DNA from: Lama guanicoe
Lineage: Eukaryota
NCBI GenBank assembly: GCA_013239625.1
Contig: MU053881.1
Coordinates: 13,940,373-14,004,372, forward strand
Length of the DNA stretch: 64,000 bases
Direction of reading: 5' to 3'
Below the pieces are notes generated by a model. The model made no database searches. It worked only from the letters and a program-made list of their open reading frames with translations, and was not told the DNA's origin. A program made the translations under genes and the position numbers. Below, in pieces: positions 1-64,000 of this stretch (the first letter of the stretch is position 1; the number at the start of each line of letters is the position of its first letter).

Positions 1-213
1 TGAGGCCTATAAATCCTGCAGCCATCTCTGAGCACAGAGCCATCCATAAAATTAAGTCCAGGCTGAAGATGACACAATAAAAAGATGGGAAGAATTTGGG
101 TCCTTGGGGATGTTACTCAAGCATTGTTCAAAAAAATGCCTGGAACGTTCCATAATGCTAGACTTCCAGTTTCATGAGATAAATTTCCTTTCTGCTTAAG
201 CCAGTTTGCATTG

Positions 214-244
<31 letters not shown>

Positions 245-575
245 ANNNNNNNNNNNNNNNNNNNNNNNNNNNNNNNNNNNNNNNNNNNNNNNNNNNNNNN
301 NNNNNNNNNNNNNNNNNNNNNNNNNNNNNNNNNNNNNNNNNNNNNNNNNNNNNNNNNNNNNNNNNNNNNNNNNNNNNNNNNNNNNNNNNNNNNNNNNNNN
401 NNNNNNNNNNNNNNNNNNNNNNNNNNNNNNNNNNNNNNNNNNNNNNNNNNNNNNNNNNNNNNNNNNNNNNNNNNNNNNNNNNNNNNNNNNNNNNNNNNNN
501 NNNNNNNNNNNNNNNNNNNNNNNNTTTTTTTTTTTTTTTTTTTTTTTTTTTTTGGTTACAAGCAGGAAAATTCAT
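1..575 (+). mobile_element. MaLR MLT1-type LTR 3' part, interrupted by poly-T/N gap
   Basis: 'gagataaatttcctttctgcttaagccagtttg...ggttacaagc' resembles the MLT1 LTR 3' terminus and continues across the gap. Confidence 0.65.
246..524. other. Assembly gap (279 N) flanked by poly-T (218-244, 525-553)
   Basis: Seen directly. Confidence 1.
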
Positions 576-879
576 TCTGCCAGATAGGTTGGGGTTCATT
601 TTGTTTTTAATTCAACAGGGATTTACTGAGCACCCACCATGTGCCATGTTCTACCTGGCCCAGGGCCAGGGTAATGCAGACTAAGTGACTAAGACAACAC
701 TGCCAATTCTAGTGACACTTAATGTTCTAATTTAGGGGAGGGGCAGGAAAGAAGTAGAAATAGATGGGTTAGCTTTGATAACATCAAATGCTATACAGAA
801 AATAAAGCAGGGTAAGGTGCTAAAAGATAGCTAGCAGCATGAAGGAGGGAAGCAGAGCCTAAGAAACTATTAGATATGT

Positions 880-1320
880 GCAGAAGTGGGCCAAGTCCAG
901 GGATGAGCACACCTCAGTGTTTATAATAGCAAAACTAATGATCATTACTAGAAATAACCCAGGTGTCCATCTATGGGGGCCTCATGAGATATCAATCTTG
1001 GTGCGTTTATGTGATAAAATAGTATATTGTCAGTGAAAGGCTGGACTCTAAGATTATACCGCTTATATGACACTATCTCCCAGGTAAATTATTAATAAAA
1101 ATTAAAACCTGAGTGTGGAATAGTATACAGAGTGGTACCCCAATGCTGAGAATTAGAAAAAGGATAGCTGGATACAGATGCAGGTATAAATGTATTTCTG
1201 AGTGGATGTGCAACAGAGTTTATCAGTGGCCTTTAGGGGAGGTGAGAAAGAAGAGACTTTTACCTTTTATTTTGTACCTATCTGTACAGTTTTAGAATTT
1301 ATGTTACCATGTGTCTTTTT
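880..1320 (+). mobile_element. Old L1 (L1ME-like) 3' end fragment
   Basis: 'cagtgtttataatagcaaaa...aacccaggtgtccatc' L1M 3' motifs. Confidence 0.5.
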
Positions 1321-2299
1321 AATTTATAGAATAAGTCCATTTTTTAAAGAAATTTTAATGATATCTCGATTTTCCTTCAAGGCAAACCTGAGTCCAGGGA
1401 TAATTAGTGTAAGTAAATATCCATGCTTAGGAGGAGGGGCTTTTCATAGCCATGACCTTAGAGGAGAAGAACCTGACTTTAAATAGGAATCAGGCAAAAA
1501 ATGAGGCCATCTGTTCTACCTGGTGTCACCTGGCATCCAGTCCCCCCACCATCAGGGATAAAAGCTGCAGGAAGAGACTCTAGCGCCGAACACTCTGCGA
1601 CAACCAAGAGCAGCACCGCATGGGACCAGCTGCCAGGATTATCCCAGATAATGTCAGGGCAGAGAGACGGTGGGGGAGGATGGAAGAAAAATATGCGAGG
1701 ACGCTAGACGAGGCCAAAACTCTGAAAGTTTGGGAGTGGCTGAGGAAGGGCCCTCATGGCGGGAATGCTCGGAGGCCTGGAGGTTGATGAAGGCGTGTAA
1801 GGTTATTAGCAGGTGCGTCTATATGACCTTCTCAGGGATTCCGCTCCCCAGGTGCTTTGATCTGAGCCAGGCCCAGAACCTGTGTTGATTTCACTTAGTG
1901 ACCTCCCTCTTCACTGAACATGTGTTTTCAAAAGCCCTCATCTGCTCCCTGTCAAACCCCTATTTGTAACACAATCAGCAGGTCTCCCAAGGAGGCTGCC
2001 TCAATGCCAACTTCAAGAGCAGAACAGGTTGAGGTCTGTCCCGATGGAGCGCTTTCCGTAGACCTGCATCATTGGAAACGCCCCATTGAGTGACTGTGGT
2101 TTCCTTTACTCACAGAGCTGCATGTTAGATCTGTGGGAAAGAACTGCAAGACAGAGTTACTAAATAAACTATGAAAAACCTAACAGTCACACTTTTTTAT
2201 CTTAGGGGTTGGCATATCCCAGTGATCAGTACTGTCTATAGCAGTGTTCAAAGCAAATACAAGTAAATCTTACATTCTAGTAAATAAATAAGTAAAACT

Positions 2300-3600
2300 G
2301 GAGTTTGCCGGATGGTGATAAGTTCTTTGGGAAAAAAAAATAAGGCAGGCAAGTGAGATGAGGAGTGGAAGGGTGCAAAGGAGATGCGTTCTGATTCCAA
2401 ATAGTGTGGTCAGGAAAGCCCTCACTGAGAAGGTGACAGCAGAGCTTCATCCAGGGAAGGGAGGGTCAAATCATGGGATGATTTTGGGAGAAGAGTGGTC
2501 CAGGTATGGATAGGAGCAAAGGTGAAGGGCACGGGGGCGTGTCTGGGTGTCTGGAGCAAGGAGGACAAGTGTCTGGAAAGGGGGAGCAAAGGGGAGTGTG
2601 ATAAGAGGTGAGGTCAGGGTCACAAGGTGGACGTCGGGGAGCAGGTTGTGTGGGGCCTTGTAGGTCATTGTGGTGACTTGGGGTTTTACTCAGGGAGAGA
2701 GGGAATAAAGGGGGAGCTGTCTGAGTTTCCTGTTGTTCCTGTTACAAATGACCGCAAATTTAACAGCTTGAAGCTACACAGATTTATTCTCTTACAGTTC
2801 TGGAAGTCAGAAGTCTGAAAGCAGTTTTACTGGACTGAGGTTAAGGTCTGGCAAGCTTGGTTCCTTCTGCAGGCTGTGAAGAGAGACTCTATTTTCTGGC
2901 CCTTTTCAGGGTCTAGCGGCCACCTGCATCCCTTTGCTTGTGGCCCCATCTTCCATCTTCAGAGTACATTGTCCTCATCCCTGCTTCCATCACTTTCTCC
3001 TCTGATTCTGACTACTCCAGCATCCTCTTATAAAGACCATTGTACTTGCATCAGACCTTCCAGATAATCCAATTTCCTTATCTCAAGATCTTTAACTTAA
3101 TCATACCTGTAACATCTCTTTTGCCATATAGAGTAACACACATAGGTTCTGCGGATCAGGACCTGGACATGTCTGGGAGGCCATCATTCAGCCTGCCACA
3201 GATACCTTGATTTAAGTTTCTAAAGAATTCTCTGGCTGCTGCGTAAGAATAGAGTTTTGGGAGTGCACCGGCAGAAACAAGGAAACCTATTAGGCAGCTC
3301 CTGCAATACCTCAGACAAAAGACGATGAGGGTTCAGTTCAGGGTGATGAGAGAAGAGTGGCTGAGAAGTCGTATCTTGGATATGTTTTGAAGATAAAATC
3401 ACATGGTTTGTTGATATGGGTCATGTAAAAAAAAAATAGAAGGGGAAATGACCTCTCTAAGTTTTTAGCCTGAGCAACTGGAAGGATGGATATAGTTTTG
3501 TACCAAAATGGGAAAGGTTACTGAAAGAGCAGATTTAGAGGACAGATCATGAGTTTGGTTATGTGCATTATTACATATGAAATGCCTATTGAAGGGTCAA
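2300..3600 (-). mobile_element. L2 LINE fragment split by an MLT1 LTR
   Basis: 'caggaaagccctcactgagaaggtgaca', 'gcctgagcaactggaaggatgga' L2 motifs on either side of 2718-3200. Confidence 0.7.
2718..3200 (-). mobile_element. MLT1D/C-like solo LTR
   Basis: TG...CA termini; 'atttattctcttacagttctggaagtcagaagtctgaa', 'ctcaagatctttaacttaatc' are typical MLT1. Confidence 0.85.
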
Positions 3601-4169
3601 ACTGAGATGAATTAAATGTTAGGACTTGAACCTAAACAGGCGAATCAAATTAGCTTTTGCTATAATTGTGCACTGAGAGTTGTCACCCATTGCAATACTT
3701 TAAAAGCCATTGGGCTATGGTTCTTTGCATAAAAGTCACATAGGAACATTGCATGAGCAGGAGAACATGGTAGATGAGCAATAGCAGGGCAGGATTCATG
3801 TCCTAACAAAACCCTGACTGTAACACCATCAAAATAGCATCAGAAAGACCCCCAAAGCTCATGTAACCCTACCGTTGCAAATGTACATGCAATTTCTGAG
3901 GCCAACACTGAGATCTACAGAGATCCTCTTGTATCTTGGTTCAGGGTCTGTTTCAATGGTTTTGAACTCTAGTTTGCATTAGAAACAACGGAAGATCGTG
4001 TTAAAGAGCAACTTTCCAGATTCCATGTGAAGAGTCTGGCTCAGCCGTTCTGGTTGGTGGTGGTAGGGATGGATCTGCAACCCAGATAACAGTGGGGAAG
4101 GAGAGAGGAGGGACTGATGGGTTGTGGTAAGTGAAATATGCAGTGAGGATTTAGTTTGGTTTGGTTTGA

Positions 4170-4400
4170 AGTTAAGAATGTATTGAGGACTTAGCATGGG
4201 CAGTTAGGACATCACTTGATCCTCACTACACCCTAAGACGTGGGGGGGAAGTGCTATTATTAGTCTCATTTTACAGATGAGAAGACGAAAGCCCTAAGGA
4301 ATTAGATGTCTTTCCCAGATCACATAGCCGGTCAAGGCAGAGCTGAGATTTTAAACTGGGTTTGTTTGGCTCGGACTCCCATATCCATGCTGCTATCTGG
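4170..4400 (-). mobile_element. MIR SINE
   Basis: Core 'cattttacagatgagaagac...cccagatcacatagc'. Confidence 0.8.
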
Positions 4401-4560
4401 TATTCTGTGTTGGGGATGGTGACGTGGAATGATAAGTGGTTGGATGGGTTGGATGTGTGAAAAGGGATGATTCTAAGATGCTGTTGATGATGTCTGGGGT
4501 TTATGTTGGGATTTGTAGATTGAATTTTGGAGCCAGGTTGCCTGATTTCTTTCTTTCTTC

Positions 4561-4630
4561 TATTTTATTGAAGTATAGTCAATTACAGTGTGTCAATTTC
4601 TGGTGCACAGCACCATGTCTCAGTCATGGG
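4561..4630 (-). mobile_element. Very short young L1 3' end
   Basis: 'ttttattgaagtatagtcaattacagtgtgtcaatttctggtg' shared with other L1 ends in the window. Confidence 0.75.
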
Positions 4631-4770
4631 ATGGATGTGTACAGGGAACTCAGTGATATTTGGGGAGAGGAAGGAAGGAAAGGGGAGGAGAGAGAGAGAA
4701 GAAAAAGATATCACCTGATGCATAGTAACAGAAAAAACATACTACTACTGTTATTATTAAAGAAATGGAT

Positions 4771-4857
4771 TTTATTTTTTTACTGAAGTACAGGCAGTTA
4801 CAATGTGTCAGTTTCTGGTGCGCAGCACAACGTCCCAGACATGCATATATACACACA
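4771..4857 (-). mobile_element. ~85 bp young L1 3' end with TSD
   Basis: L1 tail flanked by taaagaaatggatttt / taaggaaatggttttt. Confidence 0.8.
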
Positions 4858-7800
4858 TAAGGAAATGGTTTTTAAATACCTACTCTAAACCAGGCATTTT
4901 GCTAAGCTAGATTTATCAGCCTTACAGCAGAGCATTCTGTATGTTCCTTTAAACCATTGTTGTATTTGGGCTGAAAAAGTTAGGGGGACACAGTAGGAAT
5001 CCCTAACTCTTAGGGCTTGTTGAATTTAGGACTCACAGCCACATTTTCAATATATTTAGGAAATTCAAATTTCACTGGAACCTGTCCTGTGCACACAACT
5101 CATTCTCCAAGGCCACACCAGACAGAGTGACCAAACAGATGGACTCTGCATTGCACCCAGGAGTCCAGCCAACTCCGGCTGCGCTGGCCACATTGGAGAA
5201 TCTCACAGAAGTTAGGTAGAATTTCCAAATTTGCAAGGGAGAGTGAGATCCTGAGTCCCACTTCCAATTTTGAATCACGCAGGTTATAGGTTTCAAGTGG
5301 ACTTTCTCTGTTTATTTTCACTTAGCACATTTGCTCCTTTTCTTCTGGGATGAGGAGACATCATCTGGCACCTCTGCCAACCTCATCATCACAATTATCC
5401 GCTTGGCAGATGATGGTTGCTTTGGAGAACAGACACAGCTCCTCTAGGGAGTCACGCATACGCACACCTCTTCTGCAGGTTTGTGGGCCTTGGTGAGGAG
5501 GCGACAGGAGGAGTTCTGTGGACCCGGAGAACTTTTAGGACTTTTCACTCTTTCGCCTGCTTGAATTAGCAACTGGGCAGAAATGCCCTTCAACCAAGAC
5601 TGAAACCAGGGCAACTCCCAAAGCAGAACCATGATCTGCATTAGAAAGAAATTCTGAGTCCTCTCTTGGGCATCTGCAATGAGATTTTCAAGAGGGCAGT
5701 GCCAGTAACTTGCTCTTCCTTGAAAATATCCATTCTAAACAGACTTGGAACCTGTCAGTCCAGGAGTCAGGTCTTTACTGTCCTCCTTGTATTGGCAAAA
5801 TAAATACTGGAATTCAGTTCACTTCACAAAGACTTAGAGAACGTTAGGTCCGATGCGTGGTGGTTACCGTGGTAAACAAGCCCCTTCTCTCATGGGACTT
5901 GTTGTCCCGTGGGAAATAAAGTCAGGGAAATAATTCATCACAAGTCAGTGTGATGAGAGCTAGGCTGTTATAGGGCAGTTTTTTGAAACTCAGAGATGTT
6001 TACCTAATCCAAATCCAGGTAGACAGAAAATCCTTCCAAAGGAAGAGGTATCTTAATTTGAATCCTGAATGAAAATGTACCTGAAAGAATCCTGAACCGG
6101 AAGTATGGGATCCAGGTCCCTTTTTTCTTTCTTTTTTTTTTTTTTTGAGTTATTAGCCTTGGAAACATGGACAAGTCATTTAACATCAAAGAACATCAGT
6201 CTCTTTATCTTAGAAATGGGGATAATAATACATCTCAAAGGATCAGGTAACAAAAACATATGTGCAAGTGATTGGTAAATTCCAAAGCATTGTGCAGAGT
6301 GCCAAGGGAAGGTATATGAAGTACCATTGCTGTCAGTATTCTAGCATCCCAGCCTGTATGTGCTTGGATTGGTGCCAGAAAGTTTGGCTTTGCCTTCTCC
6401 CAGTACCATTCATCTTTGAAAGTGCTTAAAGTCACTTTGCAACCAAGATCCACAAATGGAAACCCAAATTTATTGCCGGCTTAACTCTGCTGATATTCAG
6501 TCTTCTCTCCCACCCCCCCCAATCTCTGACCCTGTTTAAGTTTTGGGTTTTTTTCCCCTACTCTTCCTACTTTCCTAGGAAGCAAGAGACTGGTCCATAA
6601 ATATTTATCAGTATGCTTTGTGATTTGTAAGCAGATTTGAGAATAAAATCGTACTATTTCAAGCATCAAGGTTGAATAGCTTTCAAACTAAAACCGAGCT
6701 CTATTGTGAAGCAAAGAGGAGGAGCAGGCTTTTCCGTGGCTGTACAGCGAGATTTATTTTTGTGTCTCATCTTTCATAACGCGTAGCATCTCTCTCACGT
6801 CACGGGGCAGCCCTTTTCACCTATCAACCTTGGAGGCACCAGAGTTAGACATCTCTTCTCCTCAGTGGAGAAGTACATTTTTCCACTAATGAATGTAGCA
6901 GTGTCCAAGTGTGATGCCTGGAATCACCTCTGAGGCAGAAAACCAAGCTCCAGACACCCTGGGCCCAAAGCCCAGAAAACCAATGTCAGTTTCCTCGGTA
7001 TATTTGGAAGAAAGAAAACATCCAACATGAAGGGTGAGCAAAGAAGGCAAAAGATGACTTGAGAGGGAAAACAAGAGGACCCACTAGGTGTTAACCTATG
7101 GTGGCGATGGTCGTAGCCTTCCCCACGTTGTCTCAACTCAAGATAAGCAACTACTCTGTCTTAGAGACGGACTTTTCTAGAAAATCTTCCATCTAGATGA
7201 AGAGTTTTTATCCAAATATCAGACTTCAGAAAGCTAAGGTAACGGCTACCTCTCATCTCAACACACCCTCCACACTTGCTTAATCTGACTAAAAACTCAA
7301 CTTGCTAAAATAAAGTTAAAGCAGTAGGTTGAGGGAAGAGTTAGTGGAGGGTTTTGTTTTGTTTTGTTTTGCTTTCAGAAAAGGTTGTCATTCATTAAAA
7401 TCCAGCTGAAGACCTTTGGGGCCAGATGTTTCCATCTGGGGCTCCTTTACATGAGAATAATGCAAAACAGTTAAAAACTTGAATTCTGGAATCTGATTAT
7501 GTTAACTTTAATTGTTCATGAAGGGTTTGGTGAAAAAGCAAACAGATGAATGAAGTGAAATTTTCAAAGATTCATCGTGGTTTGTTTTTTTTTTCCTATC
7601 TAGTCTGCCCCTATGGAAAATAAGGGAGAAATGTCAGTTTATTACAGTCCTCTTGTAAGTATCCATGTCCTAGACGTTTCTCCTGTGCAATCTCTCATGT
7701 TGCCTGATGCCTTCCCTGTCAGCATGACCTATGCTCCAAACTTCCACATTTCAAAACTTACCTGTGTTGCTTTCCATTCATAAAGGAAATTAGATTTTCA

Positions 7801-9214
7801 GATTTTCAAGGTTAAAAACTAACTTCCTGGTAAGCTCACCTGCAATTTAATAGTTGTTGACTCCTATTACCAGTATGCCAGCCCTAACTACATTTTATAG
7901 GAACTTTGTTGAGACAAATGCCTTCATGAACGGGAGTATATATCTAATTCTAGATTGTTCAGGAGGCCAGTGGAAATGTAATCTGGAGTGCAGAAGCTCT
8001 CTAGTCTTCAGATCATTCAGCCTGCCATCTAGATCTAGTTAGCAATAGCGTTCATACATAGGAAATAATTGAGATTAAAGACAGTGTCAATCATTCAATT
8101 TTCAAAACTCAAGTCTAGGCCACTGGTACCAAAAGCCTCATAAATGAGCAGCTGCCTAAAATGAATATTGTGCTTTATGTATTTCAATGCATTAATCTTA
8201 GAAAACTGAACCAAGAGGACAGGAAAGCTGTTTCTGTATTCTTTGAAAGTCCAGATCTTCCGAGTGGGCTCCTCCGTTTGGTTTTCCTGCATCTGTTATT
8301 TTGCTGTGGGCTACCAGCATGCCAAGATGTAAGTGATCATTACACGTTAAATAGACCATTTTTGCTAAAGAGAAGGCTCAAAGGGAAGATAAGGGGTAGG
8401 GGGGCGGAAATCTGCTATAGGCTGCATTTGAAAAGAGGTAGCTGTGAAGGACGTGATTTGAGCTGGAGGAAGTTGAAGAAAGACAGCTTCATGTTTGAGC
8501 CCATCTTTCAATTTTTAGAGGAAGATGAATACTGAGCTTAACACAGATGGAGAAGAAAGAAGAGCAGAAAAGTGGCGATGCGTGGTAGAGAAAGCAGGTC
8601 TTTGAGTAAAGACACCTGCTCTGCCACTAATAGGATGCTTTGATGGGGAAAAAGATGCTTTGGAACCCAAGTCTGGATTCACATGAAAGATGAAGATGGA
8701 TCAAACGGTCTCCAGAGGCCCTTGGAGGAATGCTCTGATGCTTGAGGACTTCAGAACCCTACTTGGGCTGCTTTGAACCTATCAGCTCGGTGATTAAAAT
8801 CTGCACTTAGACACTCTTTCCTTTTGTGCCATCTCAGGGTGCCTAGCGGTAGATGAGGCACAGGGGTCAGTTCCCAGGTTTTGGGATCTAAGGAATGTTG
8901 TCTCACCTTCTCAGCATTGATGCCAATTGTGTATTTTGGTTGATGATGCGTAAAACAGATTGTGAGAAGTAAACCCTCCAAGCTGTGCTGCAGAACCATT
9001 AGACATGGTGTTTCACCTGCAGGTTACGTTTTTTAAAGGATTTGTCTGTAGATGCCTCGTGGAAGCCAGCCACAGTCATGTGATGTGCTTTGAACCTTTT
9101 AAATGGGCCGTGTTTCTGGTTGAAAGGGAGTCCAAGCAGGCTCCGATCTTTGGAAACAGTGGGAATAATACAGAGCCTGGAAAAATCTCTGCAGTTGGGC
9201 TGCTTTTGTCCCAG

Positions 9215-9330
9215 TCATTCATTCATTCATTCAACAAACATCTATTGAGGACCTATTATGTACTAGGCATTGTGCAAGGCATTGAGGAAGCAGAAGTAAG
9301 ACAAACTTACCCCAGTGAAACTTCCTATGT
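9215..9330 (-). mobile_element. L2 3' end
   Basis: 'cattcattcattcattcaacaaacatctattgaggacc'. Confidence 0.75.
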
Positions 9331-9917
9331 AAAGGGTACTATGTCAGTTCCGTGGGAGGTAGCCTAGAGCTGGAAGTCAGGGAAGTTCTCCCTCAGCACT
9401 GGCACCTGAGAATTGAAAGCCGGGTCTCCTGCCTCTCCTAAGCCTTCCATTTCTTTCAGTATTCCTCATATGAGATATCTCCCATTCCCTACCTCTGAAC
9501 ACACTACAGTTTACCAGGGTCCCCTTTGAGTGGGACATCAGACTTTGTGAAACCCAGATGTATCTGATCTGGAAAGAAGGAAAGAGGATTCTGCAGCAGG
9601 CTAATGCCTTCAAGACTGTGAATCCTTCTTGGGGTTGGGGTCTTGAGGTTTTACAGAAAAACTGGATGGAGCAGAAAAGGTGATAACCATCAGGGCATTT
9701 TACAGGGTGCTGCATTCTTTTCGACCTTGCCGATCTCCCTGGCATCACAGAGGAACTTCGGAGCAGTCTATCCATGCTTCTGAGATTATCAGCCCATTGC
9801 CTCCTTCCTGGTTAAAGCTACTGGATGTAAGGGAAAAGAGGGAAAAGTCTGGCGGTTGTTTAGCATAAAAGCGGTGAGGGAGAGAAAGCAAATTGCAAGA
9901 TTTCTTAGAAAGAATCA

Positions 9918-10222
9918 GCAAACAAACAAAACATAAATACAAAACAGAAACAGACTCACAGACATAGAATACAAACTTGTGGTTGCCAAGGGGGTTGGGG
10001 GTGGAAAGGGATAGACTGGGATTTCAAAATGTAGACTAGATAAACAAGATTATACTGTATAGCACAGGGAAATACATTCAAGATCTTATGGTAGCTCACA
10101 AAAGAAAAAAATGCGACAATGAATATACATATGTTCATGTATAACTAAAAAATTGTGCTCTACACTGGAACTTGACACAACATTGTAAAATGATTATAAA
10201 TCAATAAAAAATGATTAAAAAA
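9918..10222 (+). mobile_element. Young L1 3' end with poly(A) and TSD AAAGAATCA
   Basis: 'acagactcacagacatagaatacaaacttgtggttgccaaggg...tcaataaaaaatgattaaaaaaaa'; TSD at 9909-9917 and ~10222-10230. Confidence 0.9.
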
Positions 10223-10546
10223 AAGAATCAAATACTTTTAGCACCAGGGAAGTCAGTTCGTTCGTTTCCTACTCCTTCACACCTGTAGGACTTGTTAAAA
10301 TACAGATTGATGGGCCTGAGCCCAGAGTTTCTGATCCAGCAGGTACACTGACTGAAACACCTGGCACAGGCCAGGCTCTGTGCTGGGCCCTGGGGATATG
10401 GGAGTGAACACGCTGGGCCCCTGTCTTCCCAGATTTAACAATTTGATGGCGGAGGCATACCTTAAACAACATTCTGATATATACAGTTAATTTTAAGACA
10501 GTATCACATTCAGGCCCCTCTCCCCCCCAGGATATCATTAAACTCT

Positions 10547-10730
10547 GTACTGGTTCTCAGACTTCGGTGAATGTAGACATTATCTGCTGTGGTGGGTGTT
10601 AAAATAATGCACATCCCCCAGGCTCTACCATCAGCGAGCCCCAAAGGTCTGGGGTGGAGCCTGAATGTTTCCCACATTCCCCAAATCACCCTGGTGTCGG
10701 TGGCCTTCCTCCCACACTCTGGAAACAGTC
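10547..10730. mobile_element. MER5-like hAT/Charlie fossil
   Basis: 'ctggttctcagactt...ggtctggggtggagcctg...ccacactctggaaac'. Confidence 0.65.
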
Positions 10731-11795
10731 CTTTATGAAAAGGCATCACTCTGTGCTGATGGCTTCTTAAGGCAGTCTCCTAAGTTGAAGTAGGCCAGAC
10801 TGTCTTTCCTTCCGTTTTAATAAAGGAGCTCCTCAAAATTAAATCTCTCTGCTTCCCTCTCTTCTTCTGGTATTTCAGCAGCCTCCAGGGAGCTGTTTTC
10901 ATTAAGTAATTCACAGAGAGAACACCTGTTCAGGTGGTGCCTTGGCTTTATTTGGAAAATGATGATTAAAAACCCAAGTCTCACTCTTTCTGGGAGGAGA
11001 TGGGACATCTCCCATCTGAAGGCACAGGTAATGTTTGTTGAATGGGAGGGTGCGGGTGGAGGGGAATGTCCCCTAGACTGGGTTCTGTTTTCCAGCAGCC
11101 TCTGGTAATATTGAAGCATGTGGGGAAGGCACAGGGGTCTGATCTCCCATGACCATCTTGTCACTGAGGGGGACCATGTGGGACTGTGTGAGAGAATAAT
11201 CCTAAAATGACTTACGGGCTCACTGGCACAGGACGAGTGTTAAAGGAGCAACCTGATGGGATAAATAACTGACAGGCTTTAGTTGCTGCTCCTTCAAGAC
11301 AAGGGTGCATCATTAAAAAAAAAAAAAGATGAGGGTGCGAGCGATGATAATGTACAGATAAATCATCACCAACCCAAGCTGCCCAAGGCCTCTGAGACAC
11401 TTGCCAACACTGAATCCATCACCTCTGGAAGCAAGACCGTGCCCAGAAGGGTTGCCCTTTTCTCCACATTCCCCACTGACACTCCAGTGCTCCATTAATG
11501 GCCTTTTCCTGTTGGAAGATTTTGCCCCTCTCTGTATGAGAAAGGGCACATGCAGGTCCAGTTCACGTGGTCAGACTAGCTTCACAAGACATTAGCATCG
11601 TCTGTAACAAGAGAAAAAAGTCCAACTTCTAATAAAATTAACTGGAAATCATGCCACATAGCAAATGGATAAAAGTTCTTTGACTCCCACTAAGAGAAAA
11701 AGTAATTGGGTTCCTATCAAATTATATTATGAAAGTTGAAAAATTGGTGTCAGACTGCAATCTAAAAGGAGACCCTGAAATGCATTCACAATGAC

Positions 11796-12164
11796 TTTTT
11801 TTTAATTGAAGTAAGTCAGTTACAATGTGTCATTTTCTTGTGCACAGCACAATGTCCCAGTCATGCATATACATACATACATTCCTTTTCATGTTCTTTT
11901 TCATTAAAGGTTATTACAAGATATTGAATATAGTTCCCAGTGCTCTACAGAAGAAGTTTGGGGTTTTTTTCTAATCTATTTTTATATATAGTGGCTAACA
12001 TTTGCAAATCTCAAACTCCCAAATTTATCCCTTCCCACCCCCTTTCCCCTGGTAACCGTAAGATTGTTTACTATGTCAGCAAGTCTGTTTCTGTTTTGTA
12101 GATGAGTTTGTTAGACAAGATATGATAAACCTCCTAGCAGAAAACATAAGCAAACATTCTCTGA
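11796..12164 (-). mobile_element. Young L1 with 5' inversion (twin-primed) and TSD
   Basis: Minus-strand 3' end (11796-~12108) joined to plus-strand ORF2-like 'ataaacctcctagcagaaaacataagcaaacattctctgac'; TSD cacaatgactttt / cacagtgactttt. Confidence 0.8.
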
Positions 12165-13459
12165 CACAGTGACTTTTGGTCCACAATCTTTTGTTAACAG
12201 AGCCACATGCCAATCTCCACAAGTGAGTATCCCTCGGGTCAAAACTCCCCACCCGTTGTGCCGTTATGGCTTTTCTCGGCATTCATTCACAAATGTTTAT
12301 GGACCATAATGCATGCAGAAGACAGACTGAGTCACTATAGGAAGGCACAAAATTCAGTCACAGAAGAATGCCCTCCCCATTCGGGGAAACAAGGTGTATG
12401 GAAACCACGTCATCCTATCACAGACCTAAAGCCAACTGTCCACATCCTTACCGGCAGCTCCCACAGTGAAGAGATGGGAACAATCAGAGAAGACTTCTTG
12501 TAGGAAGCAAAAGAAAATCTTGCAACGAGTCGTGAAGAGGAACCAGGATTCCATTCTAAGCAGAAGATCCAAAAGGCTGAGCTTTTTCATCAGGTAAGTC
12601 TTTCCCTGATGAAACCTGGAAATTACAGAAAATAAGGTCTGTCCTGAATTATCAAATAAATGCAAACTTAAAATAAGTATCTTCCACTGATTAAATTGGC
12701 AATATGAAATGATTATCAGCAAAGTTGGCAAATCCTGCTTTGGGGTTGTGAGTTGCTGTAACTGTTCTCCAAGGACATTGGGTAATGTGTGTCAGTGGCT
12801 TGAAATGTGTTATGTGCTTTAAGATAAATGTGCCACTTCTACGAAACGATATGGCTGTTGCTAAATATAAAGAACTCCATTTTAGAATTTTTGTAAAATG
12901 GAAAAAATACAAAAATCTGTATGTTCAATAGTTGGAGACTGCCTAAATTAGGATACATTTATGTGATGAGATAGTGGGGTGACTATTTAATAACTTAGAA
13001 AATATTCCTAGCAACTGATGAAGAATATGATCCAATTTTGGCTTTGAAAATACTTTATATACATTAAGAAAGAATCTAAAAGTCTAGAAATCAATCGATG
13101 ATTCTGAGTCGTAAAGTTCAGGGCGATTTGTAATTTTTTTTAACTTCTCTGTCACAGCCACACTTTCTGTAATAATCATGTATAAACTTCAGAAACCAGA
13201 AAAACATGAAAAGTATTTTTTCTAGAGGTTGAATGGGTAAAGGTCAGTGTTTTCATTGCTCACAGTGTTAAGTTCGGATTCCACGGTGTGGCCCCGCCTA
13301 CCACTCCACCCTCATCTCTCATTATCCTCCTGCTAGCCCTCTCACCATGATCCATGCTGGTATCCAGGTTTTTTCCCATTCCCTTCTACCACAGAGCCTT
13401 GATATAGTGAATTGTATTATTTTTGCAGCTATTCATGCCCACTCTTTTCCCTGTAAGAG

Positions 13460-13834
13460 GATTACCTTCCTGACAGTTGCCATGTACCTTGCTAGGTCCC
13501 CAGTGTTTAAGGACTATACATCCCTGTCCCATTGGCTTTGAGCTTTGGCCAAAGGAATTTAAACAGACCTGAGAAGGCCGCACTCAGTCAGAAGCCTTCA
13601 GAGTCATGGCGGGTCCCCACCAGTGCTCTTGGCCTTTCTTTATGCTCCAAGAATGTCTCACACAGGGGGCTGTTCCTTCAGTCTGAGCCTCCGAATGAGA
13701 ACCAGAGTCATAGCCCAGGCAAAGCTACAGTCACCCTACTGCCTAGTTGTAAAATCAGCAAGTAATAAACCTTGACAGTGTAAGCCACTGAGACATGAAG
13801 ATCATTTGTTACTGCGACAAAGCTGACAAATACA
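13460..13834 (+). mobile_element. MLT1G/H-like LTR inside an L2 fragment
   Basis: 'aataaaccttgacagtgtaagccactgagac...ttgttactgc...ctgacaaataca' MLT1 3' end. Confidence 0.7.
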
Positions 13835-15486
13835 TAAGGCACATGGCATTTCTCTATTGGGAATATTCTGACAGGCCATCCCCACTGCATGTAGCTAACT
13901 CCGTCTCTTCCTTCACATCCCCGTTCTACTGTAACCCTTGGACCAGGTCAAACCCCTTCTCCCATGCTCTCTCCACACCAGGTACTGTTCCTTTTTAATA
14001 CTTAGCACAGTCATAATTTCACCAGTTTTGTGTCACTGTTCAACTGATACCTGGTCTGCCAGCAGGCTATCAGCTCCTTCAGAGCGGGGGTCATGGCTGT
14101 GTGTTCACCCGTTGTATCCCCAGGACCTAGCGCAGTTCTTGACACGTAGTACATCCTCGATTGAAAAAAAAACTATTTAAATGGATACATGAAGGAAAGC
14201 CTGAGTAAGCTAATACAGAACCTAAAACACAGAGGTGAGAAACATAAATCCAATGAAGCAGATCTTTGGAAGACATTACTGGTCTTCAGGTGAGAAAACA
14301 TCAAGAGTCTTATGCTGCAAATAAATATGTGGTCACAGTGTTCAGGTTTGCCTGAATAGTAATAAGAATGTTTAAGCACTTCACCACTGTTAAAAGCATT
14401 TTATACATATTCATTCATATCATCCTGGTAACAGCCCTGCAGTGTAAGTGCTTCTGTTATCCCAGAGGGAGGAACAGCACTTTGCCCAAAACCACGGCAC
14501 TGGGAGCTGGTAGAGAAACGGTTTGTAACCACTAGATATGCAGCCATTTCTTTGGTCTGAAGGGTTCGAGTGCTGGGGAAGTCGGGCAGAATTGCGTGGA
14601 CGAGGCAGACAAACGTTTATCCTGAGCATCACCCACTGCATCACCTGGGGTCACCTGAGCTGCTGATGAGGTGGGGTGGCCGGCCCCAAGAGTGAAAATA
14701 AAGCACACAGGTTTCCCCACACCCCTCTCATCAGTGGACGCCTACCCAGTGCCCTCCGCCAATTCACGGGTAAGACGGTGCCAGCAGTGACTTCCTCATC
14801 AACGCAGTTCAGACCTCTTCATACCCCTCGCTGTGCCTCGCACAGGCCCCTGCACACAGTAGGTGCTCAGTGGATGTGCTTTGAATCAAACGGCCATGTA
14901 GTTCTTGCTTTATGATGAGAGTGACGGGCAGGGACCATCATAGGAGATCTAGTTGCTTGGATGATAACTCCATTTGGGGGAGCAGATGGGATGTGAGTCT
15001 CTCACTCTAAAACTAAACTTGACTCAAAAAAATAAGGAATTTGAACACTGATTGCCTCAGCCGAGGCGCAGAAAGAGGAACTGATTGTGGGGCCCACATC
15101 CCTGGTTTCTTCCCCAAAAGTAGGGGTACGGTGAAGGAGAAAGAGCCTGTGGAGGGGGCGGGGGGCGGTATTTGCTTTGGGACAGGTGGTGTAGTGGGGC
15201 AACAGCGTGAGGTCTGGGTCTCAGGTGGGAGAATGGGCCGAACTCGAGCTTAATGTCTTTGGCGTTGGCTGACATGATCAAGGGTTCGACGGTGCCATTT
15301 CCAAGGCCTCTTACAGCTGCAGGACCTGTGAGGCTCATGCTGCAACCTCTGACAAGGCTCATTTATGAGGGGGAGGGAGGGGGAAGATACTGGAGTCAGC
15401 TGCAGAATTTCTAAGGGCAGGGGTAAAAGAGTGAATTGGAAACAATGGAGAACAGCTGGTGGTCAGCTGAGTTTAAAGGACTAAGT

Positions 15487-15556
15487 AAGTATAGCTCAGT
15501 GGTACAGCGCATGAGGTCCTGGGTTCAATCCCCAGTACCTCCATTTAAAAAAAAAA
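15487..15556 (+). mobile_element. Vic-1-like tRNA-derived SINE, truncated and internally deleted
   Basis: A box 'tagctcagtgg', B box 'ggttcaatccc', A tail. Confidence 0.8.
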
Positions 15557-16053
15557 GACACCAAGAAATGCTAGGCTGGGGGAGGGGAGTTTCAGCCCAT
15601 TCTCGGGCAAAATTCCTTTAAAGTCCAGGTGCCAGACCACCCACCGCAGAATTGCCTACGGAAATTTTTAAAAATACAGACTCCTGAGCCCTCCTGGAAT
15701 CTCAGAGTTTCATGCAGAGATCTGCATTCTTAATACCCAGACAATGCCTGTGAATCCTAAAATCTAGAAACCTCTGATCTGCAGAGAGAGAGGATACTTG
15801 CCAGGGAAGGGAAATAAAATCCCAAATGCTTAGAGTAAGACCTGAGTAATGATGCCTTTTTTCAAGGATAAGTTAACGCCTTATGTTAAGCCCACCTGTG
15901 GATTGAGTGGAACGGCAATTAATCAGGATGACTAAGCACTTTTCGTAATAGATGGGGGTGTGCGTTAAACTCTCCTTGCTGCTCTCTCCAGTACTTCGCA
16001 CAGAAAGAAATACTCTCCTTTTGGCCTGTCTTCCCTTTCCTCTGAGAATAAAG

Positions 16054-16110
16054 GTAGCCGCCGCCGCCGCCGCGGTCCTGAGAAAAGCTGGACCCCGGAA
16101 GTCAGGATGC
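16054..16110. promoter_or_regulatory. (GCC)5 tract plus ETS motif CCGGAAGT
   Basis: 'gtagccgccgccgccgccgcgg...ccccggaagtc' in unique sequence. Confidence 0.3.
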
Positions 16111-19100
16111 AATACAGCCATGTCTCTGGCAGAAAGATGGAGCTCCTTGGCCTGGATTGAAGCCACCCTGTAAAACCGCTAGACAGAGCCCAGCCCCATC
16201 TCCTGACCCTTGGCCTTCAAATTCCTACAGTTTGTAAATTAATCACCAGAAAATGGATACTTTCAGCTGGACCAAGTTCCCAAGTTCTGGCCCTCACCCA
16301 CCCAGGGGCTCGCTCTTAAAATACACTGGAGGGGCCGGAGCTGGGCTAGGGGAGACCAGGGCAGGCATCTCTCCGGGGTGAGCTCTGGGCTCCTGAGCCA
16401 GTTAGGGCCGCCCTGCTGGGGAGCCTTGGAGAACAAGGGTGGAGATGCAGGGCTCTGAGAGAAGCCTGGAAGCCTGGGGCGGGCGGGGCCCGGCAGGTTC
16501 CTGCAGCGAGAGGAGGCGGGGTGGGGGGGTGGAGGAATTGCATTCAGGTGTGTGACTCTGGAAGGCTAGGCTTCAAAAGGCGTTGGTGCTGCTCCTCCAG
16601 CCGGAGAGGAAGGAGGCTCTCCCACTAGCTCTCAGGCCCCTTCGAGGGGATAACTGGCAGTGGTTAGTGTCCAGTCTCCCTCTGGCCAGTGACCCACCAG
16701 AATCAAAGCCCAGGGAGTGCCTGACCAGCACCGACTGGCCCGTCATAGCTGTGGCACCGGCACCAAGGAGAGGAGGTAAGCGCCCTGCTTGATACTCAGA
16801 CCGGGAGGGCAGTGTTCTCAGCTCTCCCCACTGCCTGCTGGCCTGGGGCAGAGGGGCTGCTTCCGAGGGAACCTCTGAGTGCTGGGGGCTGCCGCTGTGT
16901 CTCCCATGAGCCACCTGCAGCTCTGGGCTCCCAGGGCACCTCCTTTCTCAATTTGGGGAGCTCTGTGCTCACGCTGGAAGGCCCCTTGCATCCAGGTGAC
17001 GGGGGTCTGAGGACAGCCGCAGGTGGTGATGGTGGTCACTATACATGGTCTTGGCTTTTTCCGTGGCCGACAAGCAAACAGCGTCCGCCTTTGCTGCCTA
17101 CAGCTTGGAAAGAATGACCTGTACAGAAAGCCCATAATATGCAGTCGTCGGTTGTTACCTTTCCTATTTCGGGGGCTCTTTCCAAAAGCTTACAAAGCCG
17201 TTATGCAGGATTTTGAAAGAAGTAAGTTGTGTGAGGAAGACTGAGAGTGAGACAGAGGTGGGTTTTCGATGGCGATGGATAAAATAGTCACAGTAAGAGC
17301 TGCTGGAAAGCTGGCAGTTGCAAAACACGCGGGTGAAGGGCTTTTCGGCTTGGTGCAGCCAGCGGCACAGGTGTCGGTAATGCCCACAATTAGTGACGAG
17401 GATGCCCAGCCCCAGGGAGGCTCATTGAGCCAGAGCAGGTTAGCTGGTCTCAGGACGCGCTCCCGACTTAGGCCGAGGAGGTCGTGTTCGGCCGAGGGTC
17501 TCTGAGAGTCAGCGCACAGGTGAAAAGAGGCTTTACAAGGAGGCTTTCTCCATCTCCTGTTGCCATGTTCAGGAGCTAATTGAGACCTTGGTCTCTACTT
17601 CTCCAGCCTCAATAATCCCTCGTTGTGGACGTGGAGACTGTTAAGAGCCCACTGTCAGCAATATGTAATCACCGTGGTCTGTGCACTTAGAATTCAGACC
17701 GTAGCTGGGCAGTGGAGCTGGTCTTCAAACTCCAGAGGAAAGGAAGGTGTTGGAGAGCCAGACACTGAACCAGTGCACTATGGTCACTACGAATTAAACC
17801 CAACCCCCCCCCAAATGGTTTATCAGGCCTCATGTGGCTCCAGCCCTTGCCTCGTCCCCAGCTTCACCTAATACCGGTGCCCTCAGTCCGCGGTGAGCCA
17901 GCGACATTGCCTGCCTCTGTCCTTTCCCTCCTCAGGCCCTGCGGTCTTCCCTCTGCTGGGAGCATGTTCCCTCGGGCTTATCCTGTATTGCGGTCCCTTT
18001 TTTCAGGAAGGCTGCAGCTCAGACTTGGCCTGTAAAAGAGGGCTTCCCAGACCAAAGAAGCGCCACCACCACTCAGATCACACTCCCTCCCCGTACTGAT
18101 TGTCTTCATTACACTGCCGACCATGTGAAATTCCGTCATCTCGTTTATTTTCTCTCTTCTCGCTCCGGCTACAACTCCATGCGGGTAGGGACCGTCCGTG
18201 TTTCCTGCCTGCTGGGCACTGCTGGGTGCCCAGGGCTTGGCAGATCTCCCAGTGATAACAGGGGTGGGCTGATGTTTGGTGAGTGAGTAATGGAAGGGTT
18301 TGGGGAATACCATGACCGCCAGTTTGCCTGCCTCTTATCTCACACCTCGATTCAGTCTCCCCTGGGAAGGCAAACGTCTCGGTCTAGAAACTGAATTAAG
18401 GAGCGCACCAGGGGCAACTGTTTCCATTCTTGGAGTAGCGTGTGGAAAAACGCCAAATGGCATCGAGTGGATTTCGTTCCCTGAGAAACAGCGAGGTACC
18501 GATAAGGCTGGCTCTGCTGGCCGGCCTTGATAGGCCACACTGCCTGTGACTCAGCCCAGCACGCTCTCCGGTGCCCGTGGCATTGACCTTCGCTGTGCCG
18601 GGGTACTTGGCATGCCAACGGGGTTTCCCAAAGATGAGAGGTCATCCTGCCAGCCCTGCTTCATCAAGCCTCTCATTCAAGTTCCCAGCAGCCTATGCTC
18701 ACACGTCTTTTGCTATTTTGGGTGCCCTTCCTTTATAGGATAGGAAGAGGCCCATATTTGGGAACAGGGGGGCCCAAGGGTTTCTCTGGGCTCTATCAGT
18801 CTCTGCAACTGGGGGCCAGTCCCTTAGTGCCTCCACTTCTCATGTGTCTCCTCTGTAAATGGAATGAGAACAGCTGCCCTCTGTAGCCGGGAAGGTTGCT
18901 GTGAGGTGATGCCAGCCCTTTGCAGAGTATTCAGTGTGACAGTGTTGGAGAAGCCAGTGGAATAAAGCTCTGCTCACAAGCACCCGGCCCTGCAAGCGGT
19001 GAGGAGCAGAGAGTATGTAGGGAAGTGTGTTTGTTCTGGAGAATTTGACTTGCAGCAAATCCACAATTGCAGAAGACATCCCTCAGGAAGAGATTTGTCT

Positions 19101-19777
19101 GCAGGGTTCCTCCTCCCGGGCAGCTACCTCAGGAATCGACTTACTCACTTTAATTAACAGCCAGCCTGTTTGCTTTGCAGCAAGCAGCCTTCGGATCCAG
19201 CCCAGTGGCACTTCCTCCTTGGCAGGCACACAGCACTTGGCAGAATTTCACATGCTGCTGGTTTTTATGGGTCCTGTCTTGGTCTTACGTGTTCTTCGTT
19301 GTAATGTGCGGTACGCCTTCCTGGCATCAGCCCTGGGCCTGTCTCTATTTGGCTTAAGGGACCTCTGATGTTCCTGTCTGACCCTCAGGTGGTTCTGTGA
19401 TTCTTGTTTTAAGGCAGTCCTTACCTTAGGCTCCTCTCCCGTGTGCTTTTCTTGACGTCCAGGTTTTTTTTTTAATGCCTTCTTTGAAAGCAAATAGATC
19501 TCTGAATTAGGAGCCAAACCAGAGGCCTGATGATTTTCTGAGGAGGAAGGGGTCTGTAAGCAAAGTTGTATCATGGGAAGAAAAATGATCTTACATGTCC
19601 GGAGATGTGGGCTTGAATCCTGGCCAGGTTTCTCAGTAATCCTCTCCCGACTCCTTGGGCCATGGTGGGAGACACAGCCATATTAGCAGCGGACTTTTGT
19701 TGCAGACTTAGTGTTAAGAGGATTCCTTGGATAAGCTCACTTCATGTTCATACTGACTGTTCTTGTTTTTGGAAGTG

Positions 19778-19936
19778 AGGGAGGGTATGGCTTAGTGGTA
19801 GAGCATGTGCTTTACATGTACAAGGTCCTGGGTTCAATCCCTAGTACCTCCATTAAAAAAAAAAATCTAATTATCCCCGCCAAAACAAAACGAACAAAAA
19901 CAAATAAAATTCTCTAAAAAAAAAATTTTTTTTTAA
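19778..19936 (+). mobile_element. Vic-1-like SINE with TSD
   Basis: 'gggagggtatggcttagtggtagagc...ggttcaatccctagtacctcc' plus A-rich tail; TSD ttttggaa(g/a)tg. Confidence 0.9.
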
Positions 19937-20544
19937 GTTTTGGAAATGGGGAATGTGAGACTCAGGCTGCAAGGTCATCAGGTAACAAGTGATGGAACCC
20001 AGATTCAAGTGCATGCTGGTTGACAGAAGAGCACGTGCTGTTGTCTGTCAGGTGCATTGCTTTCTACTGGGCTGCACTACCTTGGGGTCTCTCTTCATAC
20101 CCAGTTGGACATCCCTGGGCCTGCCGTCCCCACAGGATGCCATCCAATGAGATAATGCTGTTCAAGGTCCATGGAAATGATGCAGGGTCATTTCACCGTT
20201 TCCCATACATCTTGGTTACCAAGATTTAGAAAAATGTTCTACAGGTAATTTCTTTTCTCCAAGTGGCCTTTCAAGAAAATGACAAATATTTTCAAAAGAA
20301 AAAAAGAAAAGCAAAAAGGTGTATCTTGCCAAAAGGGAACATGAGAATCATTAGCCCTTACCCAGAGAAGAGGTTTTCTACCAAGCTGAACCCCAACTGT
20401 TTCAAATTCTTTAAATCCTGAGGAGAATTTGCAGGTCCTTTATGCTCTGCCAGGGATTAATGATGCAATAAAGACAGTCAGCATTTATTAACTACCTCTT
20501 CATACTCACCACTGACAGGGAGCATTTTCCTCATGTGAACTTGT

Positions 20545-20785
20545 GTACAAGAGGCAGTTCTTCACAGTGTTGAGGGTGTGGCCTTGGGGTTTAGAGTGCC
20601 GGGCTCAGTCAGTTGCTAGCTGTGTGACCTTGGGTAAGTTTCTCAACCACTCTGTGCTTCAGATTCCCCGCCTGTAAATGTACTGAACTTTCCCTCAGTG
20701 GTGGTGTGCACATTAGCAGAGTGGACACACATAAGATACAGAAACAGTGTTGGGTATGTAACGTCCTCTCAAATGTTTGCTGCTG
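20545..20785 (+). mobile_element. MIR SINE
   Basis: 'ctagctgtgtgaccttgggtaagtttctcaaccactctgtgcttcag'. Confidence 0.85.
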
Positions 20786-22580
20786 CTCCTCTGCCCTCAG
20801 TCCCTTAATAAGCGAGGTCCTCTTACTCCTATCCTGAAAGTGTAGAAACTGACAGTCAGGTCATAGGCCTGGAATCAGGATCTGAGCCTCCAACAGCGTT
20901 CGTCCCAAGCCTTCCCTCTTGTGTGTCTTGAGCTCCTCTAACTCTAAAGGAAACACACATACCTCTGGGAACTCAATTTGACAGGAGTTCTTACTCCAAG
21001 ACTCAACCTGCTTTCCCTCCGTGCTTGTAGTTAAAGCTACGTAATGCCCTTTTGTTATCTTAAGGCTGGTGAGTGAAGTGTCTTAAGCGGTGTCTCTAGG
21101 CTATCAACCGGGCAGAACTTTCTCTTCTATTCAGGATTCTGTGTGTGGGCAGGCAACCACACTGGCCTTGGGGTGATAAATTTGCTCATGAAAAGCAATC
21201 AGTGTCTCTGCTCTTCCCCAAGACAGAGTGCTGATCTCACCAGTTAGGAGACTTGTCTCAGCTCTGTGATAACACTGTCCTGTGCTGGCTGGCTGGCTGA
21301 AATCGGTCTGTAGATGGTCTCTTGAGTTAGCACCAATATCAGTGTAAGTGACCAGAAGAAACTGGCCAGGGGTCTGCCTTGGGCTGGTCAAGGACAGATA
21401 GATGCCAGCAGGCGTAGGACCCAGTTAGACTTTGGAGTTACTATACCAGCTCACTCTCCCTGGGTGGGGACTCGATGCTGCAGTGTCAGAGCACCACGAT
21501 CCCCGGAAAGCCCCCGTTCTGCTGCTGCCAGCACCAAGTGTGCTTGGCTCTGAGATGGCTCCCAAATCATGACAGTAATTAGTAGCGGCTTCCTTTTATT
21601 GAGTCCTTGCTCTGTGTGGGTGCATTTAATGAGTTCATGTAATCCTAACACAACAACACTGTCAAGGAGGTTCCTGTATATCCTCCTAATTTTAAGGAAG
21701 AGGAAGACGGCATTTGTACAGCTCACAGGCTTGGCCAAGGGCACCCAGGGGAAAGTCGTGCCACCCGGACATACACCCAAACCTGTGCGACTCAACACAT
21801 GTTCTTCACCTCTGTGCTCAATGGCCTCAAACTCCTTCTGCCTGAATCACCCTCTCTGAGAGGCTTCGATAACATATTCCCCATTAGCCATGGAGAAACC
21901 GGTCCTGCTGGGCCACCCCCCTGGGGGATGTAGACAAACCTGCCTCACCTGGTTTCCCTGGTCCTTCCCACCCTGGCCCCTGAGCCGGTTTTCCCTTTGC
22001 CTCATCTTATCCACATACCTCTGAGCTGCTTAACTACTCAGCTTGGCTTTCTTCCCATAACCCTGTAGTCGCCGGAATACCGCAGGCGGGAAATGTGAGG
22101 GTGGAGTTTGTCCAAGGCACCCTCACGCCATTTCCTACCCTTTTGAACAGTAACCCTTCCGAGCCGTTCCAGTGTTTTCCTTCTCTCTTTTCAGCCTGCT
22201 TTAAAAGCAGGCTGGATCTGATCAGGTTGTGAAGCCTACGTTCAGTGCTGTGAGACAATTCAGTCGCTGGCATTTTAGCTGGAGGCCTGGCCTGTGAATT
22301 GCATCCTTTACAAAAGCAGATAAAACGATGGTCTGCATGGTGGCTGCCTGTCAAGAAAGTGCCTTCCATTGTAAGCGGCGCTTGTGCAGCTGGGCTGTGA
22401 AGAGGAGTCAATGCAGCAAGGAGGCGGGGAAATCTAGTTACGTCTTGGACCCTCAGTGTCTATGTAATCTTGCACAAATGACTTATTTTCCACAGAAGCG
22501 TAACACTCACTGCTTTCATTGTGTTCATCTCTACATATATTTACTGATCAGACTTCTGCTGTGTTCTGGGCACTGCACTG

Positions 22581-22886
22581 ACATATATATACACACACAC
22601 ATATATACACACACACATATATACACACACATATATACACACACATATATACACACACATATACACACACACATATACACACACACATATACACACACAC
22701 ATATACACACACACATATACACACATACACACATACACACGCGTATACACATACACACATATAAACACATACACACGCGTATACACATACACACATACAC
22801 ACAGTTACACATACACATACACACATACACACACATGTATATACACACACGTATATACACACACACATATACACACACACATACAC
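22581..22886. repeat. Compound (CA/TA)n microsatellite, ~(TACACACACA)n, within a MIR
   Basis: Seen directly; MIR-like sequence on both flanks. Confidence 0.95.
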
Positions 22887-24659
22887 TATTACCTTTAATT
22901 CTCCCAGTAACTTAATGAGATAAGTGCTACAATTGTCACTTGAAAGATGAGGAAAGTGAGGTTGGTAAGGTTAAACACCTGCCAAGTGGTGGAGATGGAA
23001 TTTGAGCCAGTGATTTCCATGTGAAATTCCATCCCCCAGACCAGGATGAGGCACTGGCTGACGGTCCGATGTGAAATTCTTCCTTTTCTACCACAAGAGC
23101 ACGTGTAAGTCTTTGTCTTGTGCACAGTCTGCTTTTGCAGCTCGTGCTGAGGGCGTTTTCCAGGCCACATGTCATCACACTGCTCCTCCGCTGCCCACCT
23201 TCTGATGGGAGACCAGAGCAGCCCCAGCCTATGTCCCACCATCACTCATTTTCCCTGCAGCCCCGTCTGCGCTCCCTGTCACAGCAAGACACCTCATCAC
23301 CAAGTGTAAATCTCACATTTTGTTTCCTAACAATTGAGAGATCTTGCAAACAAATGCTTGTACTTACCTCCGAAAATAAAACCATCTGTTTTCTCTTCCT
23401 CTGCGACCGCCAGATACCACTGCATTTCCAGGACACTCAAGAGAAGCAGAGCTTGGACGCAGGGGAGTTGAATGGGCCACAGAGGCAGGGGCTGGGAGGG
23501 GACCAGTAGGACGTAGGCTCAGGAACGTGAGAGTCTCCATCCTGTTTGTCACTATTTCCCGCCTGCCCCCCGGGGGGGACTCCATGCCAGGAGCTCAAGG
23601 GCTTATTCCCTGGATCAGTGCATTAGCTTCCTTAAAAAAGAGTATCTATTGCATATTTTTCAGGTACTTGTTTTTGCTTAAGAGGAAACAAAGAAGTGAG
23701 GTGGGTAAGTGTCGGGTCGTGGAATTACCTCACTCGGGGAGAAGTTTTCCTTCAGCCAGTTCTTAAGAGTATTTCTCTGCTTGGCTAGTCTGGACTCTCT
23801 TGGGGATGGAGCTGGTCATTTCCATCCTGTCTAGAAATGCGGTTTCTCCTGCCCCTGCTTCTCTAGAAGGCCTGCCCACACTTCCCCCCTTCGGGTCACA
23901 GGTGGAACCTGTCTGGGCAGTGATGGCCTGAGTGTCCCAGGGCCCGACTTTTTCCCCACGTCTCCCTAACTCTCTTCCAGGAAGAGTTCGGGGCAGTAAG
24001 ATTTCCATTCCTTGAGCACTAACAATGTGCCAGGCTCAACACTAAAGACTTCCATATACCACCTCCCTGAACCTTCACAAGCTCCCCCACCTCACCATTT
24101 TGTACAGGAACAAGGCCCTGACCTGTGGAACGTGGAGTGACCTGCTGGTGGGTGGTGAGCCCTGGCCTCCATGCGAGGACTTGGCCCTCCCAACCGGAGC
24201 TCCAGCCATCATGGGCAGCACAGCCAGTGCCCCCACCGCCCCCGCCGAAGTCCATAGCATCCTCCCGTGTGAGAGGCAGGCTGGCCCTTTTCTGACTTTT
24301 CTCAAGCCAGTTACCCACCCACTGAAAGCTACCATTTTCTAGAAGGGCAATCTCCAGTGGCCTTACTGTAAGGAGTCTGGGGTTGATTGGGTTCCCTGTT
24401 GGACTCAGTGGGACACAGAATCGCTTAAGGGGCCTGAACCTTCATTCTTGGTTACCATTCTGCTAAGGGTGACAGAGGAGGGTCTGCTGTGTGGTCTGAC
24501 CTAGAGAAAAAGGCCTGGAAAAGGATGCTGCTGGGCACCAGCTATGAGGCCCTAAGGGAAGGCTGCTGTCCCTGCTTAGTGTGTGAAGAGGAAGGTCAGC
24601 CGGGAGCTCAGGAAGAGGGCAGAAGTGTCCCATGCTTCGGTTCTTCCTGAGCCAGGACT

Positions 24660-24970
24660 TTTTTTAATTTTAATTTTTTTATTGAAGTACAGTCAGTTAC
24701 AGTGTGTCAGTCTCTGGTGTACAGCACAATGTCCCAGCCATGCATATACATATGTACATTCGTTTTCATATTTTTTTCCATTAAAGTTTATTACAAGATA
24801 TTGAACATAGTCCCCTGTGCTATACAAAGTCTATTTTTATACATAGTGACTAACATTTGCAAATCTCAAACTCCCAAATTTATCCCCTCCCACCCGCTTT
24901 GCCGGGTAACCATAACATGTTCACTATGTCTGCAAGTCTGTTTCTGTTGTAGATGAGTTCATGGTGTCCT
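24660..24970 (-). mobile_element. Young L1 3' end
   Basis: Near-identical to 11796-12108 and 40207-40400. Confidence 0.9.
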
Positions 24971-25029
24971 TTCCCTGAGCTGCAACTTTCACATCTGCTG
25001 CACGACCAGGGGCAGCCTTCAGTGATGCT

Positions 25030-25800
25030 TATTACCCAACATCATTATTTTGATGTGACTTAGGTTTATTTAAAAGGGAACTACTTTTACAAAAAGATAT
25101 ACACACCTCAGTGTTCAAAGCAGCACTACTGACAATAACAAAGATGAGGAAGCAACCATCGACAGATGACTGGTTGAAGATGTGGTATATATGTATAACG
25201 GAATATTACTCAGCCATAGAAAATGAAATAATGCCATTTGCAGCAACACAGATGGACCTGGAGATTGTCATAGTAAGTGAAGTAAGCCAGAGAAAGATAC
25301 ATACCATATGCTATCACTTATATGTGGAATCTAAGAGAAGATACAAATGAACTTAATTACAAAATAGAAACAGACTCACAAAGAAAACAAACTTATGGTT
25401 ACCAAAAGGGAAAGGAGGGCAAAGATAAATTATGAGTTTGAGATTAGCAGATACAAACTGCTATATATAAAATTTAAAAAACAAGTTCTTACTATATAAC
25501 ACGGGAACTATATTAAATATCTTTTAAACCATAACAGAAAAGAATGTGAAAGAGAAAATATATATTACTGAATCACTTTGCTATACACTAGAAACTAACA
25601 CAACATTGTAAATGAAGTATACTTCAGTTTAAAAAAGGGGAGCACTTAACTGGAAAATCAGTATTGCTTATGACAGAAGGTAACTACAGTTAAATACGAG
25701 GACCACAGAGCACCATGAGTAAACTCTAGGCAGATGCCACTGTCTGCTGAAAGCTCTGGCCCTGAGACTAACTCTTGCTTTGTTTCAAAGAACAGTTCAG
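25030..25800 (+). mobile_element. Charlie4a-like hAT fragment interrupted by L1
   Basis: 'ggaaaatcagtattgc...agaaggtaac...gctctggccctgagac' resembles the element at 47914-48386. Confidence 0.6.
25090..25636 (+). mobile_element. L1 3' end (ORF2 C-terminus plus 3' UTR)
   Basis: Translates to 'MFKAALLTITK...IMPFAATQMDLEIVIVSEVSQ', the L1 ORF2 tail. Confidence 0.9.
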
Positions 25801-26316
25801 TATTAACTGGCACCATTTCATGGGTGTGAAGTTTCAGTTTGGGAAACTGGAGGTGGGTGGTGATGATGGTTACACAACCGTATGAGTGTATTTAATGCCA
25901 CTGAGCATACACTGAAGTGACTTAAATGGCAAATTCTATTTGAAACATTTTACCATTAAAAACGAATATTTCTTTATGTACAGTTATGAAACAGTTACGA
26001 ACAGTTATCTCTAAGATACATTAAGTGAAAAAAGCAAAGTGCGAACAGTATGACCTAAACAGTTACTCATAGTTTTTTTTTTTTTTAGGAACATACATAT
26101 ACATACATGCATCTCTGCTTGGATAGGCAATGATCCCGTGGGAAGGATGACAGTAGTTATTGTATCCAGGGAAAGGGCTTCTGGCAATTAGGAATAGGGA
26201 GGGAGGGTCACTGCTATTTGATTTGTGTCCTGTGTATACGTGTGACTCATTCTAATTGACAGTTTTTTTAAACCCTTAAAAACTAGCACCGCAGTGAAAA
26301 CTAGTACCTTTAAAGC

Positions 26317-26517
26317 AGTGGTTCTCAGCCTTGCCCTCACCTAGACTCTAGCTGCGCAGAGTGAGGTCACCTGACCTGCAGCACTGGCGTCGCCTGGGAG
26401 CCTGGGTTTTGTTGGCAGTACAGCCTCTCAAGCCCACCCACACCCATGGAGTTCAAATCTGCACTTACCAAGGCGCCCCAGGGGCTTGCAGGACGTTAAA
26501 ATGTGCGAAGCGCTGCA
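26317..26517. mobile_element. MER5A-like hAT MITE
   Basis: TIRs 'cagtggttctca' / 'tgcgaagcgctg'. Confidence 0.7.
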
Positions 26518-29500
26518 CGGGACTAACTCAGAATCTTTGAGGTGGGGTTGGAACCTGGGAGCTGACTAAGGCACCGCAGGTGGTTCCCCAGAGCAGGTGG
26601 CTCTGCCGACCACGGACTTAATGTAATTGGGAGAACTGAAGGGGTTGAAGTAGAGCCAATTTTCTTAGCATGTGATTCAGTTTTATTCCATGTGGGCTCC
26701 GTGTGCCCCTTAGAAATCACTACCTGTCCCACACTTGGGAGCGCTGGCCAAGAAATGACTCTATCAGGTCACGTGCATGTCACATAGGAACCTACAGTAT
26801 TGAGCTCCACCTGAGCTTGGTGGGAAAGATGTTCCCTTTATATGAAACAGACCCCAGTTCTACACCAAGACACGTGGTGATTAGTGCTTTTTATCCACAG
26901 ATGGATCATAATGTCAGATCTTTCTAAAATCAGACTTTATAATTAGATACAGATTTGAATTCACCTCTCTGAGCCCTGTGTCCAGTGGGTTAACACCTGC
27001 CCCATAGAGCAGTCATATTTAAGTAAGATGGCGTAGGTGTTGCTTGATCCCCATTAGGTGATGATTACGTTTATGCCCACTTCCCCTCCCCTCCCATCCC
27101 CGTGTGGTCCTGGGTTTCTCTCGCTGTCACTGCTCTCTCCACATTTGCTTATTCTGCCTTGAGCATCTCATGTACACTTGACATTTCTCCCATTGTGGTT
27201 GAAGCTAAGGAACTCAAGTTCCACCTCCCCCATCCCTTGACAAAGAATAAAAACTCTGCTGTCTCCTACCAAATTATCTGACACTTTTCTAAAATGCAAC
27301 TGAAACCTCATTACATGGATGAACAGCTTTCCATCAGCTCACTCCTAGCTCCAATATTAATATAATTGTTGCCGAGACGTTGCATTTGGCCTCGGAGGCA
27401 GTCGGGAAGGCATCGCGGTTAGTAATCCGAGATGGCTGCACGCACGCGGAGCTGCTGGAAGCTGCTAGGATTTCCGCGTGGCCAGATGATGCTAGAGAGT
27501 GGATTCCATGGCTTCCCTCTGTTGCCAGACAGATAGCAGTGAGGAGAGAGAGAGGGTTTCCGAGTGACAGAACAGATGTCCTTCCCTGAGGCATCCAGAG
27601 TCATCTTTTCAAAATGCGCATCTGAGCATGTTTCAAACTCCTGCTAGAAAAAAAAAAAACTACCCTCTGAGAACCTCTCCGTCCTTTGCCCGTGGAGACC
27701 AGCAGTCTACAGGGTCTACAAAGTCTGACTTGTAGGTACTCCTCCCGGTCATCCCCTCAACTCCTGTTTGTCTAATTAGTGGGTTGGCTTTTTCACTTGA
27801 CTGAGTCCTTGCTTTGTGTGAGCCCTGATTCTCCGGCCGTAGACCGAGTCTGATTTTGTGCACTCTCGTAGCCCTGGGGTCTAATTTGTAGCAGATGCTC
27901 AGTAAATATCCATAGAAAATGTAAACGCACGCAAGAACGTCATACAAGCGGTCTCTGCCTAATCTGCCACCCCCTGCTTTGCAGTGTGTCTCCCAGCAAC
28001 GCTGAAATGCTGGAAGTCATCTCATCTCTATAGGTACCAAGTGGTTTTCTCCCTTTGAGCTTTTGCTTAACTGTACCCCCACCTAAGACTCTCACTGTAT
28101 TCCTCACTCACTCTGTCTAGGACATCTCACTCTTATACAAGCGTTTTCTTCTACCATGAACTTCCCTTGACCCACCAGCCTTCTAGGCTATTCTGACCCT
28201 CCTTGATGTCCCCATTATGCTTCATCTATAAACTCAATCATTTCACTTAACCCTGGTCCGTGTGTCTGCCTCTCTATCACCTTGAGAAAGAAGAAATGAG
28301 AAAGTATAGAGTGTGTGTGATGTAGCAGGTGACGGATGAATCAGATGTGTGGACGTGAACAGGGCATTGGATTTCATGGTGGAGAAAGAAGCGTGTCCTG
28401 TGGCCTCAGTGCTTTTGCACTTGCTCCTCCCTCCATCTGCATATTCTTCCTACCTCCTCTCCTAGTCACTTTACCTACCCTGCAGACCTCATATCATGGC
28501 CATGGGGAAGTGTCCCCTGCCCCAACCCCTAGACTCCATCAAACCCCAGCTATATGTTCCGGCTCCTATGTTTCCTTTATGAACTTACTGCTGATTATAA
28601 ACTCTATAATCTGATTTAAGTTAGCCTCTCCCTTCATACTGGAAGCCTCGGGAGGACTGGCTTTATCTCCATTTTTCACCTAGCGTCGTGTCTGATATCC
28701 TGGAGGTGCTCTCTGAAATGAAGTGTATCACCTGTAGCCTTTAGTGTAACCCTGAATGTGAGAGAAGAGAGTAGGAAGGTGAGGATGCCCGGCTGCCTTT
28801 CCTCCCTGTGGTCCTGAGGGTGTTCTTCCATTGGCTCTGTGTGGAAAGTCCACGCCGTCATTCAGCATCGCCAGGACTTGCTGGGAAGCATCGCGATTAC
28901 TGGTTCCCACCCTGCCCTACAGGGCTCCCCTCCCTACTTCAATCAGGCCACAGATCTCCTGTGAGCTTGTTTCCTGTAACACTCAGCCGGTCCAGCTGCC
29001 AACTGCTGAAGCAACAAAGGGGCATGATGGCAAACCCAGAAGGGAAGGCAGGTGGCAGGGAGGACAGCAAAGTTGTCTCGTAAGTAGGTCTGACATCCCA
29101 GACACGTTCTGTCTGGAAGAATGAGCCTCATGACGTGCTGGGGACTGGCGAGGGGAGAGCTGCTCTCTCCCTCCTCCCCTGGCCACCTCACTCAAAGTGG
29201 ACAAGAGGTGTGATTGGACTTGAAAATAAGGATCTTCTAGGTGACCCCCTCCGCCCACCACTTGTAGGTGACCATTTTCCTGCCATTGACATCGACGTTC
29301 CTGATACTACCAAACCACTTCAAAGCTTGTCTTCCGTTTGGCCTGCCCTCAAAAGCCTTCTGGTGACTGTCCCCAGCCAGCTGGAAAGTTAGAAGTGGTC
29401 AGACATTCAGGCAATCCAGGGCGAGGCTTGGATGTGATGTTTGGAGTGAGTGTGTCCTTGACTGGTCATAGCCCTTGAGCCATGAGTTGGGCAGTGGCCT

Positions 29501-30009
29501 GGTTACAGCAAGGAGATCAAGTGAAAGGGGACAGGGCAGTGGGAGCAGGAGCGTGGTCCACACCCAGCTCCCCGTGCCTCATTCTACCTCCGTAAAACAC
29601 AGGGGCAGACAAAATGAGTGATCTTTGCCTTATGTCTCCGGAGCTGTAGGTTTTCAAAAAGACAACTTGGAGCCACTATAGGGGGCCAAGGAGAAGGACT
29701 TTGAGACCATCCCACTTCCCACACTCTTACCCTCCTCCTGACACAGGCACACGCGAGCGCACGCGCTCACACGTACGCTCTTAATCACAACGTACAATCT
29801 CGTTCTCCTCAGTAGCTTTCATCTGTTTCATTCCCCGGCCTACTGTTAAGGACACATGACCCTGCATGTGATGAAACAGGGTCCAGCAGAGTATGAAAAG
29901 GTTTGGAAGCCACTGAACCAGATGGTCTCTGAACTGGCCCAGCCCTTTGAACCTTTGGCTTTAACGTTGGGAGGCACAGGCCTGTGCCAGGTGTCTGGTA
30001 CAAACAAGG

Positions 30010-30240
30010 GTGGAGTGGTTTCAGGGTATGGGCTCTAGAGCCAGACTGCCTGGGTTAGAATTTGGCTTCTAACACTTACTGTGTGTCTTTAGGAAAGTTA
30101 CTTAACTTCTCTGTGCTTTTATTGCCTCATCCCTAACAGGGTTATAAAGGAGTACCTACCTCACAGAACTGCTATGAGGATTAAATGACTTAAATATGTA
30201 AAATGGGTAGAATAGTGATGAGGATTAAAATATATTCATC
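30010..30240 (+). mobile_element. MIR SINE
   Basis: 'gggctctagagccagactgcctgggtt...gaggattaaatga'. Confidence 0.9.
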
Positions 30241-30731
30241 AGTATTGGCCGTTATGGTTGTATTGCTTAACATCACTTAACAGGTGGTTCTTAATATTTT
30301 GGGGGATCTTGGCTCCCTCTGTAAGTCTAGTAAAGCAATGAACCCTTTCCTTGGAAAACTAGATACCAAAACGTCTTGTGCACTCAACTCAGCAGTTAGC
30401 TCATTGCTGTCAATCGAACCCCGAGGCCTGAAACAGGCAAGGGCTTTGGCAGAGATCATGTCACGGAAGGAGCAGTGGGGCGAGGCTGGGGCACAGGTGT
30501 CCAGGTCCCAGCTTGGGGGTGTTTTCAAGGCGCAGACAGGCCTAGACGGCCACATAGACTCGGATTCCATCCCTGCTCTTCCACCTGCTAGTTGTATGAC
30601 TTAGACAAGTTTCTGAATCTCTCTGTGCCTCAGTTTGCTTACAATAGGGATACACAGCAGATCTCACAGATTGTTACAAAGTTCCCACCTGAACTGGGAG
30701 CACAGAGTAGGCGAGCTACCAGGGCTACTCC

Positions 30732-30745
30732 GTTTCTATGGCAAC
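30732..30745 (+). promoter_or_regulatory. RFX X-box GTTTCTATGGCAAC
   Basis: Matches GTHNYY-AT-RRNAAC; lies 35 bp before the ATG of GCCACCATG. Confidence 0.55.
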
Positions 30746-30780
30746 AGAAGGGCTGTTCTGGGAAGCGAAGACTCGCCACC

Positions 30781-30845
30781 ATGCAGATGGCAGGCTAAGG
30801 GAATGAGAGGGTCTTCATCTCCAGCCTGTGTGATGATACTAGGAG
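30781..30845 (+). pseudogene. Candidate first coding exon of decayed gene (MQMAG*GNERVFISSLCDDTR)
   Basis: Kozak GCCACCATG, donor AG|gtaaat, phase 2 out, in-frame TAA at 30796. Confidence 0.45.
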
Positions 30846-32424
30846 GTAAATCTGCGCACTTTGGGGAGAGCCGCAGGCCAAAGCGCAGAGGGGATAAATG
30901 TCTCCTCCTGTCTTTTGTCATTTTACTTTCCTGAGATAACCAGGGGTTTGGTTCCTTCTAGGGCACAACCTCCGAACAGCTTTACCTTCTCACCTTTGAA
31001 TGTTACTTCATCATACTTGAGAAAGCTTTTAAAGACATAATTGAATGTGTTTTGAAGAAGGTTCACCGACTGGTTCAAGGCGGGAGTTACTTGTGAGGCT
31101 GGCAGGAGAACCCAGTCCTCCTGATTCTGAATTCGATTCTGAATTCAGGACCGTCCCTATCTTGGGGGCACCACATTCTCACAGAATCCCACCTCAGGGC
31201 CCCTCAACTGGTCTGCAAGTGTGTGTTTGGGTATCAGCCTCAACAGAACCCTCTTCCAGGCTTTATGAAACACCAATGACTTGATTTATCTGAGACCGTG
31301 GTCATCACGCTGTTTCTCAGAGATACAGGCTATTTCCCAGGTCTAAACCCTGAAAGGAATCTTATTCATGGTCCTTTAAAAAGGAGCACTGGGCAACTTC
31401 CATCCTGTGTTGGAAACGTCTTTCCCCAAACAGCTGTGTAATTAGTGCCTGGGCATATAACCGTGACTGCACATAGCCTTGTATTTTTCATCTAGGTCAT
31501 GTTTATAAGTCTTAATTCCTCATTTAGTTTTGTAAAGTGTCTTGAGAGTAGGTTGGTGTTACATAACCTCTTTGCCTTTGGGTCTAAAGACAGTTCTGAA
31601 CATAGAAAAGAGCTTAGTTTTACAAAACCCCTTTTCTTTTTTTTAAATCTAACCAAGCAAAAGACAAAAGCCTGCTTAGTTTCCTTTCATAAATAAACAA
31701 GTGCACATATAAATAAATATTCCTCACTTATATGCACATGTGCGTATTTAAGTAGCACATAGCTTGCAATATTTTTGGAGAAGTATTTTGGTGATTCAAC
31801 TGAATCTATCAAACGATGAACTATCAGGTAATTAACAGGCTCTGATAAATGATTGCTAATTAAATTTTATGATAAATGGAGCAGAGCCCATCTATTTTTA
31901 TATTAGGAGGAACCCAGTATGTCTCTGGAATTACTGCAAATCTCTCAAACAAGGTGTACATTTATTTAAGTACCTTCCAAAGGGACTTTCGTTTCAGGGA
32001 CTGCAATTTGCTAAGAGATTGGACTGGGTATTTCCATGGCAAATAAATCCGCTTACATTACACCCAGGCCCAGTAACAGTGTGTGCCCTGAATAATTCAG
32101 TACTATCATTGTGAGGCTCCCAACTCCATAAATGCTGCAGCAGCATAAAGGGTAACACGAAGACAGCACACTCAGGTCCTTTACATTTCTTCCATTTTTG
32201 TTTGTTTGTTTGTTTTTGTCAGCACTCCCTCCTTAGGAGCCTATAGATGGGGGAAATGAAAGAAATGAGTTGCATAACCAAATAAGGATGGGAGATTTGG
32301 GCCAAGAGGATTGAGGTGAAGGAGCTAATTGGAGGGACTGGGACAACGAGCTCAGAGGGGCTAAGTTGCGAACGCAAACACTAGGTATGTACTTGCAGCT
32401 TTCATTTTCCCGAAGCTATTCTAG

Positions 32425-32493
32425 GAGGCTGCAGACGCATGGCAGATGCCTCTGGTACCAGCACAACTCCCTGTGATCCAACGAAGTTCTGAG
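32425..32493 (+). pseudogene. Candidate decayed exon (RLQTHGRCLWYQHNSL*SNEVL)
   Basis: tag|G acceptor, AG|gtgggg donor, phase 2-2, one TGA. Confidence 0.3.
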
Positions 32494-32804
32494 GTGGGGG
32501 AGGAAATAAAGGGAGACAGACAGAAGGGAATCCCCCTTGCATCCCATGTTCTCCATCACCCTTGGCTCCTGGAATTTCCGAAGAAGGGCACCAGACAGCA
32601 GTGACTCCCATTGAGTTTTATAAGGTGGTTAAGATTCCTGCCACTGGGTGCAAAAAGCATGGAGTTGGGGCTGGAACTTGGATTGCTTCGTTCCAATTCC
32701 GGTGCTAGTTTCATAGAAAGATGAAGGACAGATTTTATCTGTTTATCTACCTGGAGACCTACTAGAAGGGGGTCTTGCTGCTATGTGTGTCTGTGTGTTC
32801 TTAA

Positions 32805-33350
32805 CTTGAGCTATAATTGACATATAAAACTGTTAGTTTCAGGTGTACAACATGATTTGATATATGCATATATTGCAAAATGACAACCACCATAGTAAGT
32901 CTAGTTAATATCTATCACCGTACATAGTTACAAAGCAACTTGGCAACTTTCAACGCTGCTATACAGTACAGTTAGCTAAAGTGACCGGGCTGCACATTAC
33001 ATCCCCATGACTGACTCATTTTTTTTTTTAACTGAAAATCTGTTCATTTTTGGCTACCTTCACCTATTTCACTCACCCCCCCACCCCTCCCCACCCCCTC
33101 CTCTGGCAACCAGTCTGTTCTCCGTATCTATGAGCTTGGTTTTTGGTTTGTTTGGATTCCACATATAAGTGAGGTCATATGGCATTTGTCTTCCTCTAGT
33201 CTGACTTATTTCAATTACCATAATATCCTCAAGGTCCATCCATTCTTCTTCTGGCTACATAATATTCCATTGTGTTTATATACACCACATTTTCTTGATC
33301 TGTTCATCCATCAACAGACAGGTTGCTTCTGTGTCTTGGCTTCATTGCCT
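32805..33350 (-). mobile_element. L1 3' end (older subfamily)
   Basis: 'ttgagctataattgacatataa...gattccacatataagtgagg'. Confidence 0.85.
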
Positions 33351-33533
33351 TGTTTAAGGGAGCTAAATATTTCAGTCAAATTGAATTCTGTCACAATCTG
33401 CCGAGCAGCTCTCCTGAGACATCAGGAGGCTGCCCTGGAACTGACTCGTGGGCCATGTTGTCCTCTGCCCTCCGTGAGCCAATGGCCTCAACAGCCATTC
33501 TTCTGACCAGGAGTACTGCCATTTTTTTTTAAG

Positions 33534-33609
33534 GCCCATTTCTCAAAGAAGCAGGGCCTTCTGAAGGAGGAAGACGACCTTCTGAATTATGCAGATCTTG
33601 CTCTTTAAG
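33534..33609 (+). pseudogene. Candidate decayed exon (PISQRSRAF*RRKTTF*IMQILLFK)
   Basis: CTGAC branch plus T9AAG acceptor; weak donor AAG|gtcacg; phase 2-0; both stops are TGA. Confidence 0.3.
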
Positions 33610-33811
33610 GTCACGTAGAGCACAGGGAAGTGTGGTAGGCCAGGTTAGATCGCCCCACGGAACCACCCCACCTGGTACCCTCAGCGTCTCAAGGGTTAGG
33701 GAGAACATAAGTAATGAATGTCATCTAGGATCTTAAAAAATAATTACAAAGGATTCTCCTCATTCCACAAAAGTCCCATATCTCTTTTCATCTTTATTTA
33801 TTTTTTCTTCT

Positions 33812-34068
33812 TAATTTTTTAAATTGAAGTATAGTTGATTTACAATGTTGTGTTTCTGGTGTACAGCATGGAGATTCAGCATAGTTCTATATATTCTCTT
33901 TAACATTCTTTTTCATTATAGGTCATCATAAGCTGTTGACTATGATTCCCTGTGCTGTACACTAGGACCTTTTTTATCTCTTTTATATATAGTAGTGTGT
34001 ATCTGCTAATCTCACACTCTTAATTTATCCCCCTACCCCACTTTCCTTGTTGGCAACCATAGGTTTGT
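33812..34068 (-). mobile_element. L1 3' end abutting an LTR
   Basis: 'aattgaagtatagttgatttacaatgttgtg...ggcaaccataggtttg'. Confidence 0.85.
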
Positions 34069-34071
34069 ACA

Positions 34072-34716
34072 TGTAACCAGTGTCTAGGTTCTAGTCCTGT
34101 CCCAGAAAGAATTCAGAGACAAGAAGACACAGAGGTTAATAAAGTAAAGTGAGGATTTATTAAGGAATGGATAGTATACTCTCAAGGGGAGAGCGAGCAG
34201 GCTCAGGTGAGCGGCTGCCCTGAGTTTCTTTGGTAAGTTGGTTATATACAGTGTAAAAATGAGTGGGCAGAATATTCATTGGGAAGGGAAGAGTTTGGAG
34301 TCCTTTTCCCTGATTTCATCCCAACTGCACCTTCCTGAAGGGAGGAGGGATTTTTGTCCTTATTTAGTGTGGATCGAAGTGTCATGGCGTTGGCGCATGA
34401 TGGGTACTTCTGATCTGCAAAGCTAATTTTATTGAAATGAAAGCATAATGAGCAAAAGGTTACATTTGGACACTGGAGATTCCTGCCTTTTCTCATCTTT
34501 CTTTGTGGGCCTCCAAGCCACTTATCACCCTGAAAGTTGTGACCACTTATCAGCCCAGAGGTTCCTGCTTTTCTTTCTCTGCCCAGGGACCCCTGGTGCC
34601 TACGTGATGTGTGGTTTCTTGCATTTGGCCTGTGCCCCTCCTTTCTGCCCAGTTCCCACAATCGGGCCTGCATCCCCCTTTCTCTGCTCATATCTAGCTG
34701 TCTGCCTGCTCTAACG
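34072..34716 (-). mobile_element. ERV (ERV1-like) solo LTR
   Basis: Minus-strand AATAAA; alignable with 56765-57373; LTR-like terminus 'ttagagcaggcagacagctagatatgag' on the minus strand. Confidence 0.8.
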
Positions 34717-35369
34717 GCCTTCCTGATTGTCTGCACAGGAGTGCCTCTGCTAAAGTCCTCCGAGCCTCCTCTGCTTCCCCATCAGAGCCTTCATCACAGT
34801 GTATTGTGACAGCCTGTCTGTGTCTGACCCCCATCAGACCGTAGGCCATTTGAGGTGAGTGTTTGTATGTCTACCATTCCGTCCCCAGAGCCTCGCACAG
34901 TACCAGGCACCTAGTAGATTTTCAGTTAATACTTAGTAAGTTGTATTCAATGAAGATCAGCTTTCCTAGAGCAGAGGGTGGCAGGTGGGAAATCAGAATG
35001 TTGGGGTCAGAACTAGCAGGGCAGTAAACCTGATAGAAGTTTGGATTTGATTAAGGGTGGGTGTGACAGGGCAGAAGGAGTGCTGGGCAGAAAAATAAAA
35101 GAATAATTAACATCAGACTGTCCTGTGTGCTCCCCTCTCAGCAGAGCAGTGGGGATAAATGGAAGAAAATTAGTGAAGTCATTAGCATGATAACCAGCCT
35201 CTCCTCCCGCTGGGAGCTGGGAGGTATCAGGTAGTCCCTGCTCCCAGCCTGCAAGCCCTTCAGATCACCATCTTTCCCTGCTAGGGCAAGAGTAAGTGAT
35301 GCTCCAAAGCTGCTAGCCCCAGGGTCCTCTCAGAGATGAGGTCTCTGTGGGAGAGACGGAGGGAAAAAG

Positions 35370-35969
35370 AGTTACCTACATTCAGGAACATACACACATT
35401 CATTCTCATGTTCTTCTTCACCATAGGTTGCAAGATTCTGAATATAGTTCCCTGTGCTATACAGTATAAACTTGTTTTTTTTTTTAAATCTATTTTATAT
35501 ATATTAGTATCTGCAAATCTCAAACTCCCAGCTTATCCCTTCCCACCCTCTTCCCCTCCTGGTAACCATAGGTTTCTTTTCTATATTAAATATTCTATGT
35601 CTATGAGTCTGTTTCTGTTTTGTAAATAAGTTTGTCTCTTTTTTTGTTTGTTTTTAGATTGCACATATGAGTGATATCATGTGGTATTTTTCTTTCTCTT
35701 TCTGGCTTACTTCACTTAGAATGATGATCTCCAGGTCCATCCATGTTGCTGCAAATGGCATTATTTTATTATTTTGTATGGCTGAGTAGTATTCCATTGT
35801 ATAAATGTACCACAACTTTTTTATCTAGTCATCTGTCAATGGACATTTAGGTTTTTTCCATGTCTTGGCTGCTATAAATAGTGCTGCTGTGAACACTGGG
35901 CTGCATGTATGTTTTTGAAATAAGAGTTCCCTCTGGATCTTTGCCCAGGAGTGGGATTGCTGGATCATA
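35370..35969 (-). mobile_element. Young L1 3' region lacking its poly(A) end
   Basis: 'ccaggtccatccatgttgctgcaaatggc...gggattgctggatcata'. Confidence 0.9.
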
Positions 35970-38320
35970 CAGACGCCACACTTTGCACAGTTCAGTCAGG
36001 CACCACGCGCAGCTACACTGCTACGCTGTCTGGCACGCCCGTAGGGGAAACACAGGTCTCCATGTGAATAAGCACACGGTTACTGTTGACAACAGGAGTG
36101 CCAACAGCCCCCGAGTTCTTAGGATTATAATAGCTCTCATTTGCAGAGTGCTTGCTCCCTGCCAACCGCTCTTCAGAACATTATAGATACATTATTGTAT
36201 GTAAGTCAAGAATCTGTTCATCCCTTTTCTCCTCTCTTGCTTATGTTGGGAAAATACATATTTTGCCTAAAAATACGTATTGCTCGCTGAGCAGCCAAGC
36301 TTGACCAGGTAACACTTGAGCTAAAATATTGCAGGTAATGCGAGCCCACAGGTTCACACGCAGACACATAAGTACTGAGGGGAGGTGAAGAGGCTGATGT
36401 GATTCCCTGGTCGGGACTGTCCGGCCATCCTGCCTCTGTCCAGCTTGTAAAGACGTGGACAGCAAGAGCTAACTTGTGTTGAGGAACAGCTAAGTTCCAG
36501 GTCACGATCAGCGCTTTGCGGGCCGTGTGCTCCTCCCAGGAGCCCTGTTGCGTAGGTAATATTGAGATCTTTATTTAGAGATGAAGACCAGGCATAAGGC
36601 AATTAAGTAGTTTGCCCAGCTAGGAAGTGGGAACCCCACCCTGCAGTCTAACTCCAGAACCTTTACACCATCAGTCACCACTCTTAGAACTTTCTATAGA
36701 TCCTGAATTTAAGCACCTTTAAAAAAAAAAAAAAACTAGGAATCCATTTCCAGCTTCGTGAGTATTAAGGAAGTACTGACAGGGAGCAGCCAGGCTGCCA
36801 CCTTGTCAGGCATGTGACAGAGACTCCTGAAGCCATGACTGGGCTTGCTCTGCAGCCTGCGAAAGGAGGTAACAGGAAGGATGTTAAAACTGCATCAAGG
36901 TTTCTGTGATGCTTCATTTGCAGTGGACCATCAAACGGTTGGGTGTTAAGCATTCCTCGTAATGGGAAAGAGCAGATTCATGTTATCACAAGTTTTCCAT
37001 TTACTTGAGAAGGTGCTCTGTGGCTCTGGGCCCTCGACAGCTCTGAGAAGCCCACTCGCAATGCAGATGATAAAATGCATGTGGGCCTGTGAGAGCCTGT
37101 CCACCAAGGCCTGCTGGAAGCCGAGGACCACGTGTGAGTCCTCCGGTGCCTGTCACAGATCCAGCATCACTGCTTTCAGAACAGGGACAGGCTTGCCCAA
37201 GTCCCAGCTTCTCAACTTAGGAACTTCCAAGTCGCCATACCAGGTTCTGGTCTTGGGTGTGACGCCAACAAGCTTTGTAGCCCTGAGCAATTGGACCCTC
37301 TGAGTCTCGGCTTTCCTGTCTGTCAAATACGAGGTTTAGACTGGTTGTCGAAGGTGCCTTCCCCTTAGAATGTCACATGGCAAATAAAAAGCCTCTCAGC
37401 CATTCGCTGCTGTTGTTGGTAATTACTTGTATTATTAATTTTTGAGGCAAGGTAGTTGATCTACTGGGTTCTTGGCTTTAAGGGGGCAGATGTGTTCTGG
37501 CCACAATTCTATCTCCAGGGTCCAACAGTGCTTGACAGAGTGGGTGTTTAGTAAATGTTCATGGACGACAGTTGGATGGGTCCAGTTTCTCTTGTGAACC
37601 CAATGCTGCCTTCCATGGGCCCATCGCGTGCTATTACATGCACCTGTCGGACAGCTGTAGACGTGTGCACCTGCATATGAAGTGTGTCCACGCTCACTGC
37701 TGTTGACAAACTCCTGAAACTTACACAGTGGGTCCCCTGAGCTGTGTGACTTTGTGTCCTTGTTCCTTTTATGGTTCATTCATCAACATGTCTTTGCAGT
37801 AACAGTGTCCGTTTCCATCTCTCAGAATGTTCCAGATTATTGACCAGTCAGTTAGCTAATGACTGATCGGTGCCAGGGCCCTCTGACAGGTGCTATAGGT
37901 AAAGAATAGGAAGAACTAGGCACTGCCATCAAGAGGTCTATGGCTATTTGGGAAAAGAAAAGATCCCCTCATTTCTCTCTGTCACCTTCAGGTCTTGCCC
38001 TTGTTGCTTCTTTATTTTCCTCTGTCATGAACCCTATTCCTTTCCCCAGAGCAGACTTCAAAAGTAGGTTCTACTCTGCCATTCTTTACCTCCTCTGCCT
38101 GGCACGTCTCTATTTTCTGGGAACTTTGAGAGACTAGTTCTTACCCCCATGTTGGCCACAATCTCTCTGGTTGCTGAGTGTTTGATAGCTAGGGCGTCAC
38201 AAAGAACCCTAACGTGGAGAGTGGTGAATTCGTTTCTCTAAGGTTATGCAGCAAATCAGTCTAAGGTCGCAAGATGTCAGGGCTCACTCAGTCAGTACTC
38301 TTCAACTCTCCTGCCCACAG

Positions 38321-38493
38321 GAATTTTTCTTGGAAGTCAACATCCATCTGAGGTGCTACGAGACAAAGAGACTTTCTTTGTTTCTTGCAAAAAAAAAAAA
38401 AAAAAAAGATCTTTTTCTAGAATTTTTGCCATGCACTTAAAAGTGGCAAAAAGACTTCTGTAAAACTAACATTTGATTTTGGATTCCAACTAC
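38321..38493 (+). pseudogene. Candidate decayed exon (EFFLEVNIHLRCYETKRLSLFLA[K]nDLFLEFLPCT*...)
   Basis: Strong acceptor 'ctctcctgcccacag'; phase 0 frame open ~39 codons; internal A tract; donor uncertain. Confidence 0.35.
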
Positions 38494-38730
38494 GTAAACA
38501 GTAATGTGCTCATTAGTTAGTTCTCTCATTAAACCCTTTGGGACATGACTTCGTGTCTTGACTCCTTTAAGGGTGAGTGGAAGCAGGTGCATTTTGGAGC
38601 TAGTCCAGTAAATGTGGGCTTTGATCATGGTTCTGTTATTCACTGGCCACATGACTTTGGGCAAGTTAAACTCAATGAATATTTTCTTCATCGACAAAAT
38701 GTGGGTCCTTTATTTAAAGGACTTATCAGC

Positions 38731-38892
38731 AGGGAGGGTATAGTTCAAGTGGTAGAGCGCATATGCTTAGCACGCATGAGGTGCTGGGTTCAATCCCCAG
38801 TACCGACTCTAAAAATAAATAAACCTAATTCCCTCCCCTGCCCTGCCGAAATAAGAAAAAAAATTAAATAATACAGTAATCAAGAAATGAAA
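38731..38892 (+). mobile_element. Vic-1-like SINE inserted in a MIR
   Basis: 'gggagggtatagttcaagtggtagagcgc...ggttcaatccccagtacc'; degenerate TSD. Confidence 0.9.
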
Positions 38893-39337
38893 TAGAGGGC
38901 TTACCTCATGTGGTTGCTGAGAAAATTAAGTGTGGTGGAGTCAATAAAACAGAATACTTAGCAGGTAATAGGAGCTCGATAACCGATCTGAATTAAGTTC
39001 ACCAGTTTATTGGTCTCCTGCTGTGTACGAGGCCCTGCTGGGGGATGCAGAGTAAGCTGACCCAGCTGACCCATTCATTCCCAAAGCAGCTGCTAAATAT
39101 GTACTTAACATCCAGTCCCCACACTTCCAAGTCTCAGCTCAATTGTCTCTACTGAGAGAATTTCCCTTTCCTCATATCTAAAAGCACATCACTTAGTGTA
39201 TTTTTTTCCCAGTATGACAATCATTGGTTTGAGTGTTTATTGGCTGCTCCTTCCCCCTAAGCTTGAGGGTGGGACTTTGCCTGTTCATTGGCAACTCCCC
39301 AACACTCAGGCCAATGCTTGGAACCAAGTAGGCACTC

Positions 39338-40053
39338 TTTTTTTTTTTTTTTTTGAATTGAAGTACAGTTGATTTGCAATGTTGTGTTAGTTTCTATTTG
39401 TGTTAGAATCACTGTGTAAGGCATAGTGATTCAATTATACACTTTTTTTCATATTCTTTTTCATTATAGGTTATTATGAGATATTGGGTGCAGTTCCTTG
39501 TGCTATACAGTAGGACCTTGTTGTTTATCTCTTTTATACCTAGTAGTTAGTATCTGCAGATCTCAAACTCCTAATTTATGTCTCCCACCCTTTCCCCTTT
39601 GGTAACCATAAATTTGTTTTCTATGCCTGTGAGTCTATTTCTGGTTTGTAAATAAGTTCATTTGTATTTTTTTTTTTAGATTCCACATGTAAATGATATA
39701 ATATGGTATTTGTCTTTCTCTGTCTGACTTTCTTAGTATGATCATTTCTATGTCCATCCATATTGCTACAAATGGCATTTCATTTTTTATGGCTGAGTAG
39801 TGTTCCATTATATATATACACCACAACTTCTGCATGCAGTCATCTGTCAATGGGCATTTAGGTTGCTTCTATGCCTTGGCTATTGTAAATAGTGCTGCTA
39901 TGAACATTGGGGTGCATGTATCTTTTTGAATTAGAGTTTTCTCAGGATATATGCCCAGGAGCAGAATTGCCGGATCATATGATAACACTACTTTTATAAG
40001 GAATCTCCATACTGTCTTCAAAACTGGCTGCACCAGATTACATTTCCATCAAT
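39338..40053 (-). mobile_element. Young L1 3' end with poly(A)
   Basis: T tract then L1 3' UTR/ORF2 tail ('EMPFVAIWMDIEMIIL'). Confidence 0.9.
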
Positions 40054-40206
40054 AGCAGACGCTGTATTTTTAATCAAATGAATGAATGAATCCTAGCTGC
40101 AGGGGATACACTGAAAAACAGACGTAGGTCTTGCCTTGATCTGATTCACAACCAAGTTAGAAAACATAAGGACCTTTCAGTTATATTATTAAAAACCTCT
40201 CTATTC

Positions 40207-40400
40207 CTTTTTTTTTTTTGAATTGAAGTACAGTCAGTTACAGTGCGTCCATTTCTCATGTACAGCACAATGTCCCAGTCATGCATATACATACATATAT
40301 TTGTTTTCATATTCTTTTTCAAAGTTATTACAAGATATTGAGTATAGTTCCCTGTGCTATACAGAAGAAATTTGTTGTTTTTTTTTTAATCTATATATGA
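40207..40400 (-). mobile_element. Young L1 3' end with TSD
   Basis: Flanked by aaaacctctctattcc / aaaccccctctatttc. Confidence 0.85.
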
Positions 40401-43400
40401 AACCCCCTCTATTTCTGTTCAGACTATCCATTTTCTTCCTCAGGGCAAAAATTGGGTTCTATAAGGTCAATAGGTATGGAAGTGCTGAGCCCAGAAGAGA
40501 AAGGGAAGAGTTAGTTGGGGGTGTGGGACATGGGGAAAGTCTCTGGTAGAAAGTGGTACATCAAAGTGCATAATGTTGCCAAAGCATTCCCAGGGTGGAG
40601 CCCCTCTGTTTATCTGTGGTCACTCCTAGGAAGAAAGCTCCCAGTCTGAGCAGAGAAAGGAGTTTTGTTTCAGACATGTCTTGATTGGCATCTCTGCTAC
40701 TTTCCTAAAATCCTGGAACAACCGCATGACATCGCTCTTTGGAGAGAGGAGATGACACTCACCAGTTAGAACCAAGGTTCAAAGGAAACAAAGAAAACTA
40801 AATCCCTCTGCTCTGAAAGGATTGATACCTTTTAAAGAGCATTCCTGTACTTCCGTATGTGGCACAAGTAATACATGTTCATCATGAATATTTAAGAAAA
40901 TGCAGATAAGCAAAAAGAAAGCATGTATGATTCACCATTGCATGATGCAGATGACGATGGATACATTTTGGTGTGTATGCTTCTAATTTACTATATACAC
41001 ATGCCCGGACCATAGAGGACCTAATGATTGAACGTGTTTCTTATGCTTTACAGTATGTGATGGTCGTTTAATATACTCTGCCACCTTATTTTTTAGAAAC
41101 AGAATACTTCATCTAATGGAGACATCACATGCAGTAATAGCTGTGTAAAGAGAAAAGGGAAATTTGGGGAGATCATGAAGGGGATTGAGTCTGGAAGTTA
41201 AGAGCTCAGACACTGGAGGTGTCCCAGGTTCAAATCCTGGTTCTGCATTTGCAGGAGCTAGGACATCCATGAGCCCCTGAACCTGTCACAGTGTCGTTTT
41301 GCTCATCTGTGAAATAGGAATAGTGATGGCAAACTGTTCCCAGTGATGGTTTTAAGGATAAAATAAAAAAAACGGAAGTAAGGAAGTTGGCCATACAGTG
41401 TTCCACAAAGGTGAATTTATTTTCGTATTTTAAAAGAGACTAGAACAAGAAAAGAAAGGAAAAGTTAGTGGAGGAAAAAAAGGAAAGAAAAGGAAAATAT
41501 GCAGGGTGAAGAGATACCTTGTCTGTGAACTGGAGGCTGCAAGATGGGGGTGCGTCTCGGGAGAGGGGAAGTCCGTGGCTGTGTGGGAAATGGTGCATTT
41601 TCTGCAGGAGCTGCTGGTCTGTATTTAAGCTCCTCACTGCTTTAGGCAAAAACAGCTGAATTACCTCACAACCTGCATCTGGCCTGGGCTGGAAAGCTTC
41701 CCTCTGGGAGTGCTGGTGTCCTGGGGGGGTCTTGGCCTCTCCGCCCTCAGAAAGGGGCACCCCCTTGAGGATGGAGATGAGGTGCCGAGGGCAACAGTGG
41801 TCCCCACACTGTTCTTTCTCTCCCACGTCTGCAGTGAGGACCTCACCAGTGCCCCGAGGCAGAATTCCCAGAACAAGAGGCAGGTGTTGACTCCACCTTC
41901 AGAAACTTCGATTCTGACCTCACCAGCCAGAGAAAAGTCACGCCTGCCCTTTTGTCGTGGTGGTGACTGGTGTCTCCCCTCTAATTTTACTGCTCTGAAA
42001 AGTTTTATTGAGGTGTAATTGCCCTACAATAAACCACACACATTTAAACCGCACGATGTAGGTCGTGATGTATGTATACACTTGTGAAACCATCACCACA
42101 GACGATGTAATGAGCATATTTGTCACCCCCACCAGCCTTCCCGTGCCCCTACCTAGCCCCTCCCACCAACCCTTTATACATAAATACATTCTTATTCCCC
42201 ATCTTCTCATTTTCAATAATTAGACAATTTGATGTTATATCCTTGTGGTTCCTATTTCTTGGGAGTGGGTACTCACAATATTCTCAGTATTCCTTTAAAA
42301 ACTGTGAACCCCCCCCCCCACACACACCATGTCTAAGCTGCTTCTGCAAAGGCAGCTGCATCACTCTGTATATGTTAATGCAAATGGGAAAGCTTTTATA
42401 CTGATTCTTACTATCATTTTCAATTTCTCTGGGGAATTGGAAGTAAGGCTCACAGGGGATGCTTTTGGCTCTGAGATGGGAGAGAAACTGTGGCTTCATT
42501 TATTTAACAAACAGGAGCCTTTCTCTATCTGGATGCTTTGTGTGTGAACAAGGAGGGCAGAAGAGACCAGGTTGCTTGCCTTCTGATGCTCACAGCTCAA
42601 AAAGGGGGACCGACCCCCCTCCAGGTAACCAGACATTTGTGAAGGAAAACAAAGCATGCAGTGACAAAAAACTGGGGCTCTGTTTTCCTTTCCAATGGAA
42701 AGCATAAGGCATGGCCTGTCTGAATGAAAGCAGTTAACTAAGTTGATAGCCATTTCTTTCTTACCCCAAAGCTTGGGGAGGCCCTGGAGATGAGGTCAGA
42801 AGCTGGGTCATCAGCAAGCGCTAAGGACCTGGGGCAGGAAAAAATTAGGGCCTCGTGGGAACAGCACCCCTGCAGGGCTGGAACACAAAAGAAATGGAGA
42901 AAGGCTGGAGAATACAGCTGAGGGTTGGCAGGGGCCAGATCAGAGTCCACTAAGGCCTGGGAAGAAGTTTAGATTTTATTCTAAATGCAAGGAGAAGCCA
43001 TAGGGAGGTCTGAATCAGAGAAGTGCCACATATGATTCTTCAAAGATTGCTTCTCACAAAAGACACAAAAATGAAGAAAATGCTAACTTTCTGGTTGAAA
43101 CAAACAATTAGAATCATAAGAATAGTGATAATTACTTTAAATAATTATAATGATGACATGCTGTCTATACTGTGGCACCTCAGCTTGGAGAAAAGCAAGA
43201 TGAGCTTAAAGATGCAGCCTGGGTCAGACTGGGCAGAGCCCTGTTGGCCACACTCTGGATTTTGATTCTAGTCCTCAGAAGAGTAAAAATCACCCCCTCT
43301 CCTGCCAAACTCACACCCTGTGTCTCTCCATGCCCTGCCCTGCATTTCCTGTCCTCATAGCTCTTACCACTCCTGACATATCTTTGTTTGCTGTCTGTCT

Positions 43401-44035
43401 TCCTTCCCCTCTCTATGGAAAGTGTAAGGATAGGGGCTGCCTGGTCACTAATGGGTCCCCAGTACACAGCTTGTGCTAGGTGCTCAAAGGCTCGTTCAAT
43501 CCATTCATAGCTTTTCATTTTGAAAATACTGCTCACACTGCATTGTGGAGAGTGGATTGACTTGGGGTGGGAGGAGAGGCGAGGCAGCCGCTGCTCAATT
43601 CCATAGCAGAAGGAAGCATTGGACTTGGGGTACCTCTCCCGAGAACCCCTGTGAATGTGCACTGCCTGTGGGTGAGCAGCAACTGATTCTTCTGCAAAAA
43701 GCAGGTCATACCTTGAAGAGGAAGACCCTCTTATCAACTGACCATTCTGGTCCCTTGATTCTCATGGCCCTTGCAGGCGGTTAAGTGGTCAGAGGTCAAA
43801 AGGTAGCTGAGTGTCTGTTCAACAAGGAACATTGGGAAGCTGGAGTGGGCTGGCAAGTTCGTGCACTTGCTAAGAGAGCACTGGGCTGGGTGTCCAGAGA
43901 CGAGGATTCTGCCCCAGCCCTTTCACCACAAGACCTTAAGGTTTCTGCATCTCTCTGGTTCTCCATCATATTAAGGAAGTCAGTGATGAACTTGATCTAG
44001 GTAAGTTAATCCTACCGTATTTTTTTCCCCCACAG

Positions 44036-44200
44036 CAGATCTTGTCAACTATTGGTTGATAATAGCAACTCAGATTTATTGTGGCAAAAGGTTACTGTGT
44101 TCGGAGTCTTGTAACAGACCATTCCATACAACCAACTCAGCAACACCTTTAATAGGATTCCTATTTCACTATTTCCAGGAACACCTCCATCTCAAAAATA
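44036..44200 (+). pseudogene. Candidate decayed exon, 165 nt (one open frame: DLVNYWLIIATQIYCGKRLL...)
   Basis: 'tttttttcccccacag' acceptor, A|gtatgt donor; reading frame ambiguous. Confidence 0.3.
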
Positions 44201-45009
44201 GTATGTACATTTACATAAAATACGCTGTTTATTCAAGCTAATGATAATGTCCTGTTCTTATGAATTTTCAGACCCCTGACCCCCATTCCATGGCTTCATG
44301 AATTAGCTGCTAGAATGAAATAGAAAAGATCATAATCCTAGGAACAAAGGAAAACAAAGCTGATTGTGGAAGGAAAAAGAGAGTGGTTTCCCAGCCAGCA
44401 CTGAGATGAGGCTGTGTGCTGCCACCTCCTCCCCTCTGCGTCCTGATTCTAGACACATGACTCCACCTAAGAGCCTGGCCTCCTGGGAGAAAGGTCCCCC
44501 CCCGATTTAAGAAGCAGTCGCCTTATTCCCTGGCTAGATGAAAGATTCTCTCCAGCATGCAGACCCGGGGCTGATTGATTCCTAGAGTGGCTTACAAAAT
44601 GAGGAAAGTTCAAAGGGGCTGCCTGGGTGTTGAGAGAATTCTTTTGGCTTCTTAATGAAGTTTATCAGAGGCAAAACTTCGGGATCTTTGAAGCAGAAAG
44701 GCTCAGGTCTGGAAATTGGTATTGCCCTCTCCCTTGGCCTCTGCTGCGTTTGTTTTTCTAACCAATTCTTTTGTCAGAGGCACTGATTTTCTGTTCCCCA
44801 AGCTCGTTAATTTCTCAGCATTAGTACATTCCCCTTACCCTCTAATTAGGCACCACTTCTTAGATATTTAAGGTAGTGAACGCCTCCGGGCAAAGATCGC
44901 CCCTTCGTGGTCACAGAGGCCAGGCCACCCCTGTGATCTGTGCTCCCACTGTCTGCGTGGGCAGTGAGGGAGCCACTTCCCAGGGGAGGCTCCTTCACCC
45001 ATAGCCTTT

Positions 45010-45560
45010 TATTCAACACATTTAATAAACATTTGAGCGACTACCACATTCCAGGTGCTATTCTAGATGCCTGGAATTTTTCCGGAAAAAAAAGACAGAC
45101 ATCTCTATCTCCCAGGATAAATAAATTGTATCATAGGTTAGCAGTTAATAGCCCAGCAAGAGAAAGCAAAGAGTGGAGTAACGGAGGCTGAGAGTGTTTG
45201 AGGGTGTCCAGGGGTGGGGTTATTTGTAAGCAGGGTGTTGAGGAGTTGATACTTAATAGGGACCTGTGTCAGGAAAAAGCCAGCCATGGAGATGCCTGGG
45301 AGAAGAGCCATCGAGGCTTCCAGGGCTGGGAGCGAAAGACCCTAAGGAGGACGCGTGGCTGGTACACCCAAAGAGTAGTTAGGAAGTCGGTGTGGCTGAA
45401 GTTTGAGGAGCAAAAGGGATCACAGTGAGGTTGAGTTCAGACAAGTAATGGGGGCAGATGGTGTGAGACCTTGGGGGCCTCTGTAAGGACCTGGGCTCTT
45501 ATTCAGAGTGAAAGGGGGCCAATGCTTTGATCAGAGGAGTGAGGACCTCTCACTTGTGCC
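45010..45560 (-). mobile_element. L2 fragment
   Basis: 'attcaacacatttaataaacatttgagcgactacc...gtaaggacctgggctcttattc'. Confidence 0.7.
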
Positions 45561-46947
45561 TTGTTCAGTGCGTGCTTGTATTTCCATTCACCGAACAGTT
45601 TTAACACTGTTGGAAAATCTGTGCTTGAATCAATTGCATTAGAGCTTTGCAAATGCTTTTCCTAATTGTCACTCATTCTGTGCTTAGCAGCTGACGTGCC
45701 TCTGTGAAGTGGAGCTTTCTCCCATCAATTCTAGGTATTTGATTGCGCAAGAACACATTTCCTGCTGAAGAGTAAAAATAAATGCTTAGGTCATTCCCTT
45801 TAATGGCATATGTTCAAGGGAAGCTTTTTTTTTTTTTAAGTAGCCCCTCAAATAGACAAATGAGCCTTGTGCTTCAGAAGAACTCTCCCACTCTTTCCCT
45901 CTTATATCATCCTTTCTTATTGCTGACGATAAAATTCCAGCGGGAGCCATTGCTTGAGCTAGCTGCAGTCTTTTGAAGTCTTCTTTAAATGGTGCACCCA
46001 TGATATCTGGAAGGAAAGATGAACCCTGGAGGAGCGGGCGTTAATAACTCTTGGCTAGATTTGTTGGTCAGATGAGCTAACTGTTGTACCCAGGTCCTAA
46101 AGGGCAGCTGAGATTGTGCTACTTCCCCACTCCGTGACCTTCAGTATTTAGTTAAATCTAAATGACTGCAGTGAAATCTGTGCCCAGGTGATCTTTAACT
46201 CCTTGATTCATTCATTCATTTTCTCTCTCTCTCACACACATACACCCCTACATTCTGAACGTTATTATAGCACCTCTAAAGTACTCGGTGCCCCCAAAAC
46301 ACACTCTTTCCTGTCCCATCTCCAGATTTTGTCTGGCTATAGTTTTCCTTTGGCGCATCCTCCTCCAGCATGCTCTGTTGAATTTCATCCTTCAAAGCCT
46401 TCATCAAATGCTCCTTCCTTGGTCTCCACCCTAAGTAGCCCCAAATCTCATTCCTCTTTCTCCGTGCACCCACATCCCTTTGCCGTACCCACCCCCTGTC
46501 ACTTTCTCTCATGATCTCTGTTGTATAAAAGGTACTTGTGTTCATGGCTGTATCAGCCATGAGTTTACAAATGTCCTCAGAAGTGGGGCTGTTGTACTGA
46601 TTCTTAAATTTCTCTCTGCTCCATGGCTAAAAGTTGTCTCGTTCATGGTAAACACTCCAACATTCATGGAGAAGAATTTATGTAGCAACTGTAACAATTT
46701 TCAAATGTCTGCTTGCATTCCCGCATTTAACTAATACATACTGAGCACCCTCTGGTGTCTCAAGTAACGGGCATCATGGAGAGTACAAGCGTGAACCAGG
46801 AGGAGGAGCCTGCCTTCTGGGAGAGTCCCATTTGGAGGGCAAGGGAGGGTATGTGCAAATTACCATATTACAAAGTAAGACATGCTCCAAGCTGGAGAGT
46901 CCAGAAGAGTAGGTGAAATTCACGCGAGCTTCTCTTTGTTCTGCCAG

Positions 46948-47084
46948 ATACTTTCTTCAACAGCCTATGAATCATCCCATCAGCGGGGATGAAAACAACT
47001 TCCACAAAGCCACTGGGGATCTTCTCTGGTCCCCCAGGAGAGCTTTCAGTGTCAGGCTGATGCCCTTCCGAGAACAAAGACATG
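46948..47084 (+). pseudogene. Candidate decayed exon (YFLQQPMNHPISGDENNFHKATGDLLWSPRRAFSVRLMPFREQRH)
   Basis: Pyrimidine tract plus cag; open frame; non-canonical G|gcatgt donor. Confidence 0.3.
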
Positions 47085-47913
47085 GCATGTTTTTTCTCTC
47101 GTTCATTCAGGCTGGATCCCTGCCCAAAGGGGATTTTTATAACTTCCCTTGCCACCACCACCCAGGACTTCTATTTTCATGATTCCTCTAAATTGGGAAT
47201 CAATACAATGGATCCAAAGTTTAGCCAAGGTGACAGTAAGCTCCACCTCCCCCTGACTTGTTCACGGAGTTGGGTGAGGGAGGAGGGGAGCGATCAGGCA
47301 GCCCTGCAGACGCATCTGGAGAGAAGACAGACACACTCTAAGGAGTGTTTTCTCTAATTTCCTGCCTATTCAGACTCCACGGTCCCCATCTGGGCCGTGC
47401 AGGGTGCTACCTTCCTTGTTAGGATCACCATGCGCTCCTCACATCCACCCTCCTGATTAAAACAGGGAGAGCTGAGAACAATCAGGGCTTTGCAATTCTC
47501 CTTCCCAGCTCATCTCTTTTCTCTGTTTACTTATTCATTCAGTTACATATTCATTTATTCAACAAATACTGATTAATGACCTCCCTTTTTATACACTCTG
47601 CCTATTCCCAAAAGGATCAGGGGTGGCTGGTGGGATGCAACATAATGCAAAACAGGGATGTCAGGGATAAAAACAGAAAGGAAGGGGGAGGCCTTGCCAC
47701 CAGCTCCAGTGGTAGTTGGAATTCGGCCCTGGCTCTTTTCCAGCAAGAGAGATTTGTCAGATTTCTGGGATTTTGCTTTCTGCCCAACCGAAACTTGCAC
47801 ATTTGTGTCCAGAGAATAACATTCTCCTGCAACTAAATACATTTCTTGAGCGTCCAGTGGAATGCTTTGTTCTTATATGCAAATGCCTTCAGTATAAATG
47901 AAAGAATTTATTC

Positions 47914-48386
47914 ACTGGTTCCCAAATTTTAGTCACTTGCATGCCACCTTTCAAATGTTTGCTTAACAACGTGACTGTTGTTTATTTTGTAGTTTTTTTT
48001 AAATAATTAATTTTTAAATTTATTTTTAAAATACTTGTCCCTTTGATCAATGGAATATTTATATCAATCACCATAACTAGAAATTCATGATAAAATAAAT
48101 ATAATTAAAAAGTGTCAAGTAAACAGAGGCACCTACCTAAAACTCTGAGCTGTGGTATCTTCCTTTGTGTTACAAAGGAGATTTAGTTGTATTAATAGTT
48201 AACATCATCATACAAGCACCAAATTGAGAGAGCCAGTTCTTTTGATTATTTAATACAAAAGTGAAACTAAAAAATAAATCTCACTATGAATATCAACACT
48301 GTGTTTCTACTTTAAAGTAGCATCCTGCGTTATTTCACATTGCCCAAAGCCCCTTTACATATCATCCCCCATTTGGGGGAACACTG
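47914..48386 (+). mobile_element. Charlie4a-like hAT element, near full length
   Basis: TIRs 'cactggttcccaaa' / 'ttgggggaacactg'; internal motifs fit recalled Charlie4a. Confidence 0.7.
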
Positions 48387-49038
48387 GTCAAAGCCCTTTT
48401 ACACACCTCACATTTGGGGGAACTTCGGTCAATTAACGAAAGCTGTAATTTGTGGGATAGAGGTTCTTTGCCCCCTGGAAGATAAAAAAGCTCTTTGCTC
48501 ATATGCACATTGCGTTGATTTCAACAAGTATGACATCAAGCCACCCACACTTACACACCAAGAATTATTGCAGTATGATTGGCCCCAGCACAGAGCATGC
48601 ATGCCTCTGTGAGGAGTTCATAATCCTGATGAGATTTTGGAAGACTTGCTTGGGTCCAGCAGCAGCTTAACAATACAAGGTTTCATATAAATAGTATGCT
48701 AGACAGAAAAATGGACTATTAGTAAACTTGTAGAGTCTTAAAAATTCAAGAATGTTTCCATTCACTGATTAGATGTCCTCGTATCAAGGTGCTTGGATGG
48801 GATCCTAACTTCTTCTCATACTCTGATGCACTCATATGCCTTCATTCCTATCTGCGATGTGTATCGATAAATAGAAGTGGCTATTTGGTAGGTAAGGAGA
48901 CTGCACGAGGCACCGGTGACATTCAACCTGCATACCAGCAATGACACCTGATGTTCATGGGCGTCCGGTTTGGTTGTCTGCTCGACAGGTTGGCTGGTCT
49001 GCTCTCCCATTTCAGAACCACCACTTTCTCCTCTGCCT

Positions 49039-49484
49039 TGCCACAGGTTTAACTGTGGCTTCCCCGAAGTTCATATGTGAAGTCCTCACCCCCAGTGCCT
49101 CAGACGGTGACCTCATTTGGAGATAGAGTTGTGCAGATGTAATTAAGTTATGATGAGGCCACCCTGAAATAGGTGGGGTCCTGATCCAATAAGACCAGTG
49201 TCTTTATGCAAAGGAGAAATGCGTGTGTAGAAGACGTGCAGAAGGAGAACACCGTGCGAACGTGACAGCAGGGATCAAAATGATGGGTGTACAGGCCAAG
49301 GAACGTCAAAGATGGCCAATGTGACACCAGAGGCTAGGAGAGGGGCACGGACCCCAGATTCCTGTCTCACAGCCAATACCGTGATCTGGGACTTCTCGCT
49401 TCCAGAACTGTGAGACCGTAAATTTCCGTTGTTTAAGCTCCCAGCTTGTGTTACTTTGTTACAGCAGCCAAGCAAACTAATACA
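49039..49484 (+). mobile_element. MLT1B/C solo LTR
   Basis: 'gcagatgtaattaagtta...cttccagaactgtgagac...caaactaataca'. Confidence 0.9.
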
Positions 49485-49559
49485 TCTCTCTGTACCAATC
49501 CCGCCGCGGGAGAGAAGGGTTGGAAACTTAGCACCACTCTACTTTCCAAAAACTGCTAT

Positions 49560-49720
49560 CATATTCAATATCTTGTAGTAACCTATGGTGAAAAGAATAT
49601 GAAAAAATAAGAATATGTTGTTATATAACTGAAGCCTTAATGCTGTACACCAGAAATTGATACAATGTTGTAAATTGACTATACTTCAATAAAAATATGT
49701 ATTAAAAAAACCAAAAAAAT
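49560..49720 (+). mobile_element. Young L1 3' end with perfect 12-bp TSD AAAAACTGCTAT
   Basis: TSD at 49548-49559 and 49721-49732. Confidence 0.9.
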
Positions 49721-50234
49721 AAAAACTGCTATTCCTTGCTAGAGTAACAACCACATCGCTACCATTCAATATACCACATATGCAAACGTACACTTGGCTC
49801 AGAAGTCTTCTGGCAATTTCACGAAAAATGTGATGTTTTTGCCATTGATTTAGGCGTAGTGATTTAGCTGATGGTTCCTGAAAATTTTACCTAATTTCAA
49901 GGATAAGTAAAAGGTTTATCTGCCTCATAATATGCTGAGATTTTCTGAGAGAGCATCAAGGGAGAAATAGCACTAATTAATTACTTAAATGACGTTTATT
50001 TTACTGCTAGACCATATAAACACTGATCTAACATGGAAAAGTAGCCATAGCTACTCTAACTTTTAATATGCATAATGTAAAGGGTCAGGGGGCTTTTGTT
50101 AATATTTTTAAAATCCTTTAACATATATGGTCTCTGTTTGTTTTTATGTATACTTGTTTTGATAATTTGAAAAGTTTATACTTATATTTTATAATTATTT
50201 TAAGTGTAACATTATTAGTAAGTATTAATTCTGT

Positions 50235-50367
50235 GGGGTTTTGGGGGAAAGTAATTGGGTTTATTTATTTTTATTTATTTATTTTTTTAACATACATCCT
50301 AGGGATTGAACCCAGGACCTCATGCATGCTAGGCACGTGCTCTACCACTGAGCTATACCCTCCCCCC
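50235..50367 (-). mobile_element. Vic-1-like SINE with TSD AATTCTGT
   Basis: Reverse complement of 'ggggagggtatagctcagtggtagagcac...ggttcaatccc'; TSD 50227-50234 / 50368-50375. Confidence 0.9.
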
Positions 50368-50399
50368 AATTCTGTAATCCTTTACGTAGTGTCTATCAC

Positions 50400-51650
50400 C
50401 TTTCTGTCATAAAGAATGATAAAATTAGTGTATTTTCTCTTTTTTATTCTTCCACCTAATTTCAATTTCTAGTATTATCTTTGCTAGTTTGCTTCATTGT
50501 GCTCTGTTACCCCTCTGGTGCTCAGTTCATCATTCTCAACTATAAAATTTGAGAGAATCACTGAATTTATATCACATGTCCCCATGTATCCCTCTTCTCC
50601 TCCAACTTTGGTCAAGGTTAATAAAACGTATGTTCTGCTGTGAAACCATTTTCCCTGTGTGACATTGAGCCTCAGTCCTGTAGTTAGATATGTTCAGTCC
50701 TCACTGTGAGTCTTTTTGATGTAATTTTTAGAATCATATATGGCTGGGCTGGAGTTTTCCCTCTAGTAGACTTTTCAGTAAAGACTCTTTTGGAAACAAT
50801 ACTCCCTACATTCTTGCATGCTCAACATTGTTGGGCTGAGCATAATATTCTCAAGCCATGTTTTCTGTCCCTGAGGATTTAATAGGCAATGCTGTCTGCC
50901 TGTCAGCCTTGATTGAAGCTCTCTTTCCAGCTTACCCAGGACTGGAGTTGTTTCTCCTTTGGTGCTCAATGGATTCTCCCTTTATCTTTGACATCCAGTA
51001 ACTTTACCAGGGTATATCATAATGTTGCCCACTCTGGATGACTTCTTTTGTGGAATACAGGGTGTTCTTTAAAACTTCATATTCAGGTCTTTCTCTACAT
51101 CTGAGAAATTTTCTTTAAGTAATTCTTAACATTTGCTTTAGTTGCCTACTTCCCTTTTTTTTGGTCAAGGGCTCCAATTATACACATGTTGGCTAACCCA
51201 TCTGTCTTTGATACCAGTGATTCCTCTCACTAATCCTTTTGAACTTGCTTTCCCCACTCCAGTATTCTGTGGTTTTCTGCATGTACAGCAGTTTTTGTTC
51301 CCCCTTGTGTTGCTTCCCAGTTCAGATTCATTTTTGTGTTGGCTTCAGTTTTCTCTTCCATTTATTTTCCTTAGACCAACCAGCTCTCTTACTTCTTTTC
51401 CTTCTATATTCTGACACTTCTCTAGGCCCTAGAGTTGTGATCTGATCTCTGGATTTTAGTGCTGATTGCTTCATGAGGTAGTTTTGTTGTGTGGTTCTCA
51501 CACTGGAAAGTTGGCACAATTTTATCTTCTGCCTGGCGGTATTTTTGTTGATTTTGTTGACACAGTCTCTGTCTATAAAAGTGACAACTTTTATGCTGTT
51601 TTCTTTGTGATTACTCATTTTTGAATAAGATTCCTTGTGTCTGTGCCAGT
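50400..51650 (-). mobile_element. Ancient degraded L1M/HAL1-like sequence
   Basis: T-rich, with old L1 antisense motifs. Confidence 0.4.
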
Positions 51651-53060
51651 TATTTGCAGGAGGTTTTTATGGAGGAGGTGCTAGGAAGAATTTTAAATAG
51701 AAGGTTTTGTGAGTAGTATTGTTCAGAATTTTTTTCCAACTGAAAAAAAAATAGGCAATTATAGGACTATTTTACTGTCCCACAGACACTCTTTCCTTGA
51801 AATTAGGCATTTGTGTGCTTTTTTTTAAAGTGAAGTCCTACTGTTTCAGCTTATCTTAACCAAACTGGGAGTGAGGGTGAGATGATAAATGATAATAGCC
51901 TAGGAGGTTAATTAGATTGTCCTAGGCTCATATTGGTAGGGGAAAATGAGAGCTATTGGTTATGATATTTGAGTTTACAGTTGGGTTGAGTAGAGTTCAG
52001 CAATAACAATAACTGTCATTGAGTATTTATTCTGCCAGATCTGTGTATACACACACATGAGATACAGATATATGTAGAGTGAGAAAATTTATACCCATCC
52101 TGTAAAATAGGTTTATTTTGCTTGTTTGTAAGAAGAAACCAAGGCTAAGAGATTAAGTAGTTTTACATGGTCATACAACCAGGAAAACATGGCAGTAGTG
52201 ATATTAGAACCAGGTCTGTGTGAGTGAATTTCAATGCAGATTGATAGCCTCGCTCCCTCCCTAGTGGTTGGTACATGTTTAACCCTTACAGAAATCACTT
52301 GGCTTCCCTGTTTAATTAGTGCAGTGGCATAACTGTAGATGGGGTTGGTACTAACATGTCCCTGGCTTCATCCACTCCTGAGGGCCCCAATCTTGATTCT
52401 CTTCATCTGCCTAAGTACAGTGGGATGAACTCCAGGATTCTCACCGAGTATTCCTGAGAACTCTAAGCCATGGCTAATGTGTAATCCCAGTAAATCCTGG
52501 TCCTCACCAATTTGTAAGTCTTAGAAAAAGTCACTCACCTTCCCAAAGCTTAGGGTAGGATCATGGAGTTGATTTGTCAAGGGGAGAAACTTTTCTTTAT
52601 AAATTTATGATAATCCAACCTTTCACTTCCAGATGAGAGAGGTATAGTTAATGCCTTTTTTTTTAGAATAATTACAGCAAAAAATTTAAGATGGTGTGTT
52701 TTCATATTGCAATATAAATTTGTTCCTCATCATATGCTCATATGCCTTTGAATGAGGTTGTTGGAAAAGATGCATGGCCTTGATGGGGTTTGTGTGGTTT
52801 TTGTCTTTGTCTTACGAAAATCATAAAGTTCATAGCTATGTACAGAAAGGGAAATGAAGTAAATACTCATTGTGAACCCTGTGATGATGTTGACTTATAA
52901 ATTTAAATGTGAGAAAAAGTAAATGGGGTCAAATGAAATGTAGTTTCCCCTGAGAAAATAACCAAGATGTTCAAAGTTGATTGGGAAGCCAGAAGAATTG
53001 AGGCAAAAAGTCAAACAGGCACTGACTTTTTGTGTAAAATTCATAACTCTTCCACCCCAG

Positions 53061-53245
53061 ATGTGGCAATGGTCCAGCACCTTCTCTTGATGATGGAAGG
53101 TGGTGGTTGTTTTTGTACAGAAGCTTCAGAGGATGGCCAGGCATGTCTGTGCAAACCAGGCTCAAGGCCCCTCCAGTCTGTGATGCCCAGGACTTGGTCA
53201 GCTTTGACAGTTCTCAGGGATATCACCCCTTAGCTCTGGTAAATG
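53061..53245 (+). pseudogene. Candidate decayed exon (...CDAQDLVSFDSSQGYHPLALVN)
   Basis: 'ctcttccaccccag' acceptor, G|gtatgt donor, one frame open throughout, phase 1 out. Confidence 0.45.
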
Positions 53246-53503
53246 GTATGTGTGCAGTGAAATGAGAAGTCCAGGCCATCAGGTGCACTTGAGAACCTCT
53301 AATATGAGGAGTAAAATAACCATATACCTTGAGTTCTAAGATGCCATCAATTATGCACTGCTTTATAAATTAAGTAATAGCATTTGGAGATTAAAATATT
53401 TCACTAAAGGTATCTCACATAGCAAGGGTACAACGCACCACAATTTCATTTTAAAATGTGAAAAAGAAATTTTTTTAAATCTAACTTATTTTTTAATTTA
53501 CAG

Positions 53504-54169
53504 GAAGATTAAAACTTAGCATATTGTGTCCAAATACTTATACCATGAGTTTTGTTCAAAAAGTACATCGCCTTTAGGAGACCAAGTCCTTGGAGGACAG
53601 TTGACTGTCATCTCTCATCATCTTCCTTGTGAAGAAGACCAGGAGCAAGGGAGGATCATCCACACTGTAAACTCAGCAGCATATATAAACCAAAGAGTAG
53701 TAGGAATTTGCTCTTATGAAACGAATTTGAATGGATCCTTTCCACAGAATTTCCCAGAGGAAATAAAAGCTACGAAGGATAGTGGGCTATTAATCACTGC
53801 TGAGGTTGATGGAAAATCAAACATGGGCCTGTCGTCCTATTCTTCAGCCTAGTTCAAAGGTAGTTCCAATGTAGAATTGTGGGGAGGGCCATTTATCAAC
53901 AAGCAAGTCTCCATCTGACGTTAGTGATGTGATTGCATAGGTGGGATTCACACCCTGCCAGGCACCAAAAGTCCAGGCAGACCCTGGAAATCAGAAACTA
54001 GACTCAAATCAATAGGAAATACAGAAGACAAAGTGAAGGAGACAACTAATGGAAGAGGCAAGGACGTGAGAGCAAGAAATGAGGGTTGCTAACTATTGAG
54101 GGAGTGGTAGAACAAAGAAAAATTCTGGAGTTCAGTAAGATTTTGGAAGACTTTCCCAAAGATCTTTGG
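53504..54169 (+). pseudogene. Large decayed exon, 666 nt, with stops and frameshifts (ends ...EQRKILEFSKILEDFPKDLW)
   Basis: CTAAC branch point 53481-85, T-rich tract, cag; TGG|gtaaga donor; 108-codon open stretch; repeat-free. Confidence 0.55.
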
Positions 54170-56000
54170 GTAAGAGTGTCCCTTGCAAGTATTGGGTGCC
54201 TGAGATGTTCTTCCTGTTGAGGCACAGTCGGAGACACCTTCACATCTGATACTTCTGCCTCCACCATGCTGTTTAGGAAAAGCATCAAGGAAACATCTCA
54301 CTGGATGAATCAAATCTTTGAGTCTCATGAAAATGTCACACCGTGGTACTCAGAGCCTTCTGCCCTTGGACCAAAGTCCCAGGAGACACTGTGTATACCA
54401 CTATTTATAACTATGGATTGAATGTTCCAGCCTTTAGCCAAACCATGTTGTTAAAGATGACACCTAAGTTTTTGGAGTCCATCCTCCATTACCTTTTCCT
54501 TCCCTATCTTTGATAATAGAAGAATATTAAAAGGTGATAGAAATAGGCATAGATTTATTGGGGCTCCTGTCAGTGAGTGAATATTAATTTGGAATTTATG
54601 GCCCTTAGACACATCCATACAGAGAGCTTAAGAAATCTTAGAACGTTTTTAGAGGGGTTCTCAGTCTAGTCCGTACACCTATGGTAACTCTATGTATGTC
54701 TACTGCCAACTTATGTAAAACAATCAAATTTGATTTAAAAGGGTCGGAGGAGAGAATGAAGTTCCTTTCTCTGGTCAATCCATTGACAAGTATTTATTGA
54801 TTCCTTACTCTAAGCTCAGGATGGGGATGCAAAAGTCTATGCAAGAAGCCAGGTGCAATTCCTGAAGAAAAGTTAAATTCCAGTTGCAGAGAATACTATG
54901 CGACAGCTTATGTTCCAAGCAATCTGTAATTAGCAGTGAAATTATATTGGTGATGATAAAGAATCCAAAAGGAGGTGGACCAATGAGAATAAAGAAATTT
55001 GGGAAGGCTTCGTGGAGAAAATGTAAAAGATAACGTCGACGAATAAAAACCAGCATTCCACAATCGTGCGTGTGTGTTCTCATGTTGGGGTTGGAACTAC
55101 AGCAGATGCTGTTTCTGTTCTTACTTTATTTTATTGCCCACACACAAGTTATTTTATGATGACTCATAACAATGGGCGATCTTGATTCAGGGTTCAAAGA
55201 GTACCACACACTCCGCCTGCATTACCTATGAATTAGGTGGTAGTTGTCCTTCGCACTGTAGGTGGGGTCATTAAGTCATAAAGGGGTAAAGTAACTTGAC
55301 TAAGAAGCCAGCTAGTAAAAAGCCAGTCTTTGAAACCAGAAATGTTGAATTTAAAAGCCGTAGTTTCTAAGCAGGATCATACACTACATCTTTGGTCTCC
55401 ACCGAAATTAGGGGACAATTTCTTAAGAATTTGTGCTGCATGTAGGTCGTGGATTTTCCTCCAAAGTGACATTACAGAAACCTAATTTTACCAGACTACA
55501 CAATTCCAGCTATATCATGAAATTTTCAAAGACATTATAACCAAAGTTCATATGAATTGAAATTAAAAAGAATAATGCAAGCTCCCCCTTCCCCTGCCCG
55601 CAGTGTTAGGAGTTGGGGAAATTGGTGCTGTGGAATCCCAAAGAGCAAACAGTAGGCCACTTTGGGAACTGGGGCATTCAAAAAGTCAAACACTGAAAGC
55701 CAAAAATACGGAAAGTTCATTTTGTCTTTTAACTCGGACTTCATGACACGTGTGACGCTGACAGTCTGTGGTGATACAAGGTGATAAGAAGGTGGTAACA
55801 GTGACCTTGGCACAGATCAGGCTAACAGTTACATATGTGCAAAGGATGGGAATGAGCATTCATTGAATGCCAGATGCTGTGCTAAGAATAGAAAACGTTT
55901 TATGTTAAGAGTGTGTATAAAAGCAATTATCATGATGTAAGCCACAGTGAATCAATCTTTCATCTCCTGAAATGAGATTTTTCTTTCTTTGTCATTACAG

Positions 56001-56067
56001 ATACTGACCCAGATTATTTAAAAGAAGAAAAGCAACACCATTTCCATTGTTGATCTTCCTTTGTTTG
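56001..56067 (+). pseudogene. Decayed exon (ILTQII*KKKSNTISIVDLPLF)
   Basis: 'ttctttctttgtcattacag' acceptor, TTG|gtaagt donor, phase 0-1. Confidence 0.6.
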
Positions 56068-56229
56068 GTAAGTTTCCGTTCTTAGATATTTCCTTCCATG
56101 AAGTTTTGCTTTCAAAATACGATTATAATATATATTTGTTGCTTGCGTCTCTTTAGAATCCCTGACTTCCTTCTAACTAGATAACCCTCTTTTCTTGTGA
56201 ATAATATATTCAATGTGGTTAAAACACCC

Positions 56230-56540
56230 GGCCACCGCGTATGTATGTGGCCTGCTTGGGGACACATACCCAATCCAAAGTGAACCAGTCAGAGGTTTTT
56301 CTGGGACTTTGGCCAAAAAAAAAAAAAAAAGAAAAAGAAATGTGTTGTGAAAGATTTGGTAATGAGGCTTTTAGGCTGAGTCAGTCTGTGTGTGTCTGGA
56401 GCTTCCAAAGGCCATCTGGGCCACCACGTGGAGAAAGCCAGCCTAAAACACACAAGGAGAGAGCTAGTGAATTGTTGGAGCCCTTGGATCTCTGAACGTT
56501 CCAGTTCTGTGAGCAAGTATGTTTCCCTTTTTGCTAACAT
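56230..56540 (+). mobile_element. MLT1J/H-like LTR fragment
   Basis: 'gagcccttggatc...ccagttctgtgagcaagtatgtttccc'. Confidence 0.55.
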
Positions 56541-56764
56541 AGCTGGGTAGAAATACAGTGATCATGGTGACCTCACTGCGACAGTGCGAAGTGGCGGAAG
56601 TACACTGGGTGAAAAGTTGTAAGATATTCCCGGCAGTGACCTTGACTCATGACCCTCAAGCAAACTGCTAATTCTTCCTGAGTCTGTCTCCTTTATCAGT
56701 GATATGCTAACATTGGATCCCTTAAAACCTGAGGCCCTATTTTATCTTCGCTTGTTTTTCCAAG

Positions 56765-57373
56765 TTTTGTGGGCGAGAGGTTCTTGTCTTGTTGCAGAAA
56801 GAATACAGAAATAAGACACGGAGGTTAAGAAAGCAAAGCAAGGATTTATTAAGGGATAGATAGTACGCTCTCAAGGAAAGAGCGGGCAGACCTGGGTGGG
56901 TGGCTGCCCCGAGCTTCCTTGGCAAGCTCGTTATGTGAGTGCAAAATGGGCAGAATATTCATTGGTGCGGAGGGGTTTGGGGTCATCTTTCCTGATCTTC
57001 ATCCCAGCCCCACCTTCCCAGGTGGGGAGGGGAGGGATTTTTTTGTCCTTGTTTAGTCTTGATTGGGAAGTTGCATGAACTCATAAAGAACAAAAGGTTA
57101 CTTTCAGAGGGGGATATTATAAGCGAAAGGTTACATTTGGACAGAGGTCATAATGATCGAAAAGTTACATTCCAATGGTGAGGGTTCCTGTCCTGCCCGC
57201 CATTCTGCCTCCAGGACCCTTGTCAACCCAGAAGGTATGTTTTTTTTATCAGTCCAGAGGATCCTGTTTTTCTTGGTTTGTCCAAGGACCCCCATTGTTC
57301 TCAAGATGTATGGTTTTCTGCCATTTGGCCCTTGTCCCCCTTTCTCATATCTAGCTACCTGCCTGCTTTAACA
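56765..57373 (-). mobile_element. ERV (ERV1-like) solo LTR, probable TSD CAAG
   Basis: Related to 34072-34716; caag on both flanks; ends ...taaca. Confidence 0.8.
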
Positions 57374-59605
57374 CAAGTTCCATTGCTTAAACTCTGTAAA
57401 TTCTTAGTTATCTCTCCCCTAGAAGTCATAGGGTGTGGTAAGGCACACACATACTGCTGTTCAGTACATCTAGCTAATGCAAGGTCTTCATTTCTAGATG
57501 AAGATCACATTTCTCTCTTCCCAGGTCTCACTCCACCTCTGTCTCAAGCAGCTACCTTGCAAATACGTGTTATTAGACAACTTTAGAGCCTGCACAACAG
57601 TTCATGTTTGGCTCTGAGAAAATCCATCCCTTCTACCAGGAAAGTCAACTTGAGTACTCGTATTTGATGGAGAGAAAATTGTGCACAAAAGCCACTATGC
57701 AATGTCTCTTACTTAGTCTTTATCCTTTATAGTCGTAGAATGCCTGTTCCAATCAGTGACGGCTACACAAACGCCTAGTGCAAACTCCCAATTCTTCGGA
57801 AAAGGGGATTCTTACCCGTGACACTCCAGCATAAACATGTGTGTGCTAATCCACTGAGACTAGAAATTCCACTTTAAACTAGCAGCTGTATCATAATTCT
57901 GCTGAATGTTCTGTACTATTTGTCATTTACCTCCCAAACCAAGTCAGAAGTATTACATATGGAGATCGGCATGTCTTTGGATTTCCATGCGTACAGATTA
58001 TTAAAACTGAACAATTTTAGAAAATCCTGAGATCCTCCCTCCTGACATTCTGCTGTGTGGCAAGTTGCTCAGGAAAAGTCCCAGTTCTTGGTATCCCAAA
58101 ATACAGATTAAGCCTCACACAAAAACCAAGAACTTACTTGAAAAGTAAAAGATGTCATTATTATTTATTGGCTACCGACATAACAAGACCAGTGGTATAG
58201 TGAGTTCTCCTAGTCAGCTCCTGTTATATCTACCTGTCAACTGACTTAACTGCTGGTGTACCCAGATATTAACAGATGGGGTTCACTAAGTGTTAATAGC
58301 CACTGTATGTAAACTCTGTAGATACTTACATAGCCAGCCATTTATAACTCTCATAACATCCTAGACATACACAGAGATATTTATGTGACTTGTAAGTCGT
58401 TTTTTATCTTATTAGCCTAGACTTGTTAAGACTGCCTCCTTAACAATTCATTTTCTGGGACCCTCTAGTTGATTGGCCATGTAAGCAGAGAGAATTTGGA
58501 AACCTAATAGGCTATGTCAGAGAGTTGGACAATCTCTAAAACTTGCAACTTTCAACTTCTAAAATTCTCCCCTAAATCTGATCAGTGATGTACTGAAATT
58601 AAACATGCTTGCAAAACTTTATGCAGTTTCTCTTTTCACAATTACACTCAAGGAGAGACCTTTTGCTCTCATTTAGAATAAACCTTGAAAGTTAGGTCTG
58701 TTGTGCGTGCGATGATCCAGTGGGAGCAGCTCTGGGCTGGGACGCTCCTGGCCTGTGTCGCTTCTCTGTGCCTGGACTATGAAGGCAGCCTCCTGCTTGT
58801 TCCTGCCGCTATAACTCCCCTTAGTGATTCATTCTAACTGACACCAAATGGGCTTTTGAAATTGACAGGCTGGCAGGTGTCGCCAGATCACCATCCCAGT
58901 TGCAAACCCCCCATTGGCTGCTTCTTGGAATTAATAATGAGAGCAGTAATAACATTAATGATTGGGAGCCAATGCTAACTAGATTTACTCTGTGCTAGGC
59001 TCTATGTGATGGAGTGTACATTTTCTTTTAATCTTAAAAATAACTCTCTGAAAGTTCATGATTGTGGGAACTGAAGCCCAAAGACATCAAATGACTTATC
59101 CAAGATCATATGGCTAGTGTGTGATGGAGCTAAGACGCAATCTCACATCTGTCTGACTTCAGTTGATACTCTCAGCCATGATACTACCCTGCCTTTTCTT
59201 CTCAGTGAAAGACAGGCTCCTTGGCCAGTCTTTCCTCAAATGGAAACCTTTCATTTGTTCTCACAAATCTCTTGTTACTCTTTAATATACACCCTCTTCC
59301 CCAGCTCAGTTTTCTCTTTGTTTTGTTTTGTTTTTTTTTTTAAGTCATATTCCATCTTTCAGTTCATTGGTTTTTCCATTTCTCCCAACTTTTCCACTTT
59401 GGCTCTTTTCACCTTTATGTACTGTACCCATTCTTGTCATCCTTAGTCATTCAGTGAACAGGTCATTATTATTAAGCACCTGCTAATTGGTTATTATCCC
59501 TGTCTTCCATAAATTCATTGACTAGTGGGGGCATCAAATATAGGGTAGGATGGGGGCCGTTCCAGAATAGAAGTAGCTGAAAAGATGAAAATGTTTCTAT
59601 TTCAG

Positions 59606-59678
59606 TGCCTAATGCTTCAAAAACTATCAGTGAAGACTCAAAGTCCTCATCACTTCATTAGATCTCCTACCTTCAGGG
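59606..59678 (+). pseudogene. Decayed exon (PNASKTISEDSKSSSLH*ISYLQG)
   Basis: 'tttctatttcag' acceptor, GG|gtgaat donor, phase 1-2. Confidence 0.45.
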
Positions 59679-59992
59679 GTGAATAATCTTATTTCTCTCC
59701 AGTAATTTATAAGCTTTTTGAGCATAAAATAAAACCTTATGTTTCTTTTGTATCACTTTGCCTTAGGAAACCCACTTACAAGTTTTAAGTGCTACCTACC
59801 TTTGCTAGAGAATTTCTTGGTGGCATGTCTGTGTTAAGTAACATGAATGTCTCTATCTGGAAATACACTTTCCAATATATTGAAGGTTATTGTGCTGAAG
59901 GATACAGGCACTAGAGTAGAAACCAGGAATTTAAGGATCAAGACTAAGAGCCTCTGATGGACGTGTGCCATCTGATAAATATCCTCTCTCAG

Positions 59993-60052
59993 GATAGAAG
60001 TGACAATTTTTGCCTTTTGGGCTTCACAGAACTATTGTCTTAAGCTAATTAG
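59993..60052 (+). pseudogene. Exon (IEVTIFAFWASQNYCLKLI)
   Basis: 'cctctctcag' acceptor, AG|gtaagt donor, 60 nt, phase 2-2, open. Confidence 0.55.
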
Positions 60053-60134
60053 GTAAGTGACATCAAAGGCTTTAGAAAGCATATTCTCTACCAGTGAGTC
60101 TTAAAATGTGGTCTGAGGACCCCTACGGGCTCCC

Positions 60135-60482
60135 TGTTTCAGAGTTCAACCAGAGATACCAAACCAATAGGTGCTACATATTAAGCGATTTACTGCAAGG
60201 AGTTGGCGTACATGATTGTTGGACCGGCTGGGCAAGAGTGACATCCATCGCGTAGGCCGCTGGGCAGGCCAGGCTGGAATTCTAAAGCAGGAGCTGAAAC
60301 TGCTATCTCAGATGAAATTCCTTCTTCTTCTTCCCGGAAGAATGTAGCTCTGTTTCCAAGGCCTTTCAACTGATCGCATCAGGCCCTGTTTAAGGTGGAC
60401 TGAGTATGGACTTCAGTCACACCTACAGAATACCTTCATGGCAACACCCAGCCTAGGCTGCATAACTGGGGGCTGCAGCACA
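60135..60482 (-). mobile_element. MLT2-like LTR
   Basis: 'gatttactgcaaggagttggc...gcctttcaactgat...aataccttcatggcaacacc'. Confidence 0.75.
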
Positions 60483-60846
60483 AAACTTACTTGGTGGCAA
60501 AGGACCGAGTAGTCACCATCAGGAACACGAGCCGCTGCTTTTCAGCTGAGCCTGTCCCCCTGTCTCAGTACTGTTCAGTATGAAGCCTTTGCACCGTTAT
60601 TCGGTCTCTGCTTTCTAAAACTACTTCAGAAACCAAAGTCATTGATGAAGGCCCAGACTGAGACTTCACACTCCTTCGAACTGCTCATCCTAAGAAGTTT
60701 GTTCTGCCACTATGCAGAGAAAGAGCAAAGCTTAGGTTTGGGGAGAGGTAGACAAGACTCACCCAACTCCCCTCATTGACTCCATGAGTCAGTCTTATGA
60801 TGATCATCTTAACCCGTTACCTCAGGAGTTCAGGAAGCACCTAAGG

Positions 60847-61073
60847 CAGGATTTCTCAATCTCAGCACTGCTGATATTTTGGGCCAGGTAATTCTTTGTC
60901 ATGGGAGGATGTCCTGTGCAGCTGCAGGACGCTTGTCAGCATCCCTGGGCTCCACCCACTGGATGCCAGTAGCATCCTCATCACAGTGTGACAGTCACAG
61001 GTGTCTCCAGATACTGCCAAAAGTCCTCAGGGAAGGGGTGGGGGGAGTAATCATCCCTTGTTGAGAACCACTG
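60847..61073. mobile_element. MER20 hAT MITE
   Basis: TIRs 'caggatttctcaa' / 'ttgagaaccactg'; typical MER20 body. Confidence 0.9.
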
Positions 61074-61203
61074 ATTTAGGGGTGTTCGTGCATGGCCCTT
61101 GAAGGGTCTCTTACGTCTTTTTAGGCTGCTTACACTGAATTCTTCATGCGAGCGTTCTGGTAAATGAAACGTGTTTCATCATGTTACATCTCCGGAGACG
61201 TTT

Positions 61204-61218
61204 GTTGCCCTGGGCAAC
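61204..61218. promoter_or_regulatory. Palindromic RFX X-box GTTGCC-CTG-GGCAAC
   Basis: Exact match to GTNRCC(N0-3)RGYAAC in unique DNA. Confidence 0.45.
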
Positions 61219-62114
61219 CGCCCCGCTGTCCACCCCCTTGCCTCAGTCCTGAAGGGACTAGTTGTGTGGCTAATCTCTTCTATTACCAGTTCCTCATGGT
61301 TTTATTATTGCTCAGTGCCTTCTTCGAGCCCTTGTTCATTAATCCCACCCTAGTACTGTAGCTGGGTAACGAGCTAAAAGGCCTCGAGTTGCTTTCTAGT
61401 CCAAGTTCTTAAAACATTATGTTGCTTTTTCAGTGAAGATTAATCTAGACCCTTGCCTTTCTCCTGATTAAAATTAAGACGGATAAGCACTGACTTATCA
61501 AAGTGACCACAAGAAGATTCTTTCCCCACAACTTCCTCTATTTCAGTCTATCTGAAGGATTTTATTACCCTGTCTTTTATGTGAATAATTATGTCAATCT
61601 ACTAAAGTTGTTGAGAAATTAAATGAGTCACATTATGTAGAGTGCTTAACCCAGTGCTTGGCACAGCGTAACCACTCAAAAGTAATTATAACAATTATCA
61701 CCAGTAAAATTTGCACAGCCTAGAGGAGATCATTGGCCTTAAGCTTATGAACTTAATCCTGATTGTATGATGCGGGTGGGTGGGAGATGTTGGGGGCAGA
61801 AGTCTCTGTCAGCAATTATTTCTTTAATTGGCCATTTCGGGGATCAAGGATGTAAAGACTAACCCCAACAAACTGTCTAAAAATCACGTGTGCAGAGAAG
61901 GATGCGGCCAAGGTGGAAAGCAAATACACACAAAATGAGTAATCCACTTAAGTGCAGAAAAGCTGACTGCAGAAAAGGTGAACTGCAGAAAGCACTGTGA
62001 TGTGTGATCTTTTAAGTAGAAGGATTAGGGAATTCTAGCAGCCAGACAGGAAACATGGCCCCTCTAACAAAAAGTGTACATAGTGTTTGCTGTCTAGTAC
62101 TTGCTGTTAGGGTT

Positions 62115-64000
62115 CTAATTAGCCAGGCAGCAGTATTTAATTCCAGTGTCACGATACAAATAACGTGCCACATGCTTGTTAGTATTTACAGTTTCTAAGC
62201 AGCTTGGAAGATGGGCTTATGCTCTGAGGACTCTGCATCCATCAGTCAGCATGATATTCCGAGAAATACTCTGGACTCTCTTGTCCCCAGATTGCATGTG
62301 CCTCTCTCTTTATTGGGGAAGTGGAGAGGGAAAGAGCCCTGGTTCTAGGAGTGAGGAGATGTGGTTTGGGGTTTCATCTCTGCCCCCAACTTCCTGTGTG
62401 GCCTTGAGCGGATTTACTAATTGCTCTCGGCTTCAGTGTCCTTCCCCACAGCACTAGGAAGCTGGGCTAAACAACCTCCAGTTCTGATGGAGATTAACCA
62501 CATCTGTGACTCTAGGTCACACTAGTGCCGTGGGACTCTGAGAAAAGAGAGGGAAAGAAACAAGGGCTTGCAGAGCATTCTTGTCTTTAGCAGATGGGAA
62601 ACTGTGAAATGCCAAGTGCCTCTGGAAAAAACTCTAGCCTGTCCAAATTGTTAGACAAATTTTATGTTCTTAAAACCTCCTGGCTTGTACCTTACAGTTA
62701 CAGCTATTCATGTGTTAGGGGTTGTGAATGTTTCATCCCTTCTAAAATGTTCATATCCATATTTCTTCTTAGTAGTCTGATGGGATCCAATGGTGCATGT
62801 AAGTTCACGGTTAACATAGTAACCAACTAAGATCACATGGAAAGATTTTCATGAAGCTAAATATTATGTTCATTTCTTTTCACCTCCTTTTTATTCCTAA
62901 CCTTGTCAGTATTCCCCTGTTTTTAATCCTCAAATAGACTTGTTACTTGTTTTACCTTCTCTTTTATTTGTTTATCGCCAATAACTATCCATCAATATAG
63001 CAACTTGTTCATAACATTTACCTTTATTAGCCAAGTAACTGGCAACTCAGTTTAAAACAAAAATACACATGGAAGTTTCCTTTTAAGGGTATAAATCAAA
63101 GTTCTCGATAAGCTCATGAACAGTTCTGATATTCTGTATGTCTGAAGTATTTACATAATCCATAAGTACGATATATTGCTCCCACTTCCCTTACTTTGTA
63201 TAATCAAAATGTAATCGATAAGGACCAAGACTCCAGCAAAATGGGACTTCTGAAGCTTTGAGGGCAAATTCATCACCAGCAGGCACATTAAAAGTCACTG
63301 CAGAGAGTCTTTGCTTTCTTAAGTGCCCTTGAAAAACCCAGCAACTGAATTATGCTCCAGGCCCCCAAGGAGTGCTACAAGGTTATAATTGTCTCACTTA
63401 ATTACATGCACATCGAAAGGTAAATGGACAGAGTCTTTTTTTTTTTTTTTGTACCACGTACAGAGAATAGAATCACTTGTGAAGTTTGATCTTGCCGGCT
63501 CACGGAGTCCCAGAGAGTAGAAATGTAGGCGAGGACCATGTCGCACAGCGATGGAGCTGTGAACACACACAGCCGGGCCGAGGACACTGCCGGCACTGTT
63601 CTGCCCCGAGCCCCGCACCCACACTCGGGCCATTCTTCCCCTTCTGGCGGGGCCCTGGTGATGCAGCTTATTGGTCCTTTCTCCTTCATCGGTCACGGTC
63701 GTTTCTGTCCTGGCCATCTTCTTCTCTGAGTTCCCAAGGGACTGAGCGGAAGGCCTCGCGTTGACTCCATCAGATAGAATCAGAGAAATGAAAAAAGCCA
63801 TAGGAAAGAGAAGTGGGCTTTCAACCAAGCTGTGCACGGGAGACAGTGCCTCTTTTGAGCCCTGTCTTCCGTAGTTTCTAATGGAGCCCGGCCGGGAGAG
63901 ACGTCAGCTTTGCAAGTAAGTAAAAGCATCTCGGCCCTTCGCATGGATTAGGGGAAATCACTGCCTCCTTTGGTCACAGATTCTTCGTTTTGAATCAGGC
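62115..64000 (-). other. Probable 3' UTR/terminal exon of an unidentified minus-strand gene whose CDS lies beyond the window
   Basis: Minus-strand AATAAA (63023-63028) and ATTAAA (62136-62141), each preceded by TGTAAATA (63148-63155; 62183-62190); repeat-poor. Confidence 0.5.

Follow-up and report, generated by a model that had tools for sequence, protein, structure and literature searches.

A candidate decayed multi-exon gene behind a likely X-box promoter element in the genome of Lama guanicoe

The window analysed here is a stretch of 64,000 nucleotides of the Lama guanicoe genome (assembly GCA_013239625.1, contig MU053881.1, positions 13,940,373 to 14,004,372 of the forward strand), for which an initial annotation had proposed a series of + strand segments as the exons of a decayed gene. 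With three segments added in the follow-up, the chain comprises 12 segments and 2,138 nt, the three added exons and the reading frames being chosen by eye. Splice sites were ranked with a crude splice matrix. The features are as follows, with phases given as incoming-outgoing:

30732..30745, + strand: perfect RFX X-box, likely a promoter element (pattern GTTNCYATRGNAAC)
30775..30845, + strand: candidate first coding exon, from the Kozak sequence GCCACCATG with ATG at 30781 to a GT donor (top 1.1%); ATG frame with 1 stop, out phase 2
32425..32493, + strand: candidate exon 2, 69 nt; acceptor top 14%, donor top 2.6%; without independent support; 2-2 frame with 1 stop, 0-0 frame without stops
33534..33609, + strand: candidate exon 3, 76 nt; acceptor top 3%, donor top 17%; without independent support; 2-0 frame with 2 stops, 0-1 frame with 1 terminal stop
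38321..38572, + strand: candidate exon 4, 252 nt, 0-0, 4 stops; acceptor top 0.7%, donor top 0.5%; 19-nt A run at 38389-38407; end point 38572 set in the follow-up
40674..40854, + strand: candidate exon 5, 181 nt, 0-1, 2 stops; acceptor top 47%, donor top 33%; by eye; the weakest member of the chain
44036..44200, + strand: candidate exon 6, 165 nt, 1-1, 0 stops; acceptor top 0.5%, donor top 10%; by eye; alternative length of 162 nt via a tandem AG at 44039
46948..47229, + strand: candidate exon 7, 282 nt, 1-1, 2 stops; acceptor top 0.5%, donor top 3.6%; by eye
53061..53245, + strand: candidate exon 8, 185 nt; a single frame without stops over 61 codons, out phase 1; the join from exon 7 requires one frameshift or a missed exon
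53504..54169, + strand: large candidate exon, 666 nt; 110-codon open frame at 53520-53849; at least two frameshifts
56001..56067, + strand: candidate exon, 67 nt, 0-1, 1 stop; acceptor top 0.1%, donor top 0.7%, the strongest splice pair in the chain
59606..59678, + strand: candidate exon, 73 nt, 1-2, 1 stop; acceptor top 12.5%, donor top 6.4%, weak sites
59993..60052, + strand: candidate exon, 60 nt, 2-2, 0 stops; acceptor top 5.2%, donor top 0.1%; it terminates in a donor, so that the model is without its last exon

The description of the segments as flanked by splice sites is borne out for the donors, a GT following all eight segments that had been listed in full, and for the acceptors, an AG preceding the seven internal ones as well as position 38321; the segment at 30781, however, starts with an ATG and not behind an acceptor. 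Scored with the crude matrix against 4,623 AGs, the eight listed acceptors fall within the top 0.1-14%; the eight listed donors, set against 3,612 GTs, fall within the top 0.1-17%. The phases given for the 3' run could be reproduced (53061-53245, out 1; 56001-56067, 0-1; 59606-59678, 1-2; 59993-60052, 2-2), and the 5' run (30781-30845, 32425-32493, 33534-33609, 38321-) joins in phase with 1, 1, 2, and 4 stops, respectively. None of the 12 segments contains a repeat that recurs inside the window; such window-internal repeats cover 9.8% of the region from 30 to 61 kb. The segments span 29 kb, and the stretch for which homologues were found has AG and GT at its borders, in keeping with the earlier statement that the locus is not a retrocopy.

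The phase compatibility of the exons, which had been put forward as a mark of a gene, fares less well. The 11 internal exons of the model reach a summed score of 56.3, whereas the best automatic 11-exon chain that is phase-compatible and stop-poor scores 112.8 on the same block and strand, and the best chains of three control blocks score 92.6, 101.7, and 104.3. Since chance chains outscore the model in all four 30-kb blocks tested, the phase compatibility of hand-picked exons is no evidence; the AG/GT dinucleotides and phases of the model are present, yet they are equalled by chance, and the chain taken alone is within chance expectation. This result favours the view that the locus was never coding, that is, that it is unique mammalian DNA of old age, in which the first exon may be a real one, of an RFX-driven lncRNA, and the downstream "exons" are chance AG/GT pairs. 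We consider such an origin rather unlikely, albeit one to be reckoned with. It is opposed by a deficit of stops, of which there are 14 in 422 codons versus 21.6 for the local background or 24.3 for shuffles (P=0.015), the count covering ten of the 12 segments, in eye-picked frames and with the two frameshifted ones left out.

The upstream end of the model stands out. A pattern search with the X-box consensus gave one exact match in 64 kb, versus 0.01 expected; one of 100 shuffles contains such a match. The X-box is found 30 nt upstream of GCCRCCATG, a sequence with two copies in the window and only one on the + strand, which is then followed by the strong donor. The cluster of X-box, Kozak sequence, and donor is far above chance, and the adjoining of the X-box to a perfect Kozak ATG argues against an origin without coding. 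A second X-box-like site, with one mismatch, is located at 62810. Functional X-boxes are concentrated within 500 bp of start sites (PMC5838959), and the exact X-box directly before a candidate first exon is what the locus has in common with RFX target genes of cilia and spermiogenesis (PMC5838959, PMC4745085, PMC4498915). An X-box by itself is no proof of a ciliary role; the putative promoter element at 30732..30745 would likely be of the cilia/sperm type. If the X-box exon belonged instead to a neighbouring gene, as its alternative promoter or as an untranslated exon, and the rest were intron, the long frame of the 666-nt segment and its frame agreement with relatives, described below, would be left unexplained, and this alternative is quite improbable.

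Within the 666-nt segment, an open frame of 110 codons is reached in 0.9% of 5,000 shuffles (P=0.009), which speaks against DNA that was never coding. Since the acceptor frame, the 110-codon frame, and the donor frame of 53504-54169 all differ, at least two frameshifts would have occurred. Counting against a former gene, 103 open frames in the window have a length of at least 90 aa. A scan of 1.84 billion proteins with this segment yielded four matches, three of which are short unnamed homologous ORFs from small clusters of 2-5 members each; the scan detects same-frame ORFs only, and any unique mammalian DNA of such age would be expected to have short homologues of this type. The match amounts to 57% with P0004/P0016 at 53553-53693 and to 79% with P0002 at 53964-54089, and an in-frame gap of about 11-14 codons is seen between the window and P0005/P0016. 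In P0004, the motifs NAYTMS and CSKST share one frame, as do MS and CSKST in P0016, whereas in the window NTYTMS lies in the frame dictated by the phase-1 acceptor and CSKST is shifted by one frame, with a 1-nt shift near 53550. From this comparison, the older frame would have begun in the phase given by the only open frame of exon 8. The chance of the relatives' frame agreeing with the acceptor phase is 1 in 3, and the agreement is a further point against an origin without coding.

Relatives are known for one of the 12 segments, the 666-nt one. Substitutions relative to P0002 have a mean BLOSUM value of -0.44 versus -0.45 under neutrality (P=0.52), and those relative to P0016 a value of -0.10 versus -0.55 (P=0.11); they appear neutral, without coding constraint, a pattern in favour of DNA without any coding past. 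The end of P0002 coincides with the end of the window frame, the stop after 54089 being common to both. The neutral-looking substitutions and the shared stop suggest that the loss is older than the camelid line, which it probably predates; the earlier proposal of a loss in this particular lineage is therefore not upheld. A live gene, the breaks of which would be assembly errors or very recent lesions, is hardly credible: the splice dinucleotides and the X-box are intact, but the 2,138-nt model contains 28-41 stops per frame, the relatives are broken too, with P0002 ending at the same point, and an intact close relative, if in the library, should have scored in the protein scan.

The 666-nt segment might also stem from the coding part of an ancient transposon or retrovirus and be worn by now, as the window is rich in interspersed repeats and the repeat check was limited to window-internal copies. 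We regard this as very improbable, because the segment is single-copy within the window, has AG and GT at its borders, and matches no transposon family in Pfam and nothing in viral contigs (none of 17 pattern matches confirmed); moreover, a high-copy family would presumably give many matching clusters and not three small ones. A match to P0003, an NBR1-type Ig repeat (PF16158, E=1.2e-7), was rejected as off-frame and repeat-inflated; it is summed over four stretches of a bacterial-type repeat protein, its alignment crosses three stops, and its frame is not the one used by P0002 there.

No intact protein was found in the protein scan with the 666-nt segment as the query. P0001 was matched by none of 265 candidates among longer proteins, and the stacked-exon alignment A4, a poor profile of five unrelated exon peptides, by none of 1,381 at E<=10; the search of alignment A1 against shorter proteins covered 30-36 aa only and is uninformative, and the word searches are weak and reach proteins of up to 2,000 aa. 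Pfam families were matched by none of seven pieces in one set and none of six in another, a point in favour of DNA that never coded, and a further nine pieces gave three sub-threshold matches only (E 0.1-0.17). One of nine PDB searches returned matches, namely EGF modules of EMR2/CD97 in an alternative frame of exon 8, which were rejected as chance (E 1.1 and 4.3). The Atlas gave no usable match, and pattern matches in metagenome contigs were confirmed in none of 117 and none of 595 cases. A presumed likeness to meckelin/TMEM67 was rejected for want of Pfam support; mir-146 was not found within the window. Collinear homology to one vertebrate protein, by the lack of which the initial annotation would have been called into question, was thus not found with weak tools and a library scan of one segment, which counts against the proposed gene in part only. 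Sampled words of 52900-60200 were present at fractions of 0.15-0.18 in four RNA runs of one study labelled reproductive system metagenome (X1-X4), 0.07-0.08 in possible RNA runs X5-X8, and 0.75-0.84 in six other runs; 14% of this region is taken up by the five candidate exons. These fractions are a lead only and say nothing about expression, tissue, or splicing.

A putative resemblance to RGS22/RGSL1 lies in short motifs of candidate exons 4 and 6, of the kind R-L-x-x-F-L-x-x-D and L-V-x-Y-W-L, and an X-box promoter would suit a radial-spoke gene. RGSL1 is a multi-RGS-domain protein of testis and cilia, and so is RGS22 (PMC13443885, PMC11779644). The likeness would require the A run to be collapsed and several lesions to be reverted. 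An RGS-type domain was not detected in the candidate exons in Pfam or PDB at E<=10 or in the Atlas, the queries being single broken exons of 39-93 aa and thus of low power; the bovine sperm axoneme model PDB 9FQR includes RGS22, a chain perhaps absent from the searched PDB copy. An equally RGS-looking motif is obtained from 60826-60887, presumably a MER20 repeat, and such likeness is therefore cheap. An RGS22-like identity, taken by itself, is doubtful. No firmer is the full scenario, in which the locus would be the relic of an undescribed RFX-driven cilia/sperm gene, possibly a third RGS22/RGSL1-type axonemal protein, that was lost early in placentals, is intact in some other vertebrates, and persists in camelids as a spliced non-coding RNA of the testis.

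On balance, the evidence tips towards a decayed protein-coding gene, old and unprocessed, of the class of unitary pseudogenes or genes with lost coding potential. The multi-exon gene originally proposed is strengthened in two respects, by the X-box/Kozak/donor cluster and by the agreement of the relatives' frame with the splice-set frame. Disabling lesions as in unitary pseudogenes are present in the assembly, comprising the stops counted above and frameshifts in the 185-nt and 666-nt segments. Hezroni et al. 2017 (PMC5577775) place unprocessed pseudogenes and lncRNAs on one continuum and trace 491 human unprocessed pseudogenes to genes with lost coding potential; the same paper has most conserved mammalian lncRNAs arising from non-coding DNA, which favours the non-coding alternative. 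With unprocessed pseudogenes and the lncRNAs derived from such genes, the decayed-gene candidate shares scattered lesions and a promoter-like element that survives, and it would also share retained introns, but those cases are anchored by a coding gene at the syntenic place of a second vertebrate, and none is identified here. The names "RGS", "ATP10B", "PTTG1", and "GABRB2" do not occur in the four supplements of PMC5577775, which at least in part list Ensembl ids only, so that the locus could be there unrecognised; a published account of such a relic was not found, which is weak evidence of absence for a gene without a name to search by. While the class of gene-derived unprocessed relics is already well known (PMC5577775), the locus, if confirmed, would represent the loss, long ago in mammals, of a gene whose promoter is of the cilia/sperm type, as well as a test case for the transition from gene to lncRNA, and its intact orthologue would be open to study in non-placental vertebrates.

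In the decayed-gene reading, an RFX factor would have bound the X-box and driven transcription in ciliated or sperm-forming cells, and splicing over about 12 exons, if not more, would have yielded an mRNA of 700 codons or above. The loss of coding would predate the separation from the lineages of P0002, P0004, and P0016, with neutral drift of the DNA since, and the full protein can no longer be made from the locus. Provided that the X-box still works, the chances are about even that a putative spliced non-coding RNA is the present-day product. On the + strand downstream of 59993..60052, AATAAA being absent, the variant ATTAAA is found three times.

An exact X-box, the RFX motif, occupies the first 14 bases of the candidate gene (window 30732..60052, + strand); it is the one such site observed in the window, versus 0.01 expected. 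The sequence GCCRCCATG follows 30 nt downstream and is its sole + strand copy in the window; counted on both strands, it occurs twice versus 0.85 expected, so that its position next to the X-box matters rather than its number. The donor after it ranks in the top 1.1%. In validated RFX targets, X-boxes lie no more than 500 bp from the start site (PMC5838959). Judged by sequence, the cluster of X-box, GCCRCCATG, and donor resembles a genuine first exon. The reading we lean towards is a coding gene, putatively RFX-driven and active in ciliated or germ cells, whose transcript would have been spliced and whose frame would have been lost long ago; present-day splicing is hypothetical. A second X-box-like site with one mismatch (62810-62823, +) is within chance.

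The AG/GT ends and phases of the segments in the initial annotation were found as described, except that the segment at 30781 starts at an ATG rather than after an acceptor. To these, an end at 38572 for the segment beginning at 38321 and three further segments were added:

40674-40854, + strand, added segment picked by eye
44036-44200, + strand, added segment picked by eye
46948-47229, + strand, added segment picked by eye

The extended chain of 12 segments (2,138 nt, from the ATG to 60052) is without a terminal exon. It holds together only if a frameshift is allowed, or an exon was missed, at 53061, and the 666-nt segment (53504-54169) requires two or more frameshifts. None of the 12 segments overlaps repeats recurring inside the window. 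The 19-nt A run at 38389-38407, inside candidate exon 4, is likely an expansion postdating the loss of coding.

The phase-compatible chain had been offered as support for a gene, which was not borne out. Automatic searches for 11 phase-compatible, stop-poor exons of 55-300 nt, using crude splice matrices, reached best scores of 112.8 in the model's own block and between 92.6 and 104.3 across three control blocks versus 56.3 for the model, hence outscoring it in all blocks searched; the 12-segment chain alone is no evidence for a gene. The main rival, never-coding DNA with a real first exon at most, appears rather unlikely. The chain holds 14 stops in 422 codons versus 21.6-24.3 expected (P=0.015; two frameshifted segments excluded), a deficit weakened by the hand-picking of frames. 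For exons 2-3, an alternative frame has fewer stops than that in phase with the ATG, so that even the frame is tentative there.

The 666-nt segment contains an open frame of 110 codons, a length attained by 0.9% of shuffles. With stops read as X, it gave four matches among 1.84 billion proteins, of which a bacterial-type Ig-repeat protein was rejected as a relative. The other three, unnamed ORFs of 68-73 aa from Logan/ENA contigs (clusters of 5, 4, and 2 members), would be gene calls on DNA of other mammals. They align to 53553-53693 (54-57%) and 53964-54089 (79%), although such ORFs are expected from any old unique DNA and the search detects same-frame ORFs only. Two of them, P0004 and P0016, show that a single base near 53550 is missing from the window, and that the phase in which the older frame started is the one dictated by the acceptor and by the open frame of exon 8. 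The third, P0002, follows three window frames in succession and ends at the same place as the window frame. The longest contigs of the five P0002-cluster members (1,913-2,388 nt) are near the model in length and may represent either spliced transcripts or stretches of genomic DNA bounded by repeats.

The window differs from P0002 at 9/42 positions in a pattern that looks neutral (P=0.52) and from P0016 at 20/47, just slightly conservatively (P=0.11). Within the P0002 cluster, 8/73 positions vary, with changes including L/P, G/R, and E/K. If ever coding, the candidate gene would already be dead in the relatives' lineages too, so that restricting the loss to this lineage is too narrow a description. 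It would work like the unprocessed pseudogenes and relics of genes with lost coding potential (GLCP) of PMC5577775. That class is, however, defined by a coding orthologue; the searches here named none, and the candidate gene is classed as a probable further member only, which could sit unrecognised in the id-only tables of that source.

No search with the candidate exons put a name to the protein. The sensitive scan covered a single, probably fast-evolving exon, so these negatives carry little weight where distant orthologues are concerned; the case they make against a closely related intact protein is firmer, provided that the protein library includes mammalian annotations. Exons 4 and 6 carry motifs that we take to be reminiscent of the N-terminal region of RGS22/RGSL1. 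The radial-spoke protein RGS22 has four RGS domains, all non-canonical (PMC13443885, PMC11779644); such a role would suit an X-box promoter. Tool tests of the candidate exons lent this likeness no support. A strong-looking exon candidate at 60826-60887 has a translation mimicking an RGS motif, and presumably overlaps a MER20 DNA transposon, which cautions against by-eye motif matching. As the tests were unsupportive and a repeat-derived stretch yields a similar motif, RGS22/RGSL1 remains a lead, and an improbable one.

The window is mammalian in character: it carries tRNA-derived short repeats and, we assume, L1-like ends, and long open frames are absent outside low-complexity DNA. By context, four tRNA-model matches are presumably heads of tRNA-derived SINEs, not tRNA genes:

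15485-15543, tRNA-model match
19781-19852, tRNA-model match
38734-38808, tRNA-model match
50299-50355, tRNA-model match

Related LTR-like elements (self-match, labelled by eye) at 34086-34630 and 56778-57330, within putative introns, bear strong splice-like sites, including the top-scoring pair of 30-64 kb (34587-34854), and could contribute exons to a present-day RNA. A full-length SNORA18 match at 2028-2156 (+; 101.2 bits, gathering score 70), near which no host-gene exons are evident, is probably a retrocopy. An assembly gap of 279 N at 246-524 is flanked by T runs. GC and CpG peak at 16001-18000 (GC 0.57, 67 CpG in 2 kb; GCC repeat near 16065), a possible promoter or enhancer. A long AC/AT tandem array at 22591-22886 gives sub-threshold mir-297 matches and several spurious open frames.
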